Positions 1 to 64,000 of a stretch of 64,000 bases of DNA are shown piece by piece. The DNA lies in the IMG/VR virus record IMGVR_UViG_3300028805_000055, positions 32,001-96,000 of that record; one strand, written 5' to 3'. Origin of the DNA: a virus (taxonomy: Duplodnaviria; Caudoviricetes). Each line of letters opens with the position of its first letter. Within the stretch, counting starts at the first letter, position 1. The notes beneath the pieces are model-generated. The model had not been told where the DNA came from. It worked only from the letters and a program-made list of their open reading frames with translations, and searched no databases. A program made the position numbers and the translations under genes.

Positions 1-2
1 CA

Positions 3-434
3 AGTCACGCCTATCACATAGCAGAGGATTTTAGGTCTCACAGAAGCTTTTTCCAGCTTGCATATGAGGAAACTATCAATGGTAAGACATATTTATTTAC
101 ACATGCTGGTGTAACTAAGTCATGGCTGGAGAGATATAAGAACCTTATAGGAGAACCTACTGCCGATAACCTTAATCCGTTGAAAGATATGTCTGCTGGT
201 GTAGTAAGCCTCACACAGATGTCAAGGTATCGTGCAACATGGGGAGAAAAGGTAGGAAGCATGGTGTGGTCTGACATCAACGAGAAGAAGGAAGATGAAG
301 ACCTTGATGGCATCTACCAGATATTCGGGCATTCACAGCAGGAGGAGCACCCAGTGATTACGAGAACCTGGGCTTGCCTTGATTGCAGAAAAGCGTTTAT
401 ACTAACAGAAGATGGAGGATTCCAAGATGTGTAA
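3..434 (+). CDS. metallophosphoesterase (calcineurin-like), 5'-truncated by window edge
   Basis: Frame open from base 3; YLFTHAGV and QIFGHSQ...CLDC motifs. Confidence 0.8.
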   Translation, partial: SHAYHIAEDFRSHRSFFQLAYEETINGKTYLFTHAGVTKSWLERYKNLIGEPTADNLNPLKDMSAGVVSLTQMSRYRATWGEKVGSMVWSDINEKKEDEDLDGIYQIFGHSQQEEHPVITRTWACLDCRKAFILTEDGGFQDV

Positions 435-648
435 GAAAAGTAAACCAACGAAGAGCACGGAACAGTACAAGATACTGAGGATGATTAGCCGTGATGAACA
501 AATAGAGCGCAATGGTGGCGGTCAATTTGTTTCAATGAACCGTGTCTACAAGGACAAAAGTAAATATAACCGTAAAGGCATGAAAAAAGAGTTAAGGTCT
601 CTCCTTAACTCTTTTTCTTTTTTCTACCTTTGTGGGACCACTTCTTAG
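427..648 (+). CDS. small basic protein, ArfA/BrfA-like candidate
   Basis: KDKSKYNRK motif; intrinsic terminator lies inside the ORF before the stop codon. Confidence 0.5.
   Translation: MCKKSKPTKSTEQYKILRMISRDEQIERNGGGQFVSMNRVYKDKSKYNRKGMKKELRSLLNSFSFFYLCGTTS
584..623. terminator. bidirectional intrinsic terminator
   Basis: AAAAAGAGTTAAGG-tctct-CCTTAACTCTTTTT followed by T-run, between convergent genes. Confidence 0.85.
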
Positions 649-856
649 CATTTTGAGCAAACACAGCCCTCTTCCTGGTCAACGGATTCTTTGAATGTGT
701 CAACTCCTCCGTTGACTTACCAGTCTTCTTCTTGGTTGCATTGAACTTACCCCTGTTCTTCTTCTTGATGTGAATACTACTCTTTCCCTCAAGAACAAGA
801 TTAATGGACTCACTGATTATATTGTCTAATATATTCTCTGATATCATAACATTCAA
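605..856 (-). CDS. basic hypothetical protein (putative late/virion)
   Basis: IHIKKKNRGKF...RKRAVFAQNAKKW; N-terminal IISESI..VLE helix. Confidence 0.75.
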   Translation of the reverse strand: MNVMISENILDNIISESINLVLEGKSSIHIKKKNRGKFNATKKKTGKSTEELTHSKNPLTRKRAVFAQNAKKWSHKGRKKKKS

Positions 857-858
857 AA

Positions 859-1974
859 TTAATACCTATAATTTTCATCATTAGAAGTCTTATGTGCTAA
901 CCAGTCAACCATACACTGAACTTGCTTTGGTGAATAACCCTTCTCATCAAAAGCCCAGTCAATCTTACGCATTAGCCACTCTTCTGGTAATCCTAAGCCC
1001 TGTATATAAATACCCCTATATGGACTTTCCTCTTCTTTAAGTAGCTTTTTTACAGATTCCTTGATAAGATTGTGAAGTTCACTACCAGTCATCCTGGTGA
1101 TTCTTCCTTCTCTATAAATCTCATAGTTTCTATCATCTTGAACAGTTCCGTATTCGTTTGGAGTATCCTCATAATCAAAGTCATCCTCAAGCGTAGGCTC
1201 TGTCTCCTCTGGCTCAACTCCCTCATTTGCGTCAGCATGTGGAGAGAATGTAATACTAGCCTTACACTGTCCTTCTCCAACTTCCTTAATTCTCATAAGG
1301 CCTAAATAACTAAGCCCGCCTTCAGTATCAAGCTTAACAACATAATTATTACCTTCACAGGCATCAACGCACCTAAGATTGCCAATTTTACCAAGGATTC
1401 TCCTGTAGAAATCAAGGGCATCAGACACACCGCCAAATAACCTTGTATTAAGCTGCCCATTCTTCGTTAGGTCATTTATTCTCTTGAATAAACCTTTCTC
1501 AGTGGAAGGTTTTGTACCGTGAAACGTCGTCTTGATGTTCTCTTCCTTCCTGTATGCTTCGTTGATTCTATTAGCAATCCTCCTCTTGAGGTCTTCCTTC
1601 ATGGTGAAGTTGACAAGGTAGAGATTCCTCTGCATGTCTGACAGGAATGACTCACAGTCACTTCTCATGCCAGTGTAGGTATCTCCCTCATCCTCAAGAC
1701 TCTTGTAGAAAGTGTTGGTAACATCCAATACATCCTCAACGAATTTCTTCAATGTCGTAACCTTATATGATACTGGCTTCAAGTTACCAGTTGCAAGCTT
1801 TCCAGTGATTGACTGCTCAACCTCTGATACAGTATCCTGGAATTCAGCTATACTTTCTGCTATCTTGTCACAAAGCTCGTGCTGGGACAAATTATCAGCA
1901 TCCCAATGAAGCTCCTTGATGGCTGTTTTGTAGCCCTCAAGCTTGTTTACAAAACTAAGTACTTTCTTATTCAT
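859..1974 (-). CDS. ferritin/Dps-like four-helix N-terminal domain protein (DUF5856-like)
   Basis: KELHW...HELCD...FQD.VSE pattern; acidic C-terminal part. Confidence 0.6.
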   Translation of the reverse strand: MNKKVLSFVNKLEGYKTAIKELHWDADNLSQHELCDKIAESIAEFQDTVSEVEQSITGKLATGNLKPVSYKVTTLKKFVEDVLDVTNTFYKSLEDEGDTYTGMRSDCESFLSDMQRNLYLVNFTMKEDLKRRIANRINEAYRKEENIKTTFHGTKPSTEKGLFKRINDLTKNGQLNTRLFGGVSDALDFYRRILGKIGNLRCVDACEGNNYVVKLDTEGGLSYLGLMRIKEVGEGQCKASITFSPHADANEGVEPEETEPTLEDDFDYEDTPNEYGTVQDDRNYEIYREGRITRMTGSELHNLIKESVKKLLKEEESPYRGIYIQGLGLPEEWLMRKIDWAFDEKGYSPKQVQCMVDWLAHKTSNDENYRY

Positions 1975-1997
1975 ATATTGTATATATTTAAATCTTA

Positions 1998-2405
1998 TTA
2001 TGGCTCATCTGGTGTTAAATTATCATCATCTGGCTCTGGTTCTGGAGGCATAACTCCAGCCATTCTTTTCCTCCTTCTCTCCATTCTGTAGTCTCTCAAG
2101 TCCTCATCAGCCTCAATCTGCAACTTCTCGTTCTCAACCCAAGAACGTGTCTTCATCTTGCTGTCAACCCAAGCCTTTGGAACTCCACTACCCAGGATAT
2201 ATCCACCACTACAAAGCAGGAAGATACCCATGTCGGTCAAGTTGGTGTCAACCTTACCATCGTAAACTACGTCGTATATGAGCACAAAACATATGACAAG
2301 TCCAATGATTACACCCATAATGGCAGATACCAACATGGTAATACTGTTCACACTCATTGAAGACTTGTCGTCAATAGACGCTTTTATGTTTTTAATAACA
2401 CCCAT
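1998..2405 (-). CDS. two-TM membrane protein (holin-like topology)
   Basis: Two hydrophobic helices, charged C-terminus. Confidence 0.7.
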   Translation of the reverse strand: MGVIKNIKASIDDKSSMSVNSITMLVSAIMGVIIGLVICFVLIYDVVYDGKVDTNLTDMGIFLLCSGGYILGSGVPKAWVDSKMKTRSWVENEKLQIEADEDLRDYRMERRRKRMAGVMPPEPEPDDDNLTPDEP

Positions 2406-2438
2406 ATTATACTATAAATACCTATTAGAGACGATAAA

Positions 2439-3368
2439 TTACTCTATTGCTCCAATTATTGTATCATCGTTTATTTGTTTAAAGTATTCCCTTTGTCCTG
2501 GTTTACCAGTAACTATTGTTTCGTTTGTCTCTTTGGCAACGAAATCGTTAATTGCTTCTTGTATTATCTTGCTGTAATCCATATTTTTATTTTCTGTGAA
2601 ATCATAAGATATCGTGGTAGTGCTTAAGTATTCCGTCTCTGGTTCATTCACAAATGCGTTTTTTTGTTCGTTTGAATAATACCAACCCCTTCCAGTTTCA
2701 TTTCTATATGCCATATATTTTGGGTTGAAACTTCTATACCATTCTATATAAGGGGTATAACGTGCATACCAATCTCTGTCTTTAAGTAGTTTCCTTTCGT
2801 ATGTTTTTCTACCAATGTTGTTTGTTTTAATAAAAAACCAAGGTTGTTTTCCATTCGGCTTACGAAGGAGACCAATAATAGCGCCTTCTTGTTTTTTCAT
2901 TGCAGTTCTTTTATCAAGTGCGGCTTGTGCTTTATCACTGAGTTTACTAGCATCACTCTCCCATGATTGAATTTTGGTTGTTGCGGTAACTCCCAAATTC
3001 ATCGAATTTATTCTATTACACTCTCCTTGAAACCAACTACCATGTGCATCATATCCTTTATTTTTTGTATATCTCCAATAATTTTTCACAATAAAATGCT
3101 CTGGGTGTGATGAATAATCAAGCACATGAATCATTTCATGAACAAGTATATTTCTTAAAACTTCTTCTGGACAATCACGTTTACTTACCATTTCAATTCT
3201 TAATGGTGTAATAGTGCCATAATTGAGACTAATCCTATACATAGCTCTACCCCAGGCTCTGCTAAGCCTGTTGTTTATAACCATTTTTATGTTTGGTAAT
3301 TGTCCACCAAATGCCAATTCGTTGAACTTGGCATAATTTTCTTCCATCCACTCAGTTGTAACTATCAT
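2439..3368 (-). CDS. SprT-like zinc metalloprotease
   Basis: FN..AFGGQLP, ILVHEMIH, HG..F motifs. Confidence 0.85.
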   Translation of the reverse strand: MIVTTEWMEENYAKFNELAFGGQLPNIKMVINNRLSRAWGRAMYRISLNYGTITPLRIEMVSKRDCPEEVLRNILVHEMIHVLDYSSHPEHFIVKNYWRYTKNKGYDAHGSWFQGECNRINSMNLGVTATTKIQSWESDASKLSDKAQAALDKRTAMKKQEGAIIGLLRKPNGKQPWFFIKTNNIGRKTYERKLLKDRDWYARYTPYIEWYRSFNPKYMAYRNETGRGWYYSNEQKNAFVNEPETEYLSTTTISYDFTENKNMDYSKIIQEAINDFVAKETNETIVTGKPGQREYFKQINDDTIIGAIE

Positions 3369-3425
3369 TACTTATATCTTTTAACCTATAAATATTGTTA
3401 AAAATCACTTTAAAAGGTAGAATTG

Positions 3426-3459
3426 TTTGGTTATTCCAAAATTTTTGTATATCTTTGCA
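3426..3459 (+). promoter_or_regulatory. Bacteroidota sigmaA promoter (other + strand copies at 7703, 9444, 14045, 43761, 44817)
   Basis: TTTG-N20-TATCTTTGCA. Confidence 0.85.
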
Positions 3460-3517
3460 ACAAAAAATTGGAGGGCATGTGCTATGTCCGTATTGTATAA
3501 CTATTAAAGAATATATA

Positions 3518-4666
3518 ATGGAGATAAAGCAACCATTAGAGATTATCGACAAGTACAACAAGGTACTGATTGAACATTATCCAGACGTTTTAATTGATAA
3601 TCACGGAATGAGTCCAGATATCAATTACAGAATCCTGTTTACCTACGTCTACGGTCATAACCCACTCTATGAGTACGGTATTGCCGAAATGAAGGATACA
3701 AAGGCATTGAAGCTTTACAAGCGTTCACTGGATTCTGTCACCCTCAAGGATAAGTTCGCAAGATATTCCAAGAACTATTCGTTTATTGACACTGCTGAGA
3801 AGCTTGGCTGTGTGGCATTCCCAGTTAACAATATCGCAATGTTCCTAACTGAGGATGGCTTTGCCGTAATAGAAACATATAGTGCCAACATTGGAGACAG
3901 TGAGATTAAGAGAATCGAACACGTGAAGATTTACACAGATAACAAGGATACTGTGGGACAACTCGCTGAACACGTCATGGACAACCTCGTAATGGTTGAC
4001 TTGAACACCAATGATATGTCATCATACCTGTGGGTAAGACAGGGCTATTCAAGCGGTCTTATGACCCAGCAGCTTGAGTTCAAGAGAATGGAGCTTGACC
4101 TCAACAAGAACTATAATGATGACATGCCATACGAGAAGATTGTCAAGCTTCTTAATTCAGACCATAAGGAGCTTATCCTCTTCAACGGTGAGGCTGGTAC
4201 TGGTAAGACCTCCCTCATCAAGCACCTCATCGGTGTCATCGATGATAAAAAGTTCCTGTACATTGATTCCAGTCTCCTTAGCAATGTGACATCATCATCG
4301 TTTATCTCATTCCTGCTGGAATACAGAAACTCTGTGGTGGTATTGGAGGACTGTGAGAAGATTCTGTCCAAGAGAGAGGAAGGAAACCCATTCATGGGCA
4401 CACTCCTTAACCTTACAGACGGTATCATTGGCGAGACGGTCAACTGCAAGTTCATCTGTTCATTTAACTGCCCAGAAAGCAAGATTGATGAAGCACTCCT
4501 TAGAAAGGGAAGGCTCTCACTCAAGTATACATTCAACCCATTGAGCCTTGAGAAGACTCAGAAGTTTATCCCAGATGCTAAGAAGGGTATGACTCTCGCT
4601 GACATCTATAACAAGGATGATGAGAATGTCGTAAATAAGCAGGAAGTAAAGAAAATAGGATTCTGA
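3518..4666 (+). CDS. AAA+ ATPase
   Basis: Walker A GEAGTGKT, Walker B VVLEDCE, ALLRKGRL arginine finger; start moved to MEIKQ. Confidence 0.9.
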   Translation: MEIKQPLEIIDKYNKVLIEHYPDVLIDNHGMSPDINYRILFTYVYGHNPLYEYGIAEMKDTKALKLYKRSLDSVTLKDKFARYSKNYSFIDTAEKLGCVAFPVNNIAMFLTEDGFAVIETYSANIGDSEIKRIEHVKIYTDNKDTVGQLAEHVMDNLVMVDLNTNDMSSYLWVRQGYSSGLMTQQLEFKRMELDLNKNYNDDMPYEKIVKLLNSDHKELILFNGEAGTGKTSLIKHLIGVIDDKKFLYIDSSLLSNVTSSSFISFLLEYRNSVVVLEDCEKILSKREEGNPFMGTLLNLTDGIIGETVNCKFICSFNCPESKIDEALLRKGRLSLKYTFNPLSLEKTQKFIPDAKKGMTLADIYNKDDENVVNKQEVKKIGF

Positions 4667-4890
4667 TGAAGAATAAAATAATACTCCTACAGTTTTTCAT
4701 AATCCTCATCATGGGTATTCACATAGCGACCCTAAACGAGGAGATTAAGTGCATTAACCTCATTTATCAGATTAAGGAATGTCTGAATAGTGATGAAGCA
4801 AAGGCTGTGGAGAGATATAATAAAAACGTATATGAAGCTATTAACGAGAGAAGAGTTCAAGAAGCAGGTGTTTGCCAAGACCAACGGTAA
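4666..4890 (+). CDS. small membrane-anchored protein
   Basis: N-terminal hydrophobic helix; coupled to ATPase stop codon. Confidence 0.6.
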   Translation: MKNKIILLQFFIILIMGIHIATLNEEIKCINLIYQIKECLNSDEAKAVERYNKNVYEAINERRVQEAGVCQDQR

Positions 4891-5164
4891 ATGCTGTGTT
4901 CCATGATGTCACTGTGACGCTGTAGACGCACATCACATCATGGACAGAAAGCTGTGGACTGACGGTGGCTACTACATAGAGAATGGTGCAGCACTCTGCT
5001 CAAGGCATCACATAATGGCTGAGGACGGTGATATAACACCCAGACAGTGCTATGAGTACATGGGCACTGAAAACTGGCTCAGGCCAGATAAGCTCACCTG
5101 TCTCACAGACGAGTAATTTAAATATTGCGTTAAACATTGTATAATCGATAAATGGGGTAAATAA
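4832..5164 (+). pseudogene. HNH-type domain gene with two in-frame stops
   Basis: MKLLTREEF...KCCVP*C..DAHHI...NGAALC..HH...DE*...DKWGK; TGA at 4904, TAA at 5114. Confidence 0.75.
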
Positions 5165-5166
5165 GG

Positions 5167-5643
5167 ATGAAGATAATAAGAGCCAGCAAGTTCTATAACC
5201 GTGAAGAGGTTGAAAAGGACTTTGAAACCATGTATATCTTTACCGACAACACCGATAGGGATAGCGGTAAGGGAGAAATACCAGATAACGTCTGGTACTC
5301 CAAGATGTATGGTGCTGGTAAACACTTTCCAAAGGTCACATCAGCCTGTATAAGAGGACTTAAGAATGCCTACCCTATAACTACCCAACGTTGGTATAAC
5401 AAGCAGCACAAGGGCATTTATGGTAGGTGGAATGATGAAGATTTTGAGGAGTTCAAGAAAGTAATCGACGAGGATTTCCAACACATAAAGGATTGTATGG
5501 TGATGTATGAGAAAATCGTTTTCCCATTCGGAGGTATCTTCAATTCCAAGATTGCTAACATATCCAAAGCCAGAGTTCCAAAGCTCTACGATTATCTAAT
5601 GTCTAAATGTTTAGAACTACAAGAAAAATATGAAAAGTTATAA
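5167..5643 (+). CDS. macrodomain-like phage protein
   Basis: YIFTDN..R.SG.G, IRG..NAYPITT, IVFP..GI pattern. Confidence 0.55.
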   Translation: MKIIRASKFYNREEVEKDFETMYIFTDNTDRDSGKGEIPDNVWYSKMYGAGKHFPKVTSACIRGLKNAYPITTQRWYNKQHKGIYGRWNDEDFEEFKKVIDEDFQHIKDCMVMYEKIVFPFGGIFNSKIANISKARVPKLYDYLMSKCLELQEKYEKL

Positions 5644-5902
5644 GTACAACGATTTCGAGACTTTCTGGAATGAAAGTGGAATCCAGGAGACAGATGCTTT
5701 CAAGTATCTTGACAGGAAGTTCAACTTCCATGCAGTGCCAATGGATATGGAAGCACTCAAGTCCATTGTGAGAACCACTTGGTCACTTGTGGCTGAGTCA
5801 GCATATACACAGGGAAAACTCGATGGGAAAGACGACACTGAGGAAATGACAGAGGATATTGCCTCCCTCATTGACTCCTTGTCAAAAGTATACGGAACAT
5901 GA
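5630..5902 (+). CDS. hypothetical protein
   Basis: Overlapping operon packing. Confidence 0.75.
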   Translation: MKSYKYNDFETFWNESGIQETDAFKYLDRKFNFHAVPMDMEALKSIVRTTWSLVAESAYTQGKLDGKDDTEEMTEDIASLIDSLSKVYGT

Positions 5903-6240
5903 CCACAGAAGAGAGAGATAAGATAATTCTAACGGCATTTGCTAAGTTCTTGAAGGCTAACGATGCCCTTGTACAATTTAGGGCGAACTATGTGAAGGAA
6001 CGCCCTGGATATCGTGCTGCATTTTTCCCATTACATAAGACCGATTGTAGGACACTAAGTGGAATGCCACGCTCATTTATCTGTTCCGCATTTTCTTGGG
6101 ATGAGACAAAAGAAGGACGTGAATTCTGGAGTAACCTATCTCGTAAGTGGTGTGAGCTATTGACAATATTGGAGAGAACTGATTATGAAATATCCGAGAA
6201 CATATCATCTACCTTTTTCACCAGGTGCAACGAAGGATGA
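5899..6240 (+). CDS. hypothetical protein
   Basis: ATGA overlap with upstream gene. Confidence 0.75.
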   Translation: MTTEERDKIILTAFAKFLKANDALVQFRANYVKERPGYRAAFFPLHKTDCRTLSGMPRSFICSAFSWDETKEGREFWSNLSRKWCELLTILERTDYEISENISSTFFTRCNEG

Positions 6241-6841
6241 TAAGAAATTACAAGGTGATTGGTTTGATTTCTATCGTGGTAAGAAGATAGTCTTCACAGA
6301 GAAACTTGACGGAGAGAACACCTGTCTCTGCCAAAGTGGAGTCTTTGCACGTTCCCATTCAGCAGAGACTAGGAGTCCCTGGTCAATCAATCTGTGGGGC
6401 CAAGACGGACTCTACTGGAGAATCAAGAACTCCATAGGAAATAATGAGGAAATCTTCGGTGAAAACCTCTATGGAGAGCATTCTATCATCTACGATAAGC
6501 TTCTTAACTACTTCCACATATTCGCAGCCAACGACGGTGAAAGATGGTACTCCTGGGACGAAATTGTCGAAATGGCATTCATCCTGGATGTTCCACATGT
6601 GCCAGAACTGTACACATGTGAGGCAGAGTCGGAGAAACAGATTGAGGAAATCATAGCAGACCTCATGAAGCAACCCTCAACCTACGGCAAGGAGAAGGAA
6701 GGTATCGTCATGAGGATAACAGACTCATTCGCCATAGACTATTTCCCACACTATGTCTGCAAATATGTAAGACCAAACCACGTCCAGACGGATGAGCATT
6801 GGACTAGAAATTGGAAAAAGGCTAAACTACTTGACCTATGA
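6185..6841 (+). CDS. RNA ligase (nucleotidyltransferase superfamily)
   Basis: KYPRTYHLPFSPG, motif I TEKLDGEN, FGE, EGIV, KYV. Confidence 0.9.
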   Translation: MKYPRTYHLPFSPGATKDDKKLQGDWFDFYRGKKIVFTEKLDGENTCLCQSGVFARSHSAETRSPWSINLWGQDGLYWRIKNSIGNNEEIFGENLYGEHSIIYDKLLNYFHIFAANDGERWYSWDEIVEMAFILDVPHVPELYTCEAESEKQIEEIIADLMKQPSTYGKEKEGIVMRITDSFAIDYFPHYVCKYVRPNHVQTDEHWTRNWKKAKLLDL

Positions 6842-7215
6842 ATAAGAAACTTTCAATAAACGGTAGAACATCAGTTCGTGTCCTCCATAGGGAAGAAAGA
6901 ACAAAGGAAATGCCAAAGTATGGAGACTTCCTTGTAAGATACACCTCGTCAGAAATACACGGTGAAAACTTTCTTATTGTGGAAATATTCAAGGAAATGA
7001 CAGATTATGGTATTGTTGCCTGCCTGGTGTGGTGGAACTTTAAGGATGGACGTGGAAATCTAGAACCGCTTCAAGATGAGCACCATTCATATTATATGGG
7101 AAATGGATACGACACTTATAAGGCTAACAACTATGAGATACAATTCCTCGTTGAAAAATTGAAGGAAGTGGGGTATAGATGGGATTTTGAAAGTAAACAA
7201 TTAATAAGAATATAG
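6838..7215 (+). CDS. hypothetical protein (AxxxE...GYxW family)
   Basis: C-terminal KANNYE...GYRWDFESKQL. Confidence 0.75.
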   Translation: MNKKLSINGRTSVRVLHREERTKEMPKYGDFLVRYTSSEIHGENFLIVEIFKEMTDYGIVACLVWWNFKDGRGNLEPLQDEHHSYYMGNGYDTYKANNYEIQFLVEKLKEVGYRWDFESKQLIRI

Positions 7216-7217
7216 CA

Positions 7218-7676
7218 ATGGTAGGAAGAACTAAATTTTTCGAAGAAGCTAAGGTAAACGACAAGGTTTACAAGCTCTCACTGATAGATTCAATCATCTA
7301 CAGATATCCAAATAGTGAGGCGATTAAGGAGCTGACAATAAGTAGCATCGTCAGATATCCAAGCAACATGTATCTCAATCTCTCAGATGGTGTCACAACA
7401 ATCACACCACGAAGAGCATTGGCTAGCTACGTGAACGAAAGGGACGATGATGAGATTGGTCTCTCAATTGACGTGTATGCCCTCACAAAGAGGGAATGCA
7501 TCAGTGCAGTCATCGCTGAGATAAACAAGCGTAGGACAAAGCTAAGAGGTATTGAGAAACGTTGTAGGGAGTCAGACTCAGAACTGGACATCGCATGTAT
7601 CGAACTCATGGACATTAAGCCAGATGAAGAGGAAGCGATGTCTGAAGAGGAGTTTGCTAACGCAGCCCTTGAGTAA
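7218..7676 (+). CDS. hypothetical protein
   Basis: Operon packing; ends SEEEFANAALE. Confidence 0.75.
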   Translation: MVGRTKFFEEAKVNDKVYKLSLIDSIIYRYPNSEAIKELTISSIVRYPSNMYLNLSDGVTTITPRRALASYVNERDDDEIGLSIDVYALTKRECISAVIAEINKRRTKLRGIEKRCRESDSELDIACIELMDIKPDEEEAMSEEEFANAALE

Positions 7677-7756
7677 AAAAAATGTTAAAAATCGAGGTAA
7701 TTTTTGGTTATCTCGATTTTTTTGTCTACATTTGCACCAGAAAATATTAGTGAAGT

Positions 7757-8194
7757 ATGAAAGATATTAAAAAATTAAATGAGGTGAAACCTGGCGATAT
7801 CCTCTATTGCATCGCCTATAGTCACAACGGAAAGGAAATCTCAATTGTAGAGATTACCGTAAAAGAAGTCATTACGGATGGTCCTGACATCAAACGTCAC
7901 ATCTACTCCAGAGAAGCCATACTCGTTAAGGAAAAAGTACCAAATTCTCCAGAACCTGCTGGTGAATATGTAATTGACCAGTACTATCGTGGCGATGAAT
8001 GTATGACTCACTCTCACGGCATCTATACAACTTTCATTGAGGCTGCTACTGAGGCACGGAAAGAAATTGATGGAAGATTCAAATTGTATTCCAGAGAAGA
8101 GGAAAAATATGCCAAGAAGAAGCTTGACGCATTCTCAAGCCTCATGGACTTACATGCTGAAATACTCAAAAAATTAAAGGAGGAGGAAGTATGA
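7757..8194 (+). CDS. hypothetical protein
   Basis: Follows promoter at 7703. Confidence 0.8.
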   Translation: MKDIKKLNEVKPGDILYCIAYSHNGKEISIVEITVKEVITDGPDIKRHIYSREAILVKEKVPNSPEPAGEYVIDQYYRGDECMTHSHGIYTTFIEAATEARKEIDGRFKLYSREEEKYAKKKLDAFSSLMDLHAEILKKLKEEEV

Positions 8195-8622
8195 AGCCAA
8201 TAGTAAACATTGCTAGAGAATACGCAGAGAAGAACTTCACCAAGGAGTTCCTTGAAACTACCACAGATTCATGGTACTTTGATGCTCTGGACTGGTTCGA
8301 GTATACTTATAAGGTCACTCCAGAAAGTCAAGAGGCCAACGAGTTCTCTGAGAAAATTCAGTACCAGTTCGACAGGTACTACACCATGTATTTCGGTAAG
8401 CGTGATGACTACTACTACCTCAAGGGTATTATGTCAGACATGAAGGAAATACACGATAAACTTGAGGAAATCCTCAAGCGTGGTACTGTTCAACCTCATG
8501 GTGCTACCTTGAAGGACTGTATGAAGAAGCTCAACAACATGCGGTTCTCACTTGGTCTCGTGAGAAGTTCACTTAACAGACAATATAGTTTTGAGGAGGA
8601 TAATAAAAGTGAAATAACATGA
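8191..8622 (+). CDS. hypothetical protein
   Basis: ATGA overlap. Confidence 0.8.
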   Translation: MKPIVNIAREYAEKNFTKEFLETTTDSWYFDALDWFEYTYKVTPESQEANEFSEKIQYQFDRYYTMYFGKRDDYYYLKGIMSDMKEIHDKLEEILKRGTVQPHGATLKDCMKKLNNMRFSLGLVRSSLNRQYSFEEDNKSEIT

Positions 8623-9095
8623 AGATAATTAAGAAAATCTACACCATCCTGGCACTATTATTCAACTTCATCATACGGAGGGAGAACTACAAGCTCACCT
8701 TCATCTGTGAGGATGATAACGGTGTCAGAAGATGGTACTACAAGTTCAATGGCTGGGGATTTAACCATTCCAACCTTGAAATGGTATGCGGGGCTGACAA
8801 ACTCTGTGAACTCTATGCCAATGGTGAGAACGAGGTGACAATAAAGATTATCGCTAGGAAGTACCCATTCGGTATGTACTTCAGACATGAGTTCGACCAC
8901 TACGAGAAACTTATTCCACAAAGTCTTGGAAAAAAGTCTATGCTGGATAAGTACCTGTTTGGTGCTGACTATAAGCAGGAGGTTGACGATGTTGATATTG
9001 CAAACGGTACTCAACAGAAGAGATTCTGGATTTGCCCAGTTACACTCTTTGTCCTTGGTAGATATCCTAATCACATCTATATTAGTAAATTATGA
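8619..9095 (+). CDS. DUF6717-like protein
   Basis: WY...W...LEMV.GAD.L and W.CPVT.FV.G.YP..IY pattern. Confidence 0.55.
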   Translation: MKIIKKIYTILALLFNFIIRRENYKLTFICEDDNGVRRWYYKFNGWGFNHSNLEMVCGADKLCELYANGENEVTIKIIARKYPFGMYFRHEFDHYEKLIPQSLGKKSMLDKYLFGADYKQEVDDVDIANGTQQKRFWICPVTLFVLGRYPNHIYISKL

Positions 9096-9364
9096 AAAAG
9101 TTCGAGAAAATCTTTAAGATAGCAGTTCAACAGGTGTCAAGGTTTGAACTTACACCATATGAGGAAGGTGGGTATCATGCAGATATACAGGTTACTGGTG
9201 GCAGTTATGATTCGTCAGTATCATTTGACATTACTGATTATAACGAATGCTGCAATTTGATTAACTTCATATCAAATTACAGCTACTTCTTTGCCGTTGT
9301 TCTTCCAACAGGAGGAACAAAGTTCTTCACCGCATACTCTTACGTTACATCATATCTACAGTAA
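9092..9364 (+). CDS. hypothetical protein
   Basis: ATGA overlap. Confidence 0.65.
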   Translation: MKKFEKIFKIAVQQVSRFELTPYEEGGYHADIQVTGGSYDSSVSFDITDYNECCNLINFISNYSYFFAVVLPTGGTKFFTAYSYVTSYLQ

Positions 9365-9493
9365 AGGAAAAACTATACGTAATAAAAATCAAGGATGGAA
9401 TGAAGGTCTATGAGTGCCTTTTTCCTTAATTAATGTTAATTTCTTTGGATATCTCAGATTTTTTGTCTAACTTTGCACCAAAATTACAAAATT

Positions 9494-9922
9494 ATGACAA
9501 GATATACAGTTAAATTTACATCCAAAAAGGATGGTTCGGTCAAGTATTATAAGACCATGAATACACATGTCAAGTATGTTGATGGCGTTAGAATGCAGTA
9601 CTGGGACTTTGAACTCACTGATGACATCCATAAGGCAGATACCTACGTGGATGCTGACTTCGCCTATGATTACGTCTCAGAAAAAGCTGAGACATTCCAA
9701 CCAGAGTGGGCTAAGGGCTTCATCATGGAGGCTGTAAGAGTCCCCACAAGACGTGAAGAGGTTAGCATTAGTATCTCACCCATTGCAAAGATGGTGTCAC
9801 TTGTTAAAAACTACAACAAAGCCAATACCAAGGGCAAGAGCAACATCAGAAAACAGCTCTTCAATGAGGAGTTCATAGGTAAGTGCGTTGAGTCACTTAA
9901 ACAAATTAATACGCTCAAGTAA
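9494..9922 (+). CDS. hypothetical protein
   Basis: Follows promoter at 9444; start MTRY. Confidence 0.8.
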   Translation: MTRYTVKFTSKKDGSVKYYKTMNTHVKYVDGVRMQYWDFELTDDIHKADTYVDADFAYDYVSEKAETFQPEWAKGFIMEAVRVPTRREEVSISISPIAKMVSLVKNYNKANTKGKSNIRKQLFNEEFIGKCVESLKQINTLK

Positions 9923-9923
9923 A

Positions 9924-10355
9924 ATGGATAAGAAGTATATTACAACAGTGTGTCATGTCAACTATGGCAGGAATGGTGCTACCAGGATAGCAGTGCGTGA
10001 CACCACCATCAATGAGATTGTATGTTCACTCATCTTAGAACCTGTGAACACTGGCATACCTCATGATGGTATTATAGGTGAACTAACTGAGAACGGACAG
10101 AAATGTATGGCGTTGTGGGACTTGAACACCAGGAGAGACTACAGACGTAAGGGGCTGGCTAAGATGGCTGTTGAATACGCTGTAAAACTCTACAGCAACG
10201 TCAATATCGTTCTTATAGCAAAACCGACAATAAGGTATTCTGACGATATTCCCCTCTACTGTCTTGTTAAATTCTACGAGAGCTGTGGCTTCGAGGTTGG
10301 AAAGAAGCTTTCAGACAGGGTAATAATGAAAAAATTAGCAAACAATGAAGTATAA
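9924..10355 (+). CDS. GNAT acetyltransferase
   Basis: Motif A YRRKGLA; LVKFYESCGF. Confidence 0.85.
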   Translation: MDKKYITTVCHVNYGRNGATRIAVRDTTINEIVCSLILEPVNTGIPHDGIIGELTENGQKCMALWDLNTRRDYRRKGLAKMAVEYAVKLYSNVNIVLIAKPTIRYSDDIPLYCLVKFYESCGFEVGKKLSDRVIMKKLANNEV

Positions 10356-10674
10356 AATAGGTGACTTGATTTCCTTTGACGGTTCAAAGGACAAGACAAA
10401 AGACGTATACTACTCTGGAGTTAGGACAGAGAAGGAAGTTAACAAGGATTTCCCTAACGACAGACATATTACCAGGATATTAGTCACACAACCACATTCT
10501 ATGTTCAGAGTAAGAGAACTACACCCACCATACTACATTTGTGAGAAGCTGTGGGAGACTGGTGACGAGGAAATACCAGTGCTTGGAGGCGGTGTCTTCA
10601 TACATGAGGATGAAGCAATCCCCTATGATAGCTCATTCGACGGAAAAGTAATCAATAAAAAGAAAATCATATGA
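10345..10674 (+). CDS. hypothetical protein
   Basis: Operon packing. Confidence 0.75.
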   Translation: MKYKIGDLISFDGSKDKTKDVYYSGVRTEKEVNKDFPNDRHITRILVTQPHSMFRVRELHPPYYICEKLWETGDEEIPVLGGGVFIHEDEAIPYDSSFDGKVINKKKII

Positions 10675-10970
10675 AAGATTGTAACGAACTCCCAAAGATT
10701 GTAAAGGTCACTACCACTACATATACAGTGGAAGACGTAGCACCAGAGAACGGTGTTAGATTCAACTATGGTAAGTTCCATGAAATGGCAGTCAAACATA
10801 ATCTCAGATGGCAGCTATCCCAGACCAAGTGTCTCAACTGTGATAAGTCATTTAAGGGTGAAGACTACATGTACATGATTATCACCGACAAGGGAAATAA
10901 CTTCGTCTGCCAGGAATGTGCGCAGAAATTCAGAATCCAATTAGGTAAACCAGATTACGTGAAAAAATGA
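10671..10970 (+). CDS. small zinc-finger protein
   Basis: CLNC...CQEC. Confidence 0.7.
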   Translation: MKDCNELPKIVKVTTTTYTVEDVAPENGVRFNYGKFHEMAVKHNLRWQLSQTKCLNCDKSFKGEDYMYMIITDKGNNFVCQECAQKFRIQLGKPDYVKK

Positions 10971-11093
10971 CAGAAGCAGATATCTTAAGACAGTTTAACG
11001 GAAGCTTTGGTGACTTTAGAGCCATCTCATCGCAAAGTACGAGGAAGATAAGAAAGCTGGGAATCTCGAAAAATATATTGGACATTATCGCAT

Positions 11094-11942
11094 ATGAGCA
11101 AGTTTGAATTACCAAAGAGAGGAGACTATGTGACAATACACGATTGTAGCAACTTCAAGACCGTCTACATTGTCATAGAGTGTACACCCCTAAGGGTTGA
11201 TTGGTCACATACAGTTGTACGGCTCATCTATACAGCAGAGTGTGAAATGCACTCAACGAGGAAAACCATCAATGGTGATTTCATTTGGGATAAGATAAGG
11301 ACAAAGTACGTTGGTGCGCCATTCTTCTGCTCCAATTTCAGAACAATCCACATGAAACCAGCAACTGATGCTGAGAAGTCCATAACGAACATAGCACTGG
11401 CAAAGCTTGGAGTTATCTGGAATCCAGTCACACAGAAGCTCGATGATAGACCACTCCCAGACATATCCAAGGGACTCACTCTCAACGATGACTCAAAATA
11501 CTGTTGGCATAAGGTTCTTAAACCATATATAGGTAAGGTGTTCTTCGAGGAAAGAGAAGACTCATTTGTTCACCCATATGAATCAAACTGGGCAAGCATC
11601 TGGCAAATTCTACTCAAGGAGAAACTTGCACGTCAGAATAAGACAGGAAAAGTGTCACCAGAAATGGAAGACCATATGTTCGAGGTGTTGAGAACCATCT
11701 ACCAAGCACCACTGCTCAAGGTATCATATGACTTCGAAAGTGAGAAACACGCCTATAAAGCATTCCTGGTTTCTGAGAAGAACAACAGATACGAGGAGGA
11801 ACGTGGGTTCGTAATTGGTGAACCAAAACTGCACCTTATTACAGACATGTACCATCACTGCAATGGTGTCGGCAGGGTAGACCTCTATAAGAGAATCGCA
11901 GATGATACCTATACAAATTTAAAGTTGTATTTTCCAAAATAA
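11094..11942 (+). CDS. hypothetical protein
   Basis: 282 aa; PATDAEK...GVIWNP motif. Confidence 0.8.
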   Translation: MSKFELPKRGDYVTIHDCSNFKTVYIVIECTPLRVDWSHTVVRLIYTAECEMHSTRKTINGDFIWDKIRTKYVGAPFFCSNFRTIHMKPATDAEKSITNIALAKLGVIWNPVTQKLDDRPLPDISKGLTLNDDSKYCWHKVLKPYIGKVFFEEREDSFVHPYESNWASIWQILLKEKLARQNKTGKVSPEMEDHMFEVLRTIYQAPLLKVSYDFESEKHAYKAFLVSEKNNRYEEERGFVIGEPKLHLITDMYHHCNGVGRVDLYKRIADDTYTNLKLYFPK

Positions 11943-11950
11943 AAGACAAT

Positions 11951-12298
11951 ATGAAAAAATTTCTTAACAGTAAATTCCTGTTGCCATACCTGGTGTTGGT
12001 AGTGGCACTCACACTCTTCAGTGCTTCGTCATGCGAAGACGCAAACAAGGAAGCCCTAAGCCCATATAAGGCAAAGGAAAAGGTACAGTTCAATGATTCC
12101 ACTTTCTTCACAGAGATTGGAGTTATCGACAAGTGGTCAACAGCAACCACCAAGGTCTATGTCGTTAAGTATGACGGTTGTGAATACATAATGACAGTAT
12201 CATACACTGGTGACTCTCGTGGAGGCGTGACAACAACTGTTACCCATACAGCATCATGCTCAAATCCAATTCACGGTATTAAGAATGAAGAACAGTAG
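11951..12298 (+). CDS. predicted lipoprotein
   Basis: Signal peptide with lipobox-like SASSC. Confidence 0.7.
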   Translation: MKKFLNSKFLLPYLVLVVALTLFSASSCEDANKEALSPYKAKEKVQFNDSTFFTEIGVIDKWSTATTKVYVVKYDGCEYIMTVSYTGDSRGGVTTTVTHTASCSNPIHGIKNEEQ

Positions 12299-12680
12299 TC
12301 TCACATTCGATGACCTCCAGTATCACCTCTACCAAACAAAAGGTGAGGACGAACAGCCAACTCTAGATGTAACACTCTACGCTGTCAATGGAAAATCTGG
12401 GGAACTCACAGTCATAGAGCCAGGAAATGCACACTACGTTGCAAATCCTAAACCAGGGCACTTTTGTCTCATAAGAACACCGAACACCAGGAAGTTCTTC
12501 AACATTCCCATGTTCTATGTACATGAGAAGCGTAAGGACGATACATGGACTACTGGCTTCATAGCATCCAATTACGCACTGTTCCTTAACAAGGACGAGG
12601 CAAAAAGACTCTCACTTAACGTTCTCCTTAATAAGAGAATAGCACTACAGAAGAAAATCGATAGAATTAAAAAATTATAA
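12285..12680 (+). CDS. hypothetical protein
   Basis: Operon packing. Confidence 0.75.
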   Translation: MKNSSLTFDDLQYHLYQTKGEDEQPTLDVTLYAVNGKSGELTVIEPGNAHYVANPKPGHFCLIRTPNTRKFFNIPMFYVHEKRKDDTWTTGFIASNYALFLNKDEAKRLSLNVLLNKRIALQKKIDRIKKL

Positions 12681-12684
12681 GACA

Positions 12685-14025
12685 ATGAAAAAAGAACAAC
12701 TAATCAAGAAAATTACTGACGTGGTAATGAAGAACTCCAAGAAGGGTGTCCTCACCACCACTAAGTATGTTGGAACGTACAACTATAAGAGTGGCTACGA
12801 TTCCTACTTTGCAGTGTCCTTAGACCTCGACAAGACACTCATCGTCTACTCCTACTACCAGAACGACAGGGGAGAGCACATAGACACCTGTAAGTATAAG
12901 CTCATTGACCTTCCAGAAAAAGAACTCCAGGAAATCTATAACAACCTCAATACAGAGGACGAAGATTCACTCTCATACGTCGGCTGGACTGAGACTGAGG
13001 AGAAGAACCTCGCCATCCTAGTTGAACTTGGACTCTTCAAACCCAAGAAGACAGAGTACAAGCCCATCGACATTAACAAAGTCCCAGACCTTGAGAACCA
13101 AGACGATGCCTACTACATCGACAGGGACGAAAACGTGCATATACTCAAGTGTGTTGGTAAGACAATCATCGGCAACCCCATCTTCGACGTTGAGAAAAAC
13201 CGCAATGGTATCTATGAACAACCTTACTACCTCGACAAGCCAGATACGTTCTGTAAGCAGGCAAAACATGTAAGGAATAAGGGTATCTTCATGGCAGCAG
13301 ACGGTGACGATATCTCCGACGATAAGTACCTCTATGTTCCCAATAAGAAAGAACTCGCAAAGCTCCTCAAGAAACAAATGAGCTATAAGGATTACTATTT
13401 CGTCAACACCATGCTGGAGTCCTGGAAACGTACCACCAACGAGAAACCAGAGAATAGGGATGGTCGCTTCGACTTCACCGACAAGGACGAGGCTATAGCC
13501 AAGTTCAACGAGGTGAGAAATGAACTCCTTGCCAATCTCAAGGACGCAAAGTCCAAGCTTGAGAAGAAGAAAGAAAAGATTAAGGAGTTCACCAAGGGAA
13601 TAAAACTCCTACACTACGACGAATGCCATATCTGGCCAAAGAACGCAGTCGTTGGTTCTTCCTACTACGTGGAAATGAGAAACGACAAAGGAAAGTATAC
13701 TTATGTCGGACCATTCAAGGTTAAGGAAGTACAACCAGAGAGAGAGTACGCTGTACTTGAGGATGGAAGACTCGTCTATCGCTCCACCATGATGATTACA
13801 CCAGAAAACCTTGAGGCATACAACGCCTCCTGCAAGTACGAAAAGGTAATGGACATGCTCAAAGACATCGACACTGCCATGAAGTATGTTGAGAGAGCTA
13901 TCAAGTTCGCTGAGACAGTTAAACCATTCATCAAATCAGACCAGTGTATCCCCAAGTGGGTTGTGGATGACGCACTTGAACTCTACAAGAAACCACTGCC
14001 AAAGATGAAACATGCAGAGGCTTAA
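12685..14025 (+). CDS. hypothetical protein (446 aa)
   Basis: Long ORF with strong codon bias. Confidence 0.85.
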   Translation: MKKEQLIKKITDVVMKNSKKGVLTTTKYVGTYNYKSGYDSYFAVSLDLDKTLIVYSYYQNDRGEHIDTCKYKLIDLPEKELQEIYNNLNTEDEDSLSYVGWTETEEKNLAILVELGLFKPKKTEYKPIDINKVPDLENQDDAYYIDRDENVHILKCVGKTIIGNPIFDVEKNRNGIYEQPYYLDKPDTFCKQAKHVRNKGIFMAADGDDISDDKYLYVPNKKELAKLLKKQMSYKDYYFVNTMLESWKRTTNEKPENRDGRFDFTDKDEAIAKFNEVRNELLANLKDAKSKLEKKKEKIKEFTKGIKLLHYDECHIWPKNAVVGSSYYVEMRNDKGKYTYVGPFKVKEVQPEREYAVLEDGRLVYRSTMMITPENLEAYNASCKYEKVMDMLKDIDTAMKYVERAIKFAETVKPFIKSDQCIPKWVVDDALELYKKPLPKMKHAEA

Positions 14026-14234
14026 CATTCTTTAACGCAAATAATTTGGTAGTCTAAAATATTTTGCCTACTTTTGCACCAGATTTTTAATTAACAATAA
14101 GTTTAACATTGGACAAGTGTTCACACCACAACAGGATGCCGATACATCAATACCAAAGATGAACATCCCATTCTGTGACTTGGATAACACAGTCCAGATT
14201 ATCACGCAACCAATGTTCGCAGAACTCTAAATGA

Positions 14235-14270
14235 AAAGGAGACCTAGGCAGTCTCCTTTCTTTTTTTTCT
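14235..14270. terminator. terminator at convergent junction
   Basis: AAAGGAGAC-7nt-GTCTCCTTT plus T-run. Confidence 0.8.
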
Positions 14271-14286
14271 TTCCTTTCCTTCGGGG

Positions 14287-15171
14287 TTACTCGACAGGAG
14301 GATTAATCACATGATTTATCATTTTAGGAATAATTGTACGCATCTTATTCTCATATCTGTTTATAAACTGCTTCAACCACTTGCGAAAGTGATTCCAATT
14401 ACTAAATCTGTAATCAGAACACTCCCTAACAACATATAACGCACACATCTGGTCAACCACATCAGATAAGTTAACAAGATACCATGCAGAAGCAACAGCC
14501 CTCTCATAACGAGAATACTCAACAGTACTACGCAAGAACTTAATCGCATCCTTGTACGTCCTTATACTACCAGCAGGCAAGTCCCTCAACTTGGTGAACA
14601 TCGCAGCATTCCTGGCATTCCTCTCAAATCCAATACCATAGAATAAAACCCTGTTAACTGCCCTCTCAATACTAGTATAATTCGCCTTGTTTTTATCAGA
14701 TAACATACCCTTGTTAATAACATTGCCAAATGTCTTGGAATAACCAACCCTAGACAACTCGTCACCAAGACCTCCTTCACTGCTACCACGCCTACCAACA
14801 TCCTCAATCATGTGAGTCAACTCATGAACCAACGTAGCATGGAAGGTAGAATCCTTCTTGTTATTGAATAAAATCTCTGGATTTATAAACAATACACAAG
14901 GCTTTCCAGATGAAACTGGAGGCATACCATAACAAGCACGAAGATTCATGTTGGTAGGACGTACCTCTAAGTAACCAAGAGGAAGACCATCGTAAGGAAT
15001 AGTAAATGATTCGTACTCCCAACTGTCAGACCACCTGCGCCTTACCTCACCCATAACATAATTGGCAAAACTGTCAATGTTGTTGGGTAAACCATAATAC
15101 TCCCTAATCAACCTACATTGACCCTCACTAACGTATACCTTCTTGCTATTATCCATCGTATTTAAAATCAT
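14287..15171 (-). CDS. HEXXH zinc-metallopeptidase-like protein
   Basis: TLVHELTHMIE...E.NA motif. Confidence 0.65.
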   Translation of the reverse strand: MILNTMDNSKKVYVSEGQCRLIREYYGLPNNIDSFANYVMGEVRRRWSDSWEYESFTIPYDGLPLGYLEVRPTNMNLRACYGMPPVSSGKPCVLFINPEILFNNKKDSTFHATLVHELTHMIEDVGRRGSSEGGLGDELSRVGYSKTFGNVINKGMLSDKNKANYTSIERAVNRVLFYGIGFERNARNAAMFTKLRDLPAGSIRTYKDAIKFLRSTVEYSRYERAVASAWYLVNLSDVVDQMCALYVVRECSDYRFSNWNHFRKWLKQFINRYENKMRTIIPKMINHVINPPVE

Positions 15172-15175
15172 AATC

Positions 15176-15832
15176 CTATCTAATTAAACCTTTATTAAGA
15201 TGCTTGTTTATAACCTCAACTATTATCTTGTCTATTAATCTACCCTCCTGCCTGGAATAATGATAATACTCAGCCCTCGTCATATTCTGAGGAAACTTCT
15301 TGTCAACAATGTGCCTTCTTGAATTTAACTCGTCATAAACCAACTTAATCTCATACGGCACATCTAGCCTTTCAACCTTTTCACCAGAATCACCAGTCCT
15401 AGATAAAAACTCATCAAACGGTATCTCAATAACCTTACCACCTTTATTGAAAACAACAGAATATTTGCTAGCATTGCCACCAATATATTCCAATACCCTA
15501 GATACATATTCCTTTGATGGTACTCTACCATCATCAACTGCAAGATATTTGCCCAGGAAAAGCCTTCCACGACCCTCACAACTTAACCATATTTCCTCAG
15601 TCATACTGTCAATCTCAGAATCATTAAACCAGTTGTATATGTCACCAGCGTTGAAAGACTTTAATATATCATCAAAAGCTTGACCTGCACAGGAATAATG
15701 ACAATCACCATAATATAATCTAGGAGTACCATATATGTCACATGGACAATAAGCAAAAGAATCACCATCAAGAACATTCTCCATCTTATAACCCTTGTAT
15801 ATAAAGTTACACGTATTAACAAACTCTTTCAT
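15176..15832 (-). CDS. hypothetical protein (putative late/virion)
   Basis: Upstream TATTTATA; C-terminal E...IDKII.E.I motif. Confidence 0.75.
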   Translation of the reverse strand: MKEFVNTCNFIYKGYKMENVLDGDSFAYCPCDIYGTPRLYYGDCHYSCAGQAFDDILKSFNAGDIYNWFNDSEIDSMTEEIWLSCEGRGRLFLGKYLAVDDGRVPSKEYVSRVLEYIGGNASKYSVVFNKGGKVIEIPFDEFLSRTGDSGEKVERLDVPYEIKLVYDELNSRRHIVDKKFPQNMTRAEYYHYSRQEGRLIDKIIVEVINKHLNKGLIR

Positions 15833-16012
15833 ATAATAATATATTATGTATATAAATAATAACCCGTCTACAGAATTTCCAAAAATTTTTTCCAGAATTT
15901 TTTTTTAATACACACACCAATAAAAAAAAGAGGACCACCTTCCTGGAAACAACAAAAATTTTTTCCGAAATTTTATTTAGCAAACTGTCCAACCCCTAAT
16001 GTGTTAAAAACT

Positions 16013-16055
16013 GGGGGACTGGGGGTGGGGGACATAGGTGGGGGGTAGGTGGGGG
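16013..16055 (+). other. G-quadruplex-capable tract
   Basis: Five runs of 5-6 G within 43 bp. Confidence 0.8.
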
Positions 16056-16070
16056 TGTACGTCCCAAGAT

Positions 16071-16138
16071 GTAAAGAGTTTTTACTCACTAAGGGATACA
16101 TATACTATATATGTGATGCTAATGTAAAGAGTTTTTAC
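16071..16138 (-). repeat. 68-bp composite site, copy A
   Basis: Box GTAAAAACTCTTTAC-N12-TATATAGTATATGT-N12-box, read on minus strand. Confidence 0.85.
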
Positions 16139-16401
16139 TTAACTTATTGAAATACAGTAAATTGAATAAGTAAAAAGTCGTTTATAAGCGTTTATTCATG
16201 CTGTAGGCTTATAGTTATCCATACGGCTGGTAAAATGCTCTTAGAATGGCTGTAAATAGCCTTAAATCGAAAGTTTTGATATTAGATGTATTTCCTTATG
16301 CGTGTGTACGGGTGTGTGTCCTGGGGTCGCCAGGATGATAGTTAACGTATGGGCACAAAAAAAAACTCCCACCACCTTTAGAGTGATAGGAGTTTTTTTA
16401 A

Positions 16402-16968
16402 TTAGTGGATAAGTACCATCTTTCGTCCGTCAATGTTCACGAAGTTGATGTCAGCTACATTGAGGGTAAAAGGCTTAACTTGGTCTTTAACCTCGATACC
16501 TGCTGCTGCTTGGCGGTTGCTGCTGCTGCTTGGTCTGAAAGCTGCCTCGATGCTCTTAATGGTCTGTGGGTCTGTTACCTTGACACCATCAAGAATGTAG
16601 GTCACATCTTTCTTGGTAGCCTTAATGGTATATAAGCGGAGGTAGGTTGCACCCTTATGGGCGATAGTCTTATTAGGGATAATCCAAGTGCCCCAAGGCA
16701 GGGATTCTGCAACAAACTTTTCAGCCTTACCATCAGAAGCCTTTGGCAAGCGGTTATTGACTGCATTTTCATAGTTCGCATTGAACTGCAAACCGCTGCA
16801 ATCAGTAACGGCAGACACCCGACCATAGTAGGGATTTTTCTGTCCACCCGCTAATTTCTTGTTGATGTGTTCTACATCAGTTGTGTAGGACAAAGAGCAG
16901 AATTGACAACCTGTGATACCATTCATCACGTTAACGAACTCACTAACTAAAATAGAATTTGTTTTCAT
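16402..16968 (-). CDS. phage hypothetical protein
   Basis: YENAVN...LPWG.W...HKG..YL; own promoter (17107) and terminator (16357-16399). Confidence 0.85.
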   Translation of the reverse strand: MKTNSILVSEFVNVMNGITGCQFCSLSYTTDVEHINKKLAGGQKNPYYGRVSAVTDCSGLQFNANYENAVNNRLPKASDGKAEKFVAESLPWGTWIIPNKTIAHKGATYLRLYTIKATKKDVTYILDGVKVTDPQTIKSIEAAFRPSSSSNRQAAAGIEVKDQVKPFTLNVADINFVNIDGRKMVLIH

Positions 16969-17292
16969 ATCGGATATGAATTAAAGTGTGAATACTTGCA
17001 GCCTATCTGATAGACTGCGTTAATTGTGATTGTGAGTGATAACTTTGTCGTTATCAGTTACATTGTGTTTCAGTAAGTCAAAGAGCGCATCATTTCTGAT
17101 TTCTGCTGCAAAGTTAAGCATTATTTTTCATCCCTGCAAGAAAAAAACGATTTTTTTTCGTAAAAAAGTGCATTTTTTCTATTTTCAATGACTGAAAATA
17201 TAGATAGCACACTATTTTGCTATTTCAGAGTTTACAAAAACACCCATTTTTGCATGATGACGTTTCCAGCATCATGCTGGTATAGGTAAGAA

Positions 17293-17360
17293 ATAAAAAG
17301 TTTTTACAAGCTAAGTGCCTATATAGTATATGTCGCTTAGGCTGGGTAAAAAGTTTTAAC
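17293..17360 (+). repeat. 68-bp composite site, copy B
   Basis: ATAAAAAGTTTTTAC-N12-TATATAGTATATGT-N12-GTAAAAAGTTTTAAC. Confidence 0.85.
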
Positions 17361-17582
17361 AGTGCCATTCTTAGATGCTGGGCGATACCAGCAAACCAGC
17401 GAAAAAACGTCCACAATCGTTTAAAGTGGTGCTGGGGGTGTAATTATACCTTTGGCTGGGTGTTCGCCCGTTGTGGACGATTTCTGATAGGTTTACGGGC
17501 ATCATCCGTATTTCTCTTATATTGGAATAAAAGAAAAATCCCCAACTTGTTAGGCTGGGGATTTTGCTGGGAGTGCTGGGAG

Positions 17583-19109
17583 TTACTTTTTAAATTCCAC
17601 CGCAAAAAGGTCTTTTTGCTCCATATTAACGAACACTAATTCTTTCTTGGCTCGTGTTATTGCCACATAGCGCAAGTTCATTTCTTGCTCTAATTCCCAA
17701 TCCTTTTGCCCTTTCCAAGTAAGCGGGAGTTTGTTAGGGAGCAGGATAACAACTCTATCGGATTCCAAACCCTTAGATTTGTGGCAAGTGCTAAGTGTCA
17801 CGGCATTGGCGATATTGGCATCATTGAAAAGTTGCTCGATAGTGTTCTTAACTGCATCCAAGTTAGAGTTATTTTCGCCAATACAAAGAATGCAGTCGAT
17901 ACGGTCACAATAGGCAATATATCTACCAGTTTCCTTTGCTTCTTCTGGGGTCATTTGCTCTTTCTTTGCAATCTCTTTAGCCAGTTTGTTTTTCTCGTTA
18001 TCAGCCCAAGTTTCAAAACCCTTAATGGTCTTTGCCTTACTCTTATCAATCATAGTGATAAGACCATTGGCGATGTCACGACCCTTAACAACTGCGGTAA
18101 CACCAGCACGGATAAGTTTAAGACACATAACCACTAATGGTGCAGCAGTGCGGCAAAGCACCATATCGTTTGCCTTAAACGTGTCTAAAGTGAGTTGGTT
18201 GATGCTTGTTACTTCGCCAGCTATTGCACCAGCATGAGCCTGTATTTCGGGGACTACTTCTTGCGCCAGCTCAATGATATTGTAGCCACAACGATAGTTA
18301 ACTGATAGCGGCAACTCCTTTGTATTGGGGAGTGTAGCAATCTTATTGAATGACTGACAATCAGCACCAGCAAAGCCGTTGATAGCTTGTCGCCTATCGC
18401 CAACGGCTACGAAACGTCCACCTTTTGCAGCAGCCAGCATCAGTTCGCGTTGTGCTGCACTAAGGTCTTGGCATTCGTCAATGAAAACCACCTTATAGCT
18501 GGGAATCTGCTGGGGATAGGAAAGCGGGAGCACCAGCATATCCGTGAAATCAATTTCCAACTTACCATTTAGGTTAAGTTCATAGGCATCAGCCAGCAAC
18601 ATATCGACAACACTAACTTCGTTAGCCAGCGGAGTGATAGAGTGCTCCTCACAGATGGCTTTGATAGACTCCGTATCACCCTGATGGATAAGGTTAATAC
18701 GACACAAGCGGAACAACTTATCAGCATTGTTCAAAGCCTTAATGTAGTCTTTGTCGTCACGATTGAGCGAAAGCATATTATCATCCTTAATGATATTGAT
18801 ATACTTTCTATCGTTGATGTCGAATTTGCGGTCTTTGCCAGCAATCTTTTTCAGCACGGAGTAGCCAAAAGAATGCAGGGTTGAAACGTCGGCATAATTG
18901 CCAATCTTATAGGATAACTCCTTAACAATAGAGTTATTGAATGCCAAAAACTTCACATCAAATTTGCCCAAGTGGAGTCGTTTGCAGCACTCCACAATTG
19001 TGGTGGTCTTACCACTACCAGCAACTGCATTGATAGCAAGGTTTGTGCTACCGTTTTCAACCTCGTTGAAGATGTTCAACTGATACTGAGAAAAATTCAT
19101 TTTTGCCAT
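17583..19109 (-). CDS. UvrD/Rep superfamily 1 helicase
   Basis: AVAGSGKTT, DECQD, VGD.RQAI.GF.GA, NYRC, HKSKGLE, YVAITRAK. Confidence 0.95.
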   Translation of the reverse strand: MAKMNFSQYQLNIFNEVENGSTNLAINAVAGSGKTTTIVECCKRLHLGKFDVKFLAFNNSIVKELSYKIGNYADVSTLHSFGYSVLKKIAGKDRKFDINDRKYINIIKDDNMLSLNRDDKDYIKALNNADKLFRLCRINLIHQGDTESIKAICEEHSITPLANEVSVVDMLLADAYELNLNGKLEIDFTDMLVLPLSYPQQIPSYKVVFIDECQDLSAAQRELMLAAAKGGRFVAVGDRRQAINGFAGADCQSFNKIATLPNTKELPLSVNYRCGYNIIELAQEVVPEIQAHAGAIAGEVTSINQLTLDTFKANDMVLCRTAAPLVVMCLKLIRAGVTAVVKGRDIANGLITMIDKSKAKTIKGFETWADNEKNKLAKEIAKKEQMTPEEAKETGRYIAYCDRIDCILCIGENNSNLDAVKNTIEQLFNDANIANAVTLSTCHKSKGLESDRVVILLPNKLPLTWKGQKDWELEQEMNLRYVAITRAKKELVFVNMEQKDLFAVEFKK

Positions 19110-19252
19110 AACGATTAAGTTTTTAATAAATTAAATATTCAAAATTTGGGTGCAAAATTAATGGTTTTCCAGCATATTTCCAAATAATTTATGATAAATT
19201 TAGAGAATTTAAGGAATTTTTAGAAATCAGCAGGGTGTGATGTTGTAAAAAA

Positions 19253-19319
19253 ATAAAAACTTTTTACAAACTGAATGCCTATATAGTATATGTCATTTTG
19301 CTTGATAAAAAATCTTTAC
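19253..19319 (+). repeat. composite site, copy C (67 bp)
   Basis: ATAAAAACTTTTTAC-N12-TATATAGTATATGT-N11-ATAAAAAATCTTTAC. Confidence 0.85.
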
Positions 19320-19439
19320 AGCGGGTCTGCTGGGGAAAAGTAAAAAAATCGTACAAGCGGCAAATCAATTATATTACGAAGTAATATGGGTCAAAGAAAA
19401 ATCTTGACAAATCGTAGGGGGTAGGGGGTTATAGGTGTG

Positions 19440-19785
19440 TCGCCCTGCTGGTAGGCTGGTTGATACTGGTAGTTGTCCAGAGTCCAGCAGGATGGTAGGC
19501 TGGTAGCCTGCTGGTGTGCTGGTAGCTTGCAGGCTGGTGACTGGTGCTGGGAGTGCTGGTGTGTGTGTACCTGTCGCCTGTCACGTCGCTGGTAGCTGGG
19601 AGTGCTGGTATGCGTTGTGCTGGTGTGCTGGTGGTGTGCGTCACGATGTGTTATGTGTGTGTGATGTTTCACGTGGAACATACACAATAATATTATTTTA
19701 CATCATGATAATCATGTATGATGTGTTATGATATTATATAATGTGGTGATGTGATGTATTGTGTTGTATGTGTTGTGTATATCAC
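19440..19785 (+). repeat. non-coding GCTGG(T/G)-rich tract followed by TG/AT low-complexity tract
   Basis: About a dozen same-strand GCTGG in ~200 bp; overlapping ORFs are low-complexity artefacts. Confidence 0.8.
19665..19680. other. parS: parS centromere site
   Basis: TGTTTCACGTGGAACA, matches the bacterial parS consensus. Confidence 0.85.
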
Positions 19786-19901
19786 TAAATGTACTTTTTT
19801 AAGTCTTATATATAAAGAAACCAGCACGAGTTTCACAACTGATGCTGGCTGAATATGAAACATCATTAATCAAAACTTAAATCGTATAGCATTATGCAAT
19901 A

Positions 19902-19919
19902 TGTACTTTTAAAAGTACA
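19902..19919. promoter_or_regulatory. palindromic motif TGTACTT-N4-AAGT (9 copies in window)
   Basis: TGTACTTTTAAAAGTACA; other copies at 19790, 25161, 26936, 27951, 44186, 44577, 45137, 45678. Confidence 0.75.
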
Positions 19920-19931
19920 AAGGAGTCAATG

Positions 19932-20174
19932 CTACTTGGTCATAGCATTGAGTTCCTTCTTGATGCGTCTGGCGGTTTCACCTCTCCAGCTACTTGCGTT
20001 AGCAAGGAAATAGAGTACGATGCTCTTACCAGAGTCCCAGCCGTAGTTGTCATTGACTGACTCCAGGCACGACATTGCGTCAAGGTAAGGTTTTGCACCA
20101 AAGTAGATATTCTTCCAATCATTGCGGATTTCTTTTGCTACCTCGTACAGAGGTCTTGTTGTTTGCTTTGCCAT
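19932..20174 (-). CDS. small phage protein
   Basis: RPLYEVAKEI..DW...YFGA.PYL.AM...YFLANA..WRG; start MAKQ. Confidence 0.85.
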   Translation of the reverse strand: MAKQTTRPLYEVAKEIRNDWKNIYFGAKPYLDAMSCLESVNDNYGWDSGKSIVLYFLANASSWRGETARRIKKELNAMTK

Positions 20175-20308
20175 AATAACTAATGTTTTAAGTATTACCC
20201 TCGGACTATCCTTAGGTTTCTGTGTGCAAAGGTAATAATAAAAAATGGAACTACCAAATAATAGTCCCATTTTTTAACAACTTTTATGAATTTACTGATT
20301 CAAAACCT

Positions 20309-21034
20309 TTACACACCAAACTTGTAGTCTGCCTTAACCTTGCCGCTTGGTGTCTTGATGTTGATGTGTAGCTTGGTTTGGTTGCTGCCGTACCACTCTG
20401 ATTCTTGGTATTGGGCAATCTCATAGTCGTAATCGTCACCATAACTGAAACACTCTTCTACGTCAAATCTAAGGGTGTCCTTGCTTGTTCTGTGCTTGCG
20501 AATGGTGTCGATGATGTTCTGACATTGTTTGGCATCATAACACAGATACTTGCGTGTGCCACTCTCAGACCAACTTGAACGTTTGCCGCATACCCTTGCA
20601 AAGAATACTTCTGTTTCGCCAAGTGACTTGTTAGCATACTTCTCTAATAGTTTATATAGGCTGATGAACTCCTTGCACGGCTTGGCATAAATCTCAACTC
20701 TCTCAAAGCGAACTTCTTGGGGTGTCCAATAGCCATCGCCATAGGTCTTGCTATATACTTTGCACCTGACGTTGGAAAGGGCAACTGCATCATTAAGGAT
20801 GCGGATAAAGGCAGCATCGTCTATCTCCTTATCATCATAGGTATAGGAGTTACCGCCAAACTTAATCTCTGAATATGCCCACTTGGAGTTACGACCAAAG
20901 CCACTTGACCAATTGGATAACTTAATGTCTAACTCGCAGTTGGTTTTCTTGCCCATCTGCTTGAATGTTTCCTTGATGTGGTTTGCAATCAGCATAACCA
21001 ACTTTTCTCTCTGTAAATTCTTAATCTTCTCCAT
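20309..21034 (-). CDS. hypothetical early protein
   Basis: Own promoter at 21059. Confidence 0.85.
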   Translation of the reverse strand: MEKIKNLQREKLVMLIANHIKETFKQMGKKTNCELDIKLSNWSSGFGRNSKWAYSEIKFGGNSYTYDDKEIDDAAFIRILNDAVALSNVRCKVYSKTYGDGYWTPQEVRFERVEIYAKPCKEFISLYKLLEKYANKSLGETEVFFARVCGKRSSWSESGTRKYLCYDAKQCQNIIDTIRKHRTSKDTLRFDVEECFSYGDDYDYEIAQYQESEWYGSNQTKLHINIKTPSGKVKADYKFGV

Positions 21035-21125
21035 GATGTTGTTTAATTGATTTCACGCTGCAAAGATACAAATAAAAATTGGAATAACAATGAGTTATCC
21101 CAATCTTTTATATTCTTTTAACAAA

Positions 21126-21479
21126 TCATAGTGCAACTTGAATACTATCCTTCCACTTCTCTTTACACGCCCTTAGTTTTTTATACATATGTGCAAGTTG
21201 TAACTCCATATCCTTGATGGCTCTGCGCTGGAGTTCGATAGCTTTCCTCTGAGCGTCTTTCTTGTCCACATACCAATAAATCCTTGTTGGCTCATTTTCA
21301 ATCGCTCTGGAGGCTTTATTTGTAATCTGTGAGGGTGAATAATAGCTGAATGATATTCCTATCGTATCATCATCAATGTGGCGTATTGACTTCACCGCAA
21401 CTCTGTTCACACTTCCTGGGGTTGCACTCCAAAAATAAGAGCCTTCAACTAAATCTCCGAAAGTTCTCTTCTTTTGCAT
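21126..21479 (-). CDS. hypothetical early protein
   Basis: Operon packing. Confidence 0.75.
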   Translation of the reverse strand: MQKKRTFGDLVEGSYFWSATPGSVNRVAVKSIRHIDDDTIGISFSYYSPSQITNKASRAIENEPTRIYWYVDKKDAQRKAIELQRRAIKDMELQLAHMYKKLRACKEKWKDSIQVAL

Positions 21480-21691
21480 AACTCATTAAAGTTTTGTAAG
21501 TTGTTTACAATAGTTCTCTTAATAGCAATCCGAATATCGGAATCATTGTAGTCTGGATAACCAGATGTTTCTACCACGTCCTTACACACATCATCCAGAA
21601 TTGCGCTCTGGATGCTCTCAATGTCGCTTGCATCCCACCATTGGAATAGGCTAAGGATTTGCTTTCTAACGTTCTCTTTAAGTTCTTCCAT
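21449..21691 (-). CDS. hypothetical early protein
   Basis: Operon packing. Confidence 0.75.
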   Translation of the reverse strand: MEELKENVRKQILSLFQWWDASDIESIQSAILDDVCKDVVETSGYPDYNDSDIRIAIKRTIVNNLQNFNELCKRRELSEI

Positions 21692-21704
21692 AATCGTTAT
21701 TGTT

Positions 21705-21893
21705 TTATAGTGTATATACGTCTTTTCTCACATCATACTTCTGGTACTCAATCTTCTCACCTAAGAGCCTTGCAGTTCTCTTACAATCCAGAACATCTTC
21801 CCAAGTGCATCCCATTGTGGTGCGATAGCAGAATCCGTTATGAATCCAATCTACTGAATAGATATTCGTTTTCTTAACAATCTTTCTTCTCAT
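21705..21893 (-). CDS. hypothetical early protein
   Basis: Start MRRK. Confidence 0.7.
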   Translation of the reverse strand: MRRKIVKKTNIYSVDWIHNGFCYRTTMGCTWEDVLDCKRTARLLGEKIEYQKYDVRKDVYTL

Positions 21894-21897
21894 AGCC

Positions 21898-22248
21898 TTA
21901 ATCGTTTTCAATAAAGAATACATCTGTGTAATCACCTCCCATAAACTTCGGGGTTAACTTCTGTCTGCCCTTAAAGTCCTCCATTGCTTCTGCCCTATCG
22001 TTGAAATAGGTAATGCTCTGATAACCTACCAAGCCATTGTTATAGCGGATGGATGCGGGAACACCAAATCTATTCTCATAAATCGTTCCACAATCCTCTT
22101 TAACCTCTGTGTAGGCTACTGCATACTTGCAAGCCTTGAAAGAGCCACTAAAGACCTTTTTCTTATCCTCTCCGATAACGTAATAGTTGTTATCAATGGC
22201 GAAAGAAATTCGCTTGCCCTCTGTTGTAAATGATTGTCTTGTTCTCAT
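21898..22248 (-). CDS. hypothetical early protein
   Basis: Operon packing. Confidence 0.75.
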   Translation of the reverse strand: MRTRQSFTTEGKRISFAIDNNYYVIGEDKKKVFSGSFKACKYAVAYTEVKEDCGTIYENRFGVPASIRYNNGLVGYQSITYFNDRAEAMEDFKGRQKLTPKFMGGDYTDVFFIEND

Positions 22249-22556
22249 AACCTTATATCAATATCGTTAAATAACTTAGATGAATCCCACATATTTCTGT
22301 TCTCGTCCTTGCACCACTTCTCATATTGGTCGCACGATAGTCTTTCTTCAAGTTCTACCTTGAACACACAGACCTTATCACATCTGTATCGGTAGAGCAG
22401 GGTGTTAGCCTTTTTCCTTGCACTCTCAAAGTATGTGTAAGCCTTTATATGGTGACGGAAAATCCAACTCACCACATTACCCTCTTGTAGTGTGCATCCA
22501 ACTCCATCTACGAATACCACTACGATAAATCTTGTTGTTGTTGATACGTTTGCCAT
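22245..22556 (-). CDS. hypothetical early protein
   Basis: Start MANV, after promoter 22582. Confidence 0.75.
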   Translation of the reverse strand: MANVSTTTRFIVVVFVDGVGCTLQEGNVVSWIFRHHIKAYTYFESARKKANTLLYRYRCDKVCVFKVELEERLSCDQYEKWCKDENRNMWDSSKLFNDIDIRL

Positions 22557-22730
22557 AACTTTGTTGTTTATTGATTTCGGGTACAAAGGTAGTCATAATT
22601 TTCCATACTACCAAATTTATTAAGATTATTTAAGAAAAAAATGGCTGGGGTCTTTCACAAGTGCCCAGCCATAAAGAATGAATAACTAAAAACCTAAAAC
22701 TTAATATGTTATGACACAAAACCAAACTTC

Positions 22731-23414
22731 TTACCAATTTGCAGCCTTTCTAAAGACTTCTTTGTATATGGCTTGGAGTTCTTCCACCGACTTGCCAAAC
22801 AACTCGTCTACATGGCTCTTTGCGTACTCTTTGACTGCATCCTTGCCTGCGTAATAGGCTTTCCGCAATCTATCGTTATGCTCCATCCGATGCCAACAAT
22901 CCCACTTCTCATAGAAATAGTTACTTACGGGGTTGGTTATCTTCCATCCTGCAATGGATTCCAACTTCTTAGCCTTATCCCTCTCTGCCTTCTCAATATA
23001 CTTCCAATAGACGTACTCCATAAGGATGCAGCGCAGGGTGCGAACGATGTCCTCTGAATTGTAGGTGTATGAGCCTGCAATATGACCATACCAAGTGCCA
23101 CCTCTCTTGAACTCTGACAAACTTTTACCTATTGATGAATCAGTGCTACTATTTTGAATATAGAGCATCAGAAATGCCCTGCCTTGATACTCATAGATGA
23201 ACTCGATGGTGCTATTCCAATCGTTACCAACTCTGCGCTCTGAATTGATGTAGAATCTGTCCCTGCCATCCCTGCACTCCTTGTAGATACGGATGATGGT
23301 TGCATCATTGACGTTCATCACTTCTTTTGCGCTAAGGTTCTTAATGACCTCTAACTTCTTCTCTGCCTTTGTCCTCCCGAAAAGGAACTCATTGATGTTA
23401 ATGCTCTGTTCCAT
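22731..23414 (-). CDS. hypothetical early protein
   Basis: Own promoter at 23438. Confidence 0.85.
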   Translation of the reverse strand: MEQSININEFLFGRTKAEKKLEVIKNLSAKEVMNVNDATIIRIYKECRDGRDRFYINSERRVGNDWNSTIEFIYEYQGRAFLMLYIQNSSTDSSIGKSLSEFKRGGTWYGHIAGSYTYNSEDIVRTLRCILMEYVYWKYIEKAERDKAKKLESIAGWKITNPVSNYFYEKWDCWHRMEHNDRLRKAYYAGKDAVKEYAKSHVDELFGKSVEELQAIYKEVFRKAANW

Positions 23415-23538
23415 AATGATGTTGTTTAAATTGTCGATGCAAAGGTAGTCATTATTTCTGATACTACCAAATTTTTCTCGATTTTTTAATATCTTTTAAG
23501 AAATCCCCACCACCAAGTTGATGGTGGGGTCAGGTGCT

Positions 23539-24294
23539 TTAAATATACTTAGCCAGCAAAATCATGGCATTTTTGTTAGTCTTTAACTTGTTAATGGCAA
23601 TAACTGAAATCTGCCTAATTCTTTCCTCTGTCTGTCCGTAGTCCTCTGCCACCTGCCATCTGCTTTTTGCCGTAGTTCCAATGCCATAGAGTACGCAAAT
23701 GATGTTGGCTTCCTTTTCATCCAGCAGGCTATTGATAACTCTCAATAGGTCAGTCAACAATGACTCGTTAGACTCTTTATCAGTTGTGGTGCAAAGAACG
23801 TCACCCAATGTAGCATTATTATCATCATCAGTAAGGGGAGCATCCAGCGATGTGTGCCTTGTGGTGGCATCCTTATGGTAGTCGGCTACGATGCGGCTTG
23901 ACTTCTTAATCTCTTCGAGAATGGCAGCACGAATGTCATTGACTGCGAATGATAAGAACTTCACACCAATGGTAGGGTCGAACTTGTCTGCGGCTTTCAT
24001 CAGACCTATATTGCCAGCAGAAATCAAATCCATAGTAGTAAGGCAACCGCCACAACCATAGTAATGCTCTCTTACGATGGAGATAACACCACGCAGATTA
24101 GAGTTGATTAACTTCTCCTTTGCAGCCTTGTTACCAGCCTTAATCTGAAAAGCTAACTCCACTTCTTCATCAGTTGTCAGCACTGGGAACACATTCACTG
24201 CTGCGTAATAGGCAGCTAACTCGCTGGTTCTCTCTGTGATTACTTCACTATTCTTTTTACTTCCAAAATAGATGGAATTAAGTTTGTTTGTCAT
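23539..24294 (-). CDS. sigma70-family factor derived from Bacteroidota primary sigma, region 3 largely missing
   Basis: EEVELA, LINSNLR, DLISAGNIGLMKAADKFDP, SLDAP, TEERIRQI. Confidence 0.9.
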   Translation of the reverse strand: MTNKLNSIYFGSKKNSEVITERTSELAAYYAAVNVFPVLTTDEEVELAFQIKAGNKAAKEKLINSNLRGVISIVREHYYGCGGCLTTMDLISAGNIGLMKAADKFDPTIGVKFLSFAVNDIRAAILEEIKKSSRIVADYHKDATTRHTSLDAPLTDDDNNATLGDVLCTTTDKESNESLLTDLLRVINSLLDEKEANIICVLYGIGTTAKSRWQVAEDYGQTEERIRQISVIAINKLKTNKNAMILLAKYI

Positions 24295-24665
24295 AACTCT
24301 TTTAGTTTTAATTTGACGTTTACCAACTACTATCGGTTGGATTCGAGGGCAAAGGTACAACGAATTTTTCTAACTACCAAATTTTTCTCGAATATTTAGC
24401 ATTTTTTAAGAAAAAAACTTGGAACTACCCTATTTTGGTAGTCCCAAGCCTTATTAATGTGGTCTCGTCTTACTCTTGGCGTGACTCTGGATATGCTTGT
24501 TAAAGTCAGCCTTAATCTCTCTCATGCTCCTAACATGTACAGGGCTGTGGTGGTAGGGAGCTATCCTGCGCCCTGTAATTGGGTCGTAATACCTGTCTTC
24601 ATTCATATAGATATAATATTAAGATTTAAACGTGCCGCCAAGTCGTAGCAACTGCTTTATATTAT

Positions 24666-24896
24666 TTATGCCCAACGTTTCCAATATGCTATTGAATTTG
24701 ATGTGCTAAAACCAAAATACTCTTTTATCCTATGTTCTGTTTCATCACCATCGTCAGTACTTGTAATCCTGCTATCCCACTTCCCACGATGGTACTCACC
24801 ACTACGATATAACTCACCAATAAGTTTTTCGTTTCGTGTGCGCCAAATAACGAGTAATGACCCATCATCGTGTTTATACATTGCAATCTTTACCAT
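24666..24896 (-). CDS. hypothetical early protein
   Basis: Gene run. Confidence 0.7.
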   Translation of the reverse strand: MVKIAMYKHDDGSLLVIWRTRNEKLIGELYRSGEYHRGKWDSRITSTDDGDETEHRIKEYFGFSTSNSIAYWKRWA

Positions 24897-24922
24897 ATTC
24901 TTTATCTCTTTTTGTTTTTAGC

Positions 24923-25132
24923 CTATCCGTTATTAGTATATGCGTGGTCGAACTCATTGCGCAGGTCTTTGTACGTGTCTGCGTCCTCTACGAGTAATAC
25001 TTCACTCGGCTCTGCGCCACAGGCAAGGGCTTCTGTAGTGAACAGGGGAATATTCTCCCACTTGTCCTTAATCTCTTTCATCGTTTCTCCCTCGATGTAG
25101 ATGTCTGCTGAAAACTTAATTCTTATTTCCAT
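24923..25132 (-). CDS. hypothetical early protein
   Basis: Gene run. Confidence 0.7.
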   Translation of the reverse strand: MEIRIKFSADIYIEGETMKEIKDKWENIPLFTTEALACGAEPSEVLLVEDADTYKDLRNEFDHAYTNNG

Positions 25133-25178
25133 AGTGATATTGCTTTTAATATAGCCTACTTGTACTTTTCTAAGTACA

Positions 25179-25409
25179 TTATACCATTCTCAGAGTAACC
25201 TTTTCAATGTCACGTCCTTTGAGTGTTACTTCAAAACATGAGCAGCCTCTAACCCATTCCTCTGGTGACTTAACATCTGGTTCATACATACAATCGCAAG
25301 AGTATTCTGCAATAACCTCGCCATCGTACATCATCTTAATGACGTTATCGTTCTCAGCCTTACGAGCCAAACGATTTACTTGTCTTACTAACTTAGTTAA
25401 TTTATCCAT
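25179..25409 (-). CDS. hypothetical early protein
   Basis: After promoter 25437. Confidence 0.75.
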   Translation of the reverse strand: MDKLTKLVRQVNRLARKAENDNVIKMMYDGEVIAEYSCDCMYEPDVKSPEEWVRGCSCFEVTLKGRDIEKVTLRMV

Positions 25410-25495
25410 ATAATTCGTTATTTAATTGTTTGACGTGGCAAAATTAAGTAAAAAGATTGGAACTACCAAAGGATAGCCCAATCTTTTAATATCTT

Positions 25496-26113
25496 TTAAG
25501 ATTCTGTATCATAGAGTTTACTGAGGCGTTCCAGTTCTTTTTCCTCAAACTTCTCCATTTCCAGTATGTAGTCACGTTCCTCGCTGCCTCCCTGCCAGTC
25601 CAGTTCACGCTCGAAGCGTATAGCAGCATGATGGAGCAGGTCTACTGCTACGTCGTAGCCTCCGACCTCAGACATATTATAAATCTTCTGATAGATGTCG
25701 GCAGCAAGCAGGATGAATGTTTCTGCCAGTTTATAGGCTTTATCGTGAGTGTACTTCACAAACACCTTATTCTTGGGGTCACAATCCAGTTTACCATACT
25801 TCATGCACACGTCGTACTGGTTGATTCCATCGTCGATGCCAGTGTAATCACAGATGGTGTTCTGCTTTCTCGGACACTCCTTGATGCAATCCATCTTAGA
25901 ATAGGTCATAAAGAGTCCGCTACCATCAGTGGCGATTGCCAGTCCGTCGTAGAACTCCATTTCAATTTCACACTCACCGTTTTCGTCGAACTTGTAGAGG
26001 CTCTTAAAAGGCTCTTCCAGTTTCTTAAACGCCTTACGGTTTGCAGGTGTATTGCTCACCAGTATGGTGTCAATGTAGTTGGGGATAATTTCAAATGTTC
26101 TTTCCATAATCAT
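25496..26113 (-). CDS. hypothetical early protein
   Basis: Gene run. Confidence 0.8.
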   Translation of the reverse strand: MIMERTFEIIPNYIDTILVSNTPANRKAFKKLEEPFKSLYKFDENGECEIEMEFYDGLAIATDGSGLFMTYSKMDCIKECPRKQNTICDYTGIDDGINQYDVCMKYGKLDCDPKNKVFVKYTHDKAYKLAETFILLAADIYQKIYNMSEVGGYDVAVDLLHHAAIRFERELDWQGGSEERDYILEMEKFEEKELERLSKLYDTES

Positions 26114-26385
26114 GTTGTTTAAATATATTCGACATTTAATCTATCTAACACGCTTTCTAATTCTCTCTTAGGCTCGATGCCGCAATAGTACTGCCCTACA
26201 AGACAACTTATAAGGCGATAGTTCTCATCCTCCTTGTTGTGGGAATTGAGCCATCTTACACCTGCGTTATATGCTCCTATTGGTTTATTTGCTCCCATAA
26301 TGATAACGTTTTAAATTGTTTGACGCTGCAAAATTAAACAAAAAAAGTGGAACTGCCAAAGAAACAGCCCCACATTTAACAATTA

Positions 26386-26886
26386 TTAACGAATCACTAT
26401 GACTTTCTCAACAATCTGAATGTCCTCGTAGTAGTCGTCACAGGGGTCATTGATATACCACCTGTCGTTACTTTCTTCGATTTCAAAGTCCTCTTTCAAC
26501 TGCTTCTTGGTACGACCCATGTAGTGAGGGGACTCGTCCAAGATGGTATTCTTCTCATCCTGTAATACTTTCCTTGCTGCCTCTCTCGTGGTACAGGGTA
26601 CAGCATTGATAATGAGTTCACCGTCCACGTTGCTTTCCTGCTGTACTATATAAACTTTCTGGAGGCAGAAGGGATGCTGTATGACGTAATCACCCAACAG
26701 CAGTCTAACTACCTGTTCCCTGTCAGCCAGAGGAATAAGCGTGTGGTAGTCTCTCATCCAATCCATCAAGTCACCGTAGATGGTTTGTCTCTCGCTGTCA
26801 CTCTCCAGACTACTCTTATCCAATAGCTTTTCAACCAAATTTGGATGTTTGGTCAGAATCTCTTGATAAATCTCTGTTACTTCCAT
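26386..26886 (-). CDS. hypothetical early protein
   Basis: Gene run. Confidence 0.8.
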   Translation of the reverse strand: MEVTEIYQEILTKHPNLVEKLLDKSSLESDSERQTIYGDLMDWMRDYHTLIPLADREQVVRLLLGDYVIQHPFCLQKVYIVQQESNVDGELIINAVPCTTREAARKVLQDEKNTILDESPHYMGRTKKQLKEDFEIEESNDRWYINDPCDDYYEDIQIVEKVIVIR

Positions 26887-26955
26887 AATGTTATGCTGTT
26901 TAAATTGTGTATACGTGTTGTTAATATAGCTGGCTTGTACTTATTCAAGTCCAGA

Positions 26956-27201
26956 CTACTCTACGATGCTGATGATTTGCTCACCATAGCACCAATGGTT
27001 ATCATCCAGAGAGAAAGTGTATTCGACACCCTCTGCAAAGTTACCTGCTCTGTATTTGAACTCAACCTCATCAACAGGCTCACCATACTTCTCGCCACAC
27101 TCACATTCCTCGATGCCAATAACCTTAGCAGTCTTAGGAGTTCTGTCACCATGTAGGCGATACTTAACCTTTGTTCCAATTTTGATAATTTGCTTTGCCA
27201 T
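26956..27201 (-). CDS. hypothetical early protein
   Basis: After promoter 27229. Confidence 0.8.
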   Translation of the reverse strand: MAKQIIKIGTKVKYRLHGDRTPKTAKVIGIEECECGEKYGEPVDEVEFKYRAGNFAEGVEYTFSLDDNHWCYGEQIISIVE

Positions 27202-27308
27202 AATGTTTGATGTTTAATTGTTTGACGCTGCAAAATTAGACAAAAAAAGTGAGACCACCAAAGAATAGTCCCACTTTTAACAAACATTAAGAATCTGGTT
27301 ACAGCCCC

Positions 27309-27647
27309 TTAGGAAGCGACCTGCGTCTGGTGGCTCATGTGGCAGGCAGCACACGCCATTTCTTCCTGCTCAGCGTCGTTGAGGCAGTCATACTCAAAGT
27401 TATAAGCCTTTAGGTTGGCTTTCAACTCATGGAGTGCTGTCTGGTAAGCCCGAACGTTTGAACGCCCTACAGCGAGGGTTGTAGACAGGTCTTTCACCAC
27501 GCCATCCTTTGACTTGTCACCCCACATTGGCGTAATCTGGTCACGCAGGGCTTTGTTTTTAGCCTCCTGTTCTTTGAGGCTCTTACGGAAGACATTGATT
27601 GAGCGTGCAACACGGCTCATGTTCTTTCTGCATTTCTCTTTGCTCAT
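27309..27647 (-). CDS. hypothetical coiled-coil early protein
   Basis: Gene run. Confidence 0.75.
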   Translation of the reverse strand: MSKEKCRKNMSRVARSINVFRKSLKEQEAKNKALRDQITPMWGDKSKDGVVKDLSTTLAVGRSNVRAYQTALHELKANLKAYNFEYDCLNDAEQEEMACAACHMSHQTQVAS

Positions 27648-27677
27648 AATTTTACACTTTTATATAGATTAATATTA

Positions 27678-27923
27678 TTATCTCCAAGGCACTAACTTGA
27701 ACCAGACAAACAGCACGTCGCTCGTGTCTCCAGACATAATGCCTTCTGGCTTATAGAGTCTGGCGTTGAATACTTCTGTATCAATTTCGTCGATAGCCCA
27801 ATTGCAACAGCCAACATTATCGTCCTCGAAGAACTCTTTTGCTTCACCGAAACACATCCCACCCAGACGCTTAACGTTGTATTTGTCTGGGTTTACGGAT
27901 GCGTGTAATATCTGTATCTTCAT
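27678..27923 (-). CDS. hypothetical early protein
   Basis: Gene run. Confidence 0.7.
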   Translation of the reverse strand: MKIQILHASVNPDKYNVKRLGGMCFGEAKEFFEDDNVGCCNWAIDEIDTEVFNARLYKPEGIMSGDTSDVLFVWFKLVPWR

Positions 27924-27966
27924 ACTCGTGATTATTTTATATAACCTCTTTGTACTTATTCAAGTC

Positions 27967-28650
27967 CTACCAGTTCTCAACAAACTTAATCTCTGCTGTG
28001 GTGTCCTTAACTCCCTGTGATGCAAAGTAAGCCTCTACAGCCTCTTTCAGTCCTGCTTCAAACTGCTTGGGGTCTTTGATGCGCTTCGACTTCGTGTAGG
28101 TGTAAATCTCAAACTTCTCATGGAAAGTGTAGTGGTCTGTGATATACTTCTCCAACTCGTCGTAATGCTCCTGTGATAGTTCTCCTGCCTCGTAGTGGAA
28201 ATTAGCATCATCAAGTCTATCTTCCAACAGGAGTTTCATGCGCTTGTCAGCCTTTTTATGCTCCTTTAGAATCTTCATTAAGGACTCGTAGCCATATCCC
28301 CACTGGCATTTGTGATTGGGTCTGTAAACGTATTTCTCACGTTCTGCATCAGTGAAATAGATTACCTCGCCAGACAGCATTTTGTCGATAGCCTCCTTTG
28401 CTGTCTCTATGCTCTTCGGAGTTGGATATACGCCACCATAAGCCTGTGCGGGTCTGTTCTCGTCGCCCTCCTTACAGAACTCGTAGTAAACCTCTCTTTT
28501 GGTCTCATATTGCTTTGTCATTTCATATCTCCTATTCCACTGGTTGAACCAATGATGAATAGCTAAGACACGAATAATTGAAAAGCCTTTGTAGGTCTCA
28601 CCTACCTTGCTTCTACTTCTTGTAATTCCATCTGATTTTCCCATAATCAT
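27967..28650 (-). CDS. hypothetical early protein
   Basis: After promoter 28672. Confidence 0.85.
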   Translation of the reverse strand: MIMGKSDGITRSRSKVGETYKGFSIIRVLAIHHWFNQWNRRYEMTKQYETKREVYYEFCKEGDENRPAQAYGGVYPTPKSIETAKEAIDKMLSGEVIYFTDAEREKYVYRPNHKCQWGYGYESLMKILKEHKKADKRMKLLLEDRLDDANFHYEAGELSQEHYDELEKYITDHYTFHEKFEIYTYTKSKRIKDPKQFEAGLKEAVEAYFASQGVKDTTAEIKFVENW

Positions 28651-28814
28651 TATTATTTAATTGTTTGACACTGCAAAATTAGATAAAAAAAGTGAGACTA
28701 CCAAATATTTTCAAGAAAACTTTTCATCTGATGGCAATTTTTAACCTTTATTTACACCTACGCCATCAATGTATTCTTAATTCTTTTTTGCACTTATTTA
28801 AGCCATAATCATTT

Positions 28815-29189
28815 TTACCATTCAATATAACTGGCTTTTTCAATTTCCTTATTGAAAAACTCTTTTTCTTCTTCTGTCGCCAAACGATACTCTCTGGTAT
28901 AACCCAAGCCAGTCATAGGATAAGGACGTTTATGTTTTTCAACTTCTCCATTTTCACGTCTGATATAAAACGCATCAGTCTCCAACGCTTCACCATTGAA
29001 GCCACAATATCGGCACATACAGCACCCCATGCGAAAAATACTAAGATGTTCGTCTTTCTTGACAATAATATCACCCTTTTTAAAACCATTGGTCAATTCA
29101 GCAAGGGTGTAAATAGTAACACTATCATCATCACAGATGGCAACCAAACCTGCTTCTTCCAACAACTCACTATTGTAAATCTCAACCAT
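28815..29189 (-). CDS. hypothetical early protein (RLATEEE family)
   Basis: After promoter 29224. Confidence 0.8.
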   Translation of the reverse strand: MVEIYNSELLEEAGLVAICDDDSVTIYTLAELTNGFKKGDIIVKKDEHLSIFRMGCCMCRYCGFNGEALETDAFYIRRENGEVEKHKRPYPMTGLGYTREYRLATEEEKEFFNKEIEKASYIEW

Positions 29190-29223
29190 GTTATTCTATT
29201 TTTAATTTATTATTTGATGATAG

Positions 29224-29275
29224 TGCAAAATTAGACAAAAAAAGTGAGACTACCAAATAATAGCCTCACTTTTAA
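29224..29275 (-). promoter_or_regulatory. fused terminator/promoter junction; representative of 30 minus-strand sigmaA promoters
   Basis: Transcript reads AAAAGTGAGGCTA-TTATTTGG-TAGTCTCACTTTTTTTGTC-TAATTTTGCA. Confidence 0.85.
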
Positions 29276-29281
29276 CATATT

Positions 29282-30028
29282 TTACCATCCGTACACCTTT
29301 GCCACATAGGGGCGCAGGCTCTTTGTAACTTTCATAAACTGCTCCTTTGTCATGCCCTTGTAAGCGATGGCGTTGATAAGGTTTTCAGCCTGCTCACGGC
29401 TCTTTGCTACTCTATACAGGTAGTAATTAGTACCGTCATGGTGTGAAGCCCTACAATGGACGTTATAGCGGTCACAATACCAATCCAAATAGTCACATTC
29501 AGACCTCAGAATGTCTTTAACATTACTGCCGATGATACCACCGCCTTGATGCCTACCGTCCCAGAGACCAAGGTCAAGGAAAGCGACGATGCAGCCCTCT
29601 ACCTTAATATCCAGATTTCCCCTTTCATCGTCCAGATACATATCGCAATCTTCCATATAACGCTCGTAGCTGATTTCGATGCCATCTTCCTCTCTGGATG
29701 CTTCGTCTGGATAGTCCTCTTTCATACAGGCTTCCCATTCGTGGTAATTGTCGTTATTCCAGATAATTCTGTGATTAACGTCGATAAGGCTATCACTGGT
29801 GACAGACTTGGCGAAATTCATCTGGAAATAACCCTTTACTCTGCCCTCTGTGTTCTCTCTGTCAACAGCCAGAAACTCCTTGCTGTCAACCAATTTCAGA
29901 CTATACCTGTTGGGCGATACACTGGTATCACAGACAAACTGGTATAACTTACCCTTTAATCCCTTGCTGGTAGTGTAAATCTTGAGTAGTTTACTTCCCA
30001 GACGATAACGTGCTATTAACTTTGCCAT
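29282..30028 (-). CDS. hypothetical early protein
   Basis: DLGLWDGR...HHDGTN pattern. Confidence 0.85.
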   Translation of the reverse strand: MAKLIARYRLGSKLLKIYTTSKGLKGKLYQFVCDTSVSPNRYSLKLVDSKEFLAVDRENTEGRVKGYFQMNFAKSVTSDSLIDVNHRIIWNNDNYHEWEACMKEDYPDEASREEDGIEISYERYMEDCDMYLDDERGNLDIKVEGCIVAFLDLGLWDGRHQGGGIIGSNVKDILRSECDYLDWYCDRYNVHCRASHHDGTNYYLYRVAKSREQAENLINAIAYKGMTKEQFMKVTKSLRPYVAKVYGW

Positions 30029-30048
30029 AATCTTATTTATTAAATTGT

Positions 30049-30282
30049 TTATAAAAATACGTCCTTATCTCTCAATGCAAACGCAACATCACAGATGTTT
30101 CCCATTGTGACGTGTTTCTCTCCAAGTAAGCGGTTATCACTGCTATACTTATAGATGTGAACACTGGTAGTCCACTGGTCAAGTCCATTACGAAGAATGG
30201 ATGTAACACCTCTCCAATCAGCAATATCATTCTTATATTCTGGGTCAGCGTTTTGCTTACTGATAATCATGTTGTATCTCAT
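30049..30282 (-). CDS. hypothetical early protein
   Basis: After promoter 30310. Confidence 0.75.
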   Translation of the reverse strand: MRYNMIISKQNADPEYKNDIADWRGVTSILRNGLDQWTTSVHIYKYSSDNRLLGEKHVTMGNICDVAFALRDKDVFL

Positions 30283-30431
30283 AATCTTGTTGCTTTAATT
30301 GTTTGACACTGCAAAATTAGATAAAATTCCTGTAACTACCAAATATTTTAAGATTATTTAAGAAAAAAGTAAGGCTGGAGTGCCTAGTACACCCCAGCCC
30401 CGTCACAACTAAATATAAGATATGGAAAGAG

Positions 30432-30890
30432 TTAAATCACATCTAACTTGTCATAGTAGACATTGTTTCCCATCCAGTCCCCGCAGTGTCCGTTGGCTAC
30501 ATTCTCAATCATTTCGTTGAATTCTGCCAGAACCTCTGCATCTTCCTCATCACCAAGCCCTAACTGCTCTCCCAGAATCTCTGTCAGTTCTTGTTTCAAC
30601 TCTGGAGTGCCAAACTGGGACTTGCGCACCATGCATACTGACGTATGACCGCTACTCTCATCACAATCGAAGCACAGAATATACGACTTTGGGTACACGT
30701 CGAATACCTGTGTCTCATCGACTCTGTTTGCAGGAATCGGAGCAACAAACTCAATGCCGCTTTCTAGTTCATCCTGTGAAAACAGGTCGGCATCCTTAGC
30801 CATCTGGATAATCGACTCCTTTGTAGTAGGCTCACACTTAATGAATGTGCTGCCATTCTTTGTCCGTAACTCGTAAATTGTCTTTCCCAT
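30432..30890 (-). CDS. acidic hypothetical early protein
   Basis: Gene run. Confidence 0.8.
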   Translation of the reverse strand: MGKTIYELRTKNGSTFIKCEPTTKESIIQMAKDADLFSQDELESGIEFVAPIPANRVDETQVFDVYPKSYILCFDCDESSGHTSVCMVRKSQFGTPELKQELTEILGEQLGLGDEEDAEVLAEFNEMIENVANGHCGDWMGNNVYYDKLDVI

Positions 30891-30920
30891 AACTTTAATT
30901 TTTAATTGTTGATTGATAAA

Positions 30921-31039
30921 TTGAAAGGGAGCGAGGATTCGAACCTCCTTTCCGCTTCAACAGGAGCTACCTGTGTCTTAGCAGGGTCTTTATGCGGGAT
31001 ACGCACGGATGCTTTTACCAACCCATCACTTTCTCCCCT
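30921..31039 (-). ncRNA. tRNA-like RNA with expanded anticodon arm
   Basis: Acceptor AGGGGAG/CTCCCTT, T-arm GAGG-TTCGAAT-CCTC, D-like TGGTA loop; ~50 nt insert in place of the anticodon loop. Confidence 0.65.
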
Positions 31040-31104
31040 ATTGTTTTGTTTTACGCTGCAAAATTAGACAAAATATCTGAGATAACCAAATCCTTTAACA
31101 CCTT

Positions 31105-31479
31105 TTAAGAATATTGTTCAATGATGTCTCGGAATTTAAGAGGGTATGCACCCAGATTGATTTTGACAGCTGATACCATGCGGTCAAACTTGTTCTCTAC
31201 GAACTTAGCCAGAACGTTCTCCACAGAGTCCTTGAAATCCTGTCGTGGCAGTTCAATCATGGCGTTACGTTTGCCCTGTGTTGCTCGTATCTTAGCCACA
31301 AAGGACTTGTAACTCTCTGGGTCATTCATATCAAACTCACTGGAAAACTTGCCCAGCAGGATAATTTCTACCACTCTGGCGACACTGCAATTCTCGCCCA
31401 GATAGGCACGGCATAGTTGGAAATTCAGCAGGAAATCTGCCTTTTTCTTGTAGCCCTCGTAAATCTTAGCATTCTTCAT
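31105..31479 (-). CDS. hypothetical early protein
   Basis: Gene run. Confidence 0.75.
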   Translation of the reverse strand: MKNAKIYEGYKKKADFLLNFQLCRAYLGENCSVARVVEIILLGKFSSEFDMNDPESYKSFVAKIRATQGKRNAMIELPRQDFKDSVENVLAKFVENKFDRMVSAVKINLGAYPLKFRDIIEQYS

Positions 31480-31936
31480 ATTTCTTACTATTTAATTCTT
31501 CTTTCTCTGCATAGTGCGGATGCATTTTCTTGTCGTAGATGGCAGCATACTTTCTAACCTCATCAAGTTGTTTCTGAATCTCTGGCAGTCGTATGTTTTT
31601 CTCCCACCAAAGAGCGAACTCAACCATATCCAGAACTTTCTGTAAGTCCTTGGTGAACATATCATTTAACGCCACCTTGTCTACAAAGTTACCTGTCATT
31701 CTGTTGTAGTAGACTGGAAACTTCTGGATGGATGTACCATACTCCTGTTGTTCCTCATCCCACTTGTAGACCGCAAAGCAGGACACATATAAATACTTCT
31801 TTGTGACAGCAGAATAAGGTCTGTCTTGACCTATTTTAAGAACGTGCCCCTCTTTCTTAATGAACGCCTCGGAAAACGTAAACTTCTTGCCTCCGATGAT
31901 GTCCTGTAACTGCTTTAAAATCTCTTCCCTTTCCAT
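31466..31936 (-). CDS. hypothetical early protein
   Basis: Gene run. Confidence 0.8.
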   Translation of the reverse strand: MEREEILKQLQDIIGGKKFTFSEAFIKKEGHVLKIGQDRPYSAVTKKYLYVSCFAVYKWDEEQQEYGTSIQKFPVYYNRMTGNFVDKVALNDMFTKDLQKVLDMVEFALWWEKNIRLPEIQKQLDEVRKYAAIYDKKMHPHYAEKEELNSKKYEEC

Positions 31937-31948
31937 AATTATATAGCC

Positions 31949-32239
31949 TTATAAGATTTCAATCTTCACTTGCTCTGGCGTGATAGCCTTAAAGTTCTCA
32001 CAGAGCACTCTTTTATGCCAATCAGAGAGTACGCAACACTGGGTAAAGCTAAACAGGGCTACGTCATGCTGTGCCTCGCTCACCTGCCCCATGAACATTG
32101 TAAGAGCCTTAAACTCATTCTCATTAAGTCGCAGGTTAACCACTATCGGCTCACCATAACTACCTCCAATGGCAGTGCCATCGTCAAACTCCCGATGGAA
32201 GCAGTTGTTGTCTGTAATTCTAACTCTAAATCTTTTCAT
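31949..32239 (-). CDS. hypothetical early protein
   Basis: Start MKRF after promoter 32262. Confidence 0.75.
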   Translation of the reverse strand: MKRFRVRITDNNCFHREFDDGTAIGGSYGEPIVVNLRLNENEFKALTMFMGQVSEAQHDVALFSFTQCCVLSDWHKRVLCENFKAITPEQVKIEIL

Positions 32240-32326
32240 ACTCTTATATATTTGTTTACGTGGCAAAATTAGATAAAAAAAATGAGGCTACCAAATAATA
32301 GTCTCATTTTTAATACTTTTTAACAG

Positions 32327-32418
32327 TGAGCGAGAGGGGAATCGAACCCCCATAGGACTTATTTTTATGCCCATTGGTTTTTAAGACCAACTTGTCTAAC
32401 CAGTTGCAACACTCGCTC
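32327..32418 (-). tRNA. tRNA-Leu(TAA)
   Basis: GAGCGAG/CTCGCTC acceptor, TTGGT-CTTAAAA-ACCAA anticodon arm, long variable arm, GGTTCGATTCC; no encoded CCA. Confidence 0.85.
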
Positions 32419-32423
32419 ATATA

Positions 32424-32439
32424 TGTTTCACGTGAAACA
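32424..32439. other. parS: parS centromere site (perfect palindrome)
   Basis: TGTTTCACGTGAAACA, intergenic. Confidence 0.9.
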
Positions 32440-32502
32440 AAAAAGCCAACCTATCTTCTCAGACTGGATGGCTTAGATGAATATGAATACATAATTTAAA
32501 AC

Positions 32503-32778
32503 CTAATTCTCTTCTACGTCGAAATGGAATAAGTAGTGCAAACCATTGCTCGTCTTAGTCCACGTGACAATACCATCCAGTGTGCCGTTACTGAATGTTA
32601 AGGATAATCGGTCATGAGTGTCGTCGATACGACTCATCTTAATATCCTGTGGATTCTCTGAGAATACATCGTGCTCAGCGATTCTGTCGCTCAGTATCTT
32701 AACAACCTTTTCAGTGTCCTTGTTGAGGAACACGCAGTTGTCGAATCCGTTCTTGATAGCTTTTGCTCTCTGTGCCAT
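32503..32778 (-). CDS. hypothetical early protein
   Basis: After promoter 32802. Confidence 0.8.
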   Translation of the reverse strand: MAQRAKAIKNGFDNCVFLNKDTEKVVKILSDRIAEHDVFSENPQDIKMSRIDDTHDRLSLTFSNGTLDGIVTWTKTSNGLHYLFHFDVEEN

Positions 32779-33073
32779 GTTGTTATAAATATTAATTCTT
32801 GTGCAAAGATATAAATTTTTTCTGTAAAAAACAAATTTTTAGCGATGTTTTTTTGCTTTCTGCCATCCTTTTAGCTTGCGATGCTTCGGATGGTACTCAA
32901 CGCTGCCGAATGGGTCAACCAGAACTGGCATATACATGGCTGGGTCTGGTTTCATATAAAATTGCATTACCATAACTATTCCTCCACCTTTTTGAGTTTT
33001 TCCTTAATCTCTGGGTCGGTCACTATATCGTAGACCAGAATACCCAGAGAAACTATTAGAAATATCCAGAACA

Positions 33074-33550
33074 TTATCCAAGGGGCTTAAAGTAATCAAC
33101 ACTCTCTTCCACGACGTTCACAAAGAAATGCTCGTAGAACTCTTGATACTCTTTACATCTGGTGATATACAACAGGACGTAGGGAATAAGAATATCCAGA
33201 GAGTTTAACAGCAGTTCTGAGATATTAATAATCTCTTTCATACCGCAGTTTTTTTCACCATCAAACGTGAAACGACCATTGGGGAACTTGTTGGGGTTGT
33301 TCACGACGAACGCCACACCATGAGCATCCATCATACCATGAGAGATAAGGTGATTCATGTCAGTGTTGTTGTAGATGTCAAAGATGTAGTCAACGCCACC
33401 ACGCTCATCATCCTGCATCCTGTTGTACGCTGCCAGAACAATACCCATGCTCTTTTTGTAGTTCTCTCGGAACTCTTTCTTTACCTGTTCGGTAATGAAC
33501 TCCTCAATCAGTTTGAGGCTCTTACCTAATGTTTGATTAATCTTCTCCAT
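33074..33550 (-). CDS. hypothetical early protein
   Basis: Gene run. Confidence 0.8.
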   Translation of the reverse strand: MEKINQTLGKSLKLIEEFITEQVKKEFRENYKKSMGIVLAAYNRMQDDERGGVDYIFDIYNNTDMNHLISHGMMDAHGVAFVVNNPNKFPNGRFTFDGEKNCGMKEIINISELLLNSLDILIPYVLLYITRCKEYQEFYEHFFVNVVEESVDYFKPLG

Positions 33551-33782
33551 AACCTTATACTATTAATTGTTTAACGTACTGGTGAATAATACACCTTGCT
33601 CTGTCGCTCAATCAGACTGGTGTAGTCTGGCACTGGCGTTGCCAGAAACCATGATGTAACCAGAGAGGTGTTAGTTCTGTTTTTCTTATCTTTCTTACCC
33701 ATAGTTGTATTATTTTAATTCTGGTGCAAAATTAGATAAAAAAAATGAGACTACCAAATGTAGCCTCATCTTTTAACACTTT

Positions 33783-34004
33783 TTAGATAAAATCCTTAAA
33801 CTCAATCTCTAATGGGTCTGGGTCTCCCTCTGGGAAATATTGTGTGTCTGTAATCCAGTCCCACGAATAATCACCCTCAAAGGTGTAATTATCGTCGATA
33901 TACGCCTGTTCGTCACCACCATACTTCTCCTGTAGTTCCCGTTCGTTAATGTCCTCAACCATCAATTCATGGCTAAAATGGTCAATGATAGCTATTCTTC
34001 TCAT
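33783..34004 (-). CDS. small acidic early protein
   Basis: Gene run. Confidence 0.75.
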   Translation of the reverse strand: MRRIAIIDHFSHELMVEDINERELQEKYGGDEQAYIDDNYTFEGDYSWDWITDTQYFPEGDPDPLEIEFKDFI

Positions 34005-34008
34005 ATTC

Positions 34009-34431
34009 TTATCTATCTAAAAGTTCCCACTTAATTCCTCTACTCTTGGCAGTATAGTGATTATCTGGCTCTGTGCCATCCTCGAAATCACCAGTGTTGT
34101 ACCATTCATCCAGAGAGACCAGATTACCGTCGAGGTCTACGCTCACTTCATACACATGACCATGATGTGTAAACGACGTTGAGAAGATTGTGTCCTTGAA
34201 ACACTCACCCTCTGGCTCACCTGTGTAGCTGTGTCTGTCGATGGTGAACGTCACCTTATCACCGTCGATGGTCTTAAACACTATTATGATGCCATGCTTG
34301 GGCGATACAAGCCCTGTGTAGCGTTCGTTAATGATGGTCTGGGTAGTTGTACTCCTAACCTCATAATTGCCGTAGAAAGGGTTGTTTTTGACCTTTCTGA
34401 TGCACTCAATTTTCAATTCTCCTATTACCAT
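34009..34431 (-). CDS. hypothetical early protein
   Basis: Gene run. Confidence 0.8.
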   Translation of the reverse strand: MVIGELKIECIRKVKNNPFYGNYEVRSTTTQTIINERYTGLVSPKHGIIIVFKTIDGDKVTFTIDRHSYTGEPEGECFKDTIFSTSFTHHGHVYEVSVDLDGNLVSLDEWYNTGDFEDGTEPDNHYTAKSRGIKWELLDR

Positions 34432-34444
34432 AATACCTGTTAGT

Positions 34445-34909
34445 TTAAATTAAGTTCTGAATAATATCCATAGCAGTGCTAATTTCTTCCATAGCAGGCT
34501 CATTACCCTCTGCATAGTTGTAAGCCAGTTGCAGGTTATTGTAGGCTGTTTCCAGATAACTCTTAGCATTTTCGCTAAGTTCACCATTCTGCATTGGAAC
34601 ACGCTGTACGCTAACCTCACCTATTGGCTGAGGAAACTCACCTAAGTGGTCTGTAAGAGTTAACACATCTAAATCGTTCAGTTGTGCCTCTGCAAGAAAC
34701 TCTGCATACTCTGTTCTGCCCTCTTGGTTGGCATCGTCAATCCAGATGTCAATGGTGTCAGCATCGGCTCTTTCAAGGGTATAGTTCCCATCGACAAACT
34801 TGTCTCGCCTAACCATGTTTACAACCATTTCGTGCTGCTCTTGTGACAACTCGAAAGTTTTGATAACGTAACCGCATCCTGCGGTCTGTAAAAGTCCTAA
34901 ATTCTCCAT
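34445..34909 (-). CDS. acidic hypothetical early protein
   Basis: Start MENL after promoter 34938. Confidence 0.8.
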   Translation of the reverse strand: MENLGLLQTAGCGYVIKTFELSQEQHEMVVNMVRRDKFVDGNYTLERADADTIDIWIDDANQEGRTEYAEFLAEAQLNDLDVLTLTDHLGEFPQPIGEVSVQRVPMQNGELSENAKSYLETAYNNLQLAYNYAEGNEPAMEEISTAMDIIQNLI

Positions 34910-35079
34910 ATCTCTTATATTTAATGTTGTTTGACGCTGCAAAATTAGGTAAAATAATCGAAACTACCAAATTTTTTATGTTAAAACTTCTAAAAACAAG
35001 GGGAGCACCCCAATCTGGAGTGCTCCCATCAACCTAACAATCATTATGGAAAACAAACAGCGTTATCACAACGCAACGA

Positions 35080-35153
35080 TGGTGTATCCAGAGGGACTTG
35101 AACCCCCGACCCCCACATCAAATGTGGTGCTCTACCAACTGAGCTATAGACAC
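35080..35153 (-). tRNA. atypical tRNA (anticodon arm 2 nt short; TTG/Gln or undetermined)
   Basis: GTGTCTA-TAGCTCAGTTGGTAGAGCA-CCACA-TTTGA-TGTGG-GGGTC-GGGGGTTCAAGTCCCTC-TGGATAC-ACCA. Confidence 0.8.
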
Positions 35154-35163
35154 TTAAAAAAAT

Positions 35164-35940
35164 GAGCGGGGTGGGACACCAACACCTTGATGGCAAAGGC
35201 GAGTGCGTTAAGCAGCGCAGTTCGGCATCTGTGTGGGTCTCTCCCACCTCACTCTCTAATGGGGCATGGCAAGCGCATAATATACTCGGCTAAATTGGCT
35301 CGCTCGCCTAACATCGCCCCTCTCTGTTGAAAAATGGGCATCCTATAACTAACATCCGCATTGCTTGGCAGTAGAATTGTGCGCACGTTACCCCTTATGC
35401 GGTATTGTCTCAACTTCGGTATGCCCTAATCTCCCTTGGCAGTGGTTTAATAGCCAATACGGATGCGTCCAAATGCGGCTCTCTTATGGCTCTCTTGTAG
35501 CGGCGGTGGGCGCAATGTGCCTCGGAAATGGCGGCTCTCTGGATATTAGTCGCTCATTGACACTTACGGCTCGCGGGACTATCTCATGTGTCCCAAACTC
35601 ACTTGCCCTTTGGCATTAAAGTTTACTCATGTGGCGGCATTGTAACGTTACACGAACTTTACCCTATCTCCACCTTGTTGGGGTTTTTTATTTTATTAAA
35701 ATCGTCTATCATCTAAGTATCATTCCTTAGTTGGGTCGGTCTCTAATCATACTCTATGATGTGGGGATTTTTCCATGCACCCCTTTACATTTTTAAATTC
35801 ATGCTCGATTATATAATACTCCGAAATTATCTAACTATGTACAAGCCCTTTAGGGCGGGGGTCGTTCATTACTATTCATCACTGCATACTTTTAATATTA
35901 ATACTACTTGGTCTGGGGGACTGGCGTCAGCCCGTGCGTG
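35164..35940 (-). ncRNA. cluster of structured non-coding RNAs or one large ncRNA
   Basis: No credible ORF, GC-rich; closed stems at 35164-35254, 35261-35320 and 35336-35426; directly upstream of a tRNA. Confidence 0.6.
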
Positions 35941-35942
35941 AC

Positions 35943-36065
35943 CTAACGCATTGGACGGATTTTGTAGAGCTGTGTCTTAGTACCGTCCCCGTTTTCTCTT
36001 ACTTTGCTTGGCATCGCCACGACTCTGATGTTAGCAATGGAGCGTAGAAATCTCTTTTTACTCAT
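35943..36065 (-). CDS. 40-aa basic peptide (below ORF-track cutoff)
   Basis: MSKKRFLRSIANIRVVAMPSKVRENGDGTKTQLYKIRPMR directly after promoter 36087. Confidence 0.55.
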   Translation of the reverse strand: MSKKRFLRSIANIRVVAMPSKVRENGDGTKTQLYKIRPMR

Positions 36066-36144
36066 AACTCATATCTGTTTTAGTAGTGCAAAGATATAAG
36101 TTTTTTTTGAGAAATCCAAATTTCACGTCACATTTTTGTCATCT

Positions 36145-36363
36145 TTAACAATATTCTGCTTGGTAATCCAGAAACTCCTGCGCATCCAATGTATCACGGA
36201 TTTCTTCTTCTAACTGGTCGTCATTGATGTTACCATCTTCATCTTCGAAGCGTGATAGGGATAATCCCTGCAACTCCACGACGAAATTACCGTCAGCATC
36301 ATGTATGTCAATACCGCTCAATGTATCGGTGGCTACATAGCCTGTTTCACTCTTATACTCCAT
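36145..36363 (-). CDS. small acidic early protein
   Basis: Gene run. Confidence 0.75.
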   Translation of the reverse strand: MEYKSETGYVATDTLSGIDIHDADGNFVVELQGLSLSRFEDEDGNINDDQLEEEIRDTLDAQEFLDYQAEYC

Positions 36364-36385
36364 GATTAAATCTCCTTTTAAAAGT

Positions 36386-36489
36386 GGGCTGTGGGTGGCA
36401 GGACAATCTGCCGCTTGGTGGGTAGGGGGGTAGTATCGGTTAGGGGGTTTCCCGACCCACTTGCTCCGCTGTCCGTCGCACCCAAGCCC
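36386..36489 (-). ncRNA. candidate structured RNA
   Basis: GGGCT.TGGGTG/CACCCA.AGCCC closing stem; nested GGACAG/TTGTCC and GTGGGT/ACCCAC. Confidence 0.55.
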
Positions 36490-36514
36490 TGTTGATTATG
36501 ACTAAGAAAAGAAA

Positions 36515-36871
36515 CTAAAGAGAGTTATCAATGTTCTCGTGAATGAATGCAGCCACGTCGTAGACTTCATCCCAATTGATGTTTTCTAAGGGATATTCGC
36601 TGCAATCTTCAACCTGTAAGGCAATATCACCGTCCTTGTCGAGAAACACGCCCTCAACCATTGAGAATGCGTTACTGGCGTACTCTGGGTGATTACCTCC
36701 ATCGTAGGTGACTGAAACCATGTTGTCAACTTCTGTAAAGTCGATGCTGCCACCATGTGCTTCCAGAACCTTTTTGATGTATGTCTCGCACTTCTGGCGT
36801 ACCTTTCTCTGTGCTGGCAGGATGGTGTCATATAGAGCATCAGCCTGCTTGAAATACGTTGCCCTTTTCAT
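36515..36871 (-). CDS. hypothetical early protein
   Basis: Gene run. Confidence 0.8.
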   Translation of the reverse strand: MKRATYFKQADALYDTILPAQRKVRQKCETYIKKVLEAHGGSIDFTEVDNMVSVTYDGGNHPEYASNAFSMVEGVFLDKDGDIALQVEDCSEYPLENINWDEVYDVAAFIHENIDNSL

Positions 36872-36874
36872 GCC

Positions 36875-37405
36875 TTAATACTTTTTAAATCCAGACTTAG
36901 ACCAGCCGATTTCCTTGTGCAGCCAACCACCACGAGCCTCGTCAAAAAGATAGATGTGCTGGCAGTCGATACGATTGTAAACGTCTTTCTGGGTCTTACC
37001 TTGAATGGGCTTAATGTTATTCCAACGTTCGTACACCCACTTCTGGTCTTCTCTGCCTCTGTTGGCATAGTGGCGAACTATATCATCGTCTATGACGCTG
37101 CAAAAGCCACCTACAACCAGATTTCGTGCAGTCTCGTAATCGTTGAACTTCGCTTTGAGAGAATCACCTACACCACCATTAATGTAACCATCGTTGTGGC
37201 AGTAGATACCGATATATACCTCTTTCAGTTCCACTGGTTCACTGCGCTCTTCTCCCCCTTCATCCCGCCAGACCTTACCATCAAGGTCTTTGTAGAGCCA
37301 ATTGTCTAACTTCACTCCATTTGGCAGTTTGTTGGTATCGAACTTGAACGTTTTACCGATGTCCTCTGGACGAACCTTAATAATTACACAACTTCTTGTA
37401 GCCAT
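36875..37405 (-). CDS. phage protein (MATRS...IYCH.DGY family)
   Basis: Start MATRS; IYCHNDGY...VG motif. Confidence 0.8.
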   Translation of the reverse strand: MATRSCVIIKVRPEDIGKTFKFDTNKLPNGVKLDNWLYKDLDGKVWRDEGGEERSEPVELKEVYIGIYCHNDGYINGGVGDSLKAKFNDYETARNLVVGGFCSVIDDDIVRHYANRGREDQKWVYERWNNIKPIQGKTQKDVYNRIDCQHIYLFDEARGGWLHKEIGWSKSGFKKY

Positions 37406-37877
37406 AATGATTTTGTTGTTAAGTTCCCCAGATGGACTATCCAATCTGGGGGTGAATCGGGGTAGTCTTTTATAACTTGTTTCCCTATCACGCTGCAAAA
37501 GTAAGCAAAATATTTGAGATAACCAAATAATTTCCAAACTTTTTTTTCATACATATAAAAAATTTCTGGTTTCTTTACAAAAAGAGGGAGGCACAGCATC
37601 CTGTACCTCCCAAATACAACCAATAATTAACCAATAACTAAAACAACAAAAAACCTATGAACAAAACTAAAATCACTCCTGTCTTAATATCTGGCTCTCC
37701 CTCTCACCACAGATGGTAAACTCCTTAATGTCTGCTTCCTCTGCCAAGTTACGGGCATTATCCAGAGCCTCGCCCTCATCGTTACCAGTTACATCTACGA
37801 TGATGGAGGCGTTATAATTCAATTGAATAGTATATTTCCTCATGATGTTTAAATGTTTAAGTTTCCATAATAAATGA

Positions 37878-38204
37878 TTATCCTACCTCTTTTGGCTTAA
37901 TCTCAACACCATCCTTATACAGCGTGTTAAACGCAATAAGAATGTGTAGTACGGTAATCTCGTCGGCACACTCAATCCCACCAACAGACTCGATGATGGC
38001 ATCAGCCATTTCCTTGCTATCCTTGATAGCTTTCATCTGTGGGTAGAACATATCAAACCTGTGACCCCTGTAGTTTTCACAAACAGCATGACCGTCGTAG
38101 ATGTCAAACTCAATGGGCTTCTTAAAACCCTCAATGTTTAGTTTCTCCGTGCAAATCTTTTTGCCGTAGAACTTTTCCCAAATTTTGCTTTCGTTCTGTT
38201 CCAT
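37878..38204 (-). CDS. hypothetical early protein
   Basis: After promoter 38231. Confidence 0.8.
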   Translation of the reverse strand: MEQNESKIWEKFYGKKICTEKLNIEGFKKPIEFDIYDGHAVCENYRGHRFDMFYPQMKAIKDSKEMADAIIESVGGIECADEITVLHILIAFNTLYKDGVEIKPKEVG

Positions 38205-38302
38205 TATATTTTAATGTTTCAATTAACTGGTGCAAAGATATAAAAAAAAAATTAGAATCACAAGTTTTCGTGACTCTAATTTCTTAAAAAAGCTTAATAT
38301 GG

Positions 38303-38689
38303 TTATGGAAGAACTTTCTTGATAACGTCTACCGTCCTGTGACCCAGTATAACAAAAACCCTGTCACCATGTTTTAAGAATCTAACGTGATGCCTCTCCT
38401 TGAACTCCCTGCCTGTGGTTAAGTCTACTACCGTCTCTTCCAAATTACACTCACTGAAATCATTCTTGGTGTATCTCAGACTATAGGCATGGATGCCGCA
38501 ACCACTTCCAGCGCAATCTATATAGAGGCTGTCACCTGTAAACGTGTAGAAAGCCTCAGAATCGTCTGTTATATACTTCCCTTGCAGTTGTGAAGGCTTA
38601 ACCTTTTCAACGTCCTGTGACAGCCCGTAGGAGGCTATAGAGAGCGTCAACAGCAGGACTACCATTGCGAATACACTAAAACGTCTCAT
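38303..38689 (-). CDS. predicted exported protein
   Basis: N-terminal signal peptide. Confidence 0.75.
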   Translation of the reverse strand: MRRFSVFAMVVLLLTLSIASYGLSQDVEKVKPSQLQGKYITDDSEAFYTFTGDSLYIDCAGSGCGIHAYSLRYTKNDFSECNLEETVVDLTTGREFKERHHVRFLKHGDRVFVILGHRTVDVIKKVLP

Positions 38690-38885
38690 ACTCTATTACT
38701 TTGAATCTGCCACCTCGAAATGGTCTACCTCACAATCCAGAACTTCTACCACTTCATCCTCTGGGGTCGGGGTGAAATCCAGATGGTCAATAATATCTTC
38801 TGCACTTGTAACGTCTGTGTCAACTATAATTTTTAAGTTGACGTTTAAATAAATCTTACTCATAATCTTATAAATTTATATGTTA

Positions 38886-39311
38886 TTACTTTAAATCTTC
38901 GTCATTGTCGCCCTTGTAGCCACAGGTAAGATACTCCCAGACTGCTTCGTACACACTGCTGAGTCCTGCACATGGTATCAGTCGCTCGAAATCGTTGGCA
39001 TCAACGTCTGTGTAGAGGTCGCCAATATCATCATTCTCATTGGGGCACTGCTCCAGATATTCATCGCTGTCGATATTCCAATTAATATCAAACTTAATCT
39101 TACCGTCCTCCAGAATCACTTTCAGAACTTCTGCCTCCATGTAGTCAACGTCCCAATCGAAATCTGGTACGCCGATAATAAAGGCATGAGGGGCTTGGCT
39201 ACCTGCAAGGTCAACCACTGCCTTTTTGTGATTAACCATGAGGGCTAAAATCTCTGCAACAATCTGCTTGTGCAGGTTCTTTGTCTCACCGTAGAAATTT
39301 TTCTTTTCCAT
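38886..39311 (-). CDS. acidic hypothetical early protein
   Basis: After promoter 39342. Confidence 0.8.
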   Translation of the reverse strand: MEKKNFYGETKNLHKQIVAEILALMVNHKKAVVDLAGSQAPHAFIIGVPDFDWDVDYMEAEVLKVILEDGKIKFDINWNIDSDEYLEQCPNENDDIGDLYTDVDANDFERLIPCAGLSSVYEAVWEYLTCGYKGDNDEDLK

Positions 39312-39403
39312 AACTCTTATTATTTAATTGTTGTTTGATGGTGCAAAATTAGACAAAATATCTGAGATAACCAAATTTTCAGTGTTAAAGAGTGTAAACT
39401 GGG

Positions 39404-40258
39404 TCAAAATACCCAGTCTACAAACTCATTGTTCACCTTAACCACAAATGGTGTATCTGGCACTCTAAACTTGCGCTTACCGTCCTTTTCGTCAATGTAG
39501 TAGTCATTGGCAGTCTTGTGATAGTGCAAACCCACAATATGCTTTGCAGGGTCGAGATAACGCATATCATAGGTGTTACCGTCACAGATAGGGTAGCCAT
39601 GAAAACTCTTAGGCAACTTGTCGCTAAAGAACACTACAGCCACCTTACCGCCAGCGTTCAAGAACTTCTCGCAATCATCCCAATTATAGCCATTGTAGCT
39701 AAGAGTAAGGTCATAGTTGCTATACTGCTGCATCAGCTTAATGCGAGAGGGCACTTTGGTATAGTCATAGAATTGAACATTGGGAAACAACTCTAAGAGA
39801 TTAAGTCCTGTCTCTGGGTCTTTAAAAAGCACTGGTGACAGGTCGCTTGTTCCGTTGAGACGTACAGAAAACTCCATGCCGAGACGGTTGGCTCTGTTCT
39901 GATAACGTCTAAGTTCGTGAATCAGCAGGGACATGAACAATGCCCTATCATCATAGAATAACTTGGTTTTCTTGATGCGTGAACGGTTAACAAACGAATC
40001 CAACACATCACCTCCCTTATCCACTTGTTCAAGTTGAGAAGCCTTATTGTGACCAGAACCATTAAGACAGAATGCCTTGCAATACTGGCTGTTAGGGCAA
40101 ACATTGTGCCCAGACATATCCGCAGGGGCGAGATAAAGGCAGTACGTCATAGTACCGTTCTTATAAGATAACTTCATCTTAGCACTCTGGGCTACACTAC
40201 CTAAGTAGGAGATACCCAAGTTTCTCAGTTCCTTACCATAAGAAAATTTCTGTTCCAT
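39404..40258 (-). CDS. GP88-like protein (Cys-rich, radical-SAM-like)
   Basis: CP....C...CLN.SG, RLNGTSDL, FYDYTK, VAVVF. Confidence 0.75.
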   Translation of the reverse strand: MEQKFSYGKELRNLGISYLGSVAQSAKMKLSYKNGTMTYCLYLAPADMSGHNVCPNSQYCKAFCLNGSGHNKASQLEQVDKGGDVLDSFVNRSRIKKTKLFYDDRALFMSLLIHELRRYQNRANRLGMEFSVRLNGTSDLSPVLFKDPETGLNLLELFPNVQFYDYTKVPSRIKLMQQYSNYDLTLSYNGYNWDDCEKFLNAGGKVAVVFFSDKLPKSFHGYPICDGNTYDMRYLDPAKHIVGLHYHKTANDYYIDEKDGKRKFRVPDTPFVVKVNNEFVDWVF

Positions 40259-40436
40259 AATCTAAATGTTTAAGTTGTTATTAATGTTTGACGGTGCAAA
40301 ATTAGACAAAAAAATCGAAACTACCAAATTTTTTTGGAAAAATCTTATTGTCCTATATAAACTTTTCTGGTTTCTTTACAAAAGATAATAAAAACAGGGT
40401 GAAGCCAAATTGATATCACCCTGTATCTTTATGAAA

Positions 40437-40510
40437 AAGGGGTGTGGCTATGGAAAGCCAGCGCCAGCTAAAATAGGAATCGAACCTATACATACACCTT
40501 TGCACCCCTT
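40437..40510 (-). ncRNA. small T-loop-containing structured RNA
   Basis: AAGGGGTG/CACCCCTT enclosing ATAGG-TTCGATT-CCTAT and TGGCT-TTCCAT-AGCCA. Confidence 0.5.
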
Positions 40511-40514
40511 ATAC

Positions 40515-40904
40515 CTATTCCTGTGGATTAAACTCTACCTGTGCCATCTGTGTACCACAATCATCCCTACCACAGCAGATATTGTAACCAGACAATAGGT
40601 TTTCGTCGTAGGTGGTAAGAATCATATCATCATCAATTCTTTCACCGCAATTGGGACAGGCGATAACAAAGTCCCCATAGTTATCAAGTGGGAAATACTT
40701 AACGCCCATCCCAGATAGTTCTAAAATCGCCTGTGAGCTGCAAATAACGTCGTAGATGGCTAGTATACCATTCTTACCGTCGAATGAGTTCTGGAGGCGT
40801 AAAACGCCCAATCTGATAAGTATATTAATGAAATTGCTAATAGGCTTCTCATACCAGTCAGTGACGTAGATGCGAATCTTATATTTCTTCTTATTCTTTG
40901 CCAT
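40515..40904 (-). CDS. zinc-ribbon protein
   Basis: CPNCG...CCGRDDCG. Confidence 0.75.
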   Translation of the reverse strand: MAKNKKKYKIRIYVTDWYEKPISNFINILIRLGVLRLQNSFDGKNGILAIYDVICSSQAILELSGMGVKYFPLDNYGDFVIACPNCGERIDDDMILTTYDENLLSGYNICCGRDDCGTQMAQVEFNPQE

Positions 40905-40970
40905 AGAGCGTTTATTTTATGTTAGTGGATAAGAGGAAGCCCCACTATCTGTGAGGCTTCCAGAGAGGGT

Positions 40971-42065
40971 TTATGCAACCGACAGAAGCATTTCCTGTGC
41001 TTTCTGGATTTTGTTGTAGGCGTTACCACCCATGAGGCTATCGAACTTGATTTCCTCATTCGAGAAATTAGCCTCGTTCTGGAAATAGGTGGTGAGACCG
41101 TTGATGAACCACATACCTGTGCCTGCCTCTTGAATGTCCTGCCCGATGCCAGACTCCATAGCGTTCTTCACGTTGAGGAACAGGTTACGTCCACGAGTCT
41201 TGATGCCCTCAGACTCAATATCGCCTGTCTCATGGAACACCTTTGCAGCCTCTGGAGAGAGAAGCACATCAGCCAAGATGTTATCCAACTCCTTTTCAGA
41301 GAGGCGAATGTTACGCAGATGCTCAAACTGCTCTTTCAGACCAGATGCGTACACCTCGTAGAGATTGAGGGTCTTGTATGCGAACTCCGCATTTTCCTCC
41401 TGCAACAAGTCGAGGCGAGACATCACGTTACGACTGTGACGGAAAGAGATACGCCCGATATTGTTGTGCATAGCGAGATTGAGAGTGTTGTTGCACACCA
41501 CACGAATCGGGGTGATAACACATCGTACAGAACCTGTACCGTCATGAGAGGTGGTGAAGCAGGCGTACATATCTACCAAATCATCACGTCTGGCATCTAA
41601 GACTATCTGCTTTGGGAACTTAGCGGTAACGAACACACGCTCACCACGACCTAAGACACCAGCGGTTTCGATAACAGGTGTATTGTCCCTGTCTGTGTTC
41701 TTACCAGAGACCAACAGGTCTACGAACTTGAAAGCATCGCTATTCTGGACAATGCCGTAGGAATCAGATACCACGCCCAGAGACTGATTGAGGTCAGTGC
41801 GTACCGTAGCCATAGTGTTGGGGATAACCAGAGAGAGCAATGTATCAGCATCAATGCCACCATTCAAAATCTTGTCTTGCACCTCTGGGGTCAGAACCAT
41901 GACGGGCTGCATCATCACGTTATAGTCTGCATGAGAGAGTTTTAACGCCTCATCAACGTGCATTGCGCCATCTACCTGCTGTCCGAGGCTGTGCCATGCC
42001 AGACCGCTTTTCTTGTTCTCTACAAAGGAGTAAACTCCGTTTCTGTTTTCAATATTTGCTGCCAT
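40971..42065 (-). CDS. DUF932/TIGR03299-family phage/plasmid-like protein
   Basis: AWH.LG, LGVV...Y..VQN, ETAG.L..G, SHDG, RVVCNNT, RH motifs. Confidence 0.9.
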   Translation of the reverse strand: MAANIENRNGVYSFVENKKSGLAWHSLGQQVDGAMHVDEALKLSHADYNVMMQPVMVLTPEVQDKILNGGIDADTLLSLVIPNTMATVRTDLNQSLGVVSDSYGIVQNSDAFKFVDLLVSGKNTDRDNTPVIETAGVLGRGERVFVTAKFPKQIVLDARRDDLVDMYACFTTSHDGTGSVRCVITPIRVVCNNTLNLAMHNNIGRISFRHSRNVMSRLDLLQEENAEFAYKTLNLYEVYASGLKEQFEHLRNIRLSEKELDNILADVLLSPEAAKVFHETGDIESEGIKTRGRNLFLNVKNAMESGIGQDIQEAGTGMWFINGLTTYFQNEANFSNEEIKFDSLMGGNAYNKIQKAQEMLLSVA

Positions 42066-42271
42066 AATCTTAATGTTTTTGTTAGGCTACCGCAGGACTA
42101 TCCTTTGGTTTCACGCTGCAAAATTAGACAAAAAAATCGAAACTACCAAATATTTTCGTAAAAACTTATAGGACAATATAAAGATTTAACGTTTGTTCAC
42201 ACAAATGGGGCACATTTTCACAAATGCACCCCATCCAAAAAACAAATCATTTAATATGGAAACAAAAACAT

Positions 42272-42496
42272 CTAAGTCAAAAATACATAGTCTGATGGGT
42301 CACTGGTAGAGCAGTTACACATCTGATTATAGCAAATGAAGCCTATTAACTCTGAGCCATCCTGCAAACCGTTCCATGCTTGGTGATACTCATTGCCCTC
42401 GTCATCAGATGACATGATAATCTTTTTCTTACCTAATCCTGCTGCACTCATTTTGAGACACATTGCAGCTAATTGGTCAATCGTAATTCCTTCCAT
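42272..42496 (-). CDS. hypothetical early protein
   Basis: SSDDEGNEY motif. Confidence 0.75.
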   Translation of the reverse strand: MEGITIDQLAAMCLKMSAAGLGKKKIIMSSDDEGNEYHQAWNGLQDGSELIGFICYNQMCNCSTSDPSDYVFLT

Positions 42497-42499
42497 AGT

Positions 42500-42952
42500 C
42501 TAATAGGGATAATTGGTTTCTTTGAACATATCAATAATCTTCTTACTGGTCTCTGCCGCATATCTGTTGCGGGGGTCGTAATATCCTTTAGAGGCATTAT
42601 CTGCAAGAATCTTGATGTACTCTAAGCAGACGTGAAACATTTCGTTCTGCAAGTAACGATGCTCACAGGACATCTTTGCTGCCACAGCCTTAGCACTGCC
42701 CATCTTACCATTGACAAAGTTGCCAAACTGCCGAGCAAATAACTCGTCCTTAGACTCACCTGCCTTTTGACAGGAATCGTATTCAAACCTGTTGAGAATG
42801 TAGTGCAGAATCTCTTTGGCATCCGCATCCCTGCCCTCTTCCAGTGCTTTCTTATAAGAGTCCATTAAGACCCTGTTAGACTGGTAATATAACTTGTCAG
42901 CCTCGACACATTCGCCTGTAGCCAACATGATTTTTTCTTTCTCCATAATCAA
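42500..42952 (-). CDS. hypothetical early protein
   Basis: HRYLQ...YD.RN motif. Confidence 0.8.
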   Translation of the reverse strand: MIMEKEKIMLATGECVEADKLYYQSNRVLMDSYKKALEEGRDADAKEILHYILNRFEYDSCQKAGESKDELFARQFGNFVNGKMGSAKAVAAKMSCEHRYLQNEMFHVCLEYIKILADNASKGYYDPRNRYAAETSKKIIDMFKETNYPY

Positions 42953-42959
42953 TTGCTAT

Positions 42960-43265
42960 TTAAATTGTGGCAAAATCTTGAAACTGGGTGTTCACCTCTC
43001 TTACATCCACTCTGCCAATGGTATAGGTATCGCTTTGACCATTATCAAACCACTTGAATGATTTTTCATCCCACTCACAGGCTTGAAGGTCATTATTCAA
43101 TTCTGATGCTGCATCAGTAAGATTTGTCCATTTACCATCAAAATCCATATTGATGATATTTAGGATAATTTCCTTAGCTGCATTGATAGAAGAACACACC
43201 ATAACACTGATGTTCATAGACGCATCCTTATCGTCATTCTGATAAACTCTAATTATTTGTACCAT
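42960..43265 (-). CDS. hypothetical early protein
   Basis: Gene run. Confidence 0.75.
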   Translation of the reverse strand: MVQIIRVYQNDDKDASMNISVMVCSSINAAKEIILNIINMDFDGKWTNLTDAASELNNDLQACEWDEKSFKWFDNGQSDTYTIGRVDVREVNTQFQDFATI

Positions 43266-43278
43266 AATGATGCCAAAG

Positions 43279-43605
43279 CTAAATTATTTCTGAAAGAATG
43301 TCCATTAACTTATCGACCATGCAAATGTCGTCGAGAGAGATTTCACCCGCACCATCAAAATCTTCGTCATTGTGACGGATTGTAATGTCACCAAAGCGAT
43401 TAATGATGGTGAAACTACGAGTGATAAGTTCTGTGGATGTTCGTCTCTGATAGAGGCGTTCCATCACGCCCTCAATGCTTTCTCTGATGCTTGATGCAAT
43501 ATCGTTAAGAGCATCTTCGGCATCATCGTGCGCTTGGCTAAGGATTGCATATTCCTCATCGGTCAGCACCTTGTTGCCATCTTTGTAAAAATCTTCTCTA
43601 TTCAT
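43279..43605 (-). CDS. acidic hypothetical early protein
   Basis: After promoter 43632. Confidence 0.8.
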   Translation of the reverse strand: MNREDFYKDGNKVLTDEEYAILSQAHDDAEDALNDIASSIRESIEGVMERLYQRRTSTELITRSFTIINRFGDITIRHNDEDFDGAGEISLDDICMVDKLMDILSEII

Positions 43606-43819
43606 ATTTCCTAAATGTTTTTGTTAGACGCTGCAAAATTAGACAAAATAAATGATACTACCAAATAAATTAATACTTTTTAACTAAAATTTTTATCATC
43701 ATGCGCACACGCATATATAATAAGGTGAAATAAAATAATTGAAAAATAAACATCCAAAAATTTGGTTATTCCAGATTTTTTGCTTACTTTTGCACCCAGA
43801 TAACAAATATATAAGGCGT

Positions 43820-44050
43820 ATGATAATACCTATTAGAGATTTGAAAGTAATGGTTCTGTCTTTCCCTGTTGATGATTATCGCAGGAGAGAGCTAATAAAC
43901 AAGACGGATGAGGAGTTAATTGAAATTGCCACCAAGAGTCCCAAGTGTAAGGTCTGGGAAGACTTGGAGGTATTTCAGAATTGCCTCAACAATGAACTCG
44001 TAGACACGGAGAACAACTGGATATTCTTTGCCAGTCAACAGGTTAAGTAA
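43820..44050 (+). CDS. hypothetical protein
   Basis: After divergent promoter 43761; start MIIP. Confidence 0.7.
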   Translation: MIIPIRDLKVMVLSFPVDDYRRRELINKTDEELIEIATKSPKCKVWEDLEVFQNCLNNELVDTENNWIFFASQQVK

Positions 44051-44312
44051 GAGCCTTCTGGAGCTTGTGGATAACCTCCAGCATATCTTTGGATACAGTT
44101 TAAAGGCGTGTGGGATAGACGATGCAACTATCTCATGCGCCTCACTGTGCGCCTAAGGTAGACATGTGATTAATAATAACCCAAGTGTACTTTTTTAAGT
44201 ACTATAAAGCAATATAAACTATGGATGTTATAACGGTATTAAAATGTATAGGTCTCGCCATACTGATTGTTGCAGTATACAACATGTGGCGTAATAGAGG
44301 AGGAGGGCGTAC

Positions 44313-44558
44313 ATGGGCACAGTAACGTTAGCTCTCGTGTGCGTCGTCATCGCCCTGCTACTGTCCGTCGCCTTGGTCTTCATGGAGCTGAAGCGAAAAA
44401 AAGATACCAAGCTCAATAGGATGTGGGCTAGACTCAATGGCGTTGACCCAGATGACACAGAGAAATGGTGGTTCCAGGAGTGGTGCAACCTATACAGGAG
44501 CTATTTGCCACGACCAGGACTGCTCCAACGACTGTGGAGACTCCTGGGAGTCGAGTGA
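44313..44558 (+). CDS. small membrane protein
   Basis: N-terminal TM helix. Confidence 0.65.
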   Translation: MGTVTLALVCVVIALLLSVALVFMELKRKKDTKLNRMWARLNGVDPDDTEKWWFQEWCNLYRSYLPRPGLLQRLWRLLGVE

Positions 44559-44610
44559 AAATGCTATAGCACCCAGTGTACTTTTTTAAGTCTAATCGAT
44601 ATCAAACCAT

Positions 44611-44829
44611 ATGATTGCATTATTACTAGCACAGAAGATTGTAGAAGCTGCCAGGGAGTCTGGCACAGTAACTGAAGAGGAGCTGGATGCTGCCGCATTC
44701 AAGATGGTCGCATACCTGCTTATAGCTCTAGTGGTGTTCTTCCTGGTGATGGTCTTCACCGACCCACAGTTCTGCTTCAGACACGACATCCAGGAATTCA
44801 TAAAGACTGTTAAAAATTTGGTATTCTGA
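44611..44829 (+). CDS. small membrane protein
   Basis: Central TM helix. Confidence 0.65.
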   Translation: MIALLLAQKIVEAARESGTVTEEELDAAAFKMVAYLLIALVVFFLVMVFTDPQFCFRHDIQEFIKTVKNLVF

Positions 44830-44888
44830 AAAAAAATGTATATCTTTGCACTGTTTAGTATTAATCAACTAGTAAAGTAAAATAGAAT

Positions 44889-45113
44889 ATGCCAAGAATT
44901 ATCATTAAACAGCCTGGTAAACCCGACATGTGGGTCAAGAACATTGACAAACTCACGGGTGAGGTGACATTTACCACCAACAGGAACGAAGCCTATGTGA
45001 GGGATGGAGGCTTCTACTGTAATTCAGAAGTGAAGACCCTCAAGAATCCTATGATGTACGACCACGAGAAGTATCCAGAGCTATTGTATGCTCAGACAGA
45101 TGGTAGTTATTAA
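44889..45113 (+). CDS. small protein, tandem paralogue 1
   Basis: II.K...D..TGEV..T...A.Y shared with next gene. Confidence 0.75.
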   Translation: MPRIIIKQPGKPDMWVKNIDKLTGEVTFTTNRNEAYVRDGGFYCNSEVKTLKNPMMYDHEKYPELLYAQTDGSY

Positions 45114-45173
45114 TCCAGGGCTATAATAGTCCTGGTTGTACTTATTTAAGTCTAACTGTAAAAGTATTATAGT

Positions 45174-45371
45174 ATGGCAGTAATTTTAAAGCATAGGGAT
45201 GAGAACAAGTTCCTGGAGTCCTACGACGGTGTAACAGGTGAGGTCAAGCTCACAGACAAGATGGGCAACGCAAAGTGCTATAGCAACGACTGGTTCGCCA
45301 AGGCTGAGCTGGAACACCTTCAGTTCCACTTCCCAGAAGAAACTAAGGAATTGATAGTATACTTCACATGA
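45174..45371 (+). CDS. small protein, tandem paralogue 2
   Basis: DGVTGEVKLTD...A..Y. Confidence 0.75.
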   Translation: MAVILKHRDENKFLESYDGVTGEVKLTDKMGNAKCYSNDWFAKAELEHLQFHFPEETKELIVYFT

Positions 45372-45580
45372 AGAAGGTCATCTTAGAGTTTACCCTCAAC
45401 GGGCATAAACACACCTACTATAGGCGTACAGATATCTATGGTAGTCCTGTGACGACCACCAACGTCAACAGTGCTCGTAAGCTGAAGGAAAGTGAAGTCC
45501 CTGGTATAGTGAAGCTCCTCATCAAGGAGTACGGTAAAGACAATGTAATAGACATTAAACCCATAAGTGGTGACGACTAG
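45368..45580 (+). CDS. small protein, possible paralogue 3
   Basis: ATGA overlap; D..G....T.N...A pattern. Confidence 0.7.
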   Translation: MKKVILEFTLNGHKHTYYRRTDIYGSPVTTTNVNSARKLKESEVPGIVKLLIKEYGKDNVIDIKPISGDD

Positions 45581-45692
45581 TAATCGTCACCATTTTTTTT
45601 ATATCCATACACAATCTCATACATATAAAAAAAAAATGGGACTCGAATTAACGAATCCCAACTGGTATAGTATCCATTGTACTTTTTTAAGT

Positions 45693-46229
45693 CTAACCTA
45701 TCCACTCTTCTGGATTGCCATGATAGTTATACATCGGTGGCACTCTGCTTGCGCTGGGTGGGTATGTGCATGCTACTGGATAAGGAAGCCTCAGCTGTCC
45801 ATCCTTCTCTGGTAATGGAGGTAAGTCATGCACCGACACTCCAGGAGCATCCTCCCTTACCAACGCCTCCAACAATCCAGGACGTGTGCCTCTAATCAAT
45901 AGCTCACTCTTGCCCTTCTTACACGTTACATACGCATGGTCAAGATTTCTAATCATGTCCCTCTGGAATGGAGGCATAAAGATATTACACCTCTTCATGT
46001 AGTCATCAAATGCTGTCACACTATAGAACATAATTGGTGCTCTGTTCATGTCACTCCACTCGTAGAAGTAGATAATACCATTGTACGTGCCATAATCCGA
46101 CTTAGTACCAATACCTCCACACCTAAACCCACAATAACTAGGAGGAGTATAAGAATGCTCTTCCTCTTCCTTCCTAATCAAGTAGAGTCTAAATAATGCC
46201 CACAGTTTCTCCTTACTAATATTTCCCAT
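45693..46229 (-). CDS. hypothetical protein (IYFY...FD.Y family)
   Basis: Shares domain with next two genes. Confidence 0.8.
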   Translation of the reverse strand: MGNISKEKLWALFRLYLIRKEEEEHSYTPPSYCGFRCGGIGTKSDYGTYNGIIYFYEWSDMNRAPIMFYSVTAFDDYMKRCNIFMPPFQRDMIRNLDHAYVTCKKGKSELLIRGTRPGLLEALVREDAPGVSVHDLPPLPEKDGQLRLPYPVACTYPPSASRVPPMYNYHGNPEEWIG

Positions 46230-46234
46230 ATACT

Positions 46235-46981
46235 TTAAATCTCTGTTACACTTCCACTTGTTTCATCAGCCGCCTCAAATAACATGTCGGCATAACTCTC
46301 TTCAGCCATAATCTCTAAGACACCATGCTCCTTGGCATAAGGATTCAAGCAACAGTGACTAACTGGCTTATAGGCAATCACCTCACCAACATATGGGGGC
46401 ACAAGATATCCTTCCTCCTGGCAATACTTATCGAACTCTATCAGAGAATCAAATTCAATCCTGTCATACTTGTCCTCATAGTTCGGATAGAAGTAAATCT
46501 TACCAGTACCAATCTCAGACTCATCCATGAATGGGTCATCCTCATTACCACTGTATGGTGTGTTAATGTCAATCACCTTGGCTTTTTTACCACCACGATG
46601 CCCACGATTCTTCCTGTGCTTATACTTGCCCTTGCTGTTGAGCTTGTTCAAGTTACGGAAATACTCGTCTTCGTCATACTCAGTTGCACTGTGACTCCTA
46701 GAAGGAGGATATACAATACAACCATCATCATCAACATAGTAGTCATCTTCATCCGACATACCATTGTAATACTGACGAAGCTTCTCCATTTCAGCATCAT
46801 AGTCATCATCCTCATCCAAGTCCATTAGATAAGCTAAGCTGTGCCTGCCACCAAGACAACGACCAACACTTGCCCAATAAGCACGCTCTTCATTTACCCT
46901 CCTGGTCACATACTGCTTGAACAAGGAGACTAAATTACCTCTGGCAATACCTGGGGCTATTACATTTATTTTCTTCGACAT
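46235..46981 (-). CDS. hypothetical protein (IYFY...FD.Y family)
   Basis: After promoter 47005. Confidence 0.85.
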   Translation of the reverse strand: MSKKINVIAPGIARGNLVSLFKQYVTRRVNEERAYWASVGRCLGGRHSLAYLMDLDEDDDYDAEMEKLRQYYNGMSDEDDYYVDDDGCIVYPPSRSHSATEYDEDEYFRNLNKLNSKGKYKHRKNRGHRGGKKAKVIDINTPYSGNEDDPFMDESEIGTGKIYFYPNYEDKYDRIEFDSLIEFDKYCQEEGYLVPPYVGEVIAYKPVSHCCLNPYAKEHGVLEIMAEESYADMLFEAADETSGSVTEI

Positions 46982-47038
46982 CTAATACAATATTATAATA
47001 TATGTGCAAAGATATAAAAAAAATCTCAGAATTCCAAA

Positions 47039-47614
47039 TTATTCTGGCTTTTTTTCACCCTCATAATGCACATAGAATTTATCACTCACAATCACAGACG
47101 TTGGCTTCTTACCATCCCTAGTCAATAACACCTTGTCCTTGAAGATGTGAATCTTATATACCATAGCATTAGTGTCCTCTGGGTCATACCAATACCTAAC
47201 AACTATGTTGTTGCCCTCCTGCTTGAAACTCCAGTTGTGACTAAGCACAGTCTTGATGTAACCCTCGTTAACCTTGTCACTAGCCTCCTTGTAAGCACAC
47301 AACTTCTCCATTACACCAGTACCATATGTGCAAACAAATAATTCTTCACCACAAAGACAACAATGAACTTGAGTAATCTTCTTTGACTCATCATAATTCT
47401 CATCGTCAGTCAAAGCCATAAGCTCATCATACTTCTTGGCAAACAACTCCCTCACCTTGTCACATGAGATACCAGGATGACACTCCTCCATGTAAGACTG
47501 GAACTTAGAACTGTCATCAAACTCAATCCAATGTCTCTCACTGAAACATAGATAATGATACACAACGGTCAAATTATATACCAACCTATCATTGTTCCTA
47601 AATTTCAATTTCAT
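47039..47614 (-). CDS. hypothetical protein (related family)
   Basis: IEFD...F..Y..E...HCCL. Confidence 0.8.
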   Translation of the reverse strand: MKLKFRNNDRLVYNLTVVYHYLCFSERHWIEFDDSSKFQSYMEECHPGISCDKVRELFAKKYDELMALTDDENYDESKKITQVHCCLCGEELFVCTYGTGVMEKLCAYKEASDKVNEGYIKTVLSHNWSFKQEGNNIVVRYWYDPEDTNAMVYKIHIFKDKVLLTRDGKKPTSVIVSDKFYVHYEGEKKPE

Positions 47615-47871
47615 ATTTTATTTTGTTTAAAATTTTTCAACGATACACTGAAGACACAGTTTTTTCACACTTATTTCTAATTTTTTTTACGTCTATTTAC
47701 TAGTTCTTTCACTGTCCATTATTATAGTGTTGAGTGAGGTTGTTACCAACACCCTAACTTTCTCTTCCCTTCCCAGAATTTTTCACGCACACACTCTAAG
47801 AGATATGCATAGGAACACACCGAGAAATACCAAAAAAATTCAAGAATTCTCACTATCTCTAACCCATTCAT

Positions 47872-47884
47872 AATCAAGCACTTA
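47872..47884 (+). promoter_or_regulatory. IHF-consensus site in a 340-bp non-coding gap
   Basis: AATCAAGCACTTA matches WATCAANNNNTTR. Confidence 0.45.
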
Positions 47885-47955
47885 CAACTAAATAATTCTC
47901 AAAAATTTTGTATATATTTGGCTTTACGTTACGTGTATTTGTAACTGTCTATTAA

Positions 47956-48282
47956 TCAGTTATTTACGTAGGTATTTGGATGTTTATGTATTTGGATTTG
48001 TCTCCATGTATTTCCATTTTCTTGTATGAATCTTTTCCATATTTCCATTGTTCTTACGAATTCTATTTCGGTTTGTGTAGACTGATAGAAATTATGTATG
48101 ACATCATTGATGGAGGGTTGGAGTCCGTCTTTGACTCTTATTTCCATCATGAGGTATGTAGCTATTTTAAATGTATGTAATTTACCATTTCTTTTCGCCC
48201 AGGTCATTAATAGTTTAGCAGTTTCTTCTTTATCTGCTGGTACTATTCTTGGCTTTTGTATTGGTGGTAGTTTAGTGTCCAT
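47956..48282 (-). CDS. hypothetical protein
   Basis: Start MDTK. Confidence 0.7.
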   Translation of the reverse strand: MDTKLPPIQKPRIVPADKEETAKLLMTWAKRNGKLHTFKIATYLMMEIRVKDGLQPSINDVIHNFYQSTQTEIEFVRTMEIWKRFIQENGNTWRQIQIHKHPNTYVNN

Positions 48283-48580
48283 ATTGTCTTTCTTTTTGTT
48301 TTTCTTCTTCTTGTACAATATCAAAGAGCAGTTGGTCTATGATTGGTTTTGCTTTTTCCACTGCATCTTTTGAGTGTAGGACTCCGTATTTTCTTACATA
48401 GTTATAAGCCTTATCTTGTTGTTCCAGTGCTTCATCGAGTGTGCATTTTCTATCCAGCATAATTTCGGAAGGTGATTGGAACACCAGTTTCATTAGTATG
48501 GATAGGTTTCTTAGTCTTGTCATAGCTTCTTTAGCTTTTATGACATCGACTTTCTGGTAGTTAGCTGAATTTACTTCCAT
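48272..48580 (-). CDS. hypothetical protein
   Basis: Gene run. Confidence 0.75.
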   Translation of the reverse strand: MEVNSANYQKVDVIKAKEAMTRLRNLSILMKLVFQSPSEIMLDRKCTLDEALEQQDKAYNYVRKYGVLHSKDAVEKAKPIIDQLLFDIVQEEEKQKERQYGH

Positions 48581-48599
48581 ATTGTATAGTATGATATGT

Positions 48600-49232
48600 T
48601 TATGTTTCTTCCAGTGCTGATTCTGCGAATTCCAGGTCAGTCATTTTATGTTCGAGTCGTAGTTGTTGTAGTTGTACGTCTTTTCCAACTGATGTGAACT
48701 TGAACTTGCAGGGTATTTTTTTTCTGAATGCTATTGCGTCCTTACAGGCTTGTCTCTTATCTGCGTATACTGTAGCATCTGTTACTGTTTTATATTCTCC
48801 TCTTACTGTTTTATTGTAGATTAGTTCTAGCAGTTCTAGTTTTTTAGCTTCACGCAGTTGTGCATAGAGTTTATCCATGCCTTGCATGAGCATTTCGGCA
48901 TCTAGTGTTGTTCCGTTGACCCAGATGTCCATATCTGGAGTGAGTAGTACCTTTTCTTTCTTATTGGTGAACGAGTCTGGCACTTCAATATGTTTAATAT
49001 GTTTGACATGTATCATGGGTTGTGCGTCTTCGATTTTGAGACCAGTGATATAGAGTCTATATCCCATTTCTTCTGGTTTCATTTCGATTGCCTCTATTCC
49101 GTCAACGCCAGTGATATATGCTGCATAGTCAAGTATTTCTATTATGTGCAGTAGTATGATATCCCTATCCAGTGAATTATGTCCATTTGGATTTTTATTG
49201 GATATCTTTTCCATTAATGTTTCCTCATTCAT
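48600..49232 (-). CDS. hypothetical protein
   Basis: Ends MTDLEFAESALEET. Confidence 0.8.
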   Translation of the reverse strand: MNEETLMEKISNKNPNGHNSLDRDIILLHIIEILDYAAYITGVDGIEAIEMKPEEMGYRLYITGLKIEDAQPMIHVKHIKHIEVPDSFTNKKEKVLLTPDMDIWVNGTTLDAEMLMQGMDKLYAQLREAKKLELLELIYNKTVRGEYKTVTDATVYADKRQACKDAIAFRKKIPCKFKFTSVGKDVQLQQLRLEHKMTDLEFAESALEET

Positions 49233-49243
49233 ATATTGTTATT

Positions 49244-49528
49244 TTATCTTTGTTTCTTTTTCTCTTCGTTGATGATTCTTTTCCACGCTGTGAAGTATCC
49301 TCTCAGTCTGGGTTCGTTCATGGAGCATATTGCCATTAATACCATGTCGTATGGTGACACTTGGTTACTTATGGCATAGGCTTTATCCCAGGGGTTGATT
49401 CTAATTCTTTCCTCTATCTTGGCTAGAATCTTGTATAGTGTTGTCATTTCCCCTAGTTTCTTGACCTTTATGATGGTATCTTTTTTTCTTTGTCTTACTG
49501 CTTCCTTTAGGGTATTATATTCTGCCAT
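49244..49528 (-). CDS. hypothetical protein
   Basis: Gene run. Confidence 0.75.
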   Translation of the reverse strand: MAEYNTLKEAVRQRKKDTIIKVKKLGEMTTLYKILAKIEERIRINPWDKAYAISNQVSPYDMVLMAICSMNEPRLRGYFTAWKRIINEEKKKQR

Positions 49529-49532
49529 GATG

Positions 49533-49964
49533 TTACGTTGTTCTCACCCATTGGAGTTTATCCTCTATGGGCATATGTAGCATATCCTCAGCACGTTTAA
49601 CGCATTCTTCCAGTGTTGTAGCATAGATAACGAGGTATGCTGATTTCTTCTGTAATTTTTTTGACTTAATGACGCTTGTTCTATTCTTATCGACCTGTAT
49701 GCCTCTTCTTTGGAATACTGGTCTTGGGTCATCGAAGTAGAGGTTATAGAGTCTTGCCTTGGAGCTGGATGTCTGTCTTGCTTGTTCCAGTCCCTTAGCA
49801 TGGAACTCATACTTGGAGAAGAAGCAATGCCATCTTTCGAGAGATACAACCACAGCGTACACGCTATCGTCATATTTCAGCTCATAGAATTTCCTTGGAG
49901 CGTTCTGTGCAAGGATTTCGTCAATGTGTTCAAGGTCGCATGATGCGAATTCGATATCAGTCAT
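49533..49964 (-). CDS. hypothetical protein
   Basis: Begins MTDIEFASCDLE. Confidence 0.75.
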   Translation of the reverse strand: MTDIEFASCDLEHIDEILAQNAPRKFYELKYDDSVYAVVVSLERWHCFFSKYEFHAKGLEQARQTSSSKARLYNLYFDDPRPVFQRRGIQVDKNRTSVIKSKKLQKKSAYLVIYATTLEECVKRAEDMLHMPIEDKLQWVRTT

Positions 49965-50439
49965 AATTGTCTGGTTTATCTGTTAATCTTATTCTTCCTA
50001 CAATTTGTAGTTTATCTGTTACAATCTCCCCGTAGTCGTTCCTATAGTAGGTTGCTCCTGCTGGGATGATGCAATGCACCAGTATTGGGTATCTCTGTAC
50101 CATTCTATCGTACCAGAAATACATTGGGCTGGCATAGTTGATTAGTCTGGCAATGAATGCCTTTCCGTCCACTGTGCTTTGTTCGAATTCAACGTCCCAG
50201 TCGAAGCAGTGTATTCCCTTGTCTATGGTACAGTGTTGTAAGTTATCGGAGTGCATGCGGATATTCTTAACCTCTATGTCAGAGGTATAGGTTTCTCCGA
50301 ACTCATACTTCTTTATATCCTTATGTCTTACATAGTAGGGGCAATAATACTCATGAGAGGGATTATACGCTATAACTTTCTTACAGTGTATATCATCCTC
50401 TGCTACTTGTTTTGACAAGAGTTTTCCGTACCAACACAT
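49957..50439 (-). CDS. MCW-family paralogue 1 (putative ADP-ribosyltransferase fold)
   Basis: MCW.GK, GIHCF, IIPAGATYY.N..GEIVTDKL. Confidence 0.6.
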   Translation of the reverse strand: MCWYGKLLSKQVAEDDIHCKKVIAYNPSHEYYCPYYVRHKDIKKYEFGETYTSDIEVKNIRMHSDNLQHCTIDKGIHCFDWDVEFEQSTVDGKAFIARLINYASPMYFWYDRMVQRYPILVHCIIPAGATYYRNDYGEIVTDKLQIVGRIRLTDKPDNYD

Positions 50440-50440
50440 A

Positions 50441-50944
50441 TTACTCCTGTGTATTATAGGGTTTTAAATCTCTGAATGGTTTAAAATCGAAATAGGGTAC
50501 ATCCAGTCTATGAAGGATTTTAAGCCCCTCTGAGACTATTTCACCATGTTCATTCTCATAGTATACCGTACCCTTTGGGATAACGCCTCTAAAGACCGCC
50601 ACGATTCTGTTATCAGTATCACCCCTAAATGACTCGTAGTACCCTCTGAAGTGTCGTTTCGTGTCTACGATGATATATTTATCGTTGATATATTTATCGT
50701 TGTAGGCATTTTTCATCTTCACCGTACAAGAGCCGCTATAGCAATGCAGTCCTGCCTCTATTCTGATTTCGTCGTCCATACCAATTTCGGGTTTAATATC
50801 CTTGGTATAGAGCATATTCTCAATGTATGGCATATCCCTATATGGAGATAATAGGTCATTGCCATTAATGAGGATAACCTTATAGACTGGCATGTCTCCT
50901 GCTGTTGCAATATGTTTATCAGTTATCTTTCCTGTCCAACACAT
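50441..50944 (-). CDS. MCW-family paralogue 2
   Basis: GLHCYS, IPKGTVYYENEHGEIVSE. Confidence 0.6.
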   Translation of the reverse strand: MCWTGKITDKHIATAGDMPVYKVILINGNDLLSPYRDMPYIENMLYTKDIKPEIGMDDEIRIEAGLHCYSGSCTVKMKNAYNDKYINDKYIIVDTKRHFRGYYESFRGDTDNRIVAVFRGVIPKGTVYYENEHGEIVSEGLKILHRLDVPYFDFKPFRDLKPYNTQE

Positions 50945-50948
50945 AGTC

Positions 50949-51239
50949 TTAACTGTATTTCACTTTAATACAAGGTATTTTTGGTATAGGGCATGTTTGT
51001 ACCCTCATAAGGTTATTTACACGCTCCACAAACTCAGCATCGCTCATACAGAAATTCAGATTACAGATAAGTTTCCTAAGTGCAAAGTCCTGTGCTGCTC
51101 CATTTTCAACGCTATGCCATCCACAGAGTTTGATATATGTGCATTCATATCCTGCAAATACAAAGTAGAGTTTGGGCATGATTCCGAGTCTCTTAGCTCT
51201 TACAACTACCTGTTTATCCTTATCATTTAGAACTAGCAT
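50949..51239 (-). CDS. hypothetical protein
   Basis: Gene run. Confidence 0.7.
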   Translation of the reverse strand: MLVLNDKDKQVVVRAKRLGIMPKLYFVFAGYECTYIKLCGWHSVENGAAQDFALRKLICNLNFCMSDAEFVERVNNLMRVQTCPIPKIPCIKVKYS

Positions 51240-51559
51240 AGTACTGCTGTGGCTATTGCCTCCAGAGTTTCATCGTCAGCTTCTGTTGCCCAGATGTTGA
51301 CCCAGGTATCGTAGGTGTTCTTGGTGTTGATTCTCACATGGTTAGGTGATGCATCCATGAAGTCCTTGTCGTCACTTGTGAGGCTGACGTAGACCAGTTC
51401 CACAGAACCCATATCCTCGTTAATCTGTAGGCGTTTGGTATACACTTTGGTTTCCATCGGGTCAACGCCCATGATGTCTGCCTTTTCAGTCACCTTCCCT
51501 CTCTTCATGAGGGCATCATAGATAAGTTTAATAACTTGTTTCTTGTCTAATGTCTTCAT
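51233..51559 (-). CDS. hypothetical protein
   Basis: Gene run. Confidence 0.75.
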   Translation of the reverse strand: MKTLDKKQVIKLIYDALMKRGKVTEKADIMGVDPMETKVYTKRLQINEDMGSVELVYVSLTSDDKDFMDASPNHVRINTKNTYDTWVNIWATEADDETLEAIATAVLC

Positions 51560-51570
51560 ATGTTATAATG

Positions 51571-52059
51571 TTATAATTTATTATCGATTTCTTTTACAAT
51601 TAATTTCTCTGATACAATCTCACCACTATCGTTCTCATAATAGGTCGTACCCTTTGGTATGATGGCTTTCATAAGCACAGGATAGTGATACATATCGGCT
51701 GGGAAGCAGATTGTATTTCTGGCTTGGACTGCGAGGTTTTTGATTTCACTGTATAGGTAAACAGTGATTAGACTTGTTTCTCCTTGGAAGTTTTCACGTT
51801 TCGAAAACCTGCACTTACTTGGGCTATAGCAATGTAGTCCTGCATTTATCGTTATATATGATTGACCAGATGGTGGAAAAGCATGAAGAGGGTTTATTTT
51901 GGTTACGTAACCAATACCAATTCCATACTTCATGAACTGGTATGGTGATACAAAGGAGGGATTATCAAACAATTCCTTTCTTTCTTTAAGGAGTATCTTG
52001 CGAACCTCGATGTTTTCCTTTGCTACGTGTTTATGTTCTACTTTTCCTATCCAACACAT
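51571..52059 (-). CDS. MCW-family paralogue 3
   Basis: GLHCYS, IIPKGTTYYENDSGEIVSEKL. Confidence 0.6.
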   Translation of the reverse strand: MCWIGKVEHKHVAKENIEVRKILLKERKELFDNPSFVSPYQFMKYGIGIGYVTKINPLHAFPPSGQSYITINAGLHCYSPSKCRFSKRENFQGETSLITVYLYSEIKNLAVQARNTICFPADMYHYPVLMKAIIPKGTTYYENDSGEIVSEKLIVKEIDNKL

Positions 52060-52061
52060 GG

Positions 52062-52544
52062 TTATAATATCTTATTTGTAATGATTAATTTATCTGATAC
52101 AATCTCTCCCTTGCTATTTTCGTAGTAGGTTGTACCCTTCGGTATGATGGCTTTCACCATGACTGGCATTCTACGCAAACTGTATATAATACGTTCAGAG
52201 TATGTGTGTGTGTTACCGAATAGCTTACTTTGATAGTTGTAATTCTTAGGGTACACTATGAGGTAGTTTGTCTGGAGGGCCTTTGGTATTGGTTTACGCA
52301 TCTTACACTTCCTGGAATACGAATGCAGCCCGATGTCTATGCGTATGGGTTCTTCTTTCGATTCGTCAACGATGTCATCCCTTACCACTATGGCATGTTT
52401 TTTTTCTTCATTGGCGGTATAGACCTCATATCTATATGGTGACAAGAATCTATCAACGTCCTTATCACACATCATCAAGACCTTTTGAACTTCAATATTA
52501 GTCTTGGCAACTTTCTTATCACTTCGCTTTCCGTACCAACACAT
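52062..52544 (-). CDS. MCW-family paralogue 4
   Basis: GLHSYS, IIPKGTTYYENSKGEIVSDKL; first gene after promoter 52562. Confidence 0.6.
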   Translation of the reverse strand: MCWYGKRSDKKVAKTNIEVQKVLMMCDKDVDRFLSPYRYEVYTANEEKKHAIVVRDDIVDESKEEPIRIDIGLHSYSRKCKMRKPIPKALQTNYLIVYPKNYNYQSKLFGNTHTYSERIIYSLRRMPVMVKAIIPKGTTYYENSKGEIVSDKLIITNKIL

Positions 52545-52621
52545 AGTATACAATATTTTGCTGCAAAGATAACTAAAAAATCTGAGATAACCAAATTATT
52601 TAATTATCTTTAACTCTTTTT

Positions 52622-53056
52622 TTAATGCAGCCATTGAGCCTCCCTAACCTGTCTATCAATCTTATAGTCTGGTATCTTAGAGATTACACTCTGTATTTGC
52701 TTTGTGTCAATGTTAATTAATGCCATCACTGGTACTTTGAACAGCATACATTTATTTAATATCCTTATGTCATCTTTTGTTAGCCCATCAACTGTTTCTC
52801 CATCCAGACTATAGCCGAATCCTATCTTAAGCATCTTCACGAAGTTATCGCTTGCTTCTTCCACGAAGCCAAGTGTTAATCCATATGAGACATACCCAAG
52901 TTTGGCATTTCCTATAATGTTTGCCAGTTTGAGGAAATATTTCATTCTCACATATTCTTTGAGGTCTCCTTTTCTTTTCAACCTTCTTAGAATGTCCTTA
53001 GTCCTTATCTTCTCGCCATATTTATAGCTTGGCTTTTGGTTTGTTTGCTTTCTCAT
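52622..53056 (-). CDS. hypothetical protein
   Basis: Start MRKQ. Confidence 0.7.
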   Translation of the reverse strand: MRKQTNQKPSYKYGEKIRTKDILRRLKRKGDLKEYVRMKYFLKLANIIGNAKLGYVSYGLTLGFVEEASDNFVKMLKIGFGYSLDGETVDGLTKDDIRILNKCMLFKVPVMALINIDTKQIQSVISKIPDYKIDRQVREAQWLH

Positions 53057-53402
53057 TCTTCTTTTTCTTCTTCTTGTTAATGTCGATGCCATGTTTAAGG
53101 AGACCCAATATCCTGTTAAGGTCTGTGAACTCCCAGTCGAATTCATCCATGAGGTCATGTGCAAATGACTTTAGGACGAACTCTGGTGTATGGTCTTCCT
53201 GTATGTTATTGGGCTGGAATGTCAGCAGGACGAACTTGCTCTTAACGAAGTCGTAATAGCCTCGTATAAGCATCTTGCCTGCATACTTATAGACACAGAA
53301 CAATCTGTCACCATCTGGTGACGAGCCAACTATACCAATCTTGAATTTTGGTTTAGGCTGGGGTTTATGCTGTTCTTGTTTCTTATCTGTCGGTGTCTTC
53401 AT
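53022..53402 (-). CDS. hypothetical protein
   Basis: Probable start MKTP. Confidence 0.7.
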   Translation of the reverse strand: MKTPTDKKQEQHKPQPKPKFKIGIVGSSPDGDRLFCVYKYAGKMLIRGYYDFVKSKFVLLTFQPNNIQEDHTPEFVLKSFAHDLMDEFDWEFTDLNRILGLLKHGIDINKKKKKKNEKANKPKAKL

Positions 53403-53474
53403 CGTCTCCGATGAGGTCTCTTGGATTCCAGTTTCTCCATCCATCATTGTAGTCTTCTTCGTCATCTATAACCA

Positions 53475-53717
53475 TTATTCTCCTTTCATATAGTTTTTAA
53501 AGTCCTTTTCCCAATGACCAAAGCAGACAACGCCATCCTTGTCTGTATTGACATATTCTATCCAATTATTTTTAAACCACTCGCAAGCCTTCTCAATAAA
53601 GGCATCAGTTCTAGTGTACTCAACACTATCTTGGTTTGCTCTTCTTTTCAACCAAGGTCTAATAAACTCTCTACCACTAATATCGGGGTGTAGAAAAATC
53701 TTCTCTGGTGCTTCCAT
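53475..53717 (-). CDS. hypothetical protein (APEKI...DAFIEKACEW family)
   Basis: AT-rich block. Confidence 0.75.
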   Translation of the reverse strand: MEAPEKIFLHPDISGREFIRPWLKRRANQDSVEYTRTDAFIEKACEWFKNNWIEYVNTDKDGVVCFGHWEKDFKNYMKGE

Positions 53718-53729
53718 ATTTGTATAGCT

Positions 53730-54248
53730 TTATACATTATACATTCCTTCTGGGGCTTCAAGAGCAAGCCCTTTTTCGATTAATCCTCTATAATCAAAGT
53801 GATGTTTGTTAAGCCAATCAAAGATTTTGATTGATGAAATTATCTCATCATACCAAATCATTCTTATCTCAGTACTACAAAAACCATCATCAACTACAAC
53901 TTCTATATATTCGTCAGTTATTTTTATTGATAAAATATCTTTAATATCATGTAAAATAGCAATCTCCTTTGCCTCTTCCTCTGTCATAGAAGACATTGGA
54001 CGGAGAAAAGGTTTAATAAAATCAACACACCCAGTGTAATGTCTTTTGTTAAAGAAACCGAAGTCATCGCCATCAACGCCAACACTAGTATAGGTTTCTT
54101 CCATCAAAAACACATCGCTAGATGCTTTTCCATATAGTGTCATTATTGTTGGCTCTTTAAATGTCGTATTATATACTTTCACCCCACACTGCAACCTTGC
54201 ACAGAGGTCTTTGAGTAGTAATTCTTTATCTTCTTTTTTCATAATCAC
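53730..54248 (-). CDS. hypothetical protein (EDKELLLKDL family), paralogue of 60929-61315
   Basis: LRPMSSMTEEE...HHFDYRGLIEKGLALEAPEGMY. Confidence 0.85.
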   Translation of the reverse strand: MIMKKEDKELLLKDLCARLQCGVKVYNTTFKEPTIMTLYGKASSDVFLMEETYTSVGVDGDDFGFFNKRHYTGCVDFIKPFLRPMSSMTEEEAKEIAILHDIKDILSIKITDEYIEVVVDDGFCSTEIRMIWYDEIISSIKIFDWLNKHHFDYRGLIEKGLALEAPEGMYNV

Positions 54249-54409
54249 AATAAATTTAATTAGTGTAATTTAATAAGGAGGTAATCTGTCAAAGCCTCCA
54301 TATTTTAACTCTTCTCTTGCGCCAATACATATGACAACAAAAAATAATATACTTAGACTAATAGCACCGATGCCTATAATCGCATCTTCTGTAAAATATT
54401 CAAACATAT

Positions 54410-54805
54410 TTATAATAATTTTTGTTCGTGTAATTTAATAATCATAGCCACACAAGCATCAACAGGATTGTCTGCTGACACTGTAAAATCTTCACTGTGA
54501 CTATCATCTTCGTACTCGCACCACCAATTATCAATATATTCAATTGGCTCTATTCTCCAACCTCCTCTTGACAAAGTTGTTGATTCTTTTTCGTTATTAG
54601 GTAAAATGCTGTACAACGCTGCAAGACTCCAACAAGGAATTGTCTTAATCCCTAGCATAATTTCAGCAATCTGCATATCGGCCAAATTTCCAAATGCCTC
54701 CTTGTAGTTGTCTCCTATTCCCTTCTCAAAATACATATCCGCACTTTCAAGAGGAAGGAACTCTGCCAACTTCTTGCTTTGTTCTAAATCGGTGAATGCT
54801 TTCAT
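54410..54805 (-). CDS. hypothetical protein (EQS..L...ADMY...WSL.AL family)
   Basis: Paralogous to next gene. Confidence 0.8.
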   Translation of the reverse strand: MKAFTDLEQSKKLAEFLPLESADMYFEKGIGDNYKEAFGNLADMQIAEIMLGIKTIPCWSLAALYSILPNNEKESTTLSRGGWRIEPIEYIDNWWCEYEDDSHSEDFTVSADNPVDACVAMIIKLHEQKLL

Positions 54806-55125
54806 AATTTCTTATTTTCTAGTAACCAACAAACCATTTCAAATGCAGCATCAATTGGCTCACAGGCTTTATCTATTGAATGATTAGTAGTTTCTATTTT
54901 ATATTCAATTGTTCGTTTAAATATATTAAAATTTGGCATTAATTTTAATAATGCTACAAGACTCCAGGCTGGACTACAATTAGGTGCAGTCATAGGCTGA
55001 GATATACAGTACCTACATTCATTGCTACCAAAATAAGGTACATTATACATATCCGCAGTATTAACATCCAATCCTAGCTCTATCAATCTCTCGGACTGTT
55101 CTATTGATGTACAAATATTTGTCAT
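54802..55125 (-). CDS. hypothetical protein (same family)
   Basis: Start MTNIC; ADMY, PAWSLVAL. Confidence 0.8.
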   Translation of the reverse strand: MTNICTSIEQSERLIELGLDVNTADMYNVPYFGSNECRYCISQPMTAPNCSPAWSLVALLKLMPNFNIFKRTIEYKIETTNHSIDKACEPIDAAFEMVCWLLENKKL

Positions 55126-55136
55126 AGTGAATTGTA

Positions 55137-55601
55137 TTACATTTCTATTAAATTGCCAAGCCACACCTCACATAATTCACTTTGGTACATGGCATGTCCT
55201 ATCGGATTCTCGCCAATACCATCTGAAATACAGCCTTCTAGGAAATCAACGACGGCTTCCTTAAGTGTTATTTTCCTTACATCGCTTGAGTAGTAGGGAT
55301 GGTTTACTACAATGGTGCTGAATGGCTTCTCACTAACCAGTGTAACCATGTAGTTGCCCTTGTCATAGACAACTTCCATAAGTATATCCTTGTTATTGAA
55401 TCCACCCATTTTCTTGTCATAGTCAGTATCCCTCCAGGCATCTATCCAGTCATATTGACCATCCAGTCTATCAATGTCTATTGGCAATATGGAGTTGAAG
55501 TCAAGCTCATCCATATTGACATCGTATGTTGAATATGAATTCTTTATGATTGGTCTGGGTAGCATAACGACCAATGGTATTCTAAATTTCAGTATGTCCA
55601 T
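55137..55601 (-). CDS. hypothetical protein
   Basis: G..SDG.GE motif. Confidence 0.8.
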   Translation of the reverse strand: MDILKFRIPLVVMLPRPIIKNSYSTYDVNMDELDFNSILPIDIDRLDGQYDWIDAWRDTDYDKKMGGFNNKDILMEVVYDKGNYMVTLVSEKPFSTIVVNHPYYSSDVRKITLKEAVVDFLEGCISDGIGENPIGHAMYQSELCEVWLGNLIEM

Positions 55602-55693
55602 ATATCAATTAATTTAAATCCAATCCTGGTGGTGCGCCATCCTTGAGTGGTGTTGTCACCTCGCTTGGGTCTAAGAATCTTTGTAATCATATA

Positions 55694-56002
55694 TTAGAAA
55701 ATTACATTTTCGTTTCTTTCTTGTATCCTTTGAAGGTTGGCTTCATAAATCGAAAGCACCATATCTGGTATTGTTTTATCTGGGTTTGTCAAACGATATG
55801 AATCTGCCCAATAAGACTTAAGTGATGAAGCATACTGCGACAAATGACACCACCCACCGTCTTGACATCTGACAAGTGCAAGCGTCAATGTTCTGAAAGC
55901 CTTGAAGTATTTATAGCCAGCTTTCTTGCATTGTTTATATGCTAACTGGTAGAACACCCTGTCACTTTGGTTTTCTATGAGGTCAAATACAGTATTATTC
56001 AT
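55694..56002 (-). CDS. hypothetical protein (possibly leaderless)
   Basis: ATG immediately after promoter 56005. Confidence 0.65.
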   Translation of the reverse strand: MNNTVFDLIENQSDRVFYQLAYKQCKKAGYKYFKAFRTLTLALVRCQDGGWCHLSQYASSLKSYWADSYRLTNPDKTIPDMVLSIYEANLQRIQERNENVIF

Positions 56003-56062
56003 ATGGCAAAGATATATAAAAAAAATGAGGATAACAAGTATTATCCTCACTTTTAACGTTTT

Positions 56063-56488
56063 TTATCTGTTGCACCACTTGTCATACTTCTCAGAGTAGT
56101 TGCAACGTCCACTACCTTTCAGCTCCCAAGGAACAACAATATCCTTGCCACTTGGCTTGATGCGTTTGTTCTTGCTAGCCTTTCCGAATCCAAGCTTGCA
56201 GCCCCATCTGTCACCAGGAAATGCGTCGTTGACGTAGACACCCTCATTCTTATTGATGAAGGGGATAAGCAGGGCGTAGCCTGCATTCATCTTATCACAG
56301 AGGGTAGGACCTTCCCTACCAGTGAAATACTTGAACCAGATGTCGTTGACAGCATCCTTAATTTTCTCTGGAGTCCAGATGTCAGCATCAAACAGCAACT
56401 GTCCTGGGCTTGACTGCCACTCATCACCATTGGAGAAACGCCATCCAGCGTCACCTCCACACGTTACGATAAACGAAATAAATTTCAT
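56063..56488 (-). CDS. hypothetical protein
   Basis: Strong codon bias. Confidence 0.8.
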   Translation of the reverse strand: MKFISFIVTCGGDAGWRFSNGDEWQSSPGQLLFDADIWTPEKIKDAVNDIWFKYFTGREGPTLCDKMNAGYALLIPFINKNEGVYVNDAFPGDRWGCKLGFGKASKNKRIKPSGKDIVVPWELKGSGRCNYSEKYDKWCNR

Positions 56489-56514
56489 GTTGTTTTAATT
56501 ATTTTATGTTTGTG

Positions 56515-57000
56515 CTATTTCTTATATACTTTTAAATCCTTGAAACGTCTATCATCACTCCATGTTGCATATTCTGCCTTCATTCTGCATACGAGAGTCA
56601 GTTTTTCGGTTACAATCTCTCCACGTGAATTGATGTAGTAGATTGTTACCTTCGGGATTATGCATCTTACTATGATAGGTATGATGGCATCACCGAAACG
56701 ACCATACCTAGTACCTCCAATGACCGTAATATCTCCATCATTACTCACAACGATTTGATTATCCTCGCTGTAGCAATGCAGACCTATGCCTATTGAACAG
56801 CTATCATTTTTATAATCGTACTGTGGTCTAACGGCAAAATTAGGTTCATATGTTTCACCAATCTCGTATTTCACACGACGCACAGGAGAGAATAAACCGT
56901 CGAAATGGTCTCCATGACTATATCTCTTTTCTAGTATCTTATAGACAGTGACATCCTCTAAGGCACATCTTCTGTCTTTCATATATCCAACCCAACACAT
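56515..57000 (-). CDS. MCW-family paralogue 5
   Basis: GLHCYS, IIPKVTIYYINSRGEIVTEKL. Confidence 0.6.
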   Translation of the reverse strand: MCWVGYMKDRRCALEDVTVYKILEKRYSHGDHFDGLFSPVRRVKYEIGETYEPNFAVRPQYDYKNDSCSIGIGLHCYSEDNQIVVSNDGDITVIGGTRYGRFGDAIIPIIVRCIIPKVTIYYINSRGEIVTEKLTLVCRMKAEYATWSDDRRFKDLKVYKK

Positions 57001-57003
57001 AGT

Positions 57004-57537
57004 TTATTCCAATGCTTCGTTTGCAAATTCCTCATCAGTCTTTACGGAAGAGTGTGCAGGGAGTCCTAATCTCTCTGCTGGTGTCTCGTGTCTTGGAGGT
57101 AGTTCTGTGAAGAGTTCAATAATTTTCTGGAACACCTCAGCAACGTCCATAATGTCGGTATCTATTCCGTAGGACTCTCTTGGTATTGCTACAGTCTTGG
57201 TGGTTACGTGACCGTCGTTGACAGTGACCCAGATTTGTTCTGTGGGCTTGTCATCTAGTCCGTTAAAGTGGTAGATACATCTTACCTTCTCAACTGTAAC
57301 ATATTGCCAGCAGTGCTTACCTTCCTTGACATAGCAATTGACCTTATCACCGATATAGACAATGTTGTTGCCCACTAGTCTTACCATAGTGGCATATATA
57401 TTATCCCACGTATTACGTTTATCTTGCATATTGATAGAAATCTCTTGCTTAATATCCATGAACAGCATAATGGCATTAAGGAGCAGGTTTCTTACTCCGT
57501 TGCACAGTTTGCTACCCAGGGAAATGAAGATGTTCAT
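57004..57537 (-). CDS. hypothetical protein
   Basis: Ends TDEEFANEALE. Confidence 0.75.
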   Translation of the reverse strand: MNIFISLGSKLCNGVRNLLLNAIMLFMDIKQEISINMQDKRNTWDNIYATMVRLVGNNIVYIGDKVNCYVKEGKHCWQYVTVEKVRCIYHFNGLDDKPTEQIWVTVNDGHVTTKTVAIPRESYGIDTDIMDVAEVFQKIIELFTELPPRHETPAERLGLPAHSSVKTDEEFANEALE

Positions 57538-57569
57538 TACATTGCTATCATTAATAATTGGAAAAAATA

Positions 57570-57695
57570 GGGTTGTCAGATAGGGATTACGGCCCCTGCT
57601 TTCGTATTTGTATCCTACCGTGTCTGTCTTGTGACAGGGAATGCGGCTCTACTTGCTTTTGGGTTTTTGGTTCTACCGTTACTGTCTGACACCCT
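57570..57695 (-). ncRNA. candidate structured RNA
   Basis: AGGGTGTCAGACAG/CTATCTGACAACCCT closing stem followed by U-tract. Confidence 0.5.
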
Positions 57696-57702
57696 TGTTC
57701 GT

Positions 57703-58419
57703 TTACTCTTCCTCTGGGTCAACAGGATTGTCCTCATCAGTCTCCTCAGCAGCCTCCTCGAAGTCTTCCTCAGTGAGCAGTGCAGCAGCCTCAGCACGTG
57801 CAGCAGCCTCTGCCTCAGCCTTTGCCTTCTTCTCAGCCTCACGCTGTGGTTTGATTATGGTCTCCTGGATAATCTTGGTCTCTTCCTCATTGGCGAGGCG
57901 CAAGTCCTTGGGATTGATACACCACTGTTTCTTACCATCGGAGATACAGTGTGAGCCATCGTCGTAGCTATGCTGATAGATACCCAGGACTGTTTCACCG
58001 TTGAATTTCTTGGCACTCACCAGAGTACCCTTCTTGTGGTAGTTTACCTTTGCCATACTTTTACTAATCATTTGGTTGTTATTAAATAATGAAATTAAAA
58101 AATCGAATAACTGTTCAATCTCACGCACATCCCCGAATGCCTTTGCCTCGAATGCCCTTGACACCAGGACGTTTAAAACCTTGTCTGGGCTGTCTTCATT
58201 GATGAAGTGGAGTACTATGTCATCAGTAAGCCATGAGTGCGATACTGAGAGGTATAGGAGTCTCATTGGCTTTCTTACGAATGGTTCAGTCCTAACCATC
58301 GTGGAGATATACACATCTGGTTTGAAGATGTTGTCTCCGATGAGTTCTTTCAGTTTATCGAAGCTGTCTGTCCATCGTTTTACAGCCTTATCAAGCTCCT
58401 GTAGTTCTTTATAATTCAT
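57703..58419 (-). CDS. hypothetical protein (possibly two genes in frame; second start MAKV at 58056)
   Basis: AT-rich linker separates two codon-usage styles. Confidence 0.65.
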   Translation of the reverse strand: MNYKELQELDKAVKRWTDSFDKLKELIGDNIFKPDVYISTMVRTEPFVRKPMRLLYLSVSHSWLTDDIVLHFINEDSPDKVLNVLVSRAFEAKAFGDVREIEQLFDFLISLFNNNQMISKSMAKVNYHKKGTLVSAKKFNGETVLGIYQHSYDDGSHCISDGKKQWCINPKDLRLANEEETKIIQETIIKPQREAEKKAKAEAEAAARAEAAALLTEEDFEEAAEETDEDNPVDPEEE

Positions 58420-58503
58420 ACTGTATTTAAATTTCTGCTGCAAAGATAAATAAAAAATTTGAGATATCCAAAGAATACCTCAAATTTTAACAAATATTAG
58501 TAA

Positions 58504-59412
58504 TTATCTTTTTACTCTATAATAATCTGGAATGGGTTTCTGGGTATTCAGAAGCTCTTCGTTACCCTCGTATGGCACACACTGTAGATAATCAACATGT
58601 CTTGTGTCTATCATGCGGAAGGGCGAAAGGTTCTGCGGATGGAATGACTCGAAGAAGTGTGGAAACCATGTGTTATGCTCTCCGTCTCTTGCAAGCACAG
58701 GAGTGAATGCCTTCATCTTGGTAAAGTCATATCTCTCACCATCGTCAGTGTTTGAGGCATGATTGAACCTGTCAATGAATTCAAACCAATTCATGACCTT
58801 AGAACATCCATTTCCTTGGTCAATGTATATAACTCTTTGAACCTGGTCGATTAATCCGACGTTGTAGATATCACCTAGAACAAAACCCCAAGTACCTTTA
58901 TTGTTGACGCACACAACTTTGTCATTATACTTGAAATCGAAGTTCCAGTCCTCGTCATCATCATATGTCCAGTTGCCCCTATTCTTCAGCTCCTCATGGA
59001 GTTCAAACAGATACTTGGGGACAATATCATTGACAAAGTGGCAGGAGTTTTCATAGTAGGATTTCGATTCATCCTCCATATAGCCGTATTTCTTCCACAG
59101 ACACCTCTGGTCAGTCATTCTCATAACGGAATACTTAACCCTATAGAGCCTGTCTGGAAGCTCAGTATAATGTACATGGAGACCATTATTATGTGATACG
59201 TCTGATGGTGGTATATGAACTCTACCATCGTTGGTAATCTCTATGACTGTTTCTGGATTTGCCCACGAATCCGTCTTCATTAGACCTAGGATGGGAAACT
59301 CGCCTACTCTGTCCCAGCAGATAATTCTAACTGGTGAGTCATTGAAGAAAACCTTGGCATTACCCTTCATGATTTTCTCCTTGAATTTGATGTTAAATTT
59401 CACTTTCTTCAT
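58504..59412 (-). CDS. multi-domain hypothetical protein
   Basis: VRIICWDR and QCVPYEGNEELL modules. Confidence 0.85.
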   Translation of the reverse strand: MKKVKFNIKFKEKIMKGNAKVFFNDSPVRIICWDRVGEFPILGLMKTDSWANPETVIEITNDGRVHIPPSDVSHNNGLHVHYTELPDRLYRVKYSVMRMTDQRCLWKKYGYMEDESKSYYENSCHFVNDIVPKYLFELHEELKNRGNWTYDDDEDWNFDFKYNDKVVCVNNKGTWGFVLGDIYNVGLIDQVQRVIYIDQGNGCSKVMNWFEFIDRFNHASNTDDGERYDFTKMKAFTPVLARDGEHNTWFPHFFESFHPQNLSPFRMIDTRHVDYLQCVPYEGNEELLNTQKPIPDYYRVKR

Positions 59413-59956
59413 ATAGCTTTGTTGGATTAAGATTTTTATATACTTCAGTATTAATAAAGCACTCTATTACCTTATCATAACTAGCCTCGATAATAGGAAT
59501 TGCTAAGTCGGTAGTATCTTCATAATGGTAATTACATGAATCATGGAAGAGATAGAAATTATCCCCTGTATAATTGTCCTTAAACATGTGCTGTGTCATG
59601 CGGCATCGTCTTACATTCAGCCAGCATGTAAACTCCCACATCTTATCATTCACGTAATCCACCCTGGATGTTATCATGGATGATTTCTTGAAGTAGAATG
59701 TCTTTAAGTCACCCCACCCATAGAAGTTTTGGCTGAAATAGGCATCCCACAGGTGGCGTTCTCTAGTGACGCAATGATAGAAGAAATTCTCAAATACAGC
59801 AAGAATTTCGAACTTGAATGGGCAGAATGCGATGTATTCTCCCAGGTCAACCTCTATGTAGTCCTTACCGAACTTATAGTTTCTTAACTTAATACTGTCG
59901 TGTAGATTCTCCACGAACGTTTTATTCCTGTCGTAATATTGGTTATATGTGTTCAT
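59393..59956 (-). CDS. hypothetical protein
   Basis: Gene run. Confidence 0.8.
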   Translation of the reverse strand: MNTYNQYYDRNKTFVENLHDSIKLRNYKFGKDYIEVDLGEYIAFCPFKFEILAVFENFFYHCVTRERHLWDAYFSQNFYGWGDLKTFYFKKSSMITSRVDYVNDKMWEFTCWLNVRRCRMTQHMFKDNYTGDNFYLFHDSCNYHYEDTTDLAIPIIEASYDKVIECFINTEVYKNLNPTKLYEESEI

Positions 59957-59958
59957 GA

Positions 59959-60315
59959 TTAAAATGGCATTTCTGGTCTTTCAGCTTCTATTACCACTAT
60001 AGGTCTGGTGTCTTCCAGACACCTCGTCTCTGGATTCCACCTCATATGTTTTCTTTCCAATGCATCAAAGAGTAATTTCTTCTCCCTGTTGTTGGCAAGT
60101 TTAAAATCTCTACCCTCAACATATCCTATACCAGTCCTGGTGATAGTGGTTACATCATATAAATTGTGCCTGTTTATCAAGGCATGATACACTATAGCAT
60201 GTCTGACTTCACGTCCAAACTCAGATGTTACGAGTCTGGCATAGATGAATATCCAGTTTCTTGTAACTATGACATCACCTTCCTTGTATGTTGCTAAAAA
60301 ATCATCCTTCTCCAT
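59959..60315 (-). CDS. hypothetical protein (AxxxE..LF..L....xW family)
   Basis: LANNREKKLLFDAL...RWNPE. Confidence 0.8.
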   Translation of the reverse strand: MEKDDFLATYKEGDVIVTRNWIFIYARLVTSEFGREVRHAIVYHALINRHNLYDVTTITRTGIGYVEGRDFKLANNREKKLLFDALERKHMRWNPETRCLEDTRPIVVIEAERPEMPF

Positions 60316-60584
60316 GTTCTATATGAATTAATTGTTTGTTCTCTGCATCCCACCTAAGCCCCTTCTTCTCCAGTGTATCAAAAAACAACTTTCTTCTACT
60401 GTTAGGAGCTTGGGCTATATTGGTATAATCCTCAATACATCCAAGACCAGGGCGAGGTGGCATGTTAATTTTTATAAACTCTGTAACTCAGAATTATGTA
60501 TAAACAAAAAATTTCCACTTTGGTTATGTGGTACTGCATTTGGATTAAGATAAATCTTCATTGGTGCTTCATTTGCTTTCATAG

Positions 60585-60932
60585 TCAAATCAAATTTTTA
60601 AGTGTATGCAAAATGCCTGCCTCAACTGCTTGTTCATAAGAAGTGTACAGTATTTTATCTACATAAGGATTACGCGCAGTTCTGGGAGTAATAACAAAAA
60701 CTTGATAAAGCCAATGAATAACATCCCAAATAGAACAGATGTCGATATGAATATTATGCACTTCCCTCAACCAGCGCATAGCCCTTTGTTGAGTACAAGT
60801 GGTTACTGCTTCAGATGTCCCGTCACCGTTGTTCTTTTGGATATAATGTGTGAAGCACTCTTTATCCATTCCTTTTTCCTTTAGTAATTCTGCAATTTCA
60901 GGGTTGCAGTATGCTTCTTTTATCATAATCAA
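60585..60932 (-). CDS. hypothetical protein
   Basis: E.A.LLKEKG...WLREVHNIHI...YE.A.EAGI. Confidence 0.8.
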   Translation of the reverse strand: MIMIKEAYCNPEIAELLKEKGMDKECFTHYIQKNNGDGTSEAVTTCTQQRAMRWLREVHNIHIDICSIWDVIHWLYQVFVITPRTARNPYVDKILYTSYEQAVEAGILHTLKNLI

Positions 60933-61315
60933 TCAATTTTATACATTCCTTCTGGTGCTTCAAGAGCAAGACCTTTCTCAATTAATCCGCGATAGTCAAA
61001 ATGATGGGCATTGAGCCAATCTAAAGTGTCATAGGAAGGTATCAACGGTCCTTTAAATAAATGTATACCAACTCCCAATACAGAAAATTCCTTTAGTTCT
61101 TCCTCAGTCATACTTGACATTGGACGGAGATATGGTTTAATGTCTTTAATATTATTGTAATAAAATGCATTAAGTAGCACATCCGCATAATTATGCTTTA
61201 AATCTAACAATCCTTCTTCAGTTGTTCCATCTTTAAGCCATATCTTACACTTTACATGATAAGACAATCTTGCACTTAAATCCTTTAAAAGGAGTTCTTT
61301 ATCTTCTTGTGACAT
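60929..61315 (-). CDS. hypothetical protein (EDKELLLKDL family)
   Basis: Start MSQEDKE; C-terminus near-identical to 53730-54248. Confidence 0.85.
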   Translation of the reverse strand: MSQEDKELLLKDLSARLSYHVKCKIWLKDGTTEEGLLDLKHNYADVLLNAFYYNNIKDIKPYLRPMSSMTEEELKEFSVLGVGIHLFKGPLIPSYDTLDWLNAHHFDYRGLIEKGLALEAPEGMYKID

Positions 61316-61444
61316 AAATCTTATTTGTTTACTTTGTTTTGTCATTAATACCAATGTATTATCCTAATAGAATACCTATTATAAATCCGATAAATGTAAA
61401 AGTTTGAACAAATCCTAATCCTACCATAATTTTACTTATTTACT

Positions 61445-63250
61445 TTAATATGTATTTCTCTTTTTTAAATACCCTATTGCAGCACTCCAGCCATCATCAA
61501 ATGTAGGCTCGCTACTATGATATTCAATTTTGTCAAGAGCATCATTATAAGCATCCTTTTTCGCTTGAGCAAGCTCTTCATCAGTAATATTGGTTTGAGG
61601 CTGAATACGTTCTTTGAGCCAATTAATTAATTTATCCGCATTTCGCCCATCACCTCTCATTGTATGAATCATAGCTTCAATATCAGAAAAATTGTATTTA
61701 TCTTCTTCACTCCATTCTTTACTTGGTACAAGTTCTAAGAGAATGTTTGCTTGCTTTTTTATTGTATTTGTATCATTTGGGTCTAATCCTGCATATTGGC
61801 CAAAGAAAGAGCCACCTATGTACATCATTGCATTTTCAAAGTCAGTTAATTCGCCTGTATTTTCTTGCTTCCACTCTTGCTTTGGCTGTACCAGACCTTT
61901 GAGGGATTCGAGCCAATCAGAAAATTCCTTTCTTGAATTACAATATGGAGTAGAATAAATTAAATTATGTATTCCTCTATACATTCTTTCATCCTCTTCA
62001 CTCCATTCTTGCTTTGGTTGTGGCTGTACTCTGTCTTTGAGCCAATTAATATCTTTATCATATTCTTTTTTGCAAGGATATTGTTCCGAACAATATTCTA
62101 TTGAAGAAAGAATTGAGTTGTACCTTCTTATATCCTCGTCATTCAAAGCATGGTTCTGCTCATCCATAGCGGACTTTTGTTCAATCTTCTTCAATTCTTT
62201 CTTCTCAGCATCCCACTCATATCCTGCTTCTTTCATTTTCTGAAATAAGAGGTCACGCTGTTCTTTGGTGGCTGGATAAGGCTCTTTATATGTAAAATAA
62301 TTACCGATAGCACATTCAGTAAAGCGTAATCCATCATGAGTTTTGTAGATTCCACAATATGCACAAACTCTACCTCTTAAATCAAGTTTCCCATTATATA
62401 TAAAAATCTTATCTTTATCTTCAGCTGCAAGCACATCACCAGCCTTTGCATCTGCAATACTCCAAAGATGATAGTTGTTCTCGATGGCAGTATGTGCTAT
62501 TGTATGGTGATACCCTAAAATATCAACAACTTTATAATCAAGAGGGCTGGGTTTAGCAACTTTAATAATATTTCTTCTTTCATTGTGAACAAGCCAATCT
62601 CCAACTTTTGGTTCAACCTTATCAGTAGACTTCTGCTCAATCTTCCTCAACTCTTTTTTCTCAAAGTCAAAGATATATCCAGCATCAGCCATTGCTTTCA
62701 TCAGAGTATCGCGCTGTTCTTTGGTGGCAGGATGCAACAGTGGTACGTCGTTTGTTTTTCCCCAGTAAAAATCTTTTTCTTGTATTTTAAATTTTCCACT
62801 ATCAGCAACACAATGATAATCAACTACATCTTCATACTTTTTATTTCCTATCTTTCTAAACAATATTACACTAGCATCATCTGCAAGCACATCGCCATCC
62901 TTTGCATCTTGGATTGTCCAAAGTCTTGCATCATTTTCCAACGAATAATGCGTACAAGAATACTCTTTACCTTCATTTGTCTTATAGGCATAAGTATTAT
63001 CTAATACTTTCATTATTTGAAATATAGTGCCATCTTCATTATCTATGCACCAGTCGCCAACATTGAACTTTATCCTCTCGTCATCTGACTCTACAAGTTC
63101 GGGAAAAAGTTTTGCATACATGCCTCTTATGCCATCTTTTGTAAGATGATTGCAGATATAGTCATCAGCCAAGCAATCAAGTGCTAATTTTGCGCAATCC
63201 AAAGCCTCGTCATATCTTTGGGCTTTTTCTTCTATTGTAAGTTCTTTCAT
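61445..63250 (-). CDS. modular repeat protein
   Basis: 2x LW.I.DAK.GDVL...PATKEQRD and 3-4x EWSEED...WLK modules. Confidence 0.85.
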   Translation of the reverse strand: MKELTIEEKAQRYDEALDCAKLALDCLADDYICNHLTKDGIRGMYAKLFPELVESDDERIKFNVGDWCIDNEDGTIFQIMKVLDNTYAYKTNEGKEYSCTHYSLENDARLWTIQDAKDGDVLADDASVILFRKIGNKKYEDVVDYHCVADSGKFKIQEKDFYWGKTNDVPLLHPATKEQRDTLMKAMADAGYIFDFEKKELRKIEQKSTDKVEPKVGDWLVHNERRNIIKVAKPSPLDYKVVDILGYHHTIAHTAIENNYHLWSIADAKAGDVLAAEDKDKIFIYNGKLDLRGRVCAYCGIYKTHDGLRFTECAIGNYFTYKEPYPATKEQRDLLFQKMKEAGYEWDAEKKELKKIEQKSAMDEQNHALNDEDIRRYNSILSSIEYCSEQYPCKKEYDKDINWLKDRVQPQPKQEWSEEDERMYRGIHNLIYSTPYCNSRKEFSDWLESLKGLVQPKQEWKQENTGELTDFENAMMYIGGSFFGQYAGLDPNDTNTIKKQANILLELVPSKEWSEEDKYNFSDIEAMIHTMRGDGRNADKLINWLKERIQPQTNITDEELAQAKKDAYNDALDKIEYHSSEPTFDDGWSAAIGYLKKRNTY

Positions 63251-63510
63251 ATGCATTTAATTTATAATTTCAGTTGCAAAGTTATACAAAAAAAATGGGA
63301 TAACCAAATATTATCCCATCTTTTAAGATTTATTAACTACTGACCCTTGATTATGGGTCGTACTATTGGCTGATTCTTTTTCTTATTGCCGTGCTTCTTT
63401 TCAAACCACTTTGCTACCTTCATCATCGTCTCGTAGGTGGTGTATACAGTTCCTGCTACCGCAACAACCGTATTGATTTTCTTAATGAGTCCTAGCATAC
63501 TGATTATTGT

Positions 63511-63870
63511 TTACTCTATCGGTAATTGTCTTTGAATATTATACAGGGTGTCGTAGAAATATGACTTATTATCACTTACAATATCACACCATTCCAGATA
63601 CTCGTCATATAGGATGCTGGTAGCACCAAGGAAATCCTCTGGGTCTGAGGGACGCATCCATGCACCCTCATAGCTGGAGGTACTGCATATACCAGCCTTG
63701 TAGATATTCCATTTGCCTTTCTTCTTCATCCATTTCATGAACAAAGACCTTGTTACGGCAATCTGGTAGCTATCGCTGTTTACCTTTCTGTTTTTTGGCA
63801 GCTTCATGAGATTTTCCAAGTTCTTCAACTCTCTTTCGGAAATCCCCAATTCCTTCAACATCTTCTCCAT
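63511..63870 (-). CDS. hypothetical protein
   Basis: Gene run. Confidence 0.7.
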   Translation of the reverse strand: MEKMLKELGISERELKNLENLMKLPKNRKVNSDSYQIAVTRSLFMKWMKKKGKWNIYKAGICSTSSYEGAWMRPSDPEDFLGATSILYDEYLEWCDIVSDNKSYFYDTLYNIQRQLPIE

Positions 63871-64000
63871 TGAATTTAATTCCTATTACGATTTTTTCTG
63901 ATAATGGTTTACCTGGCTCTAGCTTCAGTACCGTCACACTAATGTTCGTCCTGTACCATTTCACACTCTTGAAATGATATGTAATTCTCCTACCCTCGTC

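What the first reader, a model, noticed from the sequence alone, without database searches (positions are those of the whole stretch)
16071..19354. Three 68-bp composite sites bracketing a helicase at a strand-skew switch
Seen: the architecture is box(15)-N12-TATATAGTATATGT-N11/12-box(15), where the box is the quasi-palindrome RTAAAAAnTYTTWAC. Copies lie at 16071-16138 (reverse), 17293-17360 and 19253-19319 (forward), with an extra degenerate box at 19340-19354. Box spacing is 52-53 bp, about 5 helical turns. Copies A and B are inverted around gene 16402-16968; B and C are direct around the UvrD gene. By eye the + strand is C/A-rich left of ~16.0 kb and G/T-rich right of it. Inference: initiator-binding replication origin(s) with an AT-rich melting core, or terminase/recombinase sites.
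Basis: partly seen in the sequence, partly recalled or inferred. Interest (0 to 1): 0.7.

Follow-up and report, generated by a model that had tools for sequence, protein, structure and literature searches.

The report
Phased box-core-box sites in jumbo phage
Three copies of a 68-bp DNA site, made of two palindromic boxes set five helical turns apart around a TATA-like palindrome, mark one non-coding locus of a rumen giant phage; they are conserved protein-docking sites, most likely replication-origin elements, though a role in controlling early genes is almost as likely.

Summary
Three composite sites lie at 16071-16138, 17293-17360 and 19253-19319. Each is a 15-bp palindromic box, N12, a 14-bp core, N11-12 and a second box. 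They occur nowhere else in the 153.7-kb phage record (CheckV 52% complete).

Related rumen phages carry 2-4 such sites at the same positions: upstream of the UvrD-like helicase, upstream of a 188-aa gene, and beside a G-run tract. Across nine distinct sites the boxes are 82% and the core 94% identical, but the spacers only 36-45%. Box spacing stays at 51-54 bp, or 41-43 bp in one type.

The sites sit in unusually long untranscribed spacers. They occur in either orientation at orthologous positions and keep no fixed distance to the next host-type promoter. Individual copies can be lost. The motif is absent from 185,579 cellular genomes.

The + strand GC skew jumps by +0.41 at 16.0 kb, with origin-like sign and no change of gene orientation.

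- Best reading (about 0.35): origin-type assembly sites.
- Close rival (about 0.3): regulator sites for early genes.
- Not supported: recombinase, terminase, MITE and centromere readings.

No binding protein was identified. Other first-stage notes of this scan cover the same locus; none tested it.

The parts
16071..16138 (-). Composite site A: box 16071-16085, core 16098-16111, box 16124-16138. It is the positionally conserved ('A-type') copy, next to the G-run tract.
   Evidence: An ortholog lies at the same place in G001, G002, L119, G005, G003 (variant) and L299. No host-type promoter follows it.
17293..17360 (+). Composite site B: box 17293-17307, core 17320-17333, box 17346-17360. It lies between the helicase 3' structures and the promoter of the 188-aa gene.
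   Evidence: It is missing in G001 through an ~85-nt deletion but kept in L278. It is the only copy with a significant long ssDNA hairpin (z -3.15).
19253..19319 (+). Composite site C: box 19253-19267, core 19280-19293, box 19305-19319. Its core centre lies 126 bp upstream of the -7 element of the helicase promoter.
   Evidence: In G001 it is replaced by an unrelated ~20-bp stretch.
19340..19354 (.). Solitary degenerate box, 35 bp (centre to centre) from the right box of C.
   Evidence: It is conserved, and closer to consensus, in G001, which lacks C.
16013..16056 (+). Tract of five G5-6 runs directly beside site A.
   Evidence: The same tract abuts the A-type site in G001, G002, G003 and G005.
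17583..19109 (-). UvrD-like SF1 helicase gene, bracketed by B and C.
   Evidence: The bracket is conserved in G002, G005 and L299.
16402..16968 (-). 188-aa gene of unknown function between A and B.
   Evidence: The AF2 model has pLDDT 90.6 and no convincing structural match.
19153..19184 (-). Host-type (Bacteroidota) promoter of the helicase: TTTG, N20, TAATTTTG.
   Evidence: It is conserved in all relatives, including G001 without site C.
17109..17139 (-). Weaker host-type promoter of the 188-aa gene: TTGC, N19, TAACTTTG.
17384..17582 (-). Structured 3' region of the helicase transcript, including the terminator hairpin at 17535-17565. It ends just before site B.
   Evidence: I1; z -6.35 on the - strand.
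16359..16399 (-). Hairpin terminator after the 188-aa gene, with A and T runs on both sides.
   Evidence: (I8).
19440..19640 (+). Strand-polarised GCTGG array, C-rich in the sense of the genes, between the upstream gene and site C.
   Evidence: 15 GCTGG in 19001-20000 against a mean of 0.45 per 500 bp.
19665..19680 (.). parS-like 16-mer, one mismatch from the chromosomal consensus.
   Evidence: Two consensus-like copies occur in the distant relative L125.

Best explanation
The three 68-bp elements are docking sites for a sequence-specific, probably phage-encoded, dimeric or multimeric DNA-binding protein (or protein pair). A dimer sits on each palindromic box. The boxes lie on the same face of the helix, five turns apart. 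A third symmetric contact is made at the TATA-like palindromic core, whose TA steps let the DNA bend or open, so about 70 bp is wrapped into one nucleoprotein complex.

Together with the adjacent G-run and GCTGG tracts, the sites define the one special cis-acting locus of the held genome. I take it to be the replication-origin region. Site A would be the conserved primary element. B and C would be auxiliary or redundant origin copies that also tie initiator occupancy to the helicase and the 188-aa gene. This would resemble the box / AT-core / box origins of herpes simplex virus (oriS) and papillomaviruses, or the multiple origins of phage T4.

Shown here: the sites exist, are unique to this locus, are under selection as three phased sub-sites, are orientation-independent, and coincide with a local skew jump of origin-like sign.

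Inferred only: the binding protein, the wrapping, and replication initiation.
For: 1. Uniqueness. The core and boxes occur only here in 153.7 kb. The same 4 kb holds 8 of the record's 28 G5+ runs and its GCTGG peaks.

2. Selection as binding sites. Across nine distinct canonical sites from seven phage lineages, pairwise identity is 0.82 for boxes and 0.94 for the core, against 0.36-0.45 for spacers. For A versus its G001 ortholog, boxes and core are kept and spacers replaced. Box spacing is 51-54 bp in nine canonical sites, or 41-43 bp in one orthologous pair, i.e. whole numbers of helical turns.

3. Symmetry. Box and core are palindromes. The core's minor asymmetry points either way at orthologous positions in different lineages. 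That fits a symmetric assembly rather than a directional promoter.

4. Placement. The sites lie in untranscribed spacers between terminator structures and the next promoter. These gaps are 569, 614 and about 820 bp, against a median of 85 bp.

5. No fixed promoter geometry. The distance from the core to the next host-type -7 element ranges from 91 to 471 bp, and A-type sites have no such promoter.

6. Skew. The jump at 16.0 kb (dGC +0.41, dAT -0.18) occurs without a change of gene orientation and has the sign expected at an origin. It recurs at the A-type site of G001, G002 and G003.

7. Not a host motif.

8. Context. A parS-like site lies 350 bp from C; on chromosomes parS sites cluster near origins (established knowledge).
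Against: - No initiator or DNA-binding protein was found among 20 neighbouring ORFs.
- No family A or B polymerase and no DnaB helicase lie in the held 153 kb.
- The only replication-type gene nearby is an accessory-type SF1 helicase.
- The skew jump decays within about 5 kb and could reflect the odd composition of two genes (14287-15832) plus G-rich non-coding DNA. A similar jump without any such sites exists at 48.0 kb.
- The locus lies 2-5 kb from a convergent, not divergent, gene junction.
- B and C are missing in the closest relative.
- More distant relatives with the same genes lack the sites altogether.
- The core is only 11-14 bp and is conserved in sequence, so it is not a classical unwinding element.
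- Twelve of the 19 catalogued sites do lie upstream of an early promoter.
Confidence: 0.35

Rival explanations
1. The sites are regulator sites for a small regulon of early genes. A phage-encoded dimeric regulator binds the boxes, and a partner or the same protein binds the core, upstream of the host-type promoters of the helicase, the phage sigma factor and the 188-aa gene. It forms a bent or looped complex that activates, silences or insulates these transcription units. The closest parallels are phage phi29 p4/p6 complexes or lambda OL/OR.
For: - Twelve of the 19 catalogued sites are followed in the sense direction by a full TTTG-N19-21-TAnnTTTG promoter.
- The distance is 126-128 bp in three lineages upstream of the helicase, and 91-95 bp in three sites upstream of the sigma gene or a 237-243-aa gene.
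- Sites lie upstream of the sigma gene in G002 and G005.
- Copies are individually dispensable.
- Within one genome the copies evolve in concert. For example, both G003 sites share a 12-bp core variant, as expected if sites track one protein's specificity.
- Only 3 of about 62 host-type promoters in the record have a site, which suggests a specific regulon.
Against: - Distances to the promoter vary from 91 to 471 bp, and no site overlaps a promoter.
- The most conserved copy (A-type) has no host-type promoter downstream in six lineages.
- Orientation flips at orthologous positions.
- No HTH or RHH protein was found nearby.
- The helicase promoter is equally conserved in G001 without site C.
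Confidence: 0.3
2. The sites are recombination-prone boundary cassettes or a small selfish palindromic element. The repeats serve, or simply persist, as exchange points for gene modules in the manner of T4-type PeSL cassettes, or as REP/BIME- or MITE-like extragenic palindromes that spread in either orientation.
For: - Homology blocks between the window and relatives end at or next to the sites.
- Gene order around them is shuffled: sigma lies next to the helicase in G002 and G003 but about 4 kb away in G000, G001 and G005, and the 188-aa gene has two alleles.
- There is presence/absence polymorphism.
- Both orientations occur at one position.
- Sub-families of spacers and box variants are shared across positions and genomes, and copies within a genome are homogenised.
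- The box / AT-core / box layout recalls the REP / IHF-site / REP arrangement of E. coli BIME/RIP elements (recalled knowledge, not tested).
Against: - There are only 2-4 copies per genome, always in the same 4-5 kb and at syntenic positions, not dispersed.
- There are no target-site duplications or clean empty sites; G001 shows replacement or an ~85-nt deletion with diverged flanks.
- No transposase, serine recombinase or tyrosine recombinase lies in 153 kb.
- Strong conservation of three sub-sites and of their phasing is not needed for homologous exchange.
- Hairpin potential is significant only for B.
Confidence: 0.15
3. The sites are packaging or partition sites: recognition sites for the small terminase subunit (pac/cos-like), or a phage centromere of the P1 parS type, in which boxes flank a bend site.
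For: - The composite layout, with boxes either side of a bendable centre, resembles P1 parS and lambda cosB (established knowledge).
- A host-type parS-like site lies nearby.
- Two metagenomic contigs end within 0.3-1.2 kb of an A-type site.
Against: - No ParB-family gene lies in 153 kb, and no terminase gene was seen near the locus.
- Three to four copies spread over 3-5 kb are unlike a pac/cos site.
- Most contigs run through the locus.
- Centromere function already has a better candidate in the parS-like sites.
Confidence: 0.07

Closest known systems
Herpes simplex virus oriS/oriL and papillomavirus origins (palindromic origin-binding-protein boxes flanking an AT-rich or palindromic centre)
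   Same: - Two palindromic or inverted protein boxes flank a short AT-rich centre.
- The overall layout has dyad symmetry.
- There are several redundant copies per genome, each individually dispensable.
- The elements lie in intergenic DNA next to replication or early genes.
   Different: - The phage boxes are 52-53 bp apart, much further than HSV Box I and Box II.
- The centre is a strictly conserved 11-14-bp palindrome rather than a simple AT run.
- No origin-binding protein is identified.
- Replication initiation is untested.
- There is no sequence or evolutionary relationship.
Iteron-type phage and plasmid origins (lambda ori, SPP1 oriL/oriR, P1/F/R6K) and T4 multiple origins
   Same: - Repeated, phased binding sites cluster in one locus.
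- Extra copies could double as autoregulatory operators.
- Several origins per genome are known in SPP1 and T4.
   Different: - There is no array of directly repeated iterons.
- No long AT-rich unwinding element is adjacent.
- No initiator gene overlaps or adjoins the sites.
- The sites lie 1.2-2 kb apart, each in its own intergenic spacer.
Phage operator systems with looping or bending (lambda OL/OR, phi29 p4/p6 sites at A2c/A2b/A3)
   Same: - Palindromic, A/T-tract-rich dimer sites occur in a few copies.
- They lie 1-2 kb apart in the early region.
- Phasing is compatible with protein-protein contacts and DNA bending.
   Different: - The sites do not overlap promoters and keep no constant distance to them.
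- The best-conserved copy has no recognisable promoter.
- No repressor-like gene lies between the sites.
T4-type PeSL cassettes and E. coli BIME/RIP (REP / IHF-site / REP) extragenic palindromes
   Same: - They are intergenic and flank variable genes.
- They occur in either orientation and show presence/absence polymorphism.
- They lie at mosaic junctions.
- Palindromic units sit around an AT-rich centre.
   Different: - PeSLs carry an early promoter plus a stem-loop; here the promoter is separate and a hairpin is not conserved.
- BIMEs occur in hundreds of dispersed copies and are mobilised by RAYT transposases; here there are 2-4 syntenic copies and no transposase.

Membership tests
Replication origin (initiator-box / AT-core type) | Clustered, phased binding sites for an initiator. 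| tested here: met
   There are three tripartite sites with 52-53-bp box phasing. Boxes and core are conserved and spacers are not. That the binder is an initiator is not shown.
Replication origin (initiator-box / AT-core type) | An initiator or origin-binding protein encoded nearby or identifiable. | tested here: not met
   No DNA-binding or initiator family was found among 20 flanking ORFs. The 188-aa protein has no convincing fold match.
Replication origin (initiator-box / AT-core type) | Strand-composition switch of origin sign at the site. | tested here: inconclusive
   There is a local jump at 16.0 kb (dGC +0.41, dAT -0.18) with no change of gene orientation, and it recurs in three relatives. 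However, it decays within about 5 kb, and a similar jump exists at 48.0 kb without any sites.
Replication origin (initiator-box / AT-core type) | Initiation of DNA synthesis at the site (coverage peak, bubble arcs, ori-plasmid assay). | not testable with these tools
   No reads or experimental data are available.
Directional promoter (host sigma-A or phage sigma) | Fixed orientation relative to the transcribed gene, and many copies for a promoter class. | tested here: not met
   Orientation is 11 against 7 relative to gene sense and flips at orthologous positions. There are only 3 copies in 153 kb. The sites do not match the TTTG / TAnnTTTG consensus, which has 62 copies.
Operator / upstream regulator site | Constant position relative to a promoter, overlapping it or at a fixed upstream distance. 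| tested here: inconclusive
   Distances are 126-128 bp in three lineages and 91-95 bp in three sites. Others are 173-471 bp, and A-type sites have no promoter downstream.
Site-specific recombination sites (res, hix, lox, attC) | A cognate serine or tyrosine recombinase, and rearranged products (inversion or deletion). | tested here: not met
   PF00239 and PF00589 are absent from the 153-kb record. Genes between the sites keep their orientation in all relatives. The record is only 52% complete.
MITE / REP-BIME-like mobile palindrome | Dispersed copies, target-site duplication, and clean empty sites. | tested here: not met
   Copies are confined to one syntenic 4-5-kb locus. The G001 'empty' sites are replacements or an ~85-nt deletion without duplications.
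parS / plasmid-type centromere | A cognate ParB-type protein, and the parS consensus or an iterated centromere array. | tested here: not met
   There is no ParB_N match in the record. The boxes are unrelated to the parS 16-mer, which is present separately at 19665-19680.
Host transcription-factor regulon motif | The same composite motif in host (Bacteroidota) chromosomes. | tested here: not met
   A pattern scan of 185,579 species genomes gave 14 loci, none with both boxes.

The most novel reading that the evidence does not exclude
A bacterial giant phage uses several redundant, eukaryotic-virus-style origin modules. Each has two phased palindromic loader boxes around a conserved TATA-like palindrome, in the manner of HSV oriS or papillomavirus origins. 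They are combined with a G-quadruplex-prone tract and host-type parS sites into one replication and segregation control locus. The modules flip, duplicate and drop out between close relatives.
Probability: 0.25. Interest if true: 0.65.

Novelty: new variant of a known kind. Interest (0 to 1): 0.45.

Why it matters
Replication origins and early regulatory circuits of uncultured giant phages of gut and rumen Bacteroidota are essentially unknown.

This locus offers a compact, well-defined 68-bp probe whose three sub-sites are mapped by natural variation. It could be used to fish out the binding protein and to test origin function. Natural variants lacking two of the three copies already exist as controls.

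If the locus is an origin, it would give the first origin architecture for this phage group and a handle for building replicons or marker-frequency analyses in rumen viromes. If it is regulatory, it defines a small regulon (helicase, sigma factor, 188-aa protein) at the switch from host-dependent to phage-directed transcription.

Tried and rejected
- **GenBank phages.** A distant blastn of 15800-19800 against 50,697 phage records found no match.
- **Bare 14-mer scan.** Scanning IMG/VR with the 14-mer alone returned only chance AT-rich hits and was uninformative. Composite-pattern scans were needed instead.
- **Rfam.** A search of 14-22 kb found nothing above noise.
- **Non-coding RNAs driven by the sites.** The + strand folds of 16139-16401 and 17361-17582 are weaker (z -2.35, -3.67) than the - strand folds (z -4.00, -6.35). 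These stretches therefore look like 3' structures of the upstream genes, not site-driven RNAs.
- **Cruciform or hairpin as the selected feature.** Only B folds significantly; the ssDNA z-scores are A -1.95, B -3.15 and C +0.30.
- **The 188-aa protein as binder.** The model is confident (pLDDT 90.6), but Foldseek found nothing at E<=0.001. VIA-align found only Sm/SH3-like barrels (YaeO, Hfq, WYL) at Z<=6.8, within the noise range given for the tool. A 56%-identical homologue also occurs in a phage without sites.
- **Distant relatives.** Relatives with 50-54% helicase identity, including records of 295-412 kb, have dense host-type promoters but no box-core-box sites.
- **The second skew flip at 48.0 kb.** It carries no related repeats.
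- **Literature.** Searches for the core sequence and for rumen jumbo-phage origins gave nothing relevant.
- The calculation was redone from the files.
Full report
**What the window is.** The window is bases 32001-96000 of a 153,679-bp IMG/VR virus record, estimated 52% complete. This suggests a genome of roughly 300 kb. Relatives found through the helicase come from the same kind of samples, and some records are 295-412 kb.

Almost every gene carries a Bacteroidota-type promoter (TTTG, 19-21 nt, TAnnTTTG). There are 62 full matches in the record, so the host is probably a Bacteroidota species. Genes run on the + strand from 3.4 to 14.0 kb of the window. They run on the - strand from 14.3 kb to the end of the record.

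**The observation.**
- The 14-bp core is exact three times and occurs nowhere else in the record.
- The box pattern gives 11 strand-matches against 0.53 expected, all within the sites.
- Solitary boxes elsewhere are at chance level.
- Box centres are 53, 53 and 52 bp apart.
- A is inverted relative to B and C.
- B and C are 79% identical over 71 nt, spacers included.

The core is itself a palindrome (five-base arms around a central G/C). The spacers carry a weaker CTAAG/CTTAG dyad. The extra box at 19340-19354 is conserved in the closest relative.

**Comparative evidence.** I catalogued 19 sites in seven lineages: G000 (the window's record), G001, G002 (G004 is nearly identical to it), G003, G005, L119 and L252. 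A metagenome scan added more on rumen contigs (L270, L271, L273, L275, L278, L299).

Three positions recur:
- about 160-210 bp upstream of the helicase start;
- between the helicase and a 188-aa gene (or its divergent allele);
- beside a conserved tract of G-runs (the 'A-type' site).

L299 repeats the whole arrangement: site, helicase, site, 188-aa-like gene, site, 294-aa gene.

Across nine distinct canonical sites the pairwise identity is 0.82 for each box and 0.94 for the core. It is only 0.45 and 0.36 for the two spacers. Site A and its G001 ortholog show the same pattern directly. Box spacing is 51-54 bp in those nine. In one orthologous pair (G002, L119) it is 41-43 bp, one helical turn less. 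This is the signature of three protein contacts held in helical register.

The composite is confined to a small clade.
- An IMG/VR-wide pattern scan returned only the known relatives as true sites.
- Relatives with 50-54% helicase identity have none.
- A phage with a 56%-identical 188-aa protein also has none.
- None of 185,579 cellular species genomes has one.

**Where the sites sit.** They lie in three of the longest non-coding gaps of the record: 569, 614 and about 820 bp, against a median of 85 bp. In the sense of the genes, each gap begins with terminator-like and other stable structures of the upstream transcript. The site follows, flanked by C-rich (sense) tracts. Then, for B and C, comes a host-type promoter. 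The sites therefore occupy what are probably untranscribed spacers.

The same 4 kb concentrates 8 of the 28 G5+ runs and the GCTGG peaks of the record. It also holds a parS-like 16-mer.

**What the sites are probably not.**
- *A directional promoter.* The slight asymmetry of the core (a CC/CCC flank on one side) points with the genes in 11 sites and against them in 7. It differs between lineages at the same position. There are only three copies. The phage has other, better candidates for its own promoter or regulator motif.
- *A classical operator.* The distance to the next -7 element ranges from 91 to 471 bp, and A-type sites have no host-type promoter behind them.
- *A host regulon motif*.
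- *A cruciform.* Only B folds significantly as single-stranded DNA.
- *A transposable palindrome.* Copies are few and syntenic. The 'empty' sites of G001 are a replacement (C) and an ~85-nt deletion with diverged flanks (B), with no duplications.
- *Recombinase sites.* No serine or tyrosine recombinase is present in 153 kb, and no inverted segments occur in relatives.
- *A centromere of the ParB type*.

**Dynamics.**
- The closest relative G001 (helicase 97% identical) lacks B and C but keeps A, the solitary box and both promoters.
- L278 keeps B in front of the G001-type allele of the 188-aa gene.
- Homology blocks between relatives tend to end at the sites.
- The sigma-factor gene has moved next to the helicase, between sites, in G002 and G003.
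- Copies within one genome resemble each other more than their positional counterparts elsewhere. G000 B and C are alike. Both G003 sites share a 12-bp core variant. G005 1851 and 3974 share an unusual right arm.

The copies thus evolve in concert and mark mosaic junctions. This could be a side effect of being repeats.

**Skew.** The genome-scale skew follows gene orientation.
- The two - strand genes left of site A have + strand GC skew of -0.30 and -0.40, with positive AT skew.
- The - strand genes to its right have about 0 to -0.09, with negative AT skew.
- Values return to the usual -0.15 to -0.2 by about 21 kb.
- The jump at 16.0 kb (+0.41 GC, -0.18 AT, 2-kb arms) is the second largest in the record. 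The largest is a plain change of gene orientation.
- The sign is that of an origin: G and T excess on the strand that would lead away from it.
- The same jump is seen at the A-type site of G001, G002 and G003, although in G003 the downstream gene is different.

The evidence is weak. The effect is local. Part of it comes from the G-rich non-coding tracts. A comparable flip at 48.0 kb has no related repeats.

**Weighing.** That these are selected protein-binding sites forming a phased complex is well supported (about 0.9). The function is open.

An origin-type assembly gets about 0.35. It best accounts for the uniqueness of the locus, the symmetry and orientation-independence, the promoter-less conserved copy A, the untranscribed-spacer location, the accompanying G-runs and parS-like site, and the skew jump. 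Against it stand the missing initiator, the absence of replisome genes in the held half of the genome, the dispensability of B and C, and the nearby convergent gene junction.

The other readings follow:
- A small early-gene regulon (helicase, sigma factor, 188-aa gene) is nearly as likely, at about 0.3.
- Recombination-boundary or selfish-repeat readings get about 0.15.
- Packaging or partition gets about 0.07.
- The remainder covers other or no function.

No candidate binder emerged from Pfam, PHROGs or NCBIfam scans of 20 neighbouring ORFs. None emerged either from a confident structure model of the 188-aa protein.

**Comparison with known systems.** The architecture works most like the box / AT-centre / box origins of herpes simplex and papilloma viruses, and less like iteron origins of phages and plasmids. 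It also shares features with looping or bending operator systems (lambda OL/OR, phi29 p4), and with intergenic cassettes such as T4-type PeSLs or E. coli BIME/RIP elements. It fails at least one defining test for membership in each of these (see the membership table). These comparisons rest on established knowledge of those systems, not on sequence relationship.

I rate it a new variant of a known kind (phage cis-acting, multi-part protein-binding repeats), of moderate interest.

Noticed in passing
window 16013-16056; also G001 22455-22510, G002 54555-54590, G005 175-225, G003 50010-50065: A tract of four to five G5-9 runs around a conserved ACATAGG motif (G-quadruplex-prone) abuts the A-type site in five lineages. 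In the sense of the genes it would give very C-rich RNA, reminiscent of Rho-utilisation sites.
   Followed up: partly
window 19440-19640 and 17380-17580: Strand-polarised GCTGG arrays: 15 and 8 copies per kb against a record mean of 0.9 per kb. They are conserved at 86-91% in G001 and occur only in this locus.
   Followed up: partly
window 19665-19680; L125 1148-1163 and 1614-1629: A parS-like 16-mer, one mismatch from the chromosomal consensus, lies beside the locus. Two consensus-like copies occur in a distant relative next to its sigma-factor gene. No ParB_N gene is present in the held record.
   Followed up: partly
window 15875-15900 and 15948-15973; L125 932-990; L131 10572-10630; G005 1-130: Repeated A/T-run motifs centred on TTCCAGAA or TTCCGAAA. 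They are direct repeats 73 bp apart in the window and an inverted pair in distant relatives. They are conserved far beyond the clade that has the composite sites.
   Followed up: no
window 19791, 19903, 25162, 26937, 27952, 44187, 44578, 45138, 45679: A second motif class: the 16-bp palindrome GTACTT-N4-AAGTAC, with a TATA-like element 7-8 nt away (about 10 copies). It is also seen in relatives with only 50-54% helicase identity. It may be a phage-specific promoter or regulator site, perhaps for the phage sigma factor.
   Followed up: partly
window 17384-17582 (- strand): About 200 nt after the helicase stop fold far better than shuffles (z -6.35), with 33-nt inverted arms that are conserved in G001. 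This is a structured 3' UTR or a small RNA.
   Followed up: partly
window ~48000 (gap 47615-47955): A second local skew flip of origin-like sign (dGC +0.33, dAT -0.33) lies inside a same-orientation gene array. It has no box-core-box sites or notable repeats.
   Followed up: partly
window 14287-15832: The two - strand genes left of site A are compositional outliers (sense-strand GC skew +0.30 and +0.40, with T>A). The 294-aa product carries an HExxH motif, and a longer neighbour in a relative has a weak SprT-like hit.
   Followed up: no
window 16402-16968: The 188-aa protein family has about 38 clusters, all unannotated. It gives a confident AF2 model (pLDDT 90.6) without a convincing PDB match; the best are Sm/SH3-like barrels at Z<=6.8. 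Two alleles only about 33% identical occupy the same slot in close relatives.
   Followed up: partly
G000 26757-28550 (5.2-3.5 kb before the window start): A second UvrD-like helicase paralog (597 aa, 35% identical to the bracketed one) is conserved in G001, G002 and G003.
   Followed up: no

Follow-up and report, generated by a model that had tools for sequence, protein, structure and literature searches.

Candidate RNA elements antisense to start-codon regions at the 3' ends of early transcripts in a phage of Bacteroidota

Why should the predicted early transcripts of a phage end, time after time, in a short tract that reads like the reverse of a start-codon region? The question is raised by a 154-kb phage of Bacteroidota, from which we analysed 64,000 nucleotides (positions 32,001 to 96,000 of IMG/VR record IMGVR_UViG_3300028805_000055; hereafter the window). 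In its early-gene block, G/U-rich, C-poor spacers carrying CAUA or CAU lie ahead of a G+C-rich hairpin and a U-run. The reading that we favour, at slightly better than even odds (about 0.5), is that these spacers work at the RNA level as anti-start-region elements, carried where early transcripts end: in mRNA 3'UTRs and in one tRNA trailer.

Architecture of the early array

Read along the minus strand, each locus runs from a stop codon or tRNA 3' end through the spacer and the terminator to a host-type promoter. A preliminary description had reported this design, in outline, at seven loci and a weaker eighth; on the minus-strand reading it is present at all of them, with the quoted seeds and loops in place. 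As it claimed, the terminator loop is UUGUGAAA at three loci and CUGAGAAG at one, and in our folds these are GNRA tetraloops on closing pairs. Two further cases, S13 and S8 below, go beyond that description.

19850-19885, minus strand: S1 spacer with UUUCAUAUUC; terminator at about 19820-19849, loop UUGUGAAA
22671-22730, minus strand: S2 spacer, 3'UTR of gene 22731-23414; three of its four C's belong to CAU; terminator 22643-22670
30402-30431, minus strand: S3 spacer, 3'UTR of gene 30432-30890; resembles a full inverted short leader with its AUG; terminator 30371-30401
32473-32502, minus strand: S4 spacer, 3'UTR of gene 32503-32778, upstream of a tRNA-Leu; CAT kept in three orthologs; terminator at about 32445-32472, its GAGA-loop top conserved
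34991-35077, minus strand: S5 element, 3' trailer of tRNA 35080-35153; hairpin, unpaired core and terminator, described by a covariance model
36490-36514, minus strand: S13 spacer, 3'UTR of gene 36515-36871; UCAUAAUC, then a long G+C-rich hairpin and U-run
37612-37672, minus strand: S6 spacer, 3'UTR of gene X; its sole C lies in CAUA; terminator 37586-37611
38286-38302, minus strand: S8 spacer; CCAUAUU directly after the stop of gene 38303-38689; terminator 38246-38285
40389-40440, minus strand: weaker copy, UUUUUCAUAAAG and terminator; the tRNA-like hairpin upstream of it likewise holds UUUCCAUA
42233-42271, minus strand: S7 spacer, 3'UTR of operon 43605-42272; terminator 42207-42232, loop UUGUGAAA, weak U-run
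42119-42150, minus strand: early promoter (TTTGGTAG-N16-TAnnTTTG), one of 14 minus-strand copies after terminators

The promoter pattern has 15 matches against 0.01 expected, all of them downstream of terminators. Intrinsic terminators, taken as a G+C-rich hairpin plus U-run, occur at 34 sites between 19 and 38.9 kb (13.5 expected). The stem-loop adjoins the repeated early promoter from upstream, between early genes, which is a PeSL-type (promoter-early stem-loop) arrangement, and in the compact form of the cassette the -33 TTTG sits in the hairpin loop. Gene content between cassettes differs between the window and two related loci, L001 and L003. Folds of nine elements predict spacers that are mostly single-stranded beside strong terminators.

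This anatomy does not sustain the proposal that the elements are discrete trans-acting sRNAs. A promoter of its own is absent at every element, and TAnnTTTG falls inside just one spacer, by chance and without a -33 element. One terminator serves both the element and the transcript to which it belongs: S5 begins 3 nt past the tRNA end, and the others extend from stop codon to terminator.

Seen from the + strand, each site looks like an A-rich Bacteroidota leader followed by ATG, and these ATGs might be genuine starts of micro-ORFs. We find this scarcely credible. The promoter pattern scan gave no + strand promoter within the array, the frames are 2-47 aa long and share no peptide, one is antisense to a tRNA, and the S4 frame has 3 codons here and is longer in relatives. 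The frames are not conserved, in line with the initial view that no credible gene follows, and together with indels in the S5 hairpin, which would shift such a frame, this led us to reject + strand coding.

Enrichment over chance and conservation in relatives

CATA is found in 9 of 11 stop-to-terminator spacers (whose bounds were drawn with the claim already known), as against 1.13 in composition-matched shuffles, none of 20,000 of which reached 9 (P<5e-5). Counting spacer C's that are followed by two bases, 15 of 40 begin CAT. Scoring 5.4 kb of intergenic DNA with a weight matrix of 49 start regions gave 6 antisense matches at or above 10 bits (1.28 when shuffled, P=0.001); at that threshold 20.5 kb of coding DNA gave none. 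The string TTTCCATA has 12 copies in the window, where 3.9 are expected, and all four of its minus-strand copies lie within such intergenic spacers. The spacers are, as had been suggested, antisense to start-codon regions, and more so than their composition accounts for.

Composition nonetheless matters for pairing itself: a U/G-rich tract pairs with A-rich leaders partly through composition alone. When the spacers were paired with the 49 start regions, five of nine did better than their own shuffles (z -2.1 to -6.7; S13, -2.9), and S1, S2, S4 and S8, at 19, 22, 32 and 38 kb, did no better than theirs. The base before CAU is C in four of the nine C-poor spacers, mirroring the G at +4 of start regions. 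In four orthologous spacer alignments of related phages CATA is invariant and the flanks drift; for S6, it is invariant in four phages.

Such spacers might also arise at the DNA level and have no RNA function, either as fragments of promoter-leader cassettes inverted by recombination or as inverted repeats bounding a DNA segment. The array does consist of repeated terminator-promoter-leader cassettes like those of T4-type PeSLs, which recombine (PMC4122927); the reverse complement of S3 resembles a whole short leader; and S7 and the leader of gene X form imperfect inverted repeats around a 4.4-kb block. We nevertheless hold this origin to be decidedly unlikely. No copy is accompanied by a remnant of a + strand promoter, and both the conservation of CATA in orthologs and an S5 core nearly identical among phages of 150 to 412 kb speak for selection. 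Repeats 27-41 bp long, 80-93% identical and separated by 4 kb would serve gene conversion poorly, and still these follow each other from lineage to lineage. In the four genes of the bracketed block that were scanned (all but 38303-38689, 38696-38863, 38886-39311 and 40515-40904), no family of recombinases or transposases came up.

Pairing partners and the S5 motif

Three partner start regions are listed here together with gene X, which is conserved in all relatives, those of 295-412 kb included. Neither gene X nor its neighbours matched a family in Pfam or PHROGs.

37673-37843, minus strand: gene X, 56 aa
37853-37879, minus strand: gene X leader with an upstream AUG (AUG GAA ACU UAA); partner of S7
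34905-34930, minus strand: start region of gene 34445-34909; partner of S3
23409-23420, minus strand: start region of gene 22731-23414; perfect 12-nt partner of the S5 core

S7 is complementary to the gene X leader at 24 of 27 positions (E 1.6e-4), its best partner genome-wide. The same positions are complementary with different sequence in three relatives: over 41 nt in L001 (E 5e-4), over a 13-mer with an extension in G009, and over 28 nt at 93% in G007 (E 6e-7). In L003 the S7-gene X pairing is absent. Three further lineages re-create the complementarity through sequences of their own. Cognate S7-leader duplexes average -27.5 kcal/mol, compared with -18.5 for non-cognate ones, and 1 of 120 permutations was as good, a P value that is optimistic because the lineages compared form two or three related groups. 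In G007 and L121, moreover, the spacer orthologous to S8 contains a stretch of 13-15 nt perfectly complementary to the leader of gene X. Since one spacer and its target change together in related phages, the tails probably damp the translation of early genes.

S3 is complementary to its partner at 22 of 26 positions (E 0.017; z -6.7 against shuffles). The partner seen in the window fails to hold in L001 and L007, and we set co-variation of S3 aside; the L007 ortholog keeps the spacer, its terminator stem having been replaced by an unrelated one. Apart from S7 with gene X, and S3, the partners are generic. The start region of the spacer's own operon ranks 21, 13, 8, 33, 2, 10, 27 and 13 of 49, the only high rank (2/49) being that of S6 with the first start region of its operon. 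Nor is the next start region preferred (ranks 13, 12, 20, 10, 21, 8, 2, 44 and 37 of 49), and cis specificity was rejected on this count. When whole intergenic regions are folded as read-through RNA, the spacer is predicted to pair with the next leader, with 19 pairs for S3 and 20 each for S5 and S6.

S5 consists of a 5-bp hairpin (35060-35074), an unpaired core of about 32 nt (35028-35059) with UUUUCCAUAAU and UUGUUAGG, and the terminator (35001-35027). The covariance model built on it, R1, scores S5 at 81.8 bits and has 22 matches, of which 18 are distinct, across the first set of loci (to which the window belongs). In the alignment 99.3% of cells are paired, compensatory changes occur at 13 of 17 pairs, and both helices covary; the unpaired core is conserved in sequence. 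Of 13 gene X-anchored loci, which were fetched via protein X and independently of the RNA pattern, 11 carry the motif, those of 295-412-kb phages among them. S5 thus belongs to a conserved RNA motif that is supported by covariation and has no match in Rfam. A hairpin proposed by RNAalifold inside the core is weak and without covariation, and we discarded it. S2 carries GUUUUAGGUUUUUAGUU, which resembles the 3' half of the S5 motif in its jumbo-phage form.

The seed near 35040 had been said nearly to match the leader of gene 22731-23414; the match is in fact a perfect 12-mer (23409-23420). No specific target that S5 keeps from phage to phage was found. Five records searched for an exact bipartite pattern returned S5 alone; in the whole 295 kb of G003 the two best antisense matches are start regions of genes that lack a homolog in the present phage; and gene X ranks 2nd to 26th among S5 partners, the top partners not being orthologous.

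A core that is near-invariant though leaders differ would suit a protein site, and the spacers could be recognition or stability signals in 3'UTRs for a protein or RNase, such as an RRM-type RNA-binding protein, a phage factor or an endonuclease that processes the RNA. U/G-rich spacers would in that case match the A/C-rich leaders only incidentally. The lack of a conserved specific RNA target for S5 and the four spacers with no pairing advantage over shuffles are in keeping with this, and the short conserved CAUA might mark a place of cleavage or binding. Such a signal, however, leaves unexplained the joint change of S7 and the gene X leader in four lineages, the C before CAU in C-poor spacers and the 22-27-nt matches to particular start regions, and we consider it unlikely.

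Are the elements one family? They had been presented as such, and model R1 does not bear this out: beyond S5 itself it separates only 42195-42282, the S7 locus (25.9 bits, E 0.01), from bare terminators (16-18 bits). S2, S3, S1 and S8 score 17-20 bits, as bare terminators do, which leaves the common descent of all elements unsupported.

It had also been proposed that the elements are akin to FopS and repress host mRNAs, for example susC-like or defence genes. An unpaired U-rich anti-AUG seed followed by a terminator fits the description of FopS, a FopS-like sequence has been reported in a Bacteroides phage (PMC11697453), and the predicted folds of the nine elements agree with the structural description of FopS/GibS. 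That the S5 core is so strongly conserved might point to a conserved target in the host. We regard host-directed sRNAs of this type as very unlikely, and the kinship finds no support in Rfam. Over 19-44 kb no sRNA family, Bacteroides sRNAs included, was matched at gathering score, E<=1 or E<=5 (just two tRNAs appeared, at gathering score); neither the conserved R1 seed of FopS with a match to its Rfam model, over that same range, nor a sigma-ABfr promoter directly upstream of the seed, in any of these elements, was found. The demonstrable partners are phage start regions. Of the targets first suggested, the phage's own early genes are the ones with demonstrable complementarity and, in one pair, lineage-specific co-variation.

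Proposed action and relation to known systems

The anti-start-region reading builds on the observed anatomy, enrichment, conservation, complementarity and S7-gene X co-variation. Stable RNAs would be made in which the spacer, largely unpaired, adjoins a stable GNRA-capped terminator hairpin; its CAU and U/G-rich flanks would pair in the cell with the AUG and the A/C-rich leaders, free of Shine-Dalgarno (SD) sequences, of the phage's own early mRNAs. The duplex would block 30S binding, make a double-stranded RNase III substrate, or both, so that the synthesis of early proteins would fall as spacer-bearing transcripts accumulate. Our guess leans somewhat towards action in trans, with action in cis on terminator read-through transcripts given somewhat less weight; both modes may occur.

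A broader proposal, which we hold only tentatively and rather doubt, is that Bacteroidota phages of a wide clade, whose genomes span 150 kb to more than 400 kb, use RNA and not protein to time the shut-off of their early genes. Together with paralogous seeds in 3'UTRs, the S5 motif would then make up a pan-early-gene anti-start-region system for SD-less mRNAs, in which seeds such as S7 co-evolved with targets such as gene X.

To our knowledge, post-transcriptional control in Bacteroidota, which have no Hfq and mostly no SD sequences, is poorly known, and we know of none described for their phages. If the anti-start-region reading is true, an SD-less start region can be targeted through its AUG and A-rich flank, and a phage encodes the means of timing early gene expression in this way. 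S5 would add a new, widely conserved RNA motif outside Rfam, S7 and gene X would be a concrete, genetically testable pair, and the spacers would offer short natural seeds for translational repressors in Bacteroides and Prevotella.

Two phage systems are functional analogies only. T4 RegA is a protein that shuts off early mRNAs at their start regions, timed by the phage, and lambda sib provides structure-dependent RNase III control that needs terminator read-through and acts, from a single site, on the gene that lies upstream of it. The PeSL cassettes found in T4-type phages have been described as recombination and regulatory cassettes (PMC2839356, PMC4122927). They resemble the present array as repeated composites of terminator and early promoter between small early genes; they differ in that no antisense-to-leader segment is described for PeSLs, and the promoters here are of Bacteroidota type.

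CpxQ, SroC and the 3'ETS of leuZ are regulatory RNAs of enterobacteria derived from 3'UTRs or tRNA spacers, and RNAs of this type depend on Hfq and RNase E. As in our elements, the regulatory RNA and the parent transcript have a common terminator, and S5 lies directly 3' of a tRNA as the leuZ external spacer does. The phage context and the anti-AUG seeds set our elements apart, and their processing is only putative; Bacteroides lacks Hfq (PMC13370968). FopS and GibS of Bacteroides thetaiotaomicron likewise have targets near the start codons of SD-less mRNAs and are multicopy, and FopS genes have their own sigma-ABfr promoters, a common conserved R1 seed, RbpB binding and an Rfam entry (PMC11697453); the phage elements have neither a promoter of their own nor an Rfam match.

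Staphylococcus aureus icaR mRNA has a 3'UTR that pairs with its own 5'UTR, at the ribosome-binding region (PMC3868564), and the hly 3'UTR-prsA2 mRNA-mRNA interaction of Listeria is a related case (PMC8722363). The likeness to icaR lies in a short motif of the 3'UTR that closely precedes the terminator and is the complement of a translation-initiation region; the icaR motif represses translation and invites RNase III, effects that are only putative for the phage elements. Because Bacteroidota-type leaders lack an SD sequence, the phage motif is not anti-SD but anti-AUG and anti-A-rich leader. About ten transcription units of the phage carry it, moreover, and most of its best partners lie in other mRNAs, not in its own 5'UTR.

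Architecture of the early-gene block

Bases 32001-96000 of the 153,679-bp record encode UvrD-type helicase, DUF932 and GP88 proteins, and from ~19 to 43.7 kb of the window the minus strand carries all genes. The host is probably of Prevotella or Bacteroides type, from the same sources as the IMG/VR relatives. Expression of the minus-strand genes relies on a Bacteroidota-type promoter, TTTGGTAG-N16-TAnnTTTG, present there in 14 copies; a further plus-strand copy brings the total for the window to 15, vs 0.01 expected. The early leaders are short and A/C-rich, with no Shine-Dalgarno sequence, and many terminate in (A/G)UUAUGG. The sole plus-strand early promoter copy (14045-14076) is followed ~160 nt later by a plus-strand terminator (14235-14259); this unit, 14045-14265, could be a small RNA or mini-gene unit.

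Intergenic units take two forms. In the long form, to which every locus of the preliminary description belongs, a stop codon is followed by a G/U-rich spacer, a G+C-rich terminator and a promoter. In the compact form, the promoter that follows has its -33 TTTG inside the terminator hairpin.

Compact terminator-promoter fusions, loop carrying the -33 TTTG(G)
29240-29273, minus strand
27245-27278, minus strand
33730-33770, minus strand
25460-25479, minus strand
26347-26373, minus strand

Here the promoter spacer consists of the hairpin 3' arm and U-run, and TGTTAAAAG, directly after the stop codon, usually precedes the fusion. Between long-form terminators and the next promoter there is a conserved TTATATTGTCC(T)ATAAG-type element (42165-42195, 40345-40375, 37545-37575), also seen in the related phage loci L001 and L003. 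A palindrome, (G)TACTTnnnAAGTAC(A), recurs at 19901-19920, 25160-25179, ~26940-26955, ~27950-27965 and ~45680-45700, in intergenic regions without the host-type promoter; it is found in L003 and two further related loci (L004, L007) too, and may serve as an operator or as part of a promoter for middle or late genes.

Start-region complementarity in the spacers

The spacers are best read as putative anti-start-region elements that early transcripts would carry at their 3' ends. The seeds and terminator loops reported in the preliminary description are all present at the positions given, and the loops are GNRA tetraloops. One locus, 34992-35060, is the trailer of a tRNA (35080-35153) with no protein gene ahead of it. 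Two cases can be added to those first described:

38286-38302, minus strand, spacer S8
36490-36514, minus strand, spacer S13

The pattern exceeds chance by three tests: CATA count, start-region matrix and duplex energies. CATA occurs in 9/11 stop-to-terminator spacers vs 1.1 in shuffles, and CAT begins at 15 of the 40 spacer C's that have two bases after them. A weight matrix built from 49 phage start regions and scanned on the antisense strand matched intergenic DNA six times vs 1.28 expected (P 0.001), with zero matches across 20.5 kb of coding DNA. Duplexes with phage start regions beat their own shuffles for 5/9 spacers and were no better than these for the other four. The proposed enrichment of CAU-type complementarity over composition is seen in the CATA and matrix scans, and in these five spacers by the duplex test.

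The spacers are predicted to be mostly unpaired. Among relatives (IMG/VR phages with the same architecture, from protein-anchored searches), CATA is invariant while adjacent bases drift in four orthologous intergenic alignments, and the ortholog of the 30-kb spacer (S3, 30402-30431) keeps 21/24 bases beside a terminator stem of different sequence. The spacers may alternatively be protein or RNase signals.

Plus-strand micro-ORFs were rejected: the ATG frames span only 2-47 aa and share nothing, in keeping with the earlier view that no credible plus-strand gene follows them. One crosses a tRNA in antisense, and the 32-kb frame has three codons here and is longer in relatives. Stand-alone sRNA genes are ruled out because no element has its own promoter, and the discrete RNAs first envisaged are not supported.

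Partners among the phage's own early genes

Antisense BLAST searches of the genome with each spacer gave the partners. Those below are phage start regions or leaders, one of the options the preliminary description had offered; it had also noted the match to 22731-23414.

Spacers (minus strand) and their partners
S7, 42233-42271: leader 37853-37879 of gene X (37673-37843, 56 aa, conserved); 24/27, E 1.6e-4
S3, 30402-30431: start region of 34445-34909; 22/26, E 0.017
Core of S5, the tRNA-trailer element 34991-35077: start region of 22731-23414, plus other start regions with AUCAUUAUGG; 12/12

Genome-wide, the best duplex is the one between S7 and this leader of gene X, within which lies a three-codon upstream AUG frame. 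The complementarity of the two re-occurs at the same two positions in relatives whose sequences differ, L003 being the exception among the lineages compared.

S7-X pairing in related loci and genomes
L001: 41 nt, E 5e-4
G009/G008: perfect 13-mer, extended across the AUG
G007: 28 nt at 93%, E 6e-7

Mean energy is -27.5 kcal/mol for cognate and -18.5 kcal/mol for non-cognate pairs, and among 120 permutations only the true assignment reaches the cognate value. These comparisons are good evidence for S7-X co-variation across lineages, and not overwhelming, since the lineages amount to two or three related groups. An upstream "decoy" AUG, AUUAUGGAA, lies a few nt before the real start in the leaders of two conserved genes (window 37859-37879; ~6880-6920 of L122, G007), and may be the docking site of the S5, S7 and S8 cores.

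For several units, folding of the whole intergenic region as read-through RNA predicts that the spacer pairs with the leader that follows, its CAU facing the AUG. Because the leaders resemble one another so closely, the next start region does not outrank the other 48 as a partner. S7 and X are separated by 4.4 kb and belong to different units, which favours action in trans for this pair. On the best reading, the 3'-end elements would target early mRNAs of the phage itself; alternatively, they may be host-directed sRNAs or recombination by-products. Fifteen nucleotides at 61960-61974, inside a 603-aa gene (61445-63256), are perfectly complementary to the 5' part of S4 (32473-32502, minus strand; E 0.005), which may be chance.

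The tRNA-trailer element and comparison with known systems

S5 comprises a 5-bp hairpin, a stretch of ~32-45 unpaired nt that includes the cores UUUUCCAUAAU and UUGUUAGG, and a terminator. It looks like an antisense copy of the consensus early start region. A pattern scan found the motif in ~19 of the 80 IMG/VR stretches listed, from 16-17 different contigs of which several measure 295-412 kb; it nearly always lies just 3' of a tRNA. As the scan forces core conservation, the search was redone on loci fetched via protein X, and the element was present in 11/13, 1.9-4.0 kb downstream of X. A covariance model picks up 22 instances (18 distinct, the window's own included). With 99.3% of cells paired, compensatory change in 13/17 pairs and a covariation score of 0.80 vs 0.23 in shuffles, the alignment supports the fold, although fitting it to the model biases it towards that structure. 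Bare terminators score 16-18 bits with this model, and in the window the 42-kb element (25.9 bits) alone stands apart from them; common descent of all loci, the single family first proposed, is therefore not supported by these scores. A conserved specific target for S5 was sought in the window and relatives and not found.

The tRNA and S5 end a minus-strand unit (35160-36147) with a promoter at ~36100-36135, a conserved basic 40-aa ORF (35943-36065) and ~780 nt of G+C-rich non-coding sequence. This stretch closes in a long-range stem and U-run, its 3' part is conserved in three related loci (L032, L046, L051), and it has no Rfam match at E<=1. tRNA-like pieces with GGTTCGA(A/T)TCC T-arms, uncalled by ARAGORN and Rfam, lie on the minus strand in a leader (~30930-31020) and a 3'UTR (~40450-40510), the latter holding another UUUCCAUA.

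The suggested kinship with FopS found no support in Rfam, where neither FopS/GibS nor any other family matches the elements. FopS, as described, is transcribed from a promoter of its own and shares a conserved R1 seed (PMC11697453), whereas the elements of this phage are promoterless. S5 resembles tRNA-spacer-derived regulators, and the cassettes around the elements are similar to the PeSLs found in T4-type phages (PMC4122927). In mechanism, icaR comes closest among known systems: there a 3'UTR pairs with a ribosome-binding region (PMC3868564), and the elements described here would be a version of this fitted to leaders without a Shine-Dalgarno sequence.

Follow-up and report, generated by a model that had tools for sequence, protein, structure and literature searches.

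The locus described here lies in a 64,000-nucleotide stretch of viral DNA (hereafter the window) that comprises bases 32001-96000 of a 153,679-bp IMG/VR virus record, estimated by CheckV to be ~52% complete. The genes around it are all on the minus strand, as are the features described below unless stated otherwise, and from 36120 to 34992 this strand carries a transcription unit of ~1.1 kb that encodes almost no protein. Along the unit follow a promoter, a 40-aa ORF, a GC hairpin, micro-ORFs, five domains which we call U1, U2, module A, module B and rod C (together ~530 nt and GC-rich), a tRNA-shaped RNA, a 3' element and a terminator. An initial annotation, made from the sequence, had described a train of structured RNAs ending in an odd tRNA, and this observation was confirmed as a whole, with its promoter, 40-aa ORF, three named modules, tRNA and terminator all recovered in place. 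As an interpretation, its non-coding, structured, multi-module RNA locus without an Rfam family stood, but it had missed the micro-ORFs, and its reading of an anti-start element has to be given up. From the evidence set out below, the locus very likely encodes a real and conserved structured non-coding RNA, one whose family has no entry in Rfam.

The promoter (36120-36089), read from the sequence, consists of a TTTG box (36120-36117), a 20-nt spacer and a TAnnTTTG box (36096-36089), which we take to be the Bacteroidota type of promoter, and it is conserved in the relatives L002, L012, L013 and L015. The hosts are probably Bacteroidota, with these promoter motifs as the basis. A motif scan of the minus strand found no further -7 box until 34947-34940 and, since there are no internal -7 boxes, the region appears to be a single transcription unit. 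The first gene of the unit (P0001; 36065-35943) encodes a conserved, strongly basic small protein of 40 aa whose homologues form five protein clusters (76-100% identity) on contigs of up to 426 kb, and synonymous substitutions are visible in the nucleotide alignment of the relatives. Searches of this protein and its neighbours against Pfam, PHROGs and the ESM Atlas gave no match. Directly 3' of the ORF, the alignment of the long form of the locus reveals a GC hairpin (35933-35917) with a loop that differs from copy to copy and a stem in which pairs are retained or turn into wobble pairs; in L039 this hairpin is duplicated.

Between the 40-aa ORF and the tRNA-shaped RNA (35942-35154) the minus strand holds 54 stops across its three sense frames, the longest open stretch being 58 codons, and no sense-strand frame spans 35154-35942 when TAG, TGA or TAA is read as sense (TAG=Q, TGA=W, TAA=Q). 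A protein-coding gene under an alternative genetic code was therefore rejected, as four codes including the standard one give no long ORF, and so was an 84-aa ORF on the plus strand (35365-35619), within which relatives carry 1- and 2-nt indels. Close relatives differ by 1-, 2- and 9-nt indels which, combined with the lack of a long ORF under the four codes, argues that the region is non-coding. Decay of a protein-coding sequence, which the initial annotation had named among the findings that would speak against an RNA locus, is likewise not indicated, with no open frame under any of the four codes. Describing the region as ORF-free was correct for long ORFs in 35154-35942 but overlooked two conserved micro-ORFs at 35879-35850 and 35750-35727. 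The raised GC content was also borne out, at 0.492 in 35154-35700 compared to 0.400 window-wide (top 0.7% of 547-nt windows), although the rise starts only at about 35700; GC over the whole of 35154-35942 is 0.49.

Micro-ORF 1 (35879-35850) has 9 codons and a conserved, ribosome-arrest-like end, Arg-Pro-Pro-Pro-stop. It lies upstream of module A in 36 of the 37 distinct loci with enough upstream sequence, its peptide being Met-Glu-Arg-Pro-Pro-Pro in most loci, and the RPPP is written by 13 different codon strings, synonymous variation that points to selection on the peptide. A C-terminal Arg-x-Pro-Pro in small ORFs is an established ribosome-arrest motif, and RxPP with proline as x has been recovered in E. 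coli stalling screens; micro-ORF 1 combines such a C-terminus with conservation at the peptide level and a position 5' of the RNA. Micro-ORF 2 (35750-35727; 7 codons, ending Arg-Asp-Arg-Pro-Asn-stop) is present in 33 of the 37 loci, always with an ATG in frame despite the variable length of its N-terminus, and ends in Arg-Asp-Arg-Pro-Asn or -Tyr among loci. Because its 12 core bases are almost invariant (34/35), a role at the RNA level is conceivable, and this core may be constrained as RNA. Micro-ORF 2 sits inside a 41-nt block that is 100% conserved in L052, a relative otherwise 79% identical, and is preceded on its 5' side by a small hairpin (35783-35763), evident from the sequence and from the alignment with relatives, some of which have a T-arm-like hairpin in its place. 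Both micro-ORFs resemble the arrest peptides of the RAPP/RxPP kind (ApdA, ApdP, SecM class) and TnaC in being short ORFs that end in Arg-x-Pro-Pro, or carry Arg-Pro shortly before the stop, upstream of a regulated sequence. ApdA, ApdP, SecM and TnaC have longer nascent chains and regulate protein genes (secretion machinery, tryptophanase), whereas the micro-ORFs are of 6-10 codons across loci and precede a non-coding RNA, with stalling predicted from the motif.

Folding energy alone makes a weak case for structure at this locus, and it is the comparison between relatives that is decisive. The whole 797-nt fold has an energy z of -1.07 against shuffles, and the values for modules A (-1.13) and B (-1.63), as well as for U1 and U2, are unremarkable, so that among the three named modules only rod C (-3.50) beats shuffles; the terminator region (34995-35079) reaches -3.61. 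Module A (35431-35332) consists of three nested helices and a conserved loop of ~15 nt that holds an 8-nt palindrome, and a degenerate pattern of this loop retrieved 10 loci from viral and 55 from metagenome sequences. Independently of any covariance model, 17 sequences were aligned with MAFFT, and folding this alignment with RNAalifold gave 21 pairs, 10 of which show compensatory changes. The covariance model R1 (19 pairs) built from this alignment scores 122.5 bits at module A of the window and recovered 57 full-length copies (32 distinct) in 583 kb of fetched loci, the copies of the family coming from rumen viral and metagenome contigs. In the R1 alignment, which is fitted to the model and so inflates pair counts and favours structure, 92.1% of cells are paired compared to 66.4% when shuffled, 18 of the 19 pairs are compensatory (both sides changed), and covariation is 0.655, compared with 0.216 after shuffling and 0.07-0.14 when the partners are slid. 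G-U or U-G pairs fill about 50 of the 583 cells, and as these would be A-C mismatches on the opposite strand, the constraint acts on the RNA read from the minus strand. All of the rumen loci are matched by R1, which gave no match at E<=1 in 90 kb of marine, soil and prokaryote sequence that carries the same loop pattern. The collection of homologues and the covariation analysis that had been proposed as a check thus came out in favour of a structured RNA, with module A covarying strongly by both the R1 alignment and MAFFT plus RNAalifold. By analogy with other phage RNAs, the palindromic loop may be a site of self-association; pairing of the loop with the 3' element was considered and rejected, as no covariation between locus types was seen by eye.

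Pairing is not confined to module A. The upstream domain U1 (35687-35545) forms three to four helices in RNAalifold, with 30 pairs predicted from 12 sequences and about three broken cells; one hairpin pair is seen as G-C, G-U and A-U, and a 5-bp helix shows U-G, U-A and C-G, so that the expectation of further structured RNA upstream is upheld. U2 (35544-35432) is marked by repeated GAGAGCC motifs, holding three of the nine minus-strand copies in the whole 154-kb record, and is homologous to the matching stretch of other train types, being linked by nhmmer to L046, L049, L051, L054, L060 and L061; its fold is no better than shuffles (z +0.57). An origin of the long centre by internal repeats or tandem duplication was rejected, as only short motif repeats and nothing significant were found. 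Module B (35320-35261) has an outer G/C stem, an inner 8-bp stem and a conserved internal loop, and is nearly identical in L046, L052 and L068, the flanks of which are only 79-84% identical. Variants with the same layout and a different inner stem occupy the same place in other loci, and since the stems of the different types are not alignable by MAFFT, no pair counts apply to them. Rod C (35254-35156) is a 91-nt rod followed by seven U and has 16 distinct homologues. Pairing at the base of the rod is maintained by way of U-G, C-G and U-A changes as well as shifts in register, with L052 and L122 having a perfect helix of 10 bp there; some interior pairs are broken in several relatives. Elsewhere the slot of rod C is filled by rods of unrelated sequence (z -3 to -6). 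All three modules named by the initial annotation (A, B and the rod) fold as it had described. Judged from these comparisons, the domains are conserved as minus-strand RNA secondary structure in many rumen jumbo-phage contigs.

The ends of two of these modules raise the main rival to a stable RNA product, namely a cis-acting role of the region as a leader or attenuator, in which stalling on the micro-ORFs sets termination at the end of module A and at rod C, and thereby controls read-through into the tRNA-like gene and beyond. In nearly all loci a pair of conserved arrest-like micro-ORFs is found immediately upstream, and both modules end as terminators might, with a stem and then five U in module A and a stem and then seven U in rod C. 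Moreover, a C-rich segment is present in two copies, one near to and one far from the 5' strand of the rod, and this strand can pair with either; in relatives an extra C appears jointly in both copies. Rod C, its seven U and the alternative local hairpin occur together in the window and in most relatives and are absent in L052. However, the only product that could be regulated before the strong terminator is the tRNA-like RNA, which is often non-decoding, the conserved loops and three covarying helices of module A exceed what a terminator needs, and B, U1 and U2 are all without a U run, leaving ~530 nt of conserved structure that would be excessive for attenuation. We therefore regard this explanation as a serious one but rather unlikely. 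That module A and rod C each present a stem with a U run, and that the rod has a competing hairpin, are nonetheless both compatible with an attenuator and sit less easily with the stable RNA that we prefer.

The way in which the domains are distributed was followed in two sets of relatives. Contigs fetched via the homologues of the 40-aa ORF yielded 40 distinct versions of the locus, and the relatives that share it are complete phage genomes of 295-413 kb and rumen metagenome contigs. Common to the 40 versions are, in order, the promoter, the small ORF, the GC hairpin, a micro-ORF, a variable non-coding centre, a tRNA-shaped element, the 3' element and the terminator. Between the ORF stop and the 3' element lie either 315-556 or 877-925 nt, a bimodal spread in which the window has the long form. 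In contigs whose 40-aa ORF matches that of the window at 100% identity, the centre is in some cases the long one and in others a different one of ~250 nt, with break points near 35833 and 35113, the latter inside the tRNA. This combination of an identical ORF with alternative centres shows the centre to behave like a cassette that can be exchanged. Between identical flanks there are five or more centre types, unrelated or only distantly related to one another. The short centres S1, S2 and S3 are homologous to one another, and nhmmer found no homology between them and the long centre except in the last 50 nt of the rod and the tRNA. Wherever the long centre is linked to the 40-aa ORF its copies share at least 94% identity, and as a whole it is known only from copies at this level (>=94%) plus the one 79% relative, L052, a 412-kb genome (79% identical over 525 nt).

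Using the 3' element as a search pattern in IMG/VR gave a further view through 21 loci, in which pieces of the long centre were then traced by BLAST and nhmmer. In L046 a different tRNA accompanies modules B and C, which are about 97% identical, while L049, L051, L054, L060 and L061 match U2 through module B, L057 matches module A, and L055 and L062 match the rod. These loci have no 40-aa ORF, except for a remote homologue in L076, and keep the micro-ORFs. Module A is followed on its 3' side by one or two B-type modules and zero to two rods, and then by the tRNA-like element, the modules being joined by short purine-rich linkers. The picture of a train is thus apt, in that the modules turn up in other phages in varied combinations, and on the strength of these mosaics the domains are exchanged as cassettes between related phages. 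Of the five complete genomes with the 3' element, two have a single copy of module A and three have none. Dispensability of a module in three of five complete relatives is a point against the model of a trans-acting RNA that we prefer.

Such mobility could also mean that the modules are recombination cassettes, selfish or neutral, that sit in a hypervariable tRNA region, are kept by processes at the DNA level and have no RNA function for the phage. The same five or more centre types between identical flanks, the mosaic sharing of modules and the absence of module A from three of the five complete genomes would all fit, and the identity of about 97% in B and C between phages with far more diverged flanks suggests recent transfer. 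This reading accounts for the mosaic distribution but not for the strand-specific covariation, since compensatory changes and strand-specific G-U pairs indicate selection on RNA pairing; conservation of the loop sequences, and of micro-ORFs with synonymous variation, also stands against it. We consider it improbable.

At the 3' end of the centre lies the tRNA-shaped RNA (35153-35080), detected by both ARAGORN and Rfam (58.9 bits), a derivative of tRNA-Lys(UUU) with its cloverleaf arms present, a 5-nt anticodon loop and an encoded CCA. Compared with the canonical tRNA-Lys of L080, L105 and L113, it has the anticodon stem of L080 with a mutated, shortened loop, 2 nt shorter than that of L002 (7 nt, with U at position 37); the 7-nt anticodon loop, U33 and purine at position 37 expected of a decoding tRNA are not found together in the window copy. 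Several positions of the acceptor stem have changed relative to the Lys genes, and its pairing is kept by one compensatory and several wobble changes. The same slot holds a canonical tRNA-Lys(UUU) in L080, L105, L111 and L113, a tRNA with an 8-nt anticodon loop in six loci, and tRNA-shaped RNAs that are rejected by ARAGORN in many further loci. The canonical Lys(UUU) copies represent the ancestral state at the slot, and selection seems to act on the tRNA shape and not on decoding, because the acceptor stem was re-paired by a compensatory change after loss of the anticodon loop. The odd tRNA of the initial annotation is accordingly a tRNA-shaped gene with an aberrant loop, one of a decayed tRNA-Lys lineage and not a novel tRNA type. 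A long-range pairing of 35766-35757 with the anticodon stem was rejected, the 10-nt match being at chance level.

A degenerate tRNA at this position might suggest that the whole region is the debris of decayed tRNA or protein genes with chance hairpins, an explanation to which the T-arm-like hairpins upstream in some relatives and the ordinary fold energy of the whole region would also lend themselves. Even at E<=1, however, there is no second tRNA-model match in 34900-36200 besides that at 35083-35153, nor is there an open frame under any code, and covariation together with strong conservation across phages that are <=79% identical elsewhere is incompatible with neutral decay. On these alignments, neutral debris is essentially excluded.

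The tRNA-shaped RNA is followed by the 3' element (35079-35029), which comprises a small hairpin (35074-35060) and two invariant single-stranded blocks and is conserved in every centre type. It had been read as an anti-start element, a role that we abandon, as complementarity to downstream start codons is inconsistent across loci. The unit ends at an intrinsic terminator (35027-34992), detected in a terminator scan as a 12-bp GC-rich hairpin (35027-35001) followed by a T run.

Searches for known families recovered the tRNA and nothing else. Scanning with cmscan against Rfam 15, which the initial annotation had proposed as a check, assigned no family and matched only the tRNA, both for the whole window at the gathering score and for 34900-36200 at E<=1, and the same was true of six relatives at permissive thresholds. 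The ROOL and GOLLD covariance models gave no match even at E<=1, and BLAST against the INPHARED phages returned only tRNA-Lys and tRNA-Phe matches to the tRNA part. A scan of 185,579 prokaryote genomes for the loop pattern gave five matches, none of which fits R1, so that no prophage or host copy was found among them. A 2023 survey of the intergenic regions of IMG/VR v3 reported covarying motifs of 29-151 nt and 8,495 unnamed candidates (PMC10690425). The collection mined is the same, and single modules of the train may be among these candidates; the multi-module train, its micro-ORFs and its tRNA linkage are not described there.

The closest parallels are GOLLD and ROOL, phage RNAs that lie near tRNA islands, GOLLD sometimes with a tRNA in a linker, and the initial comparison with them is apt as an analogy between large phage RNAs near tRNAs. 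Like them, the train is phage-encoded, several hundred nucleotides long, multi-helix, without a protein function, placed beside tRNA genes and derived from rumen or other metagenomes, and it shares with this kind of RNA a large conserved form, helices supported by covariation and a tRNA or tRNA-like RNA directly 3'. The differences are considerable. ROOL and GOLLD form one intertwined fold with pseudoknots and belong to hosts of the Lactobacillales, whereas the train is a linear chain of closed modules swapped between phages, has arrest-like micro-ORFs upstream that they lack, and probably belongs to Bacteroidota. GOLLD multimers are built by kissing loops, and the only hint of such kissing-loop oligomers (GOLLD/ROOL) in the train is the conserved 8-nt palindrome in the loop of module A. 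Species 1 and 2 of phage T4 (rnaC, rnaD) are small stable RNAs that are co-transcribed with the phage tRNAs and matured by tRNA-processing enzymes; they are single units of about 120-140 nt with no sequence relation to the train, which is ~530 nt of chained domains with leader peptides. A tRNA-shaped, non-decoding element on a longer structured RNA is also known from handles of the MALAT1-mascRNA type and from bacterial Y RNA (YrlA), and in this attachment of a tRNA shape without decoding they resemble the train. No Rfam match to Y RNA/YrlA was obtained at the locus (34900-36200, E<=1), and no Ro/Rsr gene was seen nearby.

On balance, and with GOLLD and ROOL as the guide, the best reading of the locus, and one towards which we lean, is a new tRNA-linked, multi-domain phage non-coding RNA of their kind. 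The main product of the unit would be a stable multi-domain RNA made from its dedicated promoter. Ribosomes stalled on the micro-ORFs at the 5' end could protect or gate the long untranslated RNA, and the tRNA shape at the 3' end may be kept for cleavage by RNase P and RNase Z, which would give the upstream RNA a defined end. The released RNA would then act in trans as a stable structured RNA, as GOLLD and ROOL may, and might self-associate through the palindromic loop of module A. Taken as a whole, this model of a dedicated promoter, gating by stalled ribosomes, trimming of the 3' end by tRNA enzymes and action in trans is one that we judge somewhat probable from the sequence comparisons.

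Few classes of RNA are, to our knowledge, as poorly understood as the large structured RNAs of phages, of which GOLLD and ROOL are examples and only a handful of families is known. The locus adds to them a covariation-supported RNA family from uncultivated rumen phages of 300-400 kb, with features that are not in the known families, namely modules swapped as cassettes, arrest-type micro-ORFs before a non-coding RNA, and a tRNA that keeps its shape while losing its anticodon. A covariance model, a palindromic loop, two ORFs of 6-10 codons and natural presence/absence variants are testable handles on the function of such RNAs and on the means by which phages keep long untranslated transcripts stable. 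More tentatively, and with the likelihood against it as we see it, the locus could represent a new kind of phage RNA system, in which a chain of interchangeable cassettes has its production or stability gated by the two arrest micro-ORFs and is given its 3' end by a non-decoding tRNA shell, and in which the swappable RNAs are trans effectors against host translation or defence, for example as decoys or as particles that self-assemble via the palindromic loop. Such an effector role, if true, would explain the rapid exchange of cassettes between jumbo phages.

Across all centre types, conservation within the unit is strongest in the 3' element behind the tRNA-shaped RNA (window 35029-35079, minus strand). 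Ten bases of this element are complementary to the start regions of three genes that the record carries on its minus strand, one of them beginning at window 26886, a potentially meaningful match. A very acidic 72-aa protein (window 36148-36363, minus strand) is encoded directly upstream of the very basic 40-aa protein (window 35946-36065, minus strand), and both are conserved along with the RNA locus. Neither gave a family match in Pfam, PHROGs or the ESM Atlas. In locus L076, an RNA train of a different type is preceded by a distant homologue of this basic protein.

Relatives sharing the same 40-aa ORF can carry a different, shorter non-coding centre between it and the tRNA slot, of type S1 (L012:3230-3450, with the equivalent position of L016, L018, L019 and L021-L034), S2 (L004-L010) or S3 (L013-L015). 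These three types are mutually homologous (nhmmer, E 1e-7 to 1e-15) and have in common a multi-helix structure modelled by alifold and a possible long-range pairing; they look like a second structured-RNA family occupying the same slot as the long centre.

The tRNA-shaped RNA itself (window 35080-35153) also varies. In L005 (3510-3640), L007, L009 and L010 an insert of about 60 nt replaces the anticodon loop, and the acceptor, D-like and T arms are present. Six further loci (L046:10417-10491, L051:548-621, L060:3062-3136, L061:3758-3831, L084:1545-1618 and L110:3857-3931) have an anticodon loop of 8 nt in the tRNA 3' of the train, for which ARAGORN called the four-base anticodon 'ccaa'. These may be either quadruplet-decoding tRNAs or another non-decoding tRNA shell. 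Elsewhere in the phage, 12 minus-strand matches to the T-loop consensus in the parent record outside the window (the 100000-122000 region in window numbering; about 135,000-153,600 in the parent-record coordinates of G000:C1) suggest a large tRNA array.

The RNA train also makes up most of many short (1-2 kb) contigs from a single JGI sample series (Ga0255059 to Ga0255062; loci L079, L083, L107, L112, L114, L115 and L118). If these are metatranscriptome assemblies, the contigs would be evidence that the RNA train is expressed.
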